Part shown: piece by piece, positions 1 to 32,000 of the stretch | Numbering within the stretch: position 1 is the stretch's first letter | Layout of the letters: every line of letters begins with the position of its first letter | Assembly (NCBI RefSeq): GCF_000016745.1 | Contig: NC_009483.1 | Span: forward strand, 3,570,001 to 3,602,000 | From: Geotalea uraniireducens Rf4 | Lineage (GTDB): Bacteria > Desulfobacterota > Desulfuromonadia > Geobacterales > Geobacteraceae | Direction of reading: 5' to 3' | Length of the DNA stretch: 32,000 bases | Notes under the pieces: model-generated | What the model was told of the DNA's origin: nothing | What the model saw: the letters and a program-made list of their open reading frames with translations, nothing else | The model's database searches: none | Program-made: the position numbers and the translations under genes

Positions 1-250
1 TCATGGACGTTCCTCCTTTTCCCCACCGCTTCCGCCCCCTTTTCACGGACGGTTTGGCTTTGGTTGGTTGTTGCAGTCGGCGATGCCCTCCCTTCAGCTC
101 TACAAGTGAGCAATGGGTTTCTTCACCAGAAACCATTAACATTTATTTACAATTATAATGCCGGCAGATGATACCGCAATACGGCAATTCCCCCAACGTC
201 ATCCCAAACCCACCGCCCTGCCCCCCCTGTCGCCATTACAAATACCCTCC

Positions 251-278
251 TTGACAGATTCCAGGCTCGGTATAAAGT
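251..278 (+). promoter_or_regulatory. candidate sigma70-type promoter of the Cache-repeat gene
   Basis: TTGACA at 251-256, 16-nt spacer, TAAAGT at 273-278. AGGAG at 350-354 lies 7 nt before ATG 362. Confidence 0.35.
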
Positions 279-361
279 TGCTCCAATGAACTGAAACATA
301 TACTTTGAGTTTTAATCGCATTGTGTGCAAAACGCTCGCAACGGCAAAAAGGAGCTAAGAC

Positions 362-2011
362 ATGGCAACCATCGACCCTTCCTTGAATTATCACAGCAAT
401 ACCGAAGAACTCATTGCTTTGGTAAAGGACGCGACAGAGTTGGTCCGCACCAAAGGAGAAGCGGCGTTCAGCGATTTCCGTGTCTCAGGCAGCCGCTGGC
501 ACCAGGAAGAGATCTATATCTTTGTGCTGGATCCCCAGGGAAACATGCTGGTCCATCCCGATTCGGCGATGGAAGGCAAGAACGAGATGGAGTTGAAGGA
601 CATCAACGGGAAACCCATCATCCGGGGACTCATCGGTGCCGCAACGACCTTCCCCAACAAACCGGAAGGCTGGTACCACTACCAATGGCCTGTTCCAGGC
701 GGGCTTCTTCCCCGATGGAAAAGCAGCTACGTGCGGCTGGTGACTGCTCCGTCCGGCAAGAGCTACGTGGTCGGGAGCGGCATGTACAACGACCGCATGG
801 AAAGGAACTTTGTCGTGGATGCGGTGACCGACGCCATCGGACAGATCGAGAAGAATGGCAGGGCGGCTTTTCAGCTCTTCCATGATCCGACGGGCCCCTT
901 CATCGCAAAGGACGCATATATTTTCGTGTTCGATATGAATGGCGTCGATCTCGTCAACCCGGGCTTTCCGAACCTGGAGGGACGCAATCTTCTGGACCTT
1001 AAGGATACCCAGGGCAAGCAGTTGATCCGGGAGATGTTCAAAGTGGTGCAAACGAGCGGTTCCGGCTGGGTCGACTATATGTGGCCCAAGCCGGGAGAAA
1101 GCGTCTCCACGCAGAAATCGGCTTATGTGAGCAAAGCGAAGATGGGAGACCAATGGGTGCTGGTGGGTTGCGGTGTCTACCTGGCTGATGCCCCCAAAGC
1201 CGTTCAGGCCGGCAAGAAGATGACCGCTCCGGAACTGATGGCCCTCGTTCGGGAAGGGGCGGCGCTCCTGGAGAAGGAGGGGGAGAAGGCCTATCCGGAA
1301 TTCCGAAGGAAAGGGTCCAGGTGGTTCCATGACGATACCTATTTCTTTGTCTGGACAGCAAACGGGATCAGGACCTTCCATGCTGCGAAGCCCGCGGGCG
1401 AAGGCCATGATGCCGGCAACATGACGGATGTTCTGGGAAGGCCCTTCGGGAAAATGGTCCTGGAGGTGGCTTCGAGCCCTTCAGGTGAGGGATGGGTCCA
1501 TTACATGTACCCCGAGCCTGAGGATATCTTCCCTACCTGGAAGTCCACATTTTTGAAGCGGATCACATTTCCCTCCGGGCAGCAGCACATCATCGGCTGC
1601 GGGATCTACAACATGCAGATGGATAAGGCCTTCATCGAGGATGTGGTCGATCATGCCGCTGCTCTTGTCGCAGACCGAGGGAAGGAGGCCTTTGGCCAAT
1701 TGCGGGACAAGACGAGTCCTTTTGTCTTCATGGACACCTACGTGTTTGTCATCACCCCGGATGGCACCGAGTTGGTGAACCCGGTCTTCCCCAGCTTCGA
1801 AGGAAAAAACCTCATCTACCTGAGGGATCTGAAGGGGAATCCGGTGATCCGGGACGAAATAGCCGCTGCCATGAAGGATGGCAGCGCCTGGATCGACCTC
1901 TACTGGTACAAGCCCGGACAAAATACGCCTGCGCGCAAGCAGACCTTCGTGCGGAAGGTGCAATCGGGTCAGGATACTTATATCGTCGGCTCGGGCGTTT
2001 ATATGGAATAA
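362..2011 (+). CDS. soluble protein with four tandem single-Cache (sCache_2-like) repeats; no TM segment or output domain
   Basis: 549-aa ORF with a good RBS. It has four ~135-aa repeats. Each opens with a helix such as ELIALVKDATELVRTKGEAAFSDF and contains a GW(V/Y)(H/D)YxWPxPG motif (GWYHYQWPVPGG, GWVDYMWPKPGE, GWVHYMYPEPED, AWIDLYWYKPGQ) typical of Cache_2-type sensor folds. No signal peptide or hydrophobic segment is visible. Confidence 0.8.
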   Translation: MATIDPSLNYHSNTEELIALVKDATELVRTKGEAAFSDFRVSGSRWHQEEIYIFVLDPQGNMLVHPDSAMEGKNEMELKDINGKPIIRGLIGAATTFPNKPEGWYHYQWPVPGGLLPRWKSSYVRLVTAPSGKSYVVGSGMYNDRMERNFVVDAVTDAIGQIEKNGRAAFQLFHDPTGPFIAKDAYIFVFDMNGVDLVNPGFPNLEGRNLLDLKDTQGKQLIREMFKVVQTSGSGWVDYMWPKPGESVSTQKSAYVSKAKMGDQWVLVGCGVYLADAPKAVQAGKKMTAPELMALVREGAALLEKEGEKAYPEFRRKGSRWFHDDTYFFVWTANGIRTFHAAKPAGEGHDAGNMTDVLGRPFGKMVLEVASSPSGEGWVHYMYPEPEDIFPTWKSTFLKRITFPSGQQHIIGCGIYNMQMDKAFIEDVVDHAAALVADRGKEAFGQLRDKTSPFVFMDTYVFVITPDGTELVNPVFPSFEGKNLIYLRDLKGNPVIRDEIAAAMKDGSAWIDLYWYKPGQNTPARKQTFVRKVQSGQDTYIVGSGVYME

Positions 2012-2023
2012 AAAATGTGAAAA

Positions 2024-2054
2024 GGGGGGCATCTGAAATCAGGGACTGCCCCCC
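2024..2054 (+). terminator. GC-rich hairpin after the Cache gene (possible terminator, no clear U-tract)
   Basis: GGGGGGCA (2024-2031) pairs with TGCCCCCC (2047-2054) around a 15-nt loop, 13 nt after the stop codon. It is followed by tgcccttcc rather than a T-run. Confidence 0.3.
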
Positions 2055-2134
2055 TGCCCTTCCGCTCAATTGGAAGCCCGACCGCCCCCAACGCCGTCCA
2101 TCAATCGTTCAAAATCTACGCTTCCTTCACTGTT

Positions 2135-3127
2135 AAATGAATTGCTATCAACCGTCATCTATGATAAAAAGCCTTAATTGTCTAAGATTATGAAGCGATT
2201 AAGGTGCGATAAATGATTCAGTATATCTGGCAACGGCCTGAATGGCCAAAGTTCACCTGGGATGATGCCCGGTTGCTGACTCCTCTTGGAGAGTGCCGTT
2301 TGTTGCAGGGGAAGCTGCTGACAAAGGTATCCACTCTTGGTTTGGCCCTTGAGCATCAGGCCCAAGCCGAAATATTGGTTGAAGAGGCTGTCAAAACAGC
2401 CGCTATCGAAGGCGAACAGCTCGACGTGCGTTCTGTGCGTTCTTCGGTGGCAAGGAGACTTGGACTACCATCGGCGGGACTTCCTGTAGATCGTCGCATA
2501 GATGACCTCGTATCGGTATTGCTGGATGCCACGCAAAACTTTGAAAAGCAGCTGACAAAGGAACGGCTGTGGGGCTGGCAGGCCGCCCTCTTCCCTTCCG
2601 GCTATTCCGGTATGCACAAGATCAAGGTCGGAGACTGGCGGGATAGCTCGGAACCAATGCGTGTGGTATCGGGTCCCATCGGCAGGGAAAAGATCCATTA
2701 CGAAGCGCCACCGGCCGGAAAGCTCGATAAAGAAATGGAGCGTTTCTTCTCATGGTGGAAAGAGAGTACGGCCAATGCCGAAGGGATAATCCGCGCAGCC
2801 ATTGCCCATTTCTGGTTTGTGACCATACATCCGTTTGACGACGGCAACGGACGTATCGCAAGAGTATTGACCGATATGGCGCTGGCACAGGACGACAAGC
2901 AGCACAACCGCTACTACAGCCTATCCACACAGATCATGGCCGAGCGGGAGACCTATTACACCATTCTTGAAAACACCCAAAAAGGAAACGGTGACATTAC
3001 CGACTGGCTGGTATGGTTTCTGGGATGCTTCGCCAGGGCCATCGAACGATCGGAGACAATCCTTGCCGGTGTGTTCATGAGGGCTGAATTCTGGCGAAAG
3101 CATGCAGAGGTCACCCTATCCGACCGG
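2135..3127 (+). repeat. direct repeat copy 1 (993 bp: Fic 5' leader plus first ~305 codons)
   Basis: Aligns base-for-base with 5038-6030 at a constant offset of 2903 bp. Homology ends abruptly after atccga(c/a)cgg at 3127/6030. Weaker similarity extends ~70 bp further upstream. Confidence 0.9.
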
Positions 3128-3337
3128 CAGAAGAAGGTTATCAATCGAGTTCTTGAGGAAGGACCAAGCGGGTTTGAAGGTGGATTGACGACTCGAAAGT
3201 ACGCCTCGATCGGCAAGGTGAGCCGGGCAACGGCATTCAGGGAACTGGATCAGCTGGTTGAGCTGGGCATACTGAAAAGAAGTGGCAAGGGGCGAAGTGT
3301 CAGTTATGAGTTACCTGCAAACACTCTTTCCGACTGA
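2213..3337 (+). CDS. Fic family protein (class II, autoinhibited AMPylase type) with C-terminal winged-helix-like tail
   Basis: 374-aa ORF. Canonical Fic motif HPFDDGNGRIAR at nt 2828-2863. N-terminal inhibitory-helix motif (S/T)xxxE(G/N) present as TAAIEG. AAGGTG RBS before ATG 2213. Confidence 0.9.
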   Translation: MIQYIWQRPEWPKFTWDDARLLTPLGECRLLQGKLLTKVSTLGLALEHQAQAEILVEEAVKTAAIEGEQLDVRSVRSSVARRLGLPSAGLPVDRRIDDLVSVLLDATQNFEKQLTKERLWGWQAALFPSGYSGMHKIKVGDWRDSSEPMRVVSGPIGREKIHYEAPPAGKLDKEMERFFSWWKESTANAEGIIRAAIAHFWFVTIHPFDDGNGRIARVLTDMALAQDDKQHNRYYSLSTQIMAERETYYTILENTQKGNGDITDWLVWFLGCFARAIERSETILAGVFMRAEFWRKHAEVTLSDRQKKVINRVLEEGPSGFEGGLTTRKYASIGKVSRATAFRELDQLVELGILKRSGKGRSVSYELPANTLSD

Positions 3338-3477
3338 CCCACCTGATAGCGATACATTTTAATTTGCCACAAGGGTATTTTTTCTGCGGCCGACGGGAGT
3401 TTTGTCTCTTGCCGACCACTTTTTATAAAGATAATAATGAGAACATGAACATATTCTTGAACCAACAGGAGGATTCC

Positions 3478-4947
3478 ATGGATCTCAACGGACGTACATG
3501 TAAAATCATCGCTAAACATAGCGGGATGGCGATTGCCGTTGCCGGAGCCGGTACCGGAGACGGGGCCAAGGTCATTCAATGGCCCTGGAATGGAGGTGAC
3601 GAACAGGTCTTTCTTTTCACCGACCTGGGAAACAACCATTACCGGATAACCCCCAAACACAGCGGCAGTGCCATTGGCAAAGGGGCCGACTTCATTTTTC
3701 AAATCAACGACATCATCCAATGGAGCTGGGCCGACACCGACGATCAGAAATTCAGAATAACGCCGGTCTCGGATGGTTACTTTAAACTGGAAACATACGG
3801 CAGACCCGGTAGAGCATTGGCTGTCGGCGGCGCGTCCCAGATCCAGGGCGCCGGTGTGATCGTCTGGGATTGGCTCAATTCCGACGAACAAAAATTTCAG
3901 ATCATCCCGGTTGACAACCAGCTCCATATTCCCTGGTCTTTTAACCTTCATCCGGAAGATGTCGGACTCTCGGACACGGAAGGGGTCGTCCCCAACCCCG
4001 AAATCTATAAGGCAAAAATCGAAGCCGCTTTCAAACTCATAAAGGAACTGGGCGGACGTTTCGTCAGAACCGATTTTTCCTGGAAACGCCTTGCTGACGG
4101 CAGTTGCAGGGATGACGTCGTGAAGTTCTATGATCATTTCACGGAAACCGCCCAAGCATACGGCATCGGCATCAACTGCATCCTGTTCCGCTGTCCGGCC
4201 CGTCTTGAGAAGGACGGCAATTGGGATGCCTTTGTCGATGAGTTCTCCCAATACTGTCGTTTCGTCGCCGAGAAATGGGGGAACAAAATCAGCACGTATC
4301 AGATATGGAACGAGGCCAACCACATCCTGGCAGCCAAGAACCCCATCAAATACTACACCAGGAACGACGCGGCGGATCTCTTCGTCAAAGCGGACAAAGC
4401 CCTCCAGGCAGGTGGCGGCGATCACGTCAGCATGATCAACATCATGTGCAATAACGACTGGTCATGGGAAACAACTCTACAGACATGGATTAAACAGATT
4501 GATGAACGATGCCACGATCACAGGATCAGGACCATTGGCATCGATCACTATCCCGGTACCTGGACGCTGGGCGACTATGAGGACTGGTGGCCCATGGAAA
4601 GAGTCGTCAATATTCTTGAAGGTAAGAACTATAACTGGACCATAGCCGAAACCGGCTTCGCAAGCGGAATCTGGAAAAATGTCGATCTCTGGCATACCCC
4701 GGAGGAGCAAAAACGCTGGATGGAAGTCAGCCTGGGAGCACTATATAAGAAATTGCGTTACAACCAAAAATTCAGCGACGGGCTACAGTATATCAATCTC
4801 TATCAGCTCTATGACGCCGATCCGAACGAAAAGACGGTTATCGAATCCTGGTCGCCATTCGAGTCGTATTTCGGTGTATGCGATTTCAAGGGTAATCGCA
4901 AACCGGCATTCTCCGCCCTGGAAAAAAAGATCGCCGAAGTGCTCTGA
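3478..4947 (+). CDS. ricin-type beta-trefoil lectin fused to a clan GH-A-like (beta/alpha)8 glycoside hydrolase
   Basis: The ORF track starts at TTG 3364. I prefer ATG 3478, which has AGGAGG 5 nt upstream at 3467-3472; ATG 3445 is an alternative. Three QxW-type trefoil subrepeats are present (IQWPWNGGDEQVF, IQWSWADTDDQKF, IVWDWLNSDEQKF). They are followed by a TIM-barrel-like domain with IWNEANH (acid/base NE) and IAETGF (nucleophile-like E). No signal peptide with any of the three starts. Confidence 0.8.
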   Translation: MDLNGRTCKIIAKHSGMAIAVAGAGTGDGAKVIQWPWNGGDEQVFLFTDLGNNHYRITPKHSGSAIGKGADFIFQINDIIQWSWADTDDQKFRITPVSDGYFKLETYGRPGRALAVGGASQIQGAGVIVWDWLNSDEQKFQIIPVDNQLHIPWSFNLHPEDVGLSDTEGVVPNPEIYKAKIEAAFKLIKELGGRFVRTDFSWKRLADGSCRDDVVKFYDHFTETAQAYGIGINCILFRCPARLEKDGNWDAFVDEFSQYCRFVAEKWGNKISTYQIWNEANHILAAKNPIKYYTRNDAADLFVKADKALQAGGGDHVSMINIMCNNDWSWETTLQTWIKQIDERCHDHRIRTIGIDHYPGTWTLGDYEDWWPMERVVNILEGKNYNWTIAETGFASGIWKNVDLWHTPEEQKRWMEVSLGALYKKLRYNQKFSDGLQYINLYQLYDADPNEKTVIESWSPFESYFGVCDFKGNRKPAFSALEKKIAEVL

Positions 4948-5037
4948 CAGGCTGCGTTCGGTTAACGCACTTCAATTGGATAGTCGGGGCGGCGTGAGAC
5001 TTCGTTCGCGCTGCCCCTACTTCCCTCACCGCCATTG

Positions 5038-6030
5038 AAATGAATTGCCATCAACCGTCATCTATGATAAAAAGCCTTAATTGTCTAAGATTATGAAGCG
5101 ATTAAGGTGCGATAAATGATTCAGTACATCTGGCAACGGCCTGAATGGCCAAAGTTCACCTGGGATGATGCCCGGTTGCTGACTCCTCTTGGAGAGTGCC
5201 GTTTGTTGCAGGGGAAGCTGCTGACAAAGGTATCCACTCTTGGTTTGTCCCTTGAGCATCAGGCCCAGGCTGAAATATTGGTTGAAGAGGCCATCAAAAC
5301 AGCCGCTATCGAAGGTGAACAGCTCGACGTGCGTTCTGTGCGTTCTTCGGTAGCAAGGAGACTTGGACTACCATCGGCGGGACTTCCTGTAGATCGTCGC
5401 ATAGATGACCTCGTATCGGTATTGCTGGATGCCACGCAGAACTTTGAAAAGCCGCTGACAAAGGAACGACTGTGGGGCTGGCAAGCCGCCCTCTTCCCTT
5501 CCGGCTATTCCGGTATGCACAGGATCAAGGTCGGAGGCTGGCAGGATAGCTCGGAACCAATGCGTGTGGTATCGGGCTCCATCGGCAGGGAAAAAATCCA
5601 TTACGAAGCGCCACCTGCCAAAATACTTAAAACTGAGATGGAACGTTTCTTCTCATGGTGGAAAGAGAGTACGGCTAATGTCGAAGGGATAATACGCGCA
5701 GCCATTGCCCATTTCTGGTTTGTGACCATACATCCGTTTGATGATGGCAACGGACGTATCGCAAGAGTATTGACCGATATGGCGCTGGCACAGGACGACA
5801 AGCAGCACAACCGCTACTACAGCCTATCCACACAGATCATGGCCGAGCGGGAGACCTATTACACCATTCTTGAAAACACCCAAAAAGGAAACGGTGACAT
5901 TACCGACTGGCTGGTATGGTTTCTGGAATGCTTCGCCAGGGCCATCGAACGATCGGAGACAATCCTTGCCGGTGTGTTCATGAGGGCTGAATTCTGGCGA
6001 AAGCATGCAGAGGTCACCCTATCCGAACGG
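5038..6030 (+). repeat. direct repeat copy 2 (993 bp)
   Basis: See 2135-3127. There are 14 amino-acid differences over the ~305 shared codons, including a hyper-divergent patch (PPAGKLDKEMER vs PPAKILKTEMER, nt 2709-2741 vs 5612-5644). Confidence 0.9.
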
Positions 6031-6045
6031 TATTTTCAGTCTTGA
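5116..6045 (+). CDS. Fic family protein, C-terminally truncated paralog (possible pseudogene)
   Basis: 309-aa ORF collinear with the 374-aa Fic up to ...AEVTLS, then 5 unrelated residues and a stop. It keeps TAAIEG and HPFDDGNGRIAR (nt 5731-5766) but lacks the ~70-aa C-terminal domain. Confidence 0.7.
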   Translation: MIQYIWQRPEWPKFTWDDARLLTPLGECRLLQGKLLTKVSTLGLSLEHQAQAEILVEEAIKTAAIEGEQLDVRSVRSSVARRLGLPSAGLPVDRRIDDLVSVLLDATQNFEKPLTKERLWGWQAALFPSGYSGMHRIKVGGWQDSSEPMRVVSGSIGREKIHYEAPPAKILKTEMERFFSWWKESTANVEGIIRAAIAHFWFVTIHPFDDGNGRIARVLTDMALAQDDKQHNRYYSLSTQIMAERETYYTILENTQKGNGDITDWLVWFLECFARAIERSETILAGVFMRAEFWRKHAEVTLSERYFQS

Positions 6046-6088
6046 TCGCCGCGAATTCATGCGGCCTTTGCCAAGCCCTCGCACAGCT

Positions 6089-7585
6089 TTACCGGCCGGG
6101 GAGGAAGTCGATGGGATACAAGATCGTCGTCTTCGGCACCCCATCTTTGGCGCCAAAGTTGAACTTTTTGACCCTGTCGACAATCTGGGCGGAGAACTCA
6201 GTCGCGTTCATATTGCTAGACTCCACCGCGCAGGCAGAAACCGCCCCGCTCGGTTCGATTGTGATCCGCAGCACCATCTTCCCGCGAAGGGTCGGATTCT
6301 TACGCAATTCGGTATTATAGATACGGTAGAGCGCAGCCTTGTAACGATCGAATAGAATCTGAATCTCTTCGTCGGTTCGGCCCGGACGAGCCCCAGAGCT
6401 AAGTGGCTTGGCCTCCTTCGCCCCCGGGCCTGCGATCGCACTCTTAACTTGCGTAAAGCCAGCGCCCGCGCGGCCAAGTCGAGCATCGTTGCCCCCGCCG
6501 CTGCCGACATTCCGACCCAGTCCGGCGCCATTGCCGATCCCGCCGCTGCCGACGTTCCGACTGACTGCGCCATTGCCGCCACCGCCGCCGGGTCCTCCAC
6601 CCCCCTGCATCGCCACCAGGGAACGGCTCGCCAGGGCCTGCCCCGCCGTTTGGGTAGCAGGGTTGCTCAGACGGGCTTCGGTCCCAAGTCTGGCAACCGG
6701 AGTCTCATCAATAAGATCCTTGAAACTCTCCTTGAACGCCAGGACCCCTGTGTTTTGAGCTTTTTTGGGTGCGGCCGTCTGTTCAGCCGGGGCCGCTTTG
6801 GGGCGTTCCTGTGCCTTGGCCGTTTCCTTTTTCTCTTCTTTTATCCCTTCCGTTTTCGCTTCTTTTTTCTGTTCTTTCGATTTTTTCACCAGCTCCGGCT
6901 TCTTGTGTTCCTGTCTGACCATCATCGCCAGCCGTTCCGGGATCTGGGCAACTACCGGACGGACCGGCACCGGCACGGTCACCAGGCGGATGATAATACT
7001 AAGGAGCAAGCTGAGGAGCATCGCCGTGCGCAGGGCGCGGCGGTAGCGCCGATCGCTCTCGTCATCATGACTCCAAGGCATGACCGGCTGATGCGAAACC
7101 GGGGAAAGCTCACGTTCGATGGCAAATTCTTCCTCGCGCCTCTCGTCGCGAGCATGCGCATTGTCAATTTCATCGTACAGACAGTCGAGTTCTCCGAGGC
7201 ATCGGTTCGCCTGCGCCTTGAGATTCGCCTGTGTTTCCAGCGTGCCGCGGATTTCCTCGTCGAAGCTGGCGATGCGACTCCGCAGCCGTGCGATATGTCC
7301 GGCGGGATCCTTGATCTCCGGCAATCCTTCCCAGAAGAGTTGACCAGCTTCCAGTTCGCCGAGTCGGTCGAGGACGTTGCAGGCACCCCGCAGGGCGTCG
7401 AAACGAAGCCGGTCGTCAGAAGAGGTTTCAAGCTCTGCCTCTACCGCCTGCAACTCGCACTCGAGCTCCGCAAGCCTTCCCCGGACCTGCTCGATCTGAG
7501 CGTTCAGCGGCGCCAATTCCTGCTCTAGTAATGATGTATTCACAGTATACCCGCTAGCCGTGCGCCGCCTTCTGGATGACGGCAA
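6089..7585 (-). CDS. TonB-like energy-transducer with AgmX/PglI-type C-terminal domain and long cytoplasmic coiled-coil N-terminus
   Basis: 498-aa ORF. The first ~190 aa are heptad-rich (RLAELECELQAVEAELE). There is one TM segment (AMLLSLLLSIIIRLVTV), then a K/E-rich and a G-rich linker. The C-terminal ~90 aa (GKMVLRITIEPSGAVSACAV...ILYPIDF) match my recollection of the TonB_C-like AgmX/PglI family. TTG 7585 overlaps the upstream stop by 32 nt; GTG 7543 is an alternative start. Confidence 0.75.
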   Translation of the reverse strand: MPSSRRRRTASGYTVNTSLLEQELAPLNAQIEQVRGRLAELECELQAVEAELETSSDDRLRFDALRGACNVLDRLGELEAGQLFWEGLPEIKDPAGHIARLRSRIASFDEEIRGTLETQANLKAQANRCLGELDCLYDEIDNAHARDERREEEFAIERELSPVSHQPVMPWSHDDESDRRYRRALRTAMLLSLLLSIIIRLVTVPVPVRPVVAQIPERLAMMVRQEHKKPELVKKSKEQKKEAKTEGIKEEKKETAKAQERPKAAPAEQTAAPKKAQNTGVLAFKESFKDLIDETPVARLGTEARLSNPATQTAGQALASRSLVAMQGGGGPGGGGGNGAVSRNVGSGGIGNGAGLGRNVGSGGGNDARLGRAGAGFTQVKSAIAGPGAKEAKPLSSGARPGRTDEEIQILFDRYKAALYRIYNTELRKNPTLRGKMVLRITIEPSGAVSACAVESSNMNATEFSAQIVDRVKKFNFGAKDGVPKTTILYPIDFLPGR

Positions 7586-8054
7586 GTGAAATCTTCCCGT
7601 ATCCAGAAGCCGTGCAGGTTGTCATTATTTTCTTGAGCACTTTGAATGGAATCGTTTTATCAGCCAGGAGAGTGATTTCCCTGGTTTCGGTTGCAGAAAC
7701 CGTGTTGGTGCTTGTCTCGTTGTTCATGCTGCGCTGAATCTGCGCCAGCCGCTCCGTTACTTCATGAACCGTCCCGATGCGGTCATCAAAAAGGTCGGCG
7801 GTCCTCATCACCGGTTCCCCCTGAACCAGTACTGCTTCGGGAGTGACCGAGATCGCCACCGTTCCCCTCGGCTTGGTCTCGACGACGGACTGGGGGAGAG
7901 CGAGCCGCTGTTCCGGCATATCACCGTTGAATGAGTGAAAAAGCAGAAAGAACACCAGAACGGAAAGAACATCCAACATGGGTATCAGATTCAGACTTGC
8001 ATGACGGCGTTTGTTATTACGCTCCATCCGTTTCATACGTCTGCTTTCTCTCAT
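7554..8054 (-). CDS. exbD: ExbD/TolR family biopolymer transport protein (paralog 2)
   Basis: 166 aa. Basic N-terminus plus a single TM (SLNLIPMLDVLSVLVFFLL), then a periplasmic domain. ATG 8054 overlaps the upstream TGA (ATGA at 8051-8054). The 327-aa ORF in the track is an over-extension. Confidence 0.85.
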   Translation of the reverse strand: MRESRRMKRMERNNKRRHASLNLIPMLDVLSVLVFFLLFHSFNGDMPEQRLALPQSVVETKPRGTVAISVTPEAVLVQGEPVMRTADLFDDRIGTVHEVTERLAQIQRSMNNETSTNTVSATETREITLLADKTIPFKVLKKIMTTCTASGYGKISLAVIQKAAHG

Positions 8055-8551
8055 GGCGCGTCTCCTATGGATATTTTCGGGAAGAGAGCGACTTTCTCGA
8101 CCTCTCTGCTCCCTTCTGCCCGCACTCCGGCGCCGCGAACCGTATCCATGACCTGGATAAGATGATCGTATTCCACCTTCGGCTCCATCAGAACTGTCGC
8201 GTCTTCCTTCTCCGGATACCGGGCTTTCAGACGAAGGAGGATTTCGGACAGTTTCTTGAGATCGTATGCACCGTCTTTCTTGGGAATCGCGGCCTCCACG
8301 GACCTCCCGTTGGCAATTTCCAGTCCCGAGTTGCGGACAATCACCTCGATGGCAAAATTCGGCCTGTTGGAAACAGATCCGCCGGCGCTGGTAGGGACAC
8401 TCAAGTCCATGATGGTAATACTCGTAAAGACGGCAGTGATGAGCAGAAAAACCACCAGAACGGTAAAAACATCCATCATCGGTGTCAGGTTCAGGAGCTC
8501 CATGATATCCGTCTCGAGTGACTCTTTCTTTCTCCATTTACGTCTGGCCAT
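8051..8551 (-). CDS. exbD: ExbD/TolR family biopolymer transport protein (paralog 1)
   Basis: 166 aa. LLNLTPMMDVFTVLVVFLL TM motif. AGGAG lies 6 nt before ATG 8551, and the gene starts 12 nt after the exbB stop. Confidence 0.85.
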   Translation of the reverse strand: MARRKWRKKESLETDIMELLNLTPMMDVFTVLVVFLLITAVFTSITIMDLSVPTSAGGSVSNRPNFAIEVIVRNSGLEIANGRSVEAAIPKKDGAYDLKKLSEILLRLKARYPEKEDATVLMEPKVEYDHLIQVMDTVRGAGVRAEGSREVEKVALFPKISIGDAP

Positions 8552-8563
8552 GATCGGCTCCTG

Positions 8564-9202
8564 TCAGTATTGGCGCTTCGTGAAAGTCGAGATAGTGTTC
8601 AGCGCCTTTACCGACACCATCTCGAGGCTGTTCACAATCTGCCCCGTGGTTGTCGTCAGGCGGGCATGGAGCAGCAGAAGCGGGATCGCGGTCATCAGAC
8701 CGAACGCCGTGCAGTTCATGGCCTCCGAAATGCTGGCCGCGAGCAGGGCGGCCTTTTCAGCGGGGCTCGCATTGGCGACCGCGGCGAAGGCCGTGATAAG
8801 ACCCATAATAGTGCCGAGCAGTCCGAACAGTGTGGCGATATTCGAGAGCAGCGCCAGGTAAGGTGTCCGCTTTTCCAGTTGAGGAACTATCTCCATCATG
8901 CTCTCTTCCATGGCGATTTCGATGTCTTCCCGCCGTCTGACCGCCCCCTGGCGCGCCAACCCCATCGCCAGCATCTGCGAGAGGGCCGATTTGTCCTCGT
9001 TGACCATTTCCCTGGCCTTATCGAAATCCCCCTCGACCAGCACCGGATGCACCTCGTCCCATATCCTGCTGTTTTCCGCCTTAACGCGCTTCAGATGAAT
9101 CCAGCGCTCGACCGCAATGGCGATGCCGACCGCAAGCACGAGTAGAATAGGGAACATGAAGAACCCGCCCATCTGAAAAAAACTTACTATACCGTACATC
9201 AT
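8564..9202 (-). CDS. exbB: MotA/TolQ/ExbB proton-channel family protein
   Basis: 212 aa with three hydrophobic segments and the conserved C-terminal core (LLSNIATLFGLLGTIMGLI...EAMNCTAFGLMTAIPLLL). GGAGG lies 5 nt before ATG 9202. Confidence 0.9.
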   Translation of the reverse strand: MMYGIVSFFQMGGFFMFPILLVLAVGIAIAVERWIHLKRVKAENSRIWDEVHPVLVEGDFDKAREMVNEDKSALSQMLAMGLARQGAVRRREDIEIAMEESMMEIVPQLEKRTPYLALLSNIATLFGLLGTIMGLITAFAAVANASPAEKAALLAASISEAMNCTAFGLMTAIPLLLLHARLTTTTGQIVNSLEMVSVKALNTISTFTKRQY

Positions 9203-9292
9203 CTGCCTCCTTCACTGATTGACCCTCTTGGGTCGTATGATCCGCAGAATGCGGTGGTTTGATTCTACTTTGTCAGATTATCGAAACCACGA

Positions 9293-9385
9293 CTGTAACC
9301 CCTCCTGTCCTCCCCTTAATTAAGGGGAGGAACGCGTTAAAGGAGCTCCCCCTCTTAAGATAAGAGGGGGGAGGGGGGAGTTATG
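9293..9385. repeat. REP-like double-hairpin intergenic element, copy A
   Basis: ctgtaacccctcctgtcc, then the perfect palindrome CCTCCCCTTAATTAAGGGGAGG (9309-9330), then CCCCCTCTTA-aga-TAAGAGGGGG (9348-9370), then ggggggagttatg. Related copies lie at 16317-16404 and 21695-21811. Confidence 0.85.
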
Positions 9386-9407
9386 AGGTTAATTGTCACT
9401 TCAAGTT

Positions 9408-9728
9408 TTAGGAGCCTCCTCCCGGTGCGGAGGTTTTGCTGCCGACGCTTACCTGGTAGAAATCCAGCTCCCGCAAAAAAACGTCCCGATCCACCGGCAG
9501 ATCGTGCTCATTCAACGTTCTGTTCAGGTTCGTCTCTGCGCCCAGCTCGGAACTTTTCCAAGGAACGATAAAAAGCGACATTGGTGCTTCATTGTTGCCG
9601 AGAACCGACATACCCTTGACCGTCTTGGCATCTGGGTCACCGGATACAGTGGATGCAGTATCCTCCGCCACAACCATGGCGGCCGAAAGCAGAACCAAAC
9701 AGAGACTGAAAACCAACTTTCGATACAT
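9408..9728 (-). CDS. small secreted hypothetical protein (106 aa)
   Basis: GGAGGA RBS and ATG 9728. Signal peptide MYRKLVFSLCLVLLSAAMVVA. No recognisable domain. It occupies the position between the TPR genes and the motor genes. Confidence 0.7.
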   Translation of the reverse strand: MYRKLVFSLCLVLLSAAMVVAEDTASTVSGDPDAKTVKGMSVLGNNEAPMSLFIVPWKSSELGAETNLNRTLNEHDLPVDRDVFLRELDFYQVSVGSKTSAPGGGS

Positions 9729-9761
9729 AGGTTCCTCCGTATAGCGCGATCCACTCCATGC

Positions 9762-10544
9762 TTAGTGCACGGACAATCCGTTCCCCATACCGGCTGATGC
9801 CGTTGGCCTGCGGGTCTGCAAATCAGCAAGCCATAACTTCACCTGCTGGTCCTTGGGCATCGCTTGGCCATAGATCTCATAATGTTCAACGGCACAAGCC
9901 AAATCTTTCAGATACAGGTCGCAAAGGATTGCGAGATTTTTGTGTATCGGATGATATTCGGGAAAAGCAGCGAGCGATTTTTCATAAATCAGCCGGCTTT
10001 CGGCAAAACGCCCGGCTTTACGCAACATCAGTCCGTATTCATTGCTCGCCACCGGATGCACGGGAATCAATTCCAGGGCTTTTTTCAGATGCTGCTCGGC
10101 CTGTTCCGGCTTGTTTATCTGTCTGTAAGCAATCGCGAGATTGATGTGGGGCGCGGTCATTTCCGGCGACTGGGCGATCACTTTTTCCAGCAATTCGATC
10201 GCCTTGTCAAACTTCGCTTCCTTGATCATGGCGCTCGCCTGATCAAAGTCTGCACGCAACTGCGCATCCATGCCGGACGGTTCCGTAATCAGAAATCCTT
10301 CACGCCCATCGGTGAAGTGCACCACAGAGGGTCCCGCCGGCAGGGAGGGAGACGGTTCTGCTGCCGCGGCCGCCGCGGCGGGCGTGGGTTCAGCCGGCTC
10401 CACCTTGGCCTTGCCCGCGGTGGCGCATCCTACGAGCAGCGAGAGGCCTATCGCCAACAGCAGGTAACCGGCAATCGTTGCCATGCAGGAACAAGTCCCC
10501 TGCTCTCTTTCCCTCGTTGCATCATTTTTTGGCGCGTTTTCCAT
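9762..10544 (-). CDS. TPR-repeat lipoprotein
   Basis: The track ORF (331 aa) is over-extended into the upstream gene. Plausible starts are ATG 10544 (AAGGGGA 6 nt upstream, 23-nt overlap with the upstream gene) or ATG 10484. The latter gives MATIAGYLLLAIGLSLLVGC, a canonical lipobox. TPR-like helices follow (AKFDKAIELLEKVIAQSPEM..., AEQHLKKALELIPVHP...). Confidence 0.75.
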   Translation of the reverse strand: MENAPKNDATREREQGTCSCMATIAGYLLLAIGLSLLVGCATAGKAKVEPAEPTPAAAAAAAEPSPSLPAGPSVVHFTDGREGFLITEPSGMDAQLRADFDQASAMIKEAKFDKAIELLEKVIAQSPEMTAPHINLAIAYRQINKPEQAEQHLKKALELIPVHPVASNEYGLMLRKAGRFAESRLIYEKSLAAFPEYHPIHKNLAILCDLYLKDLACAVEHYEIYGQAMPKDQQVKLWLADLQTRRPTASAGMGNGLSVH

Positions 10545-13500
10545 GTTTTTTCCCCTTGGCCCGCGGCGAAACCGCTGCGGCCTGTTTGGAGGTTGCCTTC
10601 TTCTGTGGCACTGCTTCCGTCGGTTTTTCCCCCTGAGCTGCAGGAGAAGGGTCTGCAGCAGGCGCCTCCACCCTGACAGCCGGTGCAGCAGGTGCAGCAG
10701 GTGCAGCCTGCGGCGCCGGCGGTGCCTGCCTTTCAATCTCAAACGAGTAGGTTTCAAGCGAGGCGACGATTTCCGTGGGAACTTCCGGCTTGTCGTAGCG
10801 GGCGGGCACGAGCCTGGCCAGTCTTTCCAGGCTCCTGTCGATCCAGGGGTTGTAGATACCCATGGAGATCAGTTCGAGATTCTTCTCGTGGATCTGGATG
10901 GCCTTTTCCTCGAAGGGATACGCCTGTTCCTCGATGGCCAGTTCGTACTCTTGCGTTTCCTGGGCATTCAGGCCGTCCGGACGCTCGGACTCCGTCAGGG
11001 CTTTGCTGAAGTGTGCGTAAATCTCCGCAAGATAGAACGTCGCCGCGGCCGTGACCTCACCGACTTCATACTCCACGAGTTTATTGAATGCCTGGGTTGT
11101 CACCTTCATCAACTCTTTCTTTTTTCGCAGGTTGGCTTCGAAGGGTTTTACGAGCCGGACTTCTGTGAACCGGTCATAGGTCTGCTCGGCAAACACCAGC
11201 GCGGCCTTCCCTCCCAGGTATCGGGTCCGCGGGGTACGCGCCTGCCCGGCCGCTGCATCGATCGCAACGATCTCATTAAGCTCGTCCAGATAATTTTTCT
11301 GATCGTTCTCCGCCTTAAGGATTTCAGCGATCTTGTTGCGCATTTCCAGATTAACCTCGACCGGTTGCGGGAATGAGCCGACAAATCGGCGGTATACTGC
11401 GAGGGCCTGCTTGCTGTTCCCCGTCTGCTGATGCAGTTCCGCCGCAAGCATGAGAGCCCCTCTCCTCACCTCCTCATCCTTGAATTCCCTCTCTACGCGT
11501 TCATATTCATCAGCCGCGAGGGAAAGCTTCCCGTCTTCCTTGTAGACATAGGCAATCTTCCTGGTGACTTCCGGCTGCAGCTGATGGCCGGGGAAGAGAT
11601 CCCGAAATCCCACCAGGACAGTAGCCGCCATTTTCCAGTCCTTGAGCTGGATCAGGGCGGCAGCGGCATCGTACTCGGCATTAACCCGGATCTTCGATGT
11701 GGAAGCCATGCGGCCAACACGCAGGAAATGGTCTGCAGCGGCCCGATAATCCTTGAGGGCATTGGCTTGCTCCCCCTGCTTGTAAATCGATGCAGCAAGA
11801 TTGTCCATGAAGCTTGCCCGGCTTTTGTCTTCTGCGGGAAGCAGAGCCAGGACCTTCACATAGGCGGCCTCGCCCTCGGCATAGCGCTTGAGGTCGTAAC
11901 AGGAATGGCCGACGACGATCCAGGCCGACTTCAGGACCTCCTGGTCTGCACCCGGGAAGACCTCGATGAGCTTGCGCGCGGCAGCGAGCCCCTGCTCGTA
12001 ATCCTTCATGTCGTACAGGTCGTCCGCGGCCGCCCCAAGGACGATCGCGGCCTTCTCGTGTTTCGGGTAGGTCTCTGCAAATTTGAGCGAACTGCGCACG
12101 GTCTCGCGCTTGACTTTGTCTTTCTCCTCTGGCACAGCGGTGCGTAGCTGTTCCCGATAGGCATAAATGGCGGCATAGCCGGCAGCGGACGACTTTTCGT
12201 GGCTCGGATAGCCGTAGGCCGTCTTTTCATATTCCAGCGCAGCCCTGGCGAAGGAGCGGTTTTCAAGCAGCAGGTCGGCCAGTTGGTAATTTATCGCCGG
12301 CGATTCGGCATCCTTCGGGAAGGAGACCAGGAACTCCTCGTACCAGTGCATTGCCTCCTGGAAGTTCTCCCCCTTTTCCTTGGCGTGCTCCGGATCCTGG
12401 TAAAGCGAGTGATAGTGATGGGCGAGGTCGGTGAAGTTGGTCTTCAGAAAACCGAGGACCTCGGGACGCGCGCCCGGATCGAAATGTTTCCAGTATTCGG
12501 CCTTCAGGCCGTAATTCCTGGCAAACTGCTTCTTTGCATCGATAACGACGCTGGGGAAGCCTCCGGCCATCTGGATTTCGATGACGCGCATGTGGAACTG
12601 CGGAGAAACCAGGTGGAAGGGGTTGCGGGTGACGAAGGCGTTGTAAGCGGCCGCGGCATCGCTGTACCGGCGTTTATCGAAATAGAATTCACCGAGATTG
12701 CTGTAGATGCGGTCCTCATAGCTGCGCTTGCCGTTGGTATCAAAGTATTCCATCACGGAGTCGGCACCGCGAAGGTACGAGAAGCTCTGGCTGATGACCC
12801 GGAAGGCGTCGTCTACACGCTTGCGTTCAAGATCGTCTTTCGTCTGGGCAAAGTCGTATCCGGTGGCAACCTTCCGATCCAGCAGCGCGATGAATCGCTG
12901 CAGCCCCTCCTCGTAGAGCTCCTGCTTGTAGAAGGTCCAGCCGAGCTTGTACAGGGCGAGCTCGTAGTATGGGGAACCGGCACCCATGTCCACGATGCTC
13001 TTGTACGCTGCTTCCGCATCGAGATACCGCTTGCGGGTAAAGAAGAATTCGGCCCGCCGGAACCGCACCTCGTCGATGTAGGGTGAATGCGGGAAGTCGC
13101 GGACCAGCCGGTCCATGACCCCCATGGCATCCTCCGTCTGCCCCAGTTCCTCGTAGGCGCGGGACATCTGGTACAGAACCTGGTCGTTGCCCGGGTACAG
13201 CGGGTATTTGTCCAGCAGCTTTTTGTAGAGCGCGATCGCCTCCCGAGTCCCTGCTCTTTCGAGATCTTCGGTACCGGCTTCGGGAAGCCCGCCCGATTTT
13301 CCTCCCTTGGCGGTAAGCTGCGGACTCTGGGTCGTTCTTTTTTCAAAATCCGCCTGCGACTCGGTCAGGGGAGATTGCGGATCGGTCCCCCTCACCCGGC
13401 CAATCCATCTCTCTATCTCTCTCCCGAAGGGAGAGAGAACTCCTTGCCCTCTCCCTCTGGGAGAGGGATTGGGTGAGGGTAGGGCCACCCTCTCCCACGC

Positions 13501-13848
13501 CGGGGAGAGGGTTTCTCCCCTCGCCCCTTGTGGACCCACAGGGCCTGAAGGAGAAGGGGCGGGGGTGAAGGGTTGGGTTGCCGCAAGGGCAGTCAGGTAA
13601 CCGTATTCCCTCTCGATCTTCAGGTCGGCAAGACGACGGATCGCCGCGGGAGTCAGCGCCGATTCGGGCGTTTCTTTCAGAAAGCGCTGGTAACTCTCCA
13701 TAGCTTTCTCGAGCCCGCCTTCGATCGCCTCTTCCTTGATCTCGATCTGCATGTTCCGCAACTGGGCAATCGTCTCCCTGCTACCGCCCGTTTGACAGGC
13801 AGCAAGGATCGCCGGAATTGCAAAGACTAAAAGTCGGATTCGCTTCAT
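10522..13848 (-). CDS. large TPR-repeat lipoprotein (1108 aa), GltD/AgmU-like scaffold candidate
   Basis: Lipoprotein signal MKRIRLLVFAIPAILAAC. More than 15 TPR/YbgF-BamD-like helical repeats run through the body. A/P-rich C-terminal tail. ATG 13848 overlaps the upstream TGA (ATGA). Confidence 0.85.
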   Translation of the reverse strand: MKRIRLLVFAIPAILAACQTGGSRETIAQLRNMQIEIKEEAIEGGLEKAMESYQRFLKETPESALTPAAIRRLADLKIEREYGYLTALAATQPFTPAPSPSGPVGPQGARGETLSPAWERVALPSPNPSPRGRGQGVLSPFGREIERWIGRVRGTDPQSPLTESQADFEKRTTQSPQLTAKGGKSGGLPEAGTEDLERAGTREAIALYKKLLDKYPLYPGNDQVLYQMSRAYEELGQTEDAMGVMDRLVRDFPHSPYIDEVRFRRAEFFFTRKRYLDAEAAYKSIVDMGAGSPYYELALYKLGWTFYKQELYEEGLQRFIALLDRKVATGYDFAQTKDDLERKRVDDAFRVISQSFSYLRGADSVMEYFDTNGKRSYEDRIYSNLGEFYFDKRRYSDAAAAYNAFVTRNPFHLVSPQFHMRVIEIQMAGGFPSVVIDAKKQFARNYGLKAEYWKHFDPGARPEVLGFLKTNFTDLAHHYHSLYQDPEHAKEKGENFQEAMHWYEEFLVSFPKDAESPAINYQLADLLLENRSFARAALEYEKTAYGYPSHEKSSAAGYAAIYAYREQLRTAVPEEKDKVKRETVRSSLKFAETYPKHEKAAIVLGAAADDLYDMKDYEQGLAAARKLIEVFPGADQEVLKSAWIVVGHSCYDLKRYAEGEAAYVKVLALLPAEDKSRASFMDNLAASIYKQGEQANALKDYRAAADHFLRVGRMASTSKIRVNAEYDAAAALIQLKDWKMAATVLVGFRDLFPGHQLQPEVTRKIAYVYKEDGKLSLAADEYERVEREFKDEEVRRGALMLAAELHQQTGNSKQALAVYRRFVGSFPQPVEVNLEMRNKIAEILKAENDQKNYLDELNEIVAIDAAAGQARTPRTRYLGGKAALVFAEQTYDRFTEVRLVKPFEANLRKKKELMKVTTQAFNKLVEYEVGEVTAAATFYLAEIYAHFSKALTESERPDGLNAQETQEYELAIEEQAYPFEEKAIQIHEKNLELISMGIYNPWIDRSLERLARLVPARYDKPEVPTEIVASLETYSFEIERQAPPAPQAAPAAPAAPAVRVEAPAADPSPAAQGEKPTEAVPQKKATSKQAAAVSPRAKGKKHGKRAKK
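13387..13520. repeat. cluster of GC-rich perfect palindromes embedded in frame in the 1108-aa CDS
   Basis: Three inner hairpins: TCTCTCTCCC-gaa-GGGAGAGAGA (13416-13438), CCCTCTCCC-tct-GGGAGAGGG (13447-13467), and CCCTCTCCC-acgcc-GGGGAGAGGG (13488-13511). An outer inverted repeat CCCTCACCC/GGGTGAGGG (13389-13397/13471-13479) encloses the first two. The region encodes residues ~110-155 (...LPSPNPSPRGRGQGVLSPFGREIERW...). Confidence 0.8.
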
Positions 13849-15734
13849 TTGCCAACACTCTTTTCAGTCTGGGTCTTGGTGGCACGGTCATAACTATCCG
13901 CTATGGCAAAACGCGCGGTAATCTGGAACTGTTCCAGCCGCTCGCGGCGCTTGGTCAGTTCATTTGCGGCCATAGTTTCAAGCATATTCCCCTGACGTAC
14001 CATCAGGACCTTCACTTTTTCCTGAGCCGACGCAATCAGATTACGTTGGCGGCGGATCACATCGTCATAGCCTTCATAGCTTTGGGTGGCGGCCTGGCGG
14101 GTACGGACAAAAGCGTTGTACTGTTTCTTCAACCGGTCCACCACTTGGTTCAAATCATGCAGGTCCTTGTATGCATCCGTAAGGCGCTGGTCATATTCCG
14201 TGGAGATGTTCCAGATGAGCACCCCCCGCAAATGGCTTATCCGGTCCTTGATTTCATCGGGTGCCGTCCCACCGTTCGAAACCAGAGCCTGTTCCAGACG
14301 TCCAATTTTTTCCGTGGCAATCCGTTCCTCCGCAGTAGCCAGGTAATCGGGCCGCGGCGCTACCAGCATGGCATTGAGACGTTTCTGGACCCGATCCCGT
14401 TGCTCCAGACGCAGACGCATTTGCGAGTCAAGCTGCCTGAATGCACGGTGAATCTCGGGAAGCAACGGCTGGTAATACGTTCGACGTTGCTGGATGATAT
14501 CCTCAAATGCATCCAGATCCCTTTCCCATCCAGCAAGCTTCTTTTGCAGTTCATTCAGGTCAAGGTAGTTCTTGAGGGAGTCCTGAAAATCATGGGAAGC
14601 CATTAATTCGAGCAGGTAATAGGTTTCGGGCGCTTCCGGCAGATTGCGCAGCTTGACAACCCAGTCGGAGTCCTGTTTCAACTCTTCTCGCGCCAGGGCC
14701 TGAAGAAATTTCCCTTCCCGGACAGACTTGATAGACGCACCGAGTTTGTCGACTTCCTTGCCGAAGGACTCCAGAGCTTTGCCGTACAGCACTGCCGCCC
14801 GCCCATAGATGTTTAGTTTCCCGTAGGCATACGGCACGGCGAGCAGGGCTTCCTGAACCGCGGGATCAGTGACCTCGCGCTCCGCCAGGAGGCTCCAGGG
14901 AACGAGTGCTCTTTCGAACAGACCTCGAGAGGCATCTGCCCAGCCCGAACCCAGGAGTGCCCGATTAGAGAAAGGTCCGCTTAAACGCACCCGCTCAAGG
15001 ACCAGCTTGGCATTTTCACCAGCATTTTCATCCAGCAGCTTGTAGCCGAGGACCAAGTTCGACTTGTCCTTGATTGCCAACGTGGACGGGCTATTGCTGA
15101 GGATTTGCCCGGTACGGTCAAGTGACTTCCGCCCATCCTGCTCCTTCCCATCTTTTAACAATGCGATCCCGAGGTTGTAGCTGGCAAACCCTTCAAGGCT
15201 CTTGGCATTTTGCAGGTCTTTAAAAATGCGTGCGGCCTCAACGAACCGGCCGTTCGCCATAAAGATTTGCCCACGCAAGAATCCCAGGTCGTCGCGAATC
15301 CTTGCGGGAACCGTCCCGCGAATACGTTCCAAGGCATGGAGGGCATTTTCCGGTTGGGCTTTCTGGAAGTAGAGCCGTGCCAACCGATAAATCGCTTCAT
15401 TACGCACGGACTCCTCGACGTTCCCCTCTATGACCGCGGTGATGGCGCGCCCGGCCCGGAGATGCATCCGATAGCCCAGTTCAAAATCCCCCACATCAAA
15501 TTCCGCTTCGTTGATGTGGTAATAGAGCGAGTCGAGCGCGGGTTCATCGAGCCCGTAGTGCTGCCCAAGCTCGGTGTCAAGCCGGGCGATGGATTGAAAC
15601 CAATCCCCCTGAAAGGCGTGATAGAGCGCCTCTCCGAAGTAGACATCCTTCAGGCCATTGGAAGGGGTGGTACTGGCTGCCATGGAAAGGGTCGTGGACA
15701 GCAGACAAACCAGTATGAGAATCAACCTGGACAT
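13845..15734 (-). CDS. secreted TPR-like / coiled-coil protein (629 aa)
   Basis: Signal peptide MSRLILILVCLLSTTLSMA. The N-terminal half is TPR-like helices and the C-terminal half is heptad-rich (LDLNELQKKLAGWERDLDAFEDIIQQ...). It starts 3 nt after the upstream stop. Confidence 0.8.
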   Translation of the reverse strand: MSRLILILVCLLSTTLSMAASTTPSNGLKDVYFGEALYHAFQGDWFQSIARLDTELGQHYGLDEPALDSLYYHINEAEFDVGDFELGYRMHLRAGRAITAVIEGNVEESVRNEAIYRLARLYFQKAQPENALHALERIRGTVPARIRDDLGFLRGQIFMANGRFVEAARIFKDLQNAKSLEGFASYNLGIALLKDGKEQDGRKSLDRTGQILSNSPSTLAIKDKSNLVLGYKLLDENAGENAKLVLERVRLSGPFSNRALLGSGWADASRGLFERALVPWSLLAEREVTDPAVQEALLAVPYAYGKLNIYGRAAVLYGKALESFGKEVDKLGASIKSVREGKFLQALAREELKQDSDWVVKLRNLPEAPETYYLLELMASHDFQDSLKNYLDLNELQKKLAGWERDLDAFEDIIQQRRTYYQPLLPEIHRAFRQLDSQMRLRLEQRDRVQKRLNAMLVAPRPDYLATAEERIATEKIGRLEQALVSNGGTAPDEIKDRISHLRGVLIWNISTEYDQRLTDAYKDLHDLNQVVDRLKKQYNAFVRTRQAATQSYEGYDDVIRRQRNLIASAQEKVKVLMVRQGNMLETMAANELTKRRERLEQFQITARFAIADSYDRATKTQTEKSVGK

Positions 15735-15737
15735 GGA

Positions 15738-16268
15738 TTACCAATCCTTCAGAGTGATAGTTTTGCTGCCGATTCCCGTGCCGGCCAAGACGACCCCAAC
15801 GAGTTTGGGACCGATATTCTTGGTGATTTTAAAGCTCTCCTCCCTTTTGAAATCTGAGCCTCCCTCGGATTTTCCGATCACGGTCACTTGCAATGCGTGC
15901 TCGCCCGTTCTGACGTTGCCAACATAGATGCGCTGTACGCCCGCTTTTTGCAGAGCTTCGAGCTCCTTGAACGTATAGAGGTGATGAGCGACCGATTTGC
16001 CATCCAACCCGATATCGACGGCATCAAGCCGGAACTTTTCGCCCTCGGCCACTGACACAAAAATTGCGATCTGGGTGTCGGACGGGTACAGCAGCTTCTC
16101 TTCAAGCTGGTTCAGTTCCGCCGCAATGGAGAGAACATCCGTCTTGATCTCCTGCACCTGCTCGTCCAGCCCCTTGGTCTGTTCCTTGGGAGCTTCCTGC
16201 GCATAGGCAGGGAGGATTAAAAACAGTGCCGAAACCCCTAAAATGATCACCTTCAGAACTTTGAACAT
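15738..16268 (-). CDS. secreted hypothetical protein (176 aa)
   Basis: Preferred start is ATG 16268 (GAGGTG 6 nt upstream), giving signal peptide MFKVLKVIILGVSALFLILPAYA. A short coiled coil is followed by a beta-rich domain. The track ORF starts 20 codons earlier. Confidence 0.7.
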   Translation of the reverse strand: MFKVLKVIILGVSALFLILPAYAQEAPKEQTKGLDEQVQEIKTDVLSIAAELNQLEEKLLYPSDTQIAIFVSVAEGEKFRLDAVDIGLDGKSVAHHLYTFKELEALQKAGVQRIYVGNVRTGEHALQVTVIGKSEGGSDFKREESFKITKNIGPKLVGVVLAGTGIGSKTITLKDW

Positions 16269-16316
16269 ATTTGCCACCTCGATTGGTCCTAGCTTTTCGT
16301 GTTTGCTTCGATAACC

Positions 16317-16404
16317 CTGTAACCCCACCTGTCCTCCCCTTACCCTAAGGGGAGGGACGCTCTTCTCCCCCTCTTAAGTTAAGAGGGGGTCGGGGGGAGT
16401 TATG
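16317..16404. repeat. REP-like double-hairpin intergenic element, copy B
   Basis: ctgtaaccccacctgtcc, then CCTCCCCTTA-ccc-TAAGGGGAGG, then CCCCCTCTTAA-g-TTAAGAGGGGG, then tcggggggagttatg. Lies between the 1706-aa stop and the 176-aa start. Confidence 0.85.
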
Positions 16405-16423
16405 TAAGCCGGTAGAAGTCGAA

Positions 16424-19400
16424 CTAAATCGTCCCGACAATGTTGATGAACACCCCCTGATGCCGGTAACTCAGGTCGGTCAGGTCGTCGGAGAAATCGC
16501 TGAAGTTGTAGCCGGCGCCAACCTTGACGTGGTCGCCCAGATGGCGGTAGAGTCCCAGCAGCACGCCGCTGCGCCGATCGTGGGCATCGGGCAGGTCGAG
16601 CATGCGCCCTTCGACCAGCCCATCCCACTTGTGGAGGAAATGCCAGTCGGCACGCACCACATACAGGTGGGCACGGCTGTCGAAGTACTCTGGATCGACC
16701 CGGTCCATGCTTACCTGCCCGAGCCGGTAAGCGTACTTTCCCCCCACGGTCCAGCGTGGCGTCAGATCGTACATGACATCGACCGACGCGATGTGACTGC
16801 GCTGAAGAACGCCGGCCGAAGTAAAGGTGCCGTTGATCTGTTGCGCTGCCGGCACATTGTAGAAAAAGGTATACTTGAACAGGGCGTTGAGCCGGTCATT
16901 GTTGACAGGACGGTAGGCATAGCCCACCACCGCCTCGGTATAACTGCCGTCGTAGAACTGGCCCTGGGAACTCGTGCTCTGGGAATAGTCGAATTTGCCG
17001 ATGAGCCGCCAGTCCGGGGTCAACTGATATTTGAAGCTGTTTTTCAGGAGCCACGTGGTGCGTTCGACGGTGCTGGTGTCCGGCTGCTCCGAATCATCCA
17101 CCCGAAATTCCAGGGCGCTGGTTATCTTCAGTTTTGCGAATCCGTAACCGGCATTCACTCCCACCGCCGTTCTCTTGATCTTGGCACCGGTCAGATTGTC
17201 CTGCAGGGTGCCGAATTCCGTTTTGGCCCCGAGATTGAGACGATCGGTGGGTGCCAGATCGACGCCGTAGGAATGCATGAGACCGGTGGGGACATCGCCA
17301 TGGGTATAGCGCTCTTCCCCGTAGACACTGGCGCTGTCCGAGTAGCGGGTGCGAAACCCTGAAGTCAGGGTGCCCTTATTGGCCTGTACGCCGTTGTCCG
17401 TGCGCTCGTTCTCCAGGGCATAATTAAGGTAGATCGTAGTCCGGTCGCTGTAGAGATACTCGGTGCCGAGCCGGCCGGCCGTGCCGAGATTCCCCTCGGA
17501 GATCTCGCCGTTCAGCTTGAAACGGCCGGTCACGCGATAAGCGCCGCCAACTCCGATCCGGTCGTTCTCTTCGCGATTGCCGGTGGTCTGAACCGACTTC
17601 TGCGCAAAAAGGTAGCTGTTCCATCGCGCCTTGGAATCATACAGCACCTTGCCCACCACATCGGTGCGGTCCCCCTCTTCCTGGGTCAGGGGAACCACCG
17701 GCGAATGGTCTTCGCGGCTGTCCCGGCGCGCTCCCAGACTGAGCGTCCAGTGCTCGTTCATCTGGTAATTGGCATTCAGCTCAGCAGACTGTGTGTCAAG
17801 CCCCTTGTCAACGGTCCGCTTGTCGGCCTTAAGATGCAGCCCCAGACGGTCGGTAACGGGCAGTTCCGCCGTGCCACCGATTTGAGAGGTGTCCTGATCC
17901 GCGACCTGGCCGGGCGCTGAATAACCCGCCCCCAGTACCTGGTTGTATAAGGTGAACCGGCCCCGCCAATTTTTGTTGAAATCCTGCAAGCCGGCGCTGA
18001 CATCGACCCGGTAGGCCGTGGCAGCCGTACGGGGATCAGCGGGGGTTTGGATGGTGCTATGATTGAAGCCGCCATCCAGCGAGTTCGTGGTGAAGAGATC
18101 CGACCCCTTGCTACGGCCGGTTTCGAGCTTGACCCAGGTATTGGCTGATTTGCGGACGGTCACGTCCGCCCCGACCAGACTCTCATCATTTCCCCCGTCA
18201 TTGCCCTGGTTGCCGGTCACGCCGACCTTGACATAGTCGCCGATCCAGTAATGGGCCCTGCCGCCAAAGGTCATCGCATCCAGGTCCTCGACCCCGGGGG
18301 TGAATTCGTAACGGACCACCAGAAAGACGGGATTGCCGCCGGTCGAGTCGCTGTGCACCAGAAGATTGTCGGCCGCCGTCGAGTCGAGGGGCTGGGTCAA
18401 GAGCAGTCGCCCCTGCAGGTAGTCCACATCGTAATCGAGAACCGGGGTCAGGTTCTTCACCCCAAGCACGATGCCTGAATCCTTGTCGCGGACCTCGATG
18501 CGCACCCGTTCCGACCCTTGCAGGATGTCCTGCCGGCGCAGGAAGTAAAGGGAGCCGCCGGTCCCCCGAAACTCATCGCGGCCCGCCACCGTCCCCGGAT
18601 CGGCGGCAAAACCGTCGACCATGAAGCGCTTCTCGCCGAAACTGGTGACGCCGGGGGGCTGATAATGGAGGTTTCCGCCGTAAAGCCCCCGGTCCACATG
18701 CGCCAGGTCGTTATCGGTATAGCCGACCCTGAAATTACCCCAGAGGCCGTAGCTGTCATCTTTTTTCAGCTTGACATAGAACTTGCCGCTGGTCGGCGCA
18801 TCTTCCACCACCGTGCTGTCATCGCCATAGGTCGGGAAATGGTAATCGGGGTCAATACGCCGGAACAGCGCCTGGGGCGACTTCTCCAGGAAGTTGCTGA
18901 AGATCTCGTCCAATGGCCCTTCGCGCGTATCGGCGCTGGCAGTCAGCCCCCAGCCGTTGCCGAACTGGCCTTTCGTGTAGAAGGCAAGCCGTCCCTGGGC
19001 ATCAAAGTCGTTGCTGTACTGCGGCTTGTCCGGAGCAAGCAGCTTGGCAGGGCCGCTGGTCTTGTTGGCCGACAGGGTCAGGTCAGCGATGCCCACCGTG
19101 AACCAGTCGTTCTTCTTCAGGGCCAGATCGCGCAGAAAGAGTTGGCCGTTGCCGGACTTGTCGAGCACGGCAACCTCAACGGTATGCATTCCCTTCGGCA
19201 GGATTTCCTCGGCGATAAAACGGCCCTTGCCATCCACCGGCCCCGGGTATCCGGCCAGCCAGACGCGGTGTTCGGCCGGAATCGCGCTGCCGTATGCCTG
19301 AACGGTCCCGCCGCTGAGCGGAATGTTCCTCTGCGCGATGCGGCTTCCGCCGTATCCGGCCAGCAGTTCCGTGCCCGTGTCCGCCTTGGCGACGGACGGA

Positions 19401-21544
19401 TCGATCTGATCGATCACCCACAACGGTTGGGGCGTGGTCTCGTCGAAGTTGCCGTTGGCATCGTAAACGCGGACCAGATATTTAAGCTCCCGGACCGGGG
19501 CCGAAAAAGATTCGAAACCGGCCCGCCATTCCGCCATCCCTTCGCCATTCATGGGGATGACGGCCACGGCGGTGTCGTTGACGGACCGGGCCTCGTCGAA
19601 GACCCTGACCTCCGCCCGCTTGATGAAGCTGTGGTAGTTGGTGTAGAGGCGGAAGCGGACCAGGTTCTCGGCAAACTCGGTCTCGGTCAGGTCCTGATAG
19701 CGGATGCTGCGCGGCCAGGCGGTCACGTTCAGCCGGGGCTCCGTCCTGAGGTTGTCGTACTTGAACTCAATCTGTGCCCGATCGAGGGCCACGTCGGTGC
19801 AGCGCTGCACGTCCGGGATGCTCTTGTTCGGGTCGTCGACCTGCCTGCCGTCGACCGAGATCCGCATGAGATTGAGGGCGAAGGGGTTGGCCGTGTTCAC
19901 CTCGCGGGACATGCGGACGATGTCCACCCCCTCGTAGTCATTGAGGGCGACAAGCTCGTCATAGATGATCTGCACCTCGACCCGCGAGACAGCCGACTCG
20001 GTGAATCCGGTATTGACCACGTCGCTGGACTGGACATAGCCCCGGCCTTCGAACTCCGCCTGTTTCCCGCCCGGTCCCATCTTCTCGCTCACCGCGGTCA
20101 TGGCCCGGCGGGCGCGCGCCGTGGACCAGCCGATATCGTCGCCGTAGATCGCGGCGGTGCGCCGGTCGAGCCGCTCGTTGCTGATATAGCCGACAAAGCG
20201 CAGGCGGACGTTCGTCCTCTCCTTGATCTCGTCCATAAGCTGCCGCAACCGTTCGGTATAGCCGTCGTGCAGAGACGGGTTCCCGTTCTGGAACAGGATC
20301 GGAGCAATCGCGCCCGACGGCGGGTCGTAGACCCTGGTGACCGTTTCGGCGCCCGCATCCTCCGGACAGAGCTGCGGCTCATCGGGCAGCTCCTGAAGCG
20401 GATCGTCGTGCCAGAACTCGACCTCAACGCGCCGGTTCATGGCCCTCCCCTGGGTTGTGTCGTTGGAGGCCACGGGCTGCGAAGCTCCCTTGCCGTCGCT
20501 TTCGACCGCAACATTGGCCTCCTTCAGGCCGTCGTGGACGGCAAGGGCAACGCGCCGGGCCACCGCCTTCGACAGCCCAGCCTGGTCGCCATAGATACGC
20601 TCGTCGCGCCCTTCCAGCGGGGCATTGTCGCTATAGGCGATGAACTTGACGACAATATTCTCCTTGCCGCGCAGATTGATCAGCGCCTGCCTGATCTGTT
20701 GCAGGAACTCTTCCGGCACGGTCACCATGGCCGCGTCGTAGTGCATGGGCGCGATCAGGTTCTTGACACGGACGCGATGGGAATGGCCTTCCTTGTAACG
20801 CATCTTGCAGACCGTCTCGGTGCGGCAGACCTTGACGCGGTTCACCTGCCGGGAAACGATCACGTCCTTTTCCACCATCTTTTCGCCGATCTCGTCATAC
20901 CAGACCTCAACCTCCACCCGCCGGTTGAGCGCCCGGCCGTCCTCGGTGGCATTGCCGGCGACCGGCTTGCTCTCCCCCACCCCTTCATAGGAGATGGCTT
21001 CCGGAGGAAGACCGAGGGCGCGCTGGCAATATTCGGCGGTGGTGCCCGCCCGTTCCCGGGACAGGCCGGTATTGTCGCCGTATTTCGCTTTCAGGGGATC
21101 GCTGAGCGACTGGGGGTCGGCGTGGCCGACAAAGTGAAGACGCACATTGAGGCGGCCGCGCATCTTTTCGAGCACGCCCCGCAGAAGCGCCACATACTCG
21201 TCGGGAATGTCGGCCTCACCGGTGCGGAAACGGATAGGGGGGACCACATTCGCCAGTTTGATCGTCTTCACTTCCTTTTCAGCGACCCGGCGTTTTTCCG
21301 TGCGGTCCCCCTGATCCTCCGCAAAAACGGACGGATCAAGAAGCCACGGAGTGAGGGCCTGGTCCTTAGGCAGGTGCGTTTCGGTCGTTTCGCCGCTGGC
21401 AGCAGCCTCTCTCGTTCCCGCGGCCGTTTTCACGGTCTCCGCAGGTGCAGTTTCGGCGCAGACGACGGTCTTCGCTCCGGCTACCGACACAAGAAAGAAA
21501 AATATAAGGACGATACAGCGCTTCACCATTGCTCCCATCTGCAT
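16424..21544 (-). CDS. giant outer-membrane protein: signal peptide, three OmpA_C-like domains, Ig/CarboxypepD_reg-like middle, C-terminal beta-barrel-like region
   Basis: 1706-aa ORF. Signal peptide-like MVKRCIVLIFFFLVSVAGA. Three OmpA-like modules each end in NRRVEVE(V/F)W or SRVEVQIIY (~nt 19940-21250). The last ~700 aa show alternating-hydrophobic, aromatic-rich strand periodicity. The exact start is ambiguous (ATG 21544, 21538 or 21529). Confidence 0.85.
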   Translation of the reverse strand: MQMGAMVKRCIVLIFFFLVSVAGAKTVVCAETAPAETVKTAAGTREAAASGETTETHLPKDQALTPWLLDPSVFAEDQGDRTEKRRVAEKEVKTIKLANVVPPIRFRTGEADIPDEYVALLRGVLEKMRGRLNVRLHFVGHADPQSLSDPLKAKYGDNTGLSRERAGTTAEYCQRALGLPPEAISYEGVGESKPVAGNATEDGRALNRRVEVEVWYDEIGEKMVEKDVIVSRQVNRVKVCRTETVCKMRYKEGHSHRVRVKNLIAPMHYDAAMVTVPEEFLQQIRQALINLRGKENIVVKFIAYSDNAPLEGRDERIYGDQAGLSKAVARRVALAVHDGLKEANVAVESDGKGASQPVASNDTTQGRAMNRRVEVEFWHDDPLQELPDEPQLCPEDAGAETVTRVYDPPSGAIAPILFQNGNPSLHDGYTERLRQLMDEIKERTNVRLRFVGYISNERLDRRTAAIYGDDIGWSTARARRAMTAVSEKMGPGGKQAEFEGRGYVQSSDVVNTGFTESAVSRVEVQIIYDELVALNDYEGVDIVRMSREVNTANPFALNLMRISVDGRQVDDPNKSIPDVQRCTDVALDRAQIEFKYDNLRTEPRLNVTAWPRSIRYQDLTETEFAENLVRFRLYTNYHSFIKRAEVRVFDEARSVNDTAVAVIPMNGEGMAEWRAGFESFSAPVRELKYLVRVYDANGNFDETTPQPLWVIDQIDPSVAKADTGTELLAGYGGSRIAQRNIPLSGGTVQAYGSAIPAEHRVWLAGYPGPVDGKGRFIAEEILPKGMHTVEVAVLDKSGNGQLFLRDLALKKNDWFTVGIADLTLSANKTSGPAKLLAPDKPQYSNDFDAQGRLAFYTKGQFGNGWGLTASADTREGPLDEIFSNFLEKSPQALFRRIDPDYHFPTYGDDSTVVEDAPTSGKFYVKLKKDDSYGLWGNFRVGYTDNDLAHVDRGLYGGNLHYQPPGVTSFGEKRFMVDGFAADPGTVAGRDEFRGTGGSLYFLRRQDILQGSERVRIEVRDKDSGIVLGVKNLTPVLDYDVDYLQGRLLLTQPLDSTAADNLLVHSDSTGGNPVFLVVRYEFTPGVEDLDAMTFGGRAHYWIGDYVKVGVTGNQGNDGGNDESLVGADVTVRKSANTWVKLETGRSKGSDLFTTNSLDGGFNHSTIQTPADPRTAATAYRVDVSAGLQDFNKNWRGRFTLYNQVLGAGYSAPGQVADQDTSQIGGTAELPVTDRLGLHLKADKRTVDKGLDTQSAELNANYQMNEHWTLSLGARRDSREDHSPVVPLTQEEGDRTDVVGKVLYDSKARWNSYLFAQKSVQTTGNREENDRIGVGGAYRVTGRFKLNGEISEGNLGTAGRLGTEYLYSDRTTIYLNYALENERTDNGVQANKGTLTSGFRTRYSDSASVYGEERYTHGDVPTGLMHSYGVDLAPTDRLNLGAKTEFGTLQDNLTGAKIKRTAVGVNAGYGFAKLKITSALEFRVDDSEQPDTSTVERTTWLLKNSFKYQLTPDWRLIGKFDYSQSTSSQGQFYDGSYTEAVVGYAYRPVNNDRLNALFKYTFFYNVPAAQQINGTFTSAGVLQRSHIASVDVMYDLTPRWTVGGKYAYRLGQVSMDRVDPEYFDSRAHLYVVRADWHFLHKWDGLVEGRMLDLPDAHDRRSGVLLGLYRHLGDHVKVGAGYNFSDFSDDLTDLSYRHQGVFINIVGTI

Positions 21545-21694
21545 TAAGAGGCCATTATCCGTTCGGGGTTGCCCAATGCCCGCCCCGACATCTCATGCTG
21601 AACAACCGGATAATCTTCGAGCCACAATGTACACAGGGAGACAGGATCGTTTTTGTGACTTACTGCTACTTTGTCATGCTTGCTTCAACAACCC

Positions 21695-21811
21695 CATAAC
21701 CCCTCCTGTCCTCTTTAGGCCCTTTGGGTCCCCTTAAACTAAGGGGAGGAACGTTATTCAACCGACAGAGCTTCTCCCCCTCTTAAGTTAAGAGGGGGGG
21801 GGGGAGTTATG
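21695..21811. repeat. REP-like double-hairpin intergenic element, copy C (first hairpin interrupted)
   Basis: cataacccctcctgtcct, then CCTC[tttaggccctttgggt]CCCCTTAaacTAAGGGGAGG, then CCCCCTCTTAAgTTAAGAGGGGG, then ggggggagttatg. Lies between the 2853-aa stop and the 1706-aa start. Confidence 0.8.
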
Positions 21812-21831
21812 TCAGCAAATGTTGTTTCACA

Positions 21832-24800
21832 TCACGGCGGCGACCCACGGCGCCAGAAGACCTCGGTTTCGATGGTGAGCGGGTATCCGCCGTCCCATTT
21901 TCCGGTGATCTCCTTCTTCAGCGCCTTGAGGCGGTCCTCTGCCACCCCTCTGTTCTCGGTGTCCGCCAGATACGACAACCGCAGCACCGAGGGGGCTTTC
22001 CGCAATTCTTTCAGCAAGAGACCGATCCTCGGCTGCCACTGCATCCGCAGCTTCGTGCTCTTCGGTTCGAACACCCCATCGGCGATGTCCAGTGACACCA
22101 CGTGGTGGATGGTTGCGCCGAAGTTGAAACGGAGCATCTTGCCGCGCGTGGCGCGCTCCACCAGCGGGTTTTCACTGGTCACCCGATAGCCGGTGGGGAG
22201 GGTGCGGTCGTCCAGCTTGAGGATAAAGTTGCTGCCGCGGTCCTCGTCCGGGACCACTCCGCAGGTGATATGGAACCGTCCGAACTCGTCGGTGGTGGCG
22301 ATCAGACCGCGGGGGGTCACGACGCGTGCGCCGGGCACCCCTTTTTCACCGGGATCGGGATATCCGTTGGCGTTGGCATCGTCGAAGACCTTGCCGATGA
22401 TGTCGGTGCAGTCGAAGTCAGGATCGGGTGTCACGCGCACGGTCGCAGTGGCAACTCCGGAGGCAACGCTGTCAGTGGCATTATCCATCACCTGGGCGCG
22501 GTTCACATACTCGCCCTCGGAAACCCCGGAACCGACAATCATCAGGAAAGTGATGGTGTGATTCGTATTGCTGCTGAGTTGAGAAATGCTCCAGATCAGC
22601 TGACGCATGTTCATCACCGGCTCGATCTTCTGCCCATCCATGCGGGCCGAACCTGCCACGTACTTGAATCCGAGCGGGAAGGTATCGACCACGCTCAGGT
22701 TCCGCAATGCAACTCCCAGTGTGTTGTTGAGGGTGATCGTGTAGGGGACCAACTGACCGCGCGTCACGTTGACGAGCGCTGCGGTTTTCGTGATTGCGAT
22801 CGCCGTGTTGAGCGTCGGATCGATAGCGACGTGGTTGTTGTAGATCTGGCTGTATCCCGGCTGAACGTTATCCAGCGTGAGATGAAGGTAGTGCGCCGTG
22901 CCCGTCCCCGCCGGCACCGAGACGGCCGGCGCAAGGCTCAATGCCTGCGCTTCGCAATAATTCGGCGTGCCCGGCACCGCATCCGCCGGAGTGCCGGGGC
23001 AAGCCGGGACAGAGAACGACGCCGTAGTGCTGCTGGAAGTCGGCGGGACCAGTTTCGACACGCCGACCATGTAGCCCGAGGCCGGCGGCGTGACCTGGAT
23101 CAGGTATTCCCCGCCGGAGGGACAGGAAGGATCGCTGAAGTTCAGGTCGAATTTATAATAGCCGCTGCTCTGCGTGACCTGGCCCTGCTGCGCCGGATCG
23201 TTGAAACAGCTGCCGGCCAGCGGCGTCTTGCTTGATGCCTGAACCATGATCAGCGTCGCGCCCGCTATCGGCGTACGCATGATCGAGTTATACACCACGC
23301 CGTTGGGGGTCAACGGAAGGTTCAGATCCTGCAGAACGCCGCCTGCGCCCACGATGATGCTGGAAATGCGCTGCATGCCGTTGGTGAAGGGAGAATTGCA
23401 CCAACCCAGCATTGCCGTATTCGCACCCGCACCCGGCGCGCGGAAGCGTAGCTCGTACTGGATCGTGGTTCCGGCGTTCGGCGTGACGCCGCTGAAATGG
23501 TAGGAGCCGTCGGCGTCGGTATTTACCGTGCCCACCAGACCCCCATTTTCGTACAAATCCACGGCCCAGTTGGCGGACGTCAGCTCGCCGCTGTCGAGCG
23601 AGTTGTCATAATTCCCATCCTGCCAAACCGAGCCGTTCAGGCTCCCGCTGCCCGGCATGCCGCCGACAGTAACGGAGGTGCTTGCATTTGCGGTCTGGCT
23701 GGGCGAATTCCAGCTGGCCTGGGCGGTGTTGGTAACAACGCTCCCGGTCGCCAAGGTAGCGTTCAACTTGACACGGAACCGCACGACAACGGACCCGCCC
23801 GGGCTAAGCGTGCCGTAGGAGGCGCCGTAATTCGCGCCATAATTGGCGGAAACCACCGGTGAGGTGAAGCTCACACCGCTCCCGGAACCGTTCATCGTCG
23901 CAGAATTGGCGACATAGGTAGCCTGATTCAAGAGGGGGGTCAGGTCATCGATTATCACCACGTTCGTGGCCGGGACCGTGCCGATGTTGGTGGCCTGGAC
24001 GGTGTATTCCAGCACGCTCCCCGGCAGTGCGGCGCCGCCGCCAACCACCACCGCGGACTTGGTGATGGAGAGCTGTTGCGCGTTCCCTACCGCGATAACG
24101 GTCGGCTGGTAGCCATTGGTCGGATTGCCGTCCGAATCGGTCAAGAGCGGCGGCAATTGCGCGGTCGCCACGCTTCCCTGATTGCTGATGATGGTCCCGG
24201 TCACGACGCCCGAGTTGACCTGCACCTTGAAGGTTACGACACCGGTGCCGCCTGCAGCCAGGATCCCTCCGCTTACCCCCATCCCATTGGTGAGCGGCGA
24301 TATGCCGGTGCCGGGATCCGCCACCGCCGCGCCGTTCATCTGCACCGAGTTCGCCACATAGGTGGTGTTGGCGGGAATCGCGTCGGTCAATACCACGCCC
24401 GTCGCAGGAGTCGCCCCCGAGTTGATCACGTTGATGGTGTACTGAAGCGTGTCGCCCGGGTCAACGAGACCGTTGCCATTGACGTCCCCGGCGAGCTGAA
24501 CTGTCTTCAGGGCGTAGACCAACGGCAAATTGCCCACAACAACCGTGGTCGGATCGTTTTGCACAGGCGTCGCAGGGTTGTCGGAGGGTTGTTCGGGGAA
24601 GGGCCCGCTCGCAGCTCCGGAACCATCCACAAAACCCTGGTTGGAGATGAGGGTGCCGGCCACAACGTTCCTGCTGATTTGGACCTGGAATGTGACAGTG
24701 GCGACGTTGGTCGTCGTCGTGCCCGCATTCGCGGGCATTGCACCCGCCGTCGGATTCGCGGGGGAGTTGATCGACAGGCCGTTCTCCAGCGCACTGACCC

Positions 24801-27800
24801 CCGCGCCGGGGTCCGCAACAGCCGCCCCGTTCAGCGTAGTGCTGTTGGCCACATAGGTCGTATTGGGCGGGATCAGATCCCGCAGCGTCCCCCCCGTCGC
24901 GTTCTCGGTGCCGATGTTTTTCACCGTGATGGTGTAGGCCAGGGTGTCCCCCGCCATGACGGTGGCAGTGCCTGAGGTAATATCCTGCACCGTCTTCAGG
25001 ACCTGGAAAGTCGGCGCCGACGTGATGAGCGTCCGGGTCGGATTGGCGGTCCCCGTGACGGACGGATCGTCGCTTAACTGCGTCGGCAACAGGGGGGAGC
25101 CGATCTGCGCCTGGTTCAGGACCAGGGAACCGCTGTTGATCACCGGCGCCAGGGTGACCTGGAACTGAATGACCAGCGTGTCGCCCGTCTCCCCCTGGGG
25201 AGCGACGCTCAGATTGCCGATACTCACCAGACCCGTGCCTTTGGTCCCGCCCGTCGCCGAGGTCAGTGAGGTATTCGCGCCTGCCGGAACGGTGATGAGC
25301 TTCAGGGTCCCCGGCACGAACATGGGGGGTGTATTCAGCTTGTCGAGATCGTCGGTCAACGTGAAGTTCGACGCTGGCAGCGAGCCGACGTTCTGAATCC
25401 TGAGCGTGTATTGCAGCGTCTCACCGGGCTTGGCGTTGGCGCCGGACTGACCGGTGGTCACGTTCTGGACGGTCTTGGTAAAGGTCAGCAATGGCGCCTG
25501 GGTGGTAAGAGTGAAGGCGTCCTGATTATCCAGTACGCCGAGTGTGCCGTTGGTCAACGGGAAGGTCGAGGTCTGGATGTTGCCCGGTGCGGTGACGGCC
25601 GGATCGGCGCTCAACCACTGGGTGGCGCCCGCAACGTTGGTCAGGGTAATACCCCCGGCCGTATAGGGATCGAGCGAGGCGCTGTAGGTGACGATCAGTC
25701 GATCCGTCGGCGGAATTGCTGTCGCGGACGACTTCATCGCAACCGTGAAGGTACAGGCAGGCGCACCCGCAAAGCTGACGGTAAAGTCCGTGCCGCTTGA
25801 GAGCGGTGCGGAGACAGGCGTAACCCCGTCGGCCTGGTAGATCCGTGCCGTGACATTGGTCGGCGCGGAGCCGCACATGCTCCCCGGAGATGGAGTGGTC
25901 ACCTTCGGAAGGAAGTCCGCGAGGGTCGTCTGCCACGCCGTGCTGCCGCCGGTGTTCTGCACATTCAAGGTAAAGGTGCCGGGTGCAAGGGCAGTCATCG
26001 TGCTCGGACCGCTCTTCTGCATGGTCAGAGCGGGGCCGACGATGGTGATCGCGGGGCTTGCGCCCGGAGCGCCATTTGCCTGCGTGCTCGCAGTGTTATC
26101 GATACTGTCGTAGGTGTAGGTCGCTGTGTTCTGGAACTGCTTCCCCATGGCATTGTTGGCGGTATTGCCAAGCACCACCGTGACATTGACGACGATCTGC
26201 TGGCCGGCAGGGATGTCGATGCCGTTTGTGGTGTCCTGAATCACCAGATTCGTGGCAGTGCCGGTATTCACCGGCGTAAAGGCCGGGCCGGACACCCGTT
26301 GGACGCTGACAAAACTCATGTCCACGCCGGTAACGGAAGAGCTCAGATTGTCCAGGATGCGCACGTCGTACATGGCCGTGGCCTGCGGCACAGCCGGAAC
26401 CGTGATGCTATAGGTGAAGGGCTGGCCGATGGCGGCCTTCGTTACTAAAGCCTGCTTCGACAGCGCCGTCGCCGCTGCGGTGGTCAGCTGGACAGTGGCT
26501 GTGCTGGTTGGACCGTAAACCTGTCGATTGGTAACTTGGCTTCCGGCCGGCACGTCCTGGCTGTCGAAGGAGTAGTACGTCGTGACCTGCGCCTGGTTGT
26601 TCAGAGTCATCCCTGCGCCGAGACCGGTGTCGGCCTTGACCTGATAGATCACCTGCAGGGTCTGGCCAGGCGGGATCGCGTAGAGATCGGGGGAACCGGA
26701 AACATCGAAATTCCAGGTCGCGACACCGGTGGCTGAACCATACGCCGGGGAAAGCCCGGGGAGCGTCGCCGTCACCGCATTGGTCGCGGTGTTGACCAGG
26801 GTGATGCTGGTGGTGGTGACACCTGTCTGGCGCAACCCCACCGGCAGCGCATCGGTCAAGACAGTGTTATAGGCAGGCGCTGCGCCGCTGTTGGCAATCT
26901 TGACGGTATACGTAATGAGCTCGCCAGCGGTGATGACGGTGCCGCCGTTCGCCGTTGCCGCGCTTTTGGACACGTTCAGCATCGGCTGCCAGAGATTGAT
27001 GGTCGCGCCGGCGGTCTTCGGCGTCGCGGCAATACCGTTAATGGCGTAGCTGAGCGTGGCATTGTTGGTCAGCTGCTGCGCCGTGGGCGACTGTGCCAGC
27101 GTGTTCTTCACCACGTGTGCGCGGTATTGAATGATTAAGGTATTGTTAGCGGGGTTGTTGTCGACGGCGTTGGTGATGTTACCCAGGGTCCAGGTCAGGG
27201 TGCCGGTAGCGCCTGGCGCAGGCTGGGAGGCCACGGTGTAAGTAAAGTTGCTGCTACCGGTCGCAGGGGTGATGCTCACCACACTGTCGAGGGCCAGCCC
27301 CGTGGGGAGTTGGTCGGTGACCACCACATTCTGGGTCACCCCTTCGCGCAGGGTCAGAGCGAGACTGTAAACGACCGTGTCGCCGATGCGCAGGGTCGAG
27401 TCGGTGCCGGTGCTTGGTGCGATAGTCCAGGAGTCGGAGACCACCGATTTGGCGAGGGTGGTCGGATCGAGCGAGGTGACAGAGGCAGAGGCCGGACCGG
27501 TGCAATAGTTGTTCTGCGAGGTCACATTCGGGCAACCGGCGCCGGTGCGCTCCCCCGTGATTGCGCCGGAGAGCGAGCTCCAGTCCACATAGACGCTGTT
27601 GGTGATCGGCGCGCCGCTGGTTTCCACCACACCCACGTTGTAGGTCAGCATCAGTGTCCCGCCAGCCGGGATGTCCAGACTGGTGTCGCCATTCTGGCTG
27701 CCCCAATCCACGGCGCTGCTGGCCAGGACCCTGGGAGTCGTTATAAACCCGCTGACCGGAACGCCGTTGATCTGCGCTGTGGCCGAGCCAGGGACCAGCG

Positions 27801-30393
27801 ATACGTTGGACGGCAGGAAGTCCATGACGTCGGCATCGTATGCTTCGGAGCCACCATCGTTATTAATGGTGACCGTATAGCGGAGAACGTCACCTGGTGC
27901 AGCAGGAGAGGTTATGGATTTGCCCGCCGGCGAGGCGTAGCTCACCGTCTTTGCAGCGGTCAGGTGCGGCTCGACCACCGTCATGCCGGAGGTGGTTGCC
28001 GCACCGCCGGTCGTTTGGGTCAAGCTGTCGCCGTTTATCTTGTCATAGGTATATGACGCGCTGTTGGTAAACGTCACGCCACTGTGGTTGGTGGTGGTGT
28101 TCTGCAGGGCCACCGTCACCTGGATGACCGCCTGGCCCCCCGCGGGGATATCGATACCGGTGTTCAGGTCCTGGAGAATGATATTGGTAGCAGTGCCGGT
28201 ATTGGTCAGGTTCCAGTTGCCGCCGGATATGACCTGCGCACCCACAAAGGTCATGTTGGCCGCGGAGAGTCCCAGATTGTCCAGGATCCTCACGTCGTAC
28301 AAGGGCACGTTGGTGGGGGTCGCAGGCACCTTAATGAGGTAACGGAACTGCTGACCAATCGTCGCACTGCTCTGGGTATTCGCCTTCGATAGCGGTCCGG
28401 GCGTCTGGATCGTCACCGGGGTAGGATCCCCTCCCGAACCGAGCAGTACCGTGCCGTTGATGTACGGATCATCACTGGAGCCGGACCACGTTTGGCCGTT
28501 CGAGTCGGTGCCGGTGAGGCTCGCCTGATTGGAGATAAGAGTGCCGTCCGTGAGGTTCGAGTCCAGCGTGGCATCGAAGTCGATCTGAATCTGCGAAGTG
28601 GTATTTGCTCCCCCTGGCAGATTCAGGCCGGTGATGGTAATGGAGCCTGGAGTCCCGCCGCCGGGTTGAGTGACGCTTGTTGAACCGCCCGCCGGGGTGA
28701 TAGTAACGTTGGAGATCGAACCCAATGCCGCAGGCAAGTTGTCGGTGATTGTGATGCCATTGAGCGCTGGCCATGTAAAGTTCTGGAGCAGGAGGGTGTA
28801 GTGCAGCCTGTCACCCGGAAAGGCCGTGGCGGCCGGGTAGGTGCCGGTGGTCAGGTCCCGGACCGTCTTCTGAAAGTAATAGCCGGACAGCGCCGCTGTA
28901 ACCTGGTAGACGTCCTGGAAATCCAATGTGCCCGGCGTGCCGTCGGTGATCGTCCTGTCGTACTCACGACGGCCGGCATGGCTGCTGTTCGCGCTGAACC
29001 ACCTGGTAGCGCCGGCAATATTGGTAAGCGTCGTTCCGGATGCGACGCCAGTGCTGTCGAGCTGTGCCTGGTAGGTGATGATCAGACGCTGCGTGGGGGC
29101 GATTTTGGTCGTATCAAGCATGGTCAGGGTAAGCTGGCTGGCTGAACTGCTGCCGCCGTTCCAGGTGAGCGTGAAGTCGGTGCCATTTACCAGCGGACCC
29201 GAGACCGGGGTGACGCCGTCAGACGCAAAGATCTGAGCGGTGACTGTGGGCAAGGGCGAGTAAGTGCTCATACCGGCCGGGAGATGGTCGGTGATCGTGG
29301 CGTTCCACGCATCGCTGCCCCCGGTGTTCTGGACATTGAGCGTGTATTTCACCTGCGAATCCACGTTGACGGTTGTTGCCGAGCCCGTCTTGGTGAGCGT
29401 AAGATTGGGCTCGACGACGGTCATCGGCAGCGTCGTGCCGGGCCATGCCTGGAGATCGGCTATGTCCGTCGAATTGATCGTTTTGTTGAACCACATATTG
29501 GCAGTGTTGCTGAACTGCGTCCCTGCCAGGTTCACGCTCGTCGGGTTGTTATCGAGGACAACGGTGAGGTCGATCTCAACGTTATATCCAGCCGGGAGCG
29601 AAGCCAGAGCCGGATTATATTCATAGGAAAAGACAAGATGCTTGGTAGCATCCGACAGAATGCCGGGGTGATTGGAGAGCCAGGTACTGCTTGCCCCCAG
29701 CGTCAGTGGTGCGCCTCCGTTCAACGGCGTTCTGGCGCCGGAACCCGGGTTCACCAGGTAGGCCGCGTTGCTCACATAGGTAAGAGCCGCACCTGTTGTG
29801 GTGAGATCGTCGGGGATAACGACATTCGCGATATTGGTGTCGTCGGCGTTGGCCATATACTGGAAGGTGCCCGTGGCATCCAGTTTGCCCAGGAGCGGCA
29901 CGGTGATCGTGTAGGAAAAGGGCACACCGATGGCAGCAGTAGTCTGGGTCGGTGGGTTCTTCTTACTGACTGCATCCACCGGCACCATAAAGGCCTGGCA
30001 GGAAGGACTGATGTTGTTGAACCCACCGGGCGCCCAATAGATCCAAAAGTCCGATTGGGTCGGGTCGTTACACGACATGTTGCCGTAGTAGTAAACGTTG
30101 GTGAAAGCGATGTAGAAGGATTGCTGTTGGGGAAAATTAAAATTGATGTTGGTGATTGGGAAACCGCCCATGGACTGCGGAAAGTTCTTTACCGTGCAGT
30201 TCATGTCAATCCCGAACGTGGAGGCAGATTGAATGGCCGCTAAGATAGCGGGGTTATAACCGTCAACGACTCCGCCAAACTGGGAGCAGAAAACGCCCGC
30301 AGCCTGCGCACGCGAGGCCGCACCCAGCACCAGGAGCAGAAGAGCAATGACGATATTGAAGCGAAGTGAGTAAATTTTCATAACGATTCGCAC
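21832..30393 (-). CDS. giant DUF11 ('conserved repeat domain') surface protein / putative adhesin, 2853 aa
   Basis: GTG 30393 has GAGGG 4 nt upstream; ATG 30381 is an alternative. Signal peptide ...IVIALLLLVLGAASRAQA. At least nine DUF11-type signatures (e.g. GDTLAYTITVKNIGTENATGGTLRDLIP, GDTLQYTINVINSGATPATGVVLTDAIP, GELITYTVKIANSGAAPAYNTVLTDALP). Two SdrD-B/Cna-B-like modules (GSVWQDGNYDNSLDSGE..., GKVFDDANANGYPDPGE...). Confidence 0.9.
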   Translation of the reverse strand: MRIVMKIYSLRFNIVIALLLLVLGAASRAQAAGVFCSQFGGVVDGYNPAILAAIQSASTFGIDMNCTVKNFPQSMGGFPITNINFNFPQQQSFYIAFTNVYYYGNMSCNDPTQSDFWIYWAPGGFNNISPSCQAFMVPVDAVSKKNPPTQTTAAIGVPFSYTITVPLLGKLDATGTFQYMANADDTNIANVVIPDDLTTTGAALTYVSNAAYLVNPGSGARTPLNGGAPLTLGASSTWLSNHPGILSDATKHLVFSYEYNPALASLPAGYNVEIDLTVVLDNNPTSVNLAGTQFSNTANMWFNKTINSTDIADLQAWPGTTLPMTVVEPNLTLTKTGSATTVNVDSQVKYTLNVQNTGGSDAWNATITDHLPAGMSTYSPLPTVTAQIFASDGVTPVSGPLVNGTDFTLTWNGGSSSASQLTLTMLDTTKIAPTQRLIITYQAQLDSTGVASGTTLTNIAGATRWFSANSSHAGRREYDRTITDGTPGTLDFQDVYQVTAALSGYYFQKTVRDLTTGTYPAATAFPGDRLHYTLLLQNFTWPALNGITITDNLPAALGSISNVTITPAGGSTSVTQPGGGTPGSITITGLNLPGGANTTSQIQIDFDATLDSNLTDGTLISNQASLTGTDSNGQTWSGSSDDPYINGTVLLGSGGDPTPVTIQTPGPLSKANTQSSATIGQQFRYLIKVPATPTNVPLYDVRILDNLGLSAANMTFVGAQVISGGNWNLTNTGTATNIILQDLNTGIDIPAGGQAVIQVTVALQNTTTNHSGVTFTNSASYTYDKINGDSLTQTTGGAATTSGMTVVEPHLTAAKTVSYASPAGKSITSPAAPGDVLRYTVTINNDGGSEAYDADVMDFLPSNVSLVPGSATAQINGVPVSGFITTPRVLASSAVDWGSQNGDTSLDIPAGGTLMLTYNVGVVETSGAPITNSVYVDWSSLSGAITGERTGAGCPNVTSQNNYCTGPASASVTSLDPTTLAKSVVSDSWTIAPSTGTDSTLRIGDTVVYSLALTLREGVTQNVVVTDQLPTGLALDSVVSITPATGSSNFTYTVASQPAPGATGTLTWTLGNITNAVDNNPANNTLIIQYRAHVVKNTLAQSPTAQQLTNNATLSYAINGIAATPKTAGATINLWQPMLNVSKSAATANGGTVITAGELITYTVKIANSGAAPAYNTVLTDALPVGLRQTGVTTTSITLVNTATNAVTATLPGLSPAYGSATGVATWNFDVSGSPDLYAIPPGQTLQVIYQVKADTGLGAGMTLNNQAQVTTYYSFDSQDVPAGSQVTNRQVYGPTSTATVQLTTAAATALSKQALVTKAAIGQPFTYSITVPAVPQATAMYDVRILDNLSSSVTGVDMSFVSVQRVSGPAFTPVNTGTATNLVIQDTTNGIDIPAGQQIVVNVTVVLGNTANNAMGKQFQNTATYTYDSIDNTASTQANGAPGASPAITIVGPALTMQKSGPSTMTALAPGTFTLNVQNTGGSTAWQTTLADFLPKVTTPSPGSMCGSAPTNVTARIYQADGVTPVSAPLSSGTDFTVSFAGAPACTFTVAMKSSATAIPPTDRLIVTYSASLDPYTAGGITLTNVAGATQWLSADPAVTAPGNIQTSTFPLTNGTLGVLDNQDAFTLTTQAPLLTFTKTVQNVTTGQSGANAKPGETLQYTLRIQNVGSLPASNFTLTDDLDKLNTPPMFVPGTLKLITVPAGANTSLTSATGGTKGTGLVSIGNLSVAPQGETGDTLVIQFQVTLAPVINSGSLVLNQAQIGSPLLPTQLSDDPSVTGTANPTRTLITSAPTFQVLKTVQDITSGTATVMAGDTLAYTITVKNIGTENATGGTLRDLIPPNTTYVANSTTLNGAAVADPGAGVSALENGLSINSPANPTAGAMPANAGTTTTNVATVTFQVQISRNVVAGTLISNQGFVDGSGAASGPFPEQPSDNPATPVQNDPTTVVVGNLPLVYALKTVQLAGDVNGNGLVDPGDTLQYTINVINSGATPATGVVLTDAIPANTTYVANSVQMNGAAVADPGTGISPLTNGMGVSGGILAAGGTGVVTFKVQVNSGVVTGTIISNQGSVATAQLPPLLTDSDGNPTNGYQPTVIAVGNAQQLSITKSAVVVGGGAALPGSVLEYTVQATNIGTVPATNVVIIDDLTPLLNQATYVANSATMNGSGSGVSFTSPVVSANYGANYGASYGTLSPGGSVVVRFRVKLNATLATGSVVTNTAQASWNSPSQTANASTSVTVGGMPGSGSLNGSVWQDGNYDNSLDSGELTSANWAVDLYENGGLVGTVNTDADGSYHFSGVTPNAGTTIQYELRFRAPGAGANTAMLGWCNSPFTNGMQRISSIIVGAGGVLQDLNLPLTPNGVVYNSIMRTPIAGATLIMVQASSKTPLAGSCFNDPAQQGQVTQSSGYYKFDLNFSDPSCPSGGEYLIQVTPPASGYMVGVSKLVPPTSSSTTASFSVPACPGTPADAVPGTPNYCEAQALSLAPAVSVPAGTGTAHYLHLTLDNVQPGYSQIYNNHVAIDPTLNTAIAITKTAALVNVTRGQLVPYTITLNNTLGVALRNLSVVDTFPLGFKYVAGSARMDGQKIEPVMNMRQLIWSISQLSSNTNHTITFLMIVGSGVSEGEYVNRAQVMDNATDSVASGVATATVRVTPDPDFDCTDIIGKVFDDANANGYPDPGEKGVPGARVVTPRGLIATTDEFGRFHITCGVVPDEDRGSNFILKLDDRTLPTGYRVTSENPLVERATRGKMLRFNFGATIHHVVSLDIADGVFEPKSTKLRMQWQPRIGLLLKELRKAPSVLRLSYLADTENRGVAEDRLKALKKEITGKWDGGYPLTIETEVFWRRGSPP

Positions 30394-30424
30394 TCAGCCC
30401 TCGACAAGAATTGCACAGACATCC

Positions 30425-30606
30425 AAAAATAAATAAGCGCTCTCACCTTCCGAAGATGAGAGCGCCTTGTTGTCGGTAAAAACCGGGTACCAAGAGGCAA
30501 ACTCATCTCTTCGGCAACCCGGCTATCCTTTTAGGTCAGGACCCGTGGCTTTGCGTCACCAGATTGCTCTGGTTTTGCCCGTTCGGAGAACGTTTTGAAG
30601 CTTAGA
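30425..30606 (-). promoter_or_regulatory. GEMM-I (cyclic-di-GMP-I class) riboswitch with intrinsic terminator, copy 1, directly upstream of the giant DUF11 gene
   Basis: Minus-strand RNA reads ...CGGGCAAAACCAGAGCAAUCUGGUGACGCAAAGCCACGGGUCC...AGCCGGGUUGCCGAAGAG. This matches the GEMM-I core as I recall it from Vc2 (GGGCAAACC...GACGCAAAGCC...GCGGGGUUACCGA), including a GNRA-capped P1a. It is followed by hairpin GCGCUCUCAUCUUCGGAAGGUGAGAGCGC (30437-30465) and a U-rich tract. Confidence 0.8.
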
Positions 30607-30624
30607 ACTGTTGACTGCGTAAAC

Positions 30625-30671
30625 GAAAAAACCCGCGCCATAGCCGATGATTCGACTGATAGCGCGGGTTT
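30625..30671 (-). terminator. rho-independent terminator after the 54-aa ORF
   Basis: Minus-strand AACCCGCGC...GCGCGGGUU stem (30630-30638/30662-30670, 23-nt loop) followed by UUUUUU (plus-strand a30626-30631). Confidence 0.6.
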
Positions 30672-30777
30672 CACTTGCCCCGTAAGGATGAGACTTACCG
30701 CTTTGTTCTATTCAATTCTGCCAGCAGAAATAACTTCTATTCGCCAGCATCATGCTTTGTTGGCAAAAGTCGCGAAA

Positions 30778-30942
30778 TTATTTCAGGCGTTCCTGCTTCA
30801 TCACATCGGACACCCGGTAATCGGCAACATTGATCGTCACCTGGAGACACGGCGCGGAGAGTAGGCCAATCTCTTTCATGCACTCGGTCAGCTTCCGCTT
30901 CCACTCCGGGTCAAGGCCCGGTTTTCGTATGATCTTCTCCAT
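30778..30942 (-). CDS. small hypothetical protein (54 aa) downstream of tandem GEMM-I riboswitches
   Basis: ATG 30942 with GAGG 7 nt upstream. Product is MEKIIRKPGLDPEWKRKLTECMKEIGLLSAPCLQVTINVADYRVSDVMKQERLK. The longer 89-aa track ORF runs into the riboswitch terminator. No homology recognised, so coding status is uncertain. Confidence 0.45.
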   Translation of the reverse strand: MEKIIRKPGLDPEWKRKLTECMKEIGLLSAPCLQVTINVADYRVSDVMKQERLK

Positions 30943-30963
30943 GGCTATACCTCGTAGACCGAT

Positions 30964-31146
30964 AAAAAAAGGAGCACTCTCATCTTCCGAAGATAAGAGT
31001 GCTCCTTTGTGTCGGTAACATACCGGGTGCCAGGATGCATATCTCATCTCTTCGGCAACCCGGCTATCCTTTAGGTCAGGACCCGTGGCTTTGCGTCACC
31101 AGATTACTCTGGTTTTGCCCGTTCGGAGAACGTTTTGAAGCTTAGA
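30964..31146 (-). promoter_or_regulatory. GEMM-I riboswitch with intrinsic terminator, copy 2
   Basis: Nearly identical to copy 1 across the aptamer (about 31043-31132). Terminator GGAGCACUCUUAUCUUCGGAAGAUGAGAGUGCUCC (30971-31005) plus U7. Confidence 0.8.
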
Positions 31147-31207
31147 TCAAATCGATGAACACCTCGCTCCTGCGCTTTTGAACAAAAAAATTACCTGCAC
31201 ATTCAAT

Positions 31208-31380
31208 AAAAAAAGGAGCACTCTTATCTTCCGAAGATAAGAGCGCTCCTTGTGTCGGTAATATACCGGGTACCAAGATGCATATCTCATCTCTTCGGCA
31301 ACCCGGCTATCCTTTTAGGTCAGGACCCGTAGCTTTGCGTCACCAGATTACTCTGGTTTTGCCCGTTCGGAGAACGTTTT
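31208..31380 (-). promoter_or_regulatory. GEMM-I riboswitch with intrinsic terminator, copy 3
   Basis: Same aptamer (about 31286-31376), with one visible core change (GCAAAGCUACGGG vs GCAAAGCCACGGG). Terminator stem at 31215-31249 plus U-run. Confidence 0.75.
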
Positions 31381-31406
31381 TTCATTGCTTAAATCGAATG
31401 GTTTTT

Positions 31407-31435
31407 CTTTTATCAAATGCCCCAAAGAATAGCAA
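31407..31435 (-). promoter_or_regulatory. candidate sigma70-type promoter for the riboswitch leader
   Basis: On the minus strand: TTGCTA (31435-31430), 17-nt spacer, TAAAAG (31412-31407). This lies ~25-30 nt upstream of the copy-3 aptamer, in an AT-rich tract. Confidence 0.25.
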
Positions 31436-31580
31436 CAATTTTTTTGGCTGAGCAGAATATTTTTGCTCTTCAAGTGATTTTCGAGAAACTGTTTACTGTT
31501 GGCGTGACGTTCCCCCCCAAAAACTGACCCCAAAAGTTGTGTGAGACTTTCACAATTCGAAAGGACGCACAATAGGGGCG

Positions 31581-31629
31581 GAAAAAGCAAAAGGCCCTGA
31601 CTGCGAAAGAACTGCGAAAGTCAGGGGCC
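31581..31629 (-). terminator. rho-independent terminator downstream of the tRNA-Gly 3' fragment
   Basis: Minus-strand GGCCCCUGAC...GUCAGGGCC stem (31620-31629/31593-31601) followed by UUUUGCUUUUUC. Confidence 0.6.
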
Positions 31630-31663
31630 AAAGCTTATAAGTAACTGATTTTAGAAATAAAAT

Positions 31664-31708
31664 TGGAGCGGGAAACGGGATTCGAAGCCGCGACCTTCAG
31701 CTTGGGAA
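31664..31708 (-). pseudogene. 3' half of tRNA-Gly(CCC): anticodon loop to CCA only; att-site-type remnant
   Basis: The reverse complement reads TTCCCAA-GCTGA-AGGTC-GCGGC-TTCGAAT-CCCGT-TTCCCGC-T-CCA. The acceptor 3' strand and T-arm closely resemble bacterial tRNA-Gly, but the invariant G53 is a C. No D-arm or 5' acceptor strand (GCGGGAA) is present upstream. Confidence 0.65.
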
Positions 31709-31849
31709 TCTGAAATTTTATGGTTTCAGAATTATTCTGCGCGTCTCACCACCCCCTACATTACGTCCTTAACTAGTTGACATAGCAAGATTTGTCTTGT
31801 ATATCCCTTCCTATTCCTTCCAAATATTTTTGATCGTTGCCAAGACAGT

Positions 31850-31871
31850 AGAGGTTACACAGAGGTTACAC
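31850..31871 (+). repeat. perfect tandem 11-mer (AGAGGTTACAC x2) just upstream of the integrase start
   Basis: agaggttacac at 31850-31860 and again at 31861-31871, ending 12 nt before ATG 31884. Confidence 0.8.
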
Positions 31872-31883
31872 GTGCCCGATACG

Positions 31884-32000
31884 ATGACACCCCAAAATCG
31901 ACAGCGCAAGCGTGAACAACGTAAACCCGGTCCTTTCACTGACAGGTTCATAAAAAGCCTCAAACCTGAAAGCGAAATGTACCAGGTGCGTGAGGGACGA
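31884..32000 (+). CDS. int: tyrosine recombinase / P4-type phage integrase, N-terminal 39 codons (runs off the window)
   Basis: MTPQNRQRKREQRKPGPFTDRFIKSLKPESEMYQVREGR matches the (L/F)TDxxIKxLKPxxxxYxxxDG arm-binding N-terminus of P4-family integrases. It sits next to a tRNA fragment. Confidence 0.6.
   Translation, partial: MTPQNRQRKREQRKPGPFTDRFIKSLKPESEMYQVREGR

Follow-up and report, generated by a model that had tools for sequence, protein, structure and literature searches.

A c-di-GMP riboswitch-led gene cluster of Geotalea uraniireducens Rf4 places an Agl-Glt-type motor core beside the gene for a giant adhesin

What does the core of the Agl-Glt machine, which moves CglB-loaded outer-membrane platforms, do when it lies next to the gene for a giant adhesin? 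This question was raised by a locus of Geotalea (Geobacter) uraniireducens Rf4, contained in a window of 32,000 nucleotides (NC_009483.1, positions 3,570,001 to 3,602,000), to which all coordinates refer. A first-pass annotation had described eleven genes with tiny gaps or overlapping ATGA junctions and had suggested a unit of about 24 kb in which a proton-driven motor deploys, tensions or moves an adhesin. All eleven ORFs, A to K, were found on the minus strand where the annotation had placed them, and by their coordinates neighbouring ORFs overlap by 4 nt at 8051-8054 and 13845-13848. The central observation, a motor operon with a giant adhesin, was confirmed. The leader contains a further conserved ORF of 54 aa, and the unit, about 25 kb long, therefore counts 12 genes, proposed to be a single transcription unit. 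It would consist of three modules: a sensor, an outer-membrane/surface module and a motor. The core genes were as follows:

15738-16268 (or to 16328), minus strand: C, 176-aa periplasmic protein with a signal peptide, a coiled coil and then a beta-rich part
13845-15734, minus strand: D, 629-aa GltC homologue (Gura_3077; Luciano et al. 2011, Table S3), with TPR and a helical C-terminal half
10522-13848, minus strand: E, 1108-aa TPR lipoprotein, GltD homologue (Gura_3076; TPR models, Table S3)
9762-10484, minus strand: F, 240-aa TPR lipoprotein, GltE homologue (Gura_3075; TPR models, Table S3)
9408-9728, minus strand: G, 106-aa secreted protein (Gura_3074), no family
8564-9202, minus strand: H, TolQ/ExbB-type channel, AglR homologue (Gura_3073; PF01618, MotA_ExbB, 88 bits)
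8051-8551, minus strand: I, ExbD/TolR paralogue 1, AglQ homologue (Gura_3072; PF02472, 66.7 bits), with a transmembrane Asp (MMDVF)
7554-8054, minus strand: J, ExbD/TolR paralogue 2, AglS homologue (Gura_3071; PF02472, 58.9 bits), with a transmembrane Asp (MLDVL)
6089-7585, minus strand: K, GltG homologue (Gura_3070; NF033768, hydropathy, Table S3)

The minus-strand stretch from K to D (6089-15734) corresponds to Gura_3070-3077, a set already listed as an Agl-Glt 'core complex of unknown function' (Luciano et al. 2011). Gura_3070-3073 and Gura_3075-3077 were given there (Table S3) as homologues of GltG, AglS, AglQ, AglR, GltE, GltD and GltC, respectively. The core itself is already described and is not new, and the annotation was right, according to the same study, that it occurs in non-gliding bacteria. 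The proposed set of one ExbB and two ExbD proteins was borne out by the matches of H to MotA_ExbB and of I and J to ExbD, and the TPR calls upstream of the motor held for D, E and F. The suggested relationship of the TPR proteins to GltD and GltE stood by published phylogenomics but not by NCBIfam equivalog scores; the cut-offs for GltG, GltJ and GltE were far from reached, and F scored only 20.6 bits against the GltE cut-off of 225. K contained a cytoplasmic coiled-coil N-terminal domain of 180 aa, one transmembrane helix (residues ~184-215), a Lys/Glu/Pro/Gly-rich linker and a TonB-like C-terminus, and the NCBIfam GltG model covered only residues 226-492. As the annotation had supposed, this C-terminus was of the AgmX/PglI type rather than ordinary TonB: it exceeded the NF033768 cut-off (64.3 versus 40 bits) but stayed below both TonB cut-offs (TonB_C, 19.4 versus 24.6; TIGR01352, 23.5 versus 27.1). 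C had no family match in the profile search; wherever sequence was available on that side, C immediately preceded the GltC homologue. G was conserved in all complete loci.

Upstream of the core lie two much larger genes, and a single copy of the palindrome CTCCCCCTCTTAAGnTAAGAGGGGG sits in each of the three gaps above 90 nt:

21832-30393, minus strand: A, 2853-aa secreted fibrillar adhesin (signal peptide, profile models, AF2)
16424-21544, minus strand: B, 1706-aa outer-membrane protein (signal peptide, OmpA models, AF2)
9346-9385, no strand: REP-like palindrome copy 1, G-H gap
16365-16404, no strand: REP-like palindrome copy 2, B-C gap
21774-21813, no strand: REP-like palindrome copy 3, A-B gap

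The annotation had noted such an element in every large gap, which is correct, with the amendment that the element is lineage-specific. Outside the window it turned up in a single related locus; L002 has it at the B-C junction as well.

The identification of A as a DUF11 adhesin held, with scores of 198 bits for DUF11/CLIPPER, 287 bits for TIGR01451 and 192 bits for the isopeptide domain TIGR04226. Besides an N-terminal 4-Cys domain, conserved in the alignment of that region, A has numerous domains of the CLIPPER/DUF11, DUF7619 and isopeptide types and a CnaB-like domain. Its C-terminal tail of about 95 aa, with a beta-alpha-beta-alpha-beta pattern, is also conserved, and no relatives of this tail were detectable. 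The AF2 model of the C-terminus best matched PDB 9IFR (CLIPPER; TMt 0.74), and CLIPPER is an isopeptide-stabilised stalk domain according to the published crystal structure (PMC12617251). Profile searches and literature comparison revealed no known sorting or secretion signal of A's own.

B had been described as three OmpA domains plus a barrel; the models detected two OmpA-like domains but not a third, and the large barrel is supported as a prediction. About 34 long beta-strands were predicted in the C-terminal ~610 aa (AF2, pLDDT 69, pTM 0.42), and at this pTM a single closed barrel is putative only. No domain was assigned to the middle region between the OmpA-like domains and these strands. 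Of the 13 loci checked, 12 encode B in a single ORF of about 1700 aa. Foldseek returned LptD, MtrB and TonB-dependent transporters as the best matches of the barrel region at TM-scores of only 0.2-0.3, a generic resemblance. Since BtuB, Cir, FhuA and other TonB-dependent transporters are among these neighbours and the energiser K is TonB-like, B might be a very large TonB-gated import channel for which A captures a particulate or polymeric substrate. We consider this very improbable: LptD and MtrB matched equally well, profile searches found no Plug or TonB_dep_Rec domain in B, TonB_C stayed below its cut-off, the locus encodes no inner-membrane transporter or binding protein, and uptake systems have nothing that corresponds to the TPR shaft proteins.

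The region before A contained the following features:

31293-31372, minus strand: c-di-GMP-I aptamer 1 (Rfam RF03167, 64 bits, above gathering)
31213-31251, minus strand: intrinsic terminator after aptamer 1, 18 pairs
31050-31128, minus strand: c-di-GMP-I aptamer 2 (Rfam, 65 bits)
30968-31008, minus strand: intrinsic terminator after aptamer 2, 19 pairs
30778-30942, minus strand: conserved 54-aa ORF, protein MEKIIRKPGLDPEWKRKL..., between aptamers 2 and 3
30509-30588, minus strand: c-di-GMP-I aptamer 3 (Rfam, 65 bits)
30435-30467, minus strand: terminator after aptamer 3, directly before gene A, 15 pairs

The cyclic-dinucleotide riboswitch of the annotation is thus real by Rfam, but there are three aptamers and not one. 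Fifteen related loci encode, at the same position, a protein 78-100% identical to the product of the 54-aa ORF; this product had no signal peptide, Pfam match or family. Among 20 metagenomic relatives, 12 have 2-5 aptamers ahead of the small ORF and A. The three-aptamer leader of this operon appears to be unreported in the literature searched.

Fold analysis showed that aptamer and terminator are structurally able to coexist. The P1 3' strand and the invariant linker paired with the loop-proximal half of the terminator 5' arm in 98.7% of cells across 36 copies. This antiterminator was the MFE fold at the decision length, with an advantage of about 11.5 kcal/mol over the P1-enforced fold, and the terminator formed in the full-length RNA with P1 enforced. 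The P1 3' strand also paired with a nearer 'decoy' strand (95% of cells), which was its MFE partner in shorter and full-length transcripts; the ON/OFF call therefore reflects a thermodynamic snapshot. By their predicted folds, the expression platforms are designed like the Cd1 riboswitch, which follows OFF logic (PMC9262584), and therefore c-di-GMP probably represses the operon. Such repression appears to be unreported in the literature searched. Switches that look OFF, as predicted here, would be expected of a 'low c-di-GMP' apparatus more than of a classical biofilm adhesin. It is unusual for c-di-GMP to repress an adhesin, a point against the overall reading.

A low-c-di-GMP regulon, like the Cd1-controlled flagellar operon (PMC9262584), would also fit a machine whose motor, instead of exporting A, shifts or cycles the B-A complex laterally within the outer membrane; the cell would then move slowly over surfaces or actively let go of mineral particles and re-attach to them. 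In evolutionary terms the core is directly related to the gliding and Nfs machines, the isopeptide stalk of A suits load bearing (PMC12617251), and the cytoplasmic coiled-coil domain of K could couple to something cytoplasmic. However, the profile search of the window detected no Group A genes (gltA/B/H/I/J/K) and no MglA/AglZ-type gene, and the OmpA-like peptidoglycan anchors of B favour a fixed over a travelling position. We regard lateral movement of this kind as unlikely.

The D family comprised 715 representatives at E<1e-30, and gene neighbourhoods were compared in 80 loci anchored on the GltC homologue, with partners scored as far as the flank reaches. The core adjoined A, plus B where the flank reaches, in 56 loci, consistent with the annotation's expectation that motor core and giant genes co-occur in relatives; the association is strong, survives changes of gene order and is not universal. 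B (and A where the flank reaches) lay directly upstream of the core on the same strand in 44/80 loci, an A homologue directly followed K in 8/80, and A was upstream and divergent in 4/80. One gammaproteobacterial MAG had the order C..K-A-B. Three gene orders were found, spread over Desulfuromonadota, Desulfobacterota, Nitrospirota and some of the Gammaproteobacteria. One Nitrospirota MAG carried an in-frame fusion of A and B that lacks the B signal peptide, which places the A C-terminus and the B N-terminus together; this could be a genuine fusion, although with a single MAG an assembly error is also conceivable.

At least three gammaproteobacterial loci carried the core alone among housekeeping genes, so A and B are not obligatory partners. 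A and B could accordingly be a self-sufficient adhesin and its anchor that travel with a Tol-Pal-like envelope-integrity or division system; the whole cluster was probably acquired horizontally, and linkage can persist without function. TolQ is the best NCBIfam match of H, and E exceeded the YbgF/CpoB cut-off of TIGR02795 (115 versus 90 bits), but this score sums four TPR stretches in 1108 aa and the architecture is not CpoB-like. TolA, TolB and Pal genes are absent from the locus, and A lacks a known sorting or secretion signal of its own. Adjacency kept through three gene orders and several phyla argues for function and against an inherited frozen operon. In the Steroidobacter locus L061, one c-di-GMP-I aptamer precedes C and another precedes A, and we counted this as co-regulation of both modules. 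Unrelated functions of the two parts are thus quite unlikely.

We lean, with modest confidence, towards a proton-driven TolQR-type motor whose force reaches B through the TonB-like protein and TPR connectors, so that A is exported, exposed or loaded. The annotation's interpretation was supported to this extent: of the refuting conditions it named, all those accessible in silico turned out in its favour. PMF-driven deployment itself is inferred. The motor module is the 'ancestral core' already published for the Agl-Glt/Nfs machines; here H, I and J would form a TolQR/ExbBD-type proton-driven stator that powers the GltG-type, TonB-like protein K. The periplasmic linker and C-terminal domain of K would engage E (GltD) and F (GltE), and C and G may be conserved accessory parts. 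D, as a GltC homologue, would link the shaft with B on its periplasmic side; in the Myxococcus model, GltC likewise bridges the outer-membrane barrels GltA/B/H to GltD-GltG (PMC11761067). The OmpA-like N-terminal domains of B would hold peptidoglycan, and its large C-terminal barrel would serve as a conduit or seat for A. A itself would be a Sec-exported, isopeptide-stabilised fibrillar adhesin, in whose putative topology the conserved tail remains periplasmic, close to the B N-terminus. Proton flow would produce pulling or rotation on B, and this would thread, expose or mechanically load A at the cell surface. Ligand binding to the three serial riboswitches would favour termination, with read-through only at low c-di-GMP. 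The conserved A/B partnership of the core appears to be unreported in the literature searched, and its recurrence in several phyla provides a first concrete candidate job for the ancestral core.

Eleven ORFs were called on the minus strand, from 30393 down to 6089, and are here named A to K in the order of transcription. A encodes a 2853-aa adhesin and B a 1706-aa OmpA-plus-barrel protein, followed by two small secreted proteins (C and G), three TPR proteins (D, E and F) and the motor proteins H to K. Neighbouring genes overlapped by 4 nt at 8051-8054 and at 13845-13848. A 40-nt palindrome, CTCCCCCTCTTAAGnTAAGAGGGGG(G)n, was found once in each long intergenic gap (9346-9385, 16365-16404 and 21774-21813), and the three long gaps of the operon were exactly those filled by it. 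The layout proposed in the first-pass annotation was confirmed with corrections, the ORFs, the two overlaps and the palindrome-filled gaps all being found. There was no T-run in the REP-like palindrome. A role as a conserved operon element was rejected, as elsewhere the palindrome was present only in one related locus (L002), at the same B-C junction. It is a lineage-specific insertion that perhaps stabilises the mRNA; as a stabilising or processing hairpin it could determine in what ratio A, B, C-G and H-K are made.

H, the AglR (TolQ/ExbB-type) homologue, matched PF01618 in Pfam, and I and J, the AglQ and AglS (ExbD/TolR) homologues, both matched PF02472. The transmembrane Asp was kept in both I and J, and the two proteins differed from one another. 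H, I and J have been set against MXAN_6862, MXAN_6861 and MXAN_6860, with Gura_3073, Gura_3072 and Gura_3071 listed as the homologues of AglR, AglQ and AglS, respectively, and Gura_3070 as the counterpart of MXAN_4867, GltG (Luciano et al. 2011, Table S3, PMC3169522). The same table lists Gura_3077, Gura_3076 and Gura_3075 as homologues of GltC, GltD and GltE, and on this basis E (GltD), F (GltE) and D (GltC) were assigned to MXAN_4870, MXAN_4869 and MXAN_2541, respectively. TPR content was confirmed for D, E and F with Pfam and NCBIfam, and lipoprotein-like N-termini were found in E and F. C and G, the small secreted proteins, had no family match in Pfam or NCBIfam. One TolQ-like and two TolR-like genes, a gene for a GltG-type protein and GltD-, GltE- and GltC-like TPR genes, which together define the core, were present in one cluster. 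A core complex of seven genes is known from Geobacter, Gammaproteobacteria, Betaproteobacteria and Fibrobacter; it has been treated as a functional unit whose function is unknown and which does not suffice for gliding (Luciano et al. 2011, PMC3169522), and a 2020 preprint on CglB still termed its function unknown. The first-pass annotation was correct in placing this core in non-gliding bacteria. The locus itself appears in Luciano et al. 2011, so the core part of the finding is not new.

K, the GltG homologue, consisted of a cytoplasmic coiled-coil domain, a single transmembrane helix (184-215), a low-complexity linker and an AgmX/PglI-type C-terminal domain. Its C-terminus scored 64.3 bits with NF033768 (AgmX/PglI; cut-off 40) and stayed below both TonB_C models, PF03544 (19.4 vs 24.6) and TIGR01352 (23.5 vs 27.1), and the earlier reading of it as AgmX/PglI rather than classical TonB held. 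TonB-type import was considered as an alternative function of the motor. The window shares with TonB-ExbB-ExbD and Tol-Pal a proton-driven MotA_ExbB and ExbD stator, an anchored transducer, a long linker and a TonB-like C-terminal fold. Unlike these systems, K carries an AgmX/PglI C-terminus, the two ExbD paralogues differ and three large TPR proteins are interposed. No TonB_C match over threshold and no plug-containing receptor were found in the window, and TolA, TolB and Pal had no match among the window ORFs. The TolQ and TolR equivalog cut-offs were missed (70.6 vs 221 and 40.4 vs 127), and the score of E on TIGR02795 (115 vs 90) was a sum over four TPR stretches of this 1108-aa protein.

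The closest known machine is Agl-Glt/Agl-Nfs of Myxococcus xanthus, whose same seven core genes are present in one cluster in the window (PMC3169522). The likeness extends to the logic, with a motor in the inner membrane, a shaft in the periplasm, a barrel platform in the outer membrane and an adhesin at the surface. However, the window is without gltA/B/H/K/F/I/J, cglB, mglA and aglZ. Searches of all window ORFs with NCBIfam and Pfam gave no family match to the Group A genes (gltA, B, H, K, F, I and J) or CglB, and Group A has been reported in Myxococcales and Bdellovibrionales only (Luciano et al. 2011, PMC3169522). The outer-membrane partner in the window is one 1706-aa OmpA-plus-barrel protein, whereas Agl-Glt uses three small barrels, and the adhesin is a 2853-aa CLIPPER fibre instead of the VWA lipoprotein CglB. 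K is without the FHA domain of GltG, and the GltG model match spans the periplasmic part of K only. The window also differs in two additional small conserved genes (C and G) and in riboswitch control. The myxobacterial equivalog cut-offs were missed for GltG (53.7 vs 650 bits), GltJ (28 vs 450 bits) and GltE (20.6 vs 225 bits). Lateral transport of the adhesin is an alternative to its delivery through the outer membrane.

Adhesin A had a signal peptide followed by a long run of CLIPPER/DUF11, DUF7619, DUF7507 and RrgB-type isopeptide domains, with matches to PF01345 in 7 stretches, PF24595, PF24346, and TIGR04226 in 6 stretches. A recent crystal structure has identified CLIPPER as a stalk domain that fibrillar adhesins stabilise by isopeptide bonds (PMC12617251), and A, with its signal peptide and tandem isopeptide stalk domains, belongs among the CLIPPER/DUF11 fibrillar adhesins. 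The last 334 residues were modelled with AF2 as a CLIPPER domain, then a CnaB-like domain, then a terminal beta-alpha-beta-alpha-beta domain of ~95 residues; the best Foldseek match of the CLIPPER model was PDB 9IFR (TMt 0.74). Both ends of A were far more conserved than the middle. The N-terminal 4-Cys domain showed 66-98% identity among relatives, including one gammaproteobacterial MAG, and had no solved relative in a profile search and no Pfam family. The tail contained 34 invariant columns across 14 sequences, and a profile search found no relative of it among PDB sequences. The idea of the tail as a degenerate OmpA-like domain was dropped, since hhalign against the first OmpA domain of B gave a probability of 0.1% and the PDB profile search gave no real match. 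No sorting or anchoring domain (T9SS CTD, CHU_C, LPXTG or T1SS signal) was found in A with Pfam and NCBIfam.

Protein B had a signal peptide, two OmpA-like domains detected by models, and a middle part without a family. It had been described as three OmpA domains plus a barrel; two OmpA-like domains and a predicted barrel were recovered, and the third OmpA domain was unmatched by Pfam, which returned no family for residues 400-545, the supposed third domain, or for 540-1000. The C-terminal 610 residues were predicted by AF2 to form ~34 long beta-strands. Foldseek gave a generic likeness of this barrel to LptD, MtrB and TonB-dependent transporters with TM of 0.2-0.3; for this reason B was not assigned to any of the three and was left without a barrel family. 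No Plug or TonB_dep_Rec domain was found in B with Pfam.

To place the operon among its relatives, we collected the GltC homologue family (715 full-length representatives, E<1e-30), and 80 loci with 10-kb flanks were taken from species-representative genomes, onto which all window proteins were then mapped. The locus search used a 13-sequence alignment of GltC homologues, a 41-sequence version being too diverse. The order C-D-E-F-G-H-I-J-K was kept in all complete loci, and the small genes C and G are part of the conserved set. In the first arrangement (44/80 loci), B was directly upstream on the same strand, and so was A wherever the flank extended that far. These records were labelled Geobacteraceae, Desulfuromonadales, Desulfobacterales, Desulfosarcinaceae, Deferrisomatales, Nitrospirota and others, and B was a single ORF of ~1700 aa in 12 of the 13 loci checked. 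In the second arrangement (8/80 loci; Steroidobacter, Chromatiales and other gamma-type MAGs), an A homologue was located after K. Two adjoining loci of one MAG had the order C to K, A (3451 aa), and then B split into genes of 698 and 980 aa. The gamma-type B homologue is an OmpA gene (571-698 aa) plus a barrel gene (853-980 aa), as seen in L081 (7783-12943) and L084 (16-4390), and the split B recurred on a second contig. A third arrangement, with A upstream and divergent, was found in 4/80 loci, and in the other 24 the flank was mostly too short to judge. The predicted co-occurrence of the motor core with the giant genes was thus borne out, A or B neighbouring the core in 56 of the 80 loci in three gene orders.

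The core was also found alone, without A or B, in the gammaproteobacterial loci L074, L075 and L080, between pcnB-folK-panBC-pgi and other housekeeping genes. In L078, which is distant and has neither A nor B, the GltG homologue was directly followed by a gene (18359-20659) for a 766-aa protein that combined three Big_5 Ig-like domains with DUF5122 beta-propeller repeats. This protein is a possible alternative cargo for the surface; a beta-propeller is also present in CglB, the Myxococcus adhesin. That the core and the giant genes have two unrelated functions is a further alternative, favoured by the core-alone loci and opposed by the recurrence of A and B beside the core in three orders. Judged from gene neighbourhood, the partnership of the core with A and B is frequent, old and has survived rearrangement; on account of the core-alone loci and L078 it is not obligatory, and the cargo of the core may be exchangeable.

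In a Nitrospirota MAG (L028, 1-9408), A and B formed one in-frame ORF, with the stop codon of A, the spacer and most of the signal peptide of B missing. Either the two genes are naturally fused or the deletion arose in long-read assembly; a genuine fusion would place the C-terminus of A beside the periplasmic N-terminus of B. Contigs L009, L016, L030 and L045 carried this diderm-type operon and were labelled Arthrobacter, Actinomycetota, Parcubacteria or Chloroflexota; they are most likely mis-binned MAG contigs. The Zixibacteria locus L082, a match to the B homologue, was set aside as it had no core and its sequence did not translate to the query.

In an AlphaFold-based Myxococcus model, GltC docks beneath the barrels GltA/B/H and GltG wraps GltD (PMC11761067). 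By analogy with that model we infer a mechanism, together with every contact in its chain. Proton flow through H5-I-J would move K, whose linker and C-terminal domain would hold E together with F. The link from E to the periplasmic portion of B would be made by D, and the OmpA-like domains of B would fix it on peptidoglycan. Sec would deliver A to the periplasm, and threading, exposure or tensioning of A would then take place through B, the conserved tail of A remaining near the N-terminus of B. The overall interpretation of the first-pass annotation, a motor core serving a giant adhesin, is supported to the extent that sequence analysis allows.

Two other systems are similar in design. T9SS and Bacteroidota gliding combine the GldLM motor, the 36-strand SprA translocon and the SprB adhesin, and so likewise couple a proton-driven ExbBD-like motor across the periplasm to an outer-membrane barrel of very large size and to a giant adhesin with repeats. 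To our knowledge, the window genes have no sequence relation to T9SS components, and the likeness is an analogy only. In the Lap system, the giant repetitive adhesin LapA is held in the LapE pore and released at low c-di-GMP via LapD/LapG. A giant repetitive adhesin, a terminal module for retention in an outer-membrane pore and a decision by c-di-GMP on surface presence would be common to both. LapA carries RTX repeats and is exported by type I secretion, and its control is post-translational with a positive effect of c-di-GMP, whereas the window adhesin would use Sec and an outer-membrane step and be controlled by transcription attenuation, with a predicted negative effect of c-di-GMP.

The leader of A contained three aptamers matching RF03167 of clan CL00126 over the gathering score; weaker members of the clan also matched them. 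The first-pass annotation had placed a single cyclic-dinucleotide riboswitch here, and the class was present, in three aptamers (64-65 bits each) instead of one. A strong intrinsic terminator, its stem 15-19 pairs long, came after each aptamer. By our own mapping of columns to Vc2, the counterparts of G20, A47 and C92 were G, A and C and were invariant in 36 copies. G20 vs A20 separates c-di-GMP from cGAMP-sensing GEMM-Ib (PMC6140456), and the G at this position makes c-di-GMP the predicted ligand. Many Geobacter GEMM-Ib RNAs sense cGAMP; this ligand, considered for that precedent, was rejected because the position was G in every copy. One small ORF was located within the array:

30778-30942, minus strand: 54-aa ORF inside the riboswitch array, between the second and third unit

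This ORF was found at 78-100% amino-acid identity in 15 related metagenomic loci, in the same position between the array and A. It had no signal peptide and no family match, and it could encode a regulator or else a partner of the machine in the cytoplasm. A metagenome scan anchored on the N-terminus of A returned 31 loci, of which 20 were run through Rfam, and 12 of these 20 had 2 to 5 tandem aptamers upstream. In L085-L098 and L107, 2-5 complete aptamer-terminator units stood in series ~1-1.4 kb upstream of the A homologue. The number of units and their placement around the 54-aa ORF differed among close relatives (e.g. 3+0, 3+1, 2+1), and L093 had three extra aptamers on the opposite strand (77-151, 992-1068 and 1295-1371). 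Steroidobacter L061 carried one aptamer ahead of C (9143-9234) and another ahead of A (19176-19272), a putative case of c-di-GMP control over both modules that is independent of the window. No intrinsic terminator followed either of them; after the second came a hairpin (CCCUCG...CGAGGG) that might sequester the SD, and control there is possibly translational.

Each terminator in the window was separate from its aptamer. The P1 3' strand and the invariant linker CCGAAGAGAUGAG were complementary to the terminator 5' arm (CUCAUCUUCGG) in its loop-proximal half, and 98.7% of cells were paired over 36 copies. In transcripts ending at the terminator 5' arm, the antiterminator was the MFE fold (-51 to -54 kcal/mol), ~11.5 kcal/mol better than the P1-enforced fold, and in full-length RNA with P1 enforced the terminator formed. 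A conserved nearer decoy strand also paired with the P1 3' strand and complicates the call of direction. An ON switch was considered; no convincing antiterminator pairing was found for the strand freed by ligand binding. Cd1 is a transcriptional OFF switch of the Clostridioides difficile flagellar operon, and the Geobacter pilM switch is ON (PMC9262584). As in Cd1, aptamer and terminator can coexist, and the 5' arm of the terminator together with the P1 3' strand makes a competing antiterminator; unlike Cd1, the window has three complete units in series (up to five in relatives) and the conserved decoy strand. From the folding energies, the window riboswitches are probably of the OFF type. If so, the operon, behind a series of three leaky attenuators, would be expressed only when c-di-GMP is low.

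Other features were observed around the operon. Near its 3' end, on the other strand, a 549-aa protein (362-2011, plus strand) had tandem Cache domains (dCache_2/sCache_2) and no detected output domain. A 300-nt direct repeat of 97% identity (2135-2434 and 5038-5337, plus strand) spanned the start and upstream region of each of two DUF4172-Fic paralogues (2213-3337 and 5116-6045), between which a RicinB-lectin/glycosidase-like gene was located (3364-4947). At ~31650-32000, a 3' tRNA-like fragment (…GGCTTCGAATCCCGTTTCCCGCTCCA, minus strand, by eye) lay beside a plus-strand ORF from 31884 (MTPQNRQRKREQRKPGPFTDRFIKSLKPE…) that looks like the N-terminus of a tyrosine integrase. Pfam gave no match on its 39 available residues and ARAGORN found no tRNA in the window. 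The operon may here adjoin the end of an integrated element.

A literature search by locus tags and for any paper linking Glt genes to DUF11/CLIPPER found none, subscription journals being outside its coverage. Relative to that literature, the coupling of the core to a CLIPPER giant and an OmpA-barrel giant, the serial arrays with a small ORF and the predicted negative control by c-di-GMP appear to be new. A broader proposal, speculative and in our view rather unlikely, is that the ancestral and still widespread Agl-Glt/Nfs role is an unrecognised outer-membrane protein-handling pathway, in which a proton-driven TolQR-type motor, a GltG-type TonB-like arm and a TPR shaft would translocate and then mechanically load a Sec-exported, isopeptide-locked giant adhesin through a dedicated peptidoglycan-anchored ~34-strand barrel. 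Myxobacterial gliding and spore-coat assembly would then be later specialisations, and serial OFF riboswitches would place the Geobacteraceae machine in a low-c-di-GMP (exploratory) programme.

The function of the core in non-gliders has been open since 2011, and its partnership with one cargo and one outer-membrane protein offers a candidate job. As this partnership is conserved, the ancestral Agl-Glt function becomes directly testable. CLIPPER-type adhesins of these Gram-negative bacteria carry no known sorting signal, and the machine is a possible route for them to the surface. The serial arrays, with up to five units, are a natural test case for the way in which tandem attenuators may sharpen a second-messenger response. 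If the OFF prediction is true, the giant adhesin would be made at low c-di-GMP, contrary to the usual rule.

Follow-up and report, generated by a model that had tools for sequence, protein, structure and literature searches.

Tandem c-di-GMP-I (GEMM-I) riboswitches are already well documented: 347 doublets and 12 triplets have been listed (Sherlock et al. 2022, PMC9481103), a triple tandem of Bacillus thuringiensis is cited there as validated (Zhou et al. 2016, cited in PMC9481103), and it has been stated that "one third of delta-proteobacterial GEMM are tandem" (Weinberg 2007, PMC1950547). Geobacter sulfurreducens carries tandem GEMM-Ib (cGAMP) riboswitches, for example upstream of omcAHG (PMC6456294), and Desulfobacca acetoxidans has seven riboswitches in series within 7 kb, with ORFs between them (PMC9481103). 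For the switching mechanism, the closest reference is Cd1 of Clostridioides difficile, an experimentally dissected transcriptional OFF switch in which the antiterminator pairs the ligand-contacting C (PMC9262584).

The array described here, in a 32-kb stretch of Geotalea uraniireducens Rf4 DNA (the window), is a further case of such tandems. As in the known examples, one leader holds multiple complete riboswitches of a single class, every one followed by its own terminator, and a sharper or tighter response would be expected of it; unlike them, this array is split by a conserved 54-aa gene and an invariant terminator element, and in relatives of the locus it reaches up to four units (3+1, counting those before and after the small gene). 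It shares with Cd1 a GEMM-I aptamer, a long spacer, a self-contained terminator and an antiterminator composed of the terminator 5' arm and the aptamer 3' strand including the ligand-pairing C, a pairing by which ligand binding would favour termination. It differs from Cd1 in phylum, platform sequence, the serial placement of its units and the genes served (flagella for Cd1, an adhesin operon here), and OFF behaviour was measured for Cd1, whereas it is predicted for the window units. The G. sulfurreducens GEMM-Ib units have the family, aptamer fold, tandem layout and terminator control of surface or extracellular functions in common with the window units, but those carry A20, respond to cGAMP and act as ON switches, whereas the window units carry G20 and an OFF-type platform. 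The D. acetoxidans series likewise interleaves riboswitches and their own terminators with ORFs; it combines AdoCbl, c-di-GMP and cGAMP classes into logic gates, whereas in the window array every recognised aptamer falls into a single class, and the other kind of element, the invariant one, has no Rfam match.

The reading favoured here, and one we hold to be fairly likely, is that the region forms the leader of a single unit, with one promoter, two Cd1-type OFF switches, the 54-aa gene, an antiterminator/terminator element, a third switch and the adhesin operon. The features are listed below from the promoter onwards, and their coordinates agree with the transcript order given in an earlier note on this DNA (copy 3, copy 2, the 54-aa ORF, a terminator, copy 1, the 2853-aa gene).

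31407..31447, minus strand: predicted array promoter (comparative motif, sole match in the window)
31206..31378, minus strand: riboswitch unit "copy 3", the first transcribed (Rfam, terminator, antiterminator pairing); aptamer 31372-31293, switching tail CCGAAGAGAUGAG 31298-31286, terminator and U7 31251-31208
30961..31134, minus strand: riboswitch unit "copy 2" (Rfam, terminator, antiterminator pairing); aptamer 31128-31050, tail 31055-31043, terminator and U7 31008-30964
30778..30953, minus strand: conserved small gene, 54 aa; SD GAGG 30953-30950, ATG 30942, stop 30780-30778
30626..30702, minus strand: nearly invariant RNA element after the mini-ORF (comparison of versions, fold series)
30425..30594, minus strand: riboswitch unit "copy 1", adhesin-proximal (Rfam, terminator, length-series folding); aptamer 30588-30509, tail 30514-30502, terminator 30467-30435, U-run to 30425
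21832..30402, minus strand: giant surface protein gene, 2853 aa; SD GAGGG 30402-30398, GTG start 30393

Unit structure, aptamer class and ligand

The three ~180-nt units are near-identical, as the earlier note had described them, with a mean column identity of 90% in their alignment and spacings of 244 and 540 nt in a repeat search. Each ends in a 15-19-bp hairpin and a U-run (hairpins 31251-31213, 31008-30968 and 30467-30435); the hairpins claimed for all three are therefore present, but the U-run of copy 1 is interrupted (UUAUUUAUUUUU). Copies 3 and 2, each with its own terminator and with neither an ORF nor the promoter motif in the 244-nt interval, constitute a tandem in the sense of at least two complete same-class riboswitches, each with a terminator, in one 5' leader. 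Copy 1 is set apart from them by the mini-ORF and the 77-nt element, whose U-tract lies only 34 nt from it. The 2853-aa gene is the first gene of the controlled operon; its product contains DUF11 repeats, DUF7619, SdrD_B and six copies of an isopeptide-forming fimbrial domain, and the adhesin leader, SD and GTG are kept in relatives. ARAGORN found no tRNA in the window, and a tRNA-like stretch was rejected as only a 47-nt 3' fragment.

A cmscan search of the 32-kb window at gathering thresholds returned exactly three riboswitch matches, all on the minus strand (31372-31293, 31128-31050 and 30588-30509) and spanning the whole model length at 64-65 bits and E-values of 2e-13 to 4e-13 (copy 3, 64 bits, E 4.3e-13; copy 2, 65 bits, E 2.2e-13; copy 1, 65 bits, E 2.1e-13). 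The three units, which had been proposed as minus-strand GEMM-I elements from the letters, are confirmed as c-di-GMP-I riboswitches by covariance model, with c-di-GMP as the predicted ligand, and the core motifs quoted for them (GGGCAAAACC, a GUAA/GCAA tetraloop, GGUGACGCAAAGCC and AGCCGGGUUGCC) were all found. The earlier note had named RF01051 as the Rfam family to check; matches within the clan were obtained at E ~1e-13, but the best model for all three copies was RF03167 (c-di-GMP-I-GGC; 64-65 bits vs. a GA of 59), a member of the same clan (CL00126). Each copy reaches at least the gathering score of a c-di-GMP-I clan model over the full aptamer, and clan competition removed three more matches from the clan, each of them above its own gathering score but lower-scoring. 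With a shortened search range on the window, RF03168 was reported, and clan competition masks the RF01051 score; the near-identical homologue of copy 1 at locus L007 scored 56.1 bits with RF01051 (GA 35).

The units show the two-hairpin fold with a GNRA tetraloop (GUAA/GCAA) on the first hairpin. In the unit alignment, the tetraloop hairpin has compensatory changes at 2 pairs, and P3 is mostly invariant, with one pair varying among G-U, A-U and G-C. The C-to-U change previously noticed in copy 3 is real and converts one P3 pair from C-G to U-G (pair 55-94). Compensatory changes occur in P2 and in the terminator, and 10 double-change pairs were counted vs. 4.8 +/- 1.3 in shuffles, with 0 of 500 shuffles as high.

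At the ligand-contacting positions, all three window copies (model alignments) and all 42 homologous units (alignment) read G20/A47/C92 in Vc2 numbering, the canonical c-di-GMP signature. A different ligand, either 3'3'-cGAMP as in Geobacter GEMM-Ib or an unknown one in line with the GGC and UAU labels, might be considered because RF03167 is the best Rfam model, relatives alternate among RF03167, RF03168 and RF01051, and cGAMP riboswitches are in use in the host family. We take the family name "GGC" to be read as positions 20/47/92, from the model consensus sequences. Model position 37 of RF03167, the A47 equivalent, is an upper-case G in the consensus, and this variant (signature G20/G47/C92) was rejected despite its score above GA, as A occupies that position in 3/3 copies and 42/42 units. 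The UAU variant (RF03168) was likewise rejected, its consensus having U20 and U92 where the window sequences have G and C. Selectivity for cGAMP goes with A at position 20 (PMC9481103), and with G20 throughout the copies and their homologues, a GEMM-Ib assignment was also rejected. A ligand other than c-di-GMP is therefore very improbable. A G20 aptamer with relaxed specificity is conceivable; the ligand identity, treated as unresolved in the earlier note, is nevertheless less open, since every unit has the same three contact positions.

Antiterminator pairing and predicted polarity

The complementarity of the aptamer tail to the terminator left arm, counted by eye as 11/13 in the earlier note, is borne out and is not a chance match. 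If two 1-nt bulges are allowed, it amounts to 12 bp, and its duplex energy of -12.8/-12.9 kcal/mol is an outlier vs. -3.4 +/- 2.0 for all 13-mers of the strand; energies that low occur at only ~7 distinct sites in 32 kb, 3 of them terminator left arms. The tail takes in the ligand-pairing C (C92 equivalent) and the P1 3' strand and would therefore not be free for this pairing while ligand is bound. Pairing of the terminator 5' arm with an aptamer 3' strand that includes the ligand-pairing C is thus found here as in Cd1.

Among the 42 homologous units, the 12-bp antiterminator (alignment columns 99-111 with 160-173) has 98.4% of cells paired and the terminator pairs 94.6%; left-arm positions 162/163 are always paired in the antiterminator and are mispaired in the terminator in 10-12 of the 42. 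The terminator left arm is invariant, and the right arm drifts. When the transcripts are cut before the right arm, the tail:left-arm pairs appear in the MFE of 38/42, and when copy 1 was folded at increasing lengths, transcripts of 160-175 nt gave the antiterminator, with the terminator appearing only from 180 nt upwards. The terminator dominates thermodynamically in the full-length RNA, so that the switch must act kinetically, and forcing P1 costs ~12 kcal/mol in the nearest-neighbour model, which ligand and tertiary contacts would have to pay. Covariation of the antiterminator in the 42-unit alignment does not exceed shuffles; because tail and left arm are invariant, the support for this helix comes from conservation and energetics and not from covariation.

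The units are probably OFF switches, with transcription shut off as c-di-GMP rises, a polarity called weak in the earlier note and supported by the level of antiterminator pairing, the folds of the truncated transcripts and the invariant left arm. Without ligand, the P1 5' strand would be held in a small local hairpin (CGUUC/GAACG) and the tail CCGAAGAGAUGAG would pair the terminator left arm, giving a long antiterminator hairpin and read-through by RNA polymerase. With c-di-GMP bound, P1 and the binding pocket would hold the tail, the 15-19-bp terminator would form and transcription would stop.

A c-di-GMP-repressed adhesin is biologically unexpected, and ON switches, in which c-di-GMP binding blocks the terminator and the adhesin is induced at high c-di-GMP, would make biological sense. 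The ON reading also agrees with the common GEMM layout described as ligand-ON (Weinberg 2007, PMC1950547) and with the tandem GEMM-Ib units of Geobacter, which are ON in RNA-seq. However, published ON switches overlap the terminator 5' arm with the aptamer, whereas the terminator here is self-contained and lies ~45 nt downstream, and its sole conserved competitor is the aptamer tail with the C92 equivalent and the P1 3' strand. No segment that P1 formation or ligand binding would free, and that could pair with either terminator arm, was found on inspection. An ON polarity is accordingly unlikely, and the OFF polarity is retained below.

A helix of the tail with CAUCUUGG was also considered as a separate switch and was set aside, being best explained by the extended antiterminator hairpin and the full-length terminator state. 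By inspection, some compensatory-looking changes in this helix are present at loci L013 and L018.

Promoter, small gene and the 77-nt element

A sigma-70 consensus scan found no minus-strand promoter anywhere, even where one must exist, and was replaced by a comparative motif; given this insensitivity, the lack of a consensus match before copy 1 is weak evidence. The comparative motif has one match in the window, with both strands searched, located 32 nt upstream of copy 3. It consists of an A-tract (31447-31439), a -35 TTGCTA (31435-31430), a 17-nt spacer and an extended -10 TGaTAAAAG (31415-31407), placing the putative TSS near 31400. In relatives, the motif stands before the first unit only, 13-32 nt upstream. 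The proposal that no promoter lies between the ORF terminator and copy 1 fits these comparative data, as the array motif occurs only before copy 3. Additionally, in relatives without copy 1 the adhesin start codon is ~20-40 nt past the U-tract of the 77-nt element, and the adhesin must therefore be reached by read-through.

We infer co-transcription of all units in series from a single promoter, to which the one conserved motif and the synteny kept among relatives lend indirect support, as well as ligand-induced termination. Starting at this promoter (~31435-31407, minus strand), RNA polymerase would pass two complete c-di-GMP-I riboswitches to reach the 54-aa gene and, past it, the invariant antiterminator/terminator element and the third riboswitch ahead of the giant adhesin operon. 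Units in series would multiply their read-through probabilities, so that rising c-di-GMP would shut the small gene first and the adhesin operon more tightly. The main gain expected from OFF switches in series is a tighter and more sensitive shut-off, and not simply the "digital" curve proposed earlier.

The 54-aa ORF (30942-30778) is present as claimed and, with 77 homologous clusters of 74-98% identity in Geobacteraceae, is a real and conserved gene; counted by codon position, 23/13/43 of 45 sites vary. The protein had no match in Pfam, NCBIfam, a PDB profile search or Foldseek, and its AF2 model is a two-helix hairpin (pLDDT 71.6). The "independent terminator" placed after it is in fact the 3' half of the 77-nt element (30702-30626), in which an irregular 5' hairpin with a UACG loop (30701-30664) has a 5-nt overlap with the left arm of a terminator of 17 bp and U6 (30671-30626). 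Among 29 distinct versions of the element, hardly any variation is seen in the 5' 41 nt, covariation is seen at the terminator apex, and all metagenome pattern matches (20/20) lie directly after a mini-ORF homolog. Rfam searches at gathering and permissive thresholds gave no family for it, with chance-level matches only (for example a miRNA and the Leu leader terminator). In its 5' strand (UCUCAUCC..CGG) the element looks like the left arm of the riboswitch terminator and may therefore derive from a riboswitch expression platform.

The element terminator, counted earlier as a fourth "checkpoint", probably terminates conditionally in its own right. A more tentative proposal, possible though not the expected outcome, is that the 54-aa protein and the element form an undescribed regulatory module, in which the element would terminate conditionally, either as a small riboswitch of a new kind or as a protein-dependent antiterminator on which the mini-ORF product might act, in series with the c-di-GMP OFF switches. 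If true, expression of the adhesin operon would depend on two different signals.

The element terminator, a 17-bp hairpin with U6, could also mean that the locus contains two regulons, copies 3 and 2 serving only the mini-ORF, whose transcript would end at this terminator, and copy 1 alone serving the adhesin from an unrecognised promoter in 30778-30594. The insensitivity of the consensus scan leaves room for such a promoter, and a second promoter might be provided by a clade-specific TTGAATAGAA block, which lies upstream of the element and contains a weak -10-like TAGAAC. This block is, however, missing in Geomonas and Citrifermentans loci of the same architecture, and a promoter upstream of the element would still face the element terminator. 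The array-promoter motif is absent from 30778-30594, and the adhesins of 2+0 and 3+0 relatives start right after the element with no unit of their own. Two separate regulons are therefore rather doubtful, and the single leader remains the preferred reading. A sigma-54 promoter reading of CUGGCACAAUUGAA, upstream of the element, was rejected by inspection for its wrong GG/GC spacing.

Recurrence among relatives and biological meaning

The layout of 1-3 units, mini-ORF, element, 0-1 unit and adhesin recurs across Geobacteraceae, being conserved in 24 distinct loci with fully covered flanks and in further partial loci, and it is found in isolate genomes of Citrifermentans bremense R1 (3+1) and Geomonas spp. 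(2+0). Near-identical strains differ in copy number, with 2+1 (the window), 3+0 or 2+0 units; copy 1 is missing from L001-L004 and L006 and present in L007. These differences suggest that individual copies are dispensable. In many lineages, the units of one locus are mutual closest relatives.

Such variation and kinship would also be expected if the extra copies were recent neutral duplications by unequal crossing-over, or assembly artefacts, with no designed function in series. Against these readings, the ligand-contact positions, P1, antiterminator and terminator are kept in every copy, at least two units are present in 23 of the 24 fully flanked loci, and the two Geomonas units are positional orthologues across species. 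The window-type junction is also found in a second, independent assembly (L007), and isolate genomes have N+1 layouts. Neither origin seems a likely explanation of the array.

The host family matters for extracellular electron transfer, with different surface lifestyles under c-di-GMP and cGAMP control. The region would illustrate how, in nature, up to four termination points under c-di-GMP control (three here) can precede one very large surface-protein operon, and the differences in unit number and position among near-identical strains (2+1, 3+0, 2+0) would provide a natural experiment on riboswitch dosage. The layout is directly testable because cultured relatives (Citrifermentans bremense R1 and several Geomonas species) share it. 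The small protein, like the invariant element, is a candidate new regulator. If the OFF polarity is true, the giant isopeptide-domain protein would be made at low c-di-GMP, opposite to the usual rule for adhesins, which would suggest that it serves transient or particle-associated attachment and not a permanent biofilm.

Riboswitch units and the adhesin operon

Exactly three riboswitch aptamers were detected in the 32-kb window by cmscan at curated thresholds, all on the minus strand and each covering the full model length. The units (aptamer plus its own terminator) share a mean column identity of 90% over ~180 nt in the alignment, with start-to-start spacings of 244 and 540 nt according to a repeat search. 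The earlier note had described this three-unit array, and cmscan, alignment and terminator scan showed its coordinates and essentially every detail to be correct. In transcript order, with the three unit terminators grouped near the end, the features are:

31372-31293, minus strand: copy 3 aptamer (64 bits, E 4.3e-13)
31128-31050, minus strand: copy 2 aptamer (65 bits, E 2.2e-13)
30942-30778, minus strand: 54-aa mini-ORF, between copies 2 and 1
30702-30626, minus strand: 77-nt RNA element, found directly after the mini-ORF in every locus
30588-30509, minus strand: copy 1 aptamer (65 bits, E 2.1e-13)
31251-31213, 31008-30968 and 30467-30435, minus strand: unit terminators from the terminator scan, each a 15-19-bp G+C-rich hairpin then a U-run (interrupted in copy 1, UUAUUUAUUUUU)
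GTG at 30393, minus strand: start of a large ORF of 2853 aa, with a GAGGG Shine-Dalgarno sequence upstream

A domain search found DUF11 repeats, SdrD_B and six isopeptide-forming fimbrial domains in the 2853-aa protein. Downstream on the same strand (16424-21544 and 9762-15734) lie genes for a 1706-aa protein that carries an OmpA-like peptidoglycan-binding domain and for several large TPR proteins, all of which may be anchoring or export partners encoded in the same operon.

The earlier note had placed the units under RF01051; the same-clan identity held, while the best-scoring model for the window copies was instead RF03167 (c-di-GMP-I-GGC). That label was rejected because the conserved G that follows GACGC in the RF03167 consensus, equivalent to A47 (Vc2 numbering), is A in 3/3 copies, as in the RF01051 consensus. 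A UAU (RF03168) identity also fails, since the consensus U20 and U92 of that model are G and C in these RNAs. The three copies also clear the gathering threshold of a second clan member, and a near-identical copy-1 homologue in L007, an independent assembly, scores 56.1 bits with RF01051 (gathering score 35). Over the 18 loci compared (the window and 17 fetched), which hold 42 distinct homologous units, the best clan member switches among RF01051, RF03167 and RF03168, and G20/A47/C92 is read in 42/42. A20, associated with cGAMP selectivity (PMC9481103), is absent from these aptamers. Ligand identity, which the earlier note had left open, is thus narrowed by sequence to the canonical c-di-GMP signature. 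Because G20/A47/C92 occurs throughout and the GGC and UAU signatures are missing, the window units read as c-di-GMP-I aptamers of the canonical type, with a short P3, and they are almost certainly c-di-GMP-I riboswitches.

The mini-ORF and its invariant neighbour

The mini-ORF has homologues in 77 clusters (74-98% identity), for which the only taxa named are Geobacteraceae and Geomonas. In 31 distinct nucleotide versions, the first, second and third codon positions vary at 23, 13 and 43 of 45 codons, and synonymous codon differences exceed nonsynonymous ones (5401 vs 2949). These conserved homologues, together with the codon-position and synonymous bias, show that the 54-aa ORF is a real gene. 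Searches of Pfam, NCBIfam, PDB and Foldseek returned no relative of its product, for which the AF2 model has two helices (pLDDT 71.6). The family is unannotated, restricted to Geobacteraceae as far as seen, and always lies between c-di-GMP riboswitches and a giant adhesin.

The 77-nt element contains what the earlier note had called an independent terminator; the 17-bp terminator stands, as the 3' half of this element. Across 29 distinct versions, almost no variation touches the 5' 41 nt (AGCGGUAAGUCUCAUCCCUACGGGGCAAGUGAAACCCGCG), although the neighbouring ORF varies in the third position of 43/45 codons; the terminator apex covaries. The 5' part is predicted to form an irregular, UACG-capped hairpin (-13.6 kcal/mol), and because the base of this hairpin shares 5 nt with the terminator left arm, the modelled element is built like a conditional terminator. 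A degenerate pattern of the element matched right after a mini-ORF homologue in 20/20 metagenome matches, and Rfam 15 holds no family for it. Within the element, a 16-17-nt module (GGGCAAGUGAAACCC) is duplicated in tandem at three loci (L018 2728-2823, L020 2696-2792, L036 678-772), which suggests that the duplicated small hairpin is a functional unit.

Predicted direction of switching

Each unit terminator is self-contained, ~45 nt downstream of P1. In the aptamer 3' tail (CCGAAGAGAUGAG), C92 corresponds to the first C, and the eight nucleotides after it make up the P1 3' strand. The partner of the tail is the terminator left arm, CUCU(C/U)AUCUUCGG: the two form 12 bp with two single-nucleotide bulges, enclosing a CUUG/CAAG helix and a linker hairpin. 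This duplex is worth -12.8/-12.9 kcal/mol, against -3.4 +/- 2.0 over every 13-mer on that strand, an energy of -12.8 or better being reached at ~7 distinct sites in 32 kb, three of which are the terminator left arms. The element 5' strand (CUCAUCCUUACGG; 30680-30692, minus) resembles the riboswitch left arm and is one of the few window sites that pair with the tail at least as strongly as -12.8 kcal/mol; the likeness may reflect common ancestry or chance.

Over the 42 units, 98.4% of cells are paired for the 12 antiterminator pairs and 94.6% for the terminator. The right arm drifts against an invariant left arm: columns 162/163 of the latter pair with the tail in every unit, yet in 10-12 of 42 units they face a mismatch in the right arm. 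Compensatory changes occur at 7 terminator pairs. When transcripts were cut before the right arm, tail:left-arm pairs were present in the MFE structure of 38/42, and a length series of copy 1 had the antiterminator at lengths of 160-175 nt and showed no terminator until the right arm was complete. In every prediction lacking P1, the P1 5' strand forms a local hairpin (CGUUC/GAACG), for which covariation is weak. Duplex energy, pairing across units, left-arm invariance, truncated-transcript folds and the length series together point to the tail:left-arm pairing as a selected antiterminator, supported by conservation and energetics and not by covariation, since tail and left arm never vary.

Because the antiterminator takes both the ligand-pairing C and a P1 strand, ligand binding and antitermination would be mutually exclusive, so ligand would favour termination. 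Bound c-di-GMP would hold the tail and let the terminator form; without ligand, the antiterminator would permit read-through. The terminator wins thermodynamically at full length, and the switch must therefore act kinetically. The same logic, with an antiterminator using the ligand-pairing C and a P1 strand, was established by experiment for the Clostridioides difficile OFF switch Cd1 (PMC9262584) and is predicted here. The OFF polarity that the earlier note had proposed weakly gains support from the duplex energy, the pairing across units, the truncated-transcript folds and the length series, and the units are probably transcriptional OFF switches.

Array layout and probable serial control in the Geobacteraceae

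A layout of promoter, 1-3 units, mini-ORF, element, 0-1 unit and giant adhesin was found in Geomonas, Citrifermentans, Geotalea and uncultured Geobacteraceae.

Layouts (units upstream + downstream of the mini-ORF) among 24 distinct loci with fully covered flanks, the window counted as the second 2+1
1+0: 1 locus
2+0: 11 loci
2+1: 2 loci
3+0: 5 loci
3+1: 5 loci

Two partly covered loci (L032, L036) are also 2+1, and the isolate Citrifermentans bremense R1 is 3+1. Contigs from other metagenomes with flanks 99% identical to the window are 3+0 (L001-L004, L044) or 2+0 (L005), not 2+1. The window (30382-30611) and L001 (3320-3342) differ by the presence or absence of a 230-nt segment comprising copy 1 and the conserved adhesin leader; 3+0 contigs without this block have a third unit upstream instead, and the window-type junction is supported by L007. 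Units within one locus are often mutual closest relatives. A P3 insertion seen nowhere else is common to all four units of locus L017, including the one downstream of the mini-ORF (9 nt in L017_2, 11 nt in the other three), which points to within-lineage duplication or gene conversion between units. In Geomonas, unlike such loci, the two units are positional orthologues. Beside the Geomonas array, one more c-di-GMP-I aptamer, of more divergent sequence (RF01051 score 43-45 bits), precedes a hemerythrin-domain gene (L008 2792-2868, L026 1324-1400, L028 1321-1397, L029 1319-1395).

A consensus sigma-70 scan, uninformative here, returned no minus-strand promoter in the window. Comparison of 16 loci revealed that a motif (A-tract, TTG(T)TGCTA, ~17-nt spacer, TGnTAAAA) is conserved shortly before the first unit. 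Its strict form has a single match when both strands of the whole window are searched, at 31438-31407, 32 nt upstream of copy 3 P1. In relatives it occurs only before the first unit, with the sole exception of metagenome contig L033 (7372 and 7788), where motif and unit are duplicated together and each promoter copy precedes a unit.

Farther upstream, a 47-nt tRNA 3' fragment (31667-31708, minus) corresponds to nt 26-72 of an intact tRNA upstream of the array in L011, L013, L018 and L021, and adjoins the start of a phage-type integrase gene (31884-32000, plus) that continues beyond the window edge. The arrangement resembles an integrative element that has entered at the tRNA, a short way before the riboswitch promoter. 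The sister strain L001 is homologous only as far as 31516; past this point it has a different integrase and AbiEi/AbiEii. Just downstream of the tRNA fragment, a hairpin missed by the terminator scan (31585-31630, minus; GGCCCCUGACUUUCGCAG...CUGCGAAAG..CAGGGCC then UUUUGCUUUUU) looks like a terminator.

Only 34 nt separate the element U-tract from copy 1. In relatives lacking the downstream unit, the adhesin starts ~20-40 nt past the element and must therefore be transcribed by read-through. The earlier note had seen no promoter between the ORF terminator and copy 1 and had proposed serial termination checkpoints; both proposals agree with the motif lying only upstream of copy 3. Given this lone motif, the 34-nt gap and the read-through needed in relatives, checkpoints in series are the likely reading, and we lean towards all units acting on one transcript.

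Tandem c-di-GMP-I riboswitches have been catalogued as 347 doublets and 12 triplets, with a validated triple tandem in Bacillus thuringiensis (PMC9481103), and in Geobacter sulfurreducens tandem GEMM-Ib units act as ON switches (PMC6456294). The array is thus a further case of a known type of tandem. To our knowledge, three of its features appear to be newly described: an OFF-type platform before an adhesin in this bacterial family, the interruption of the array by a conserved small gene and by an invariant second element, and strain-level variation in the copy number and position of the units.
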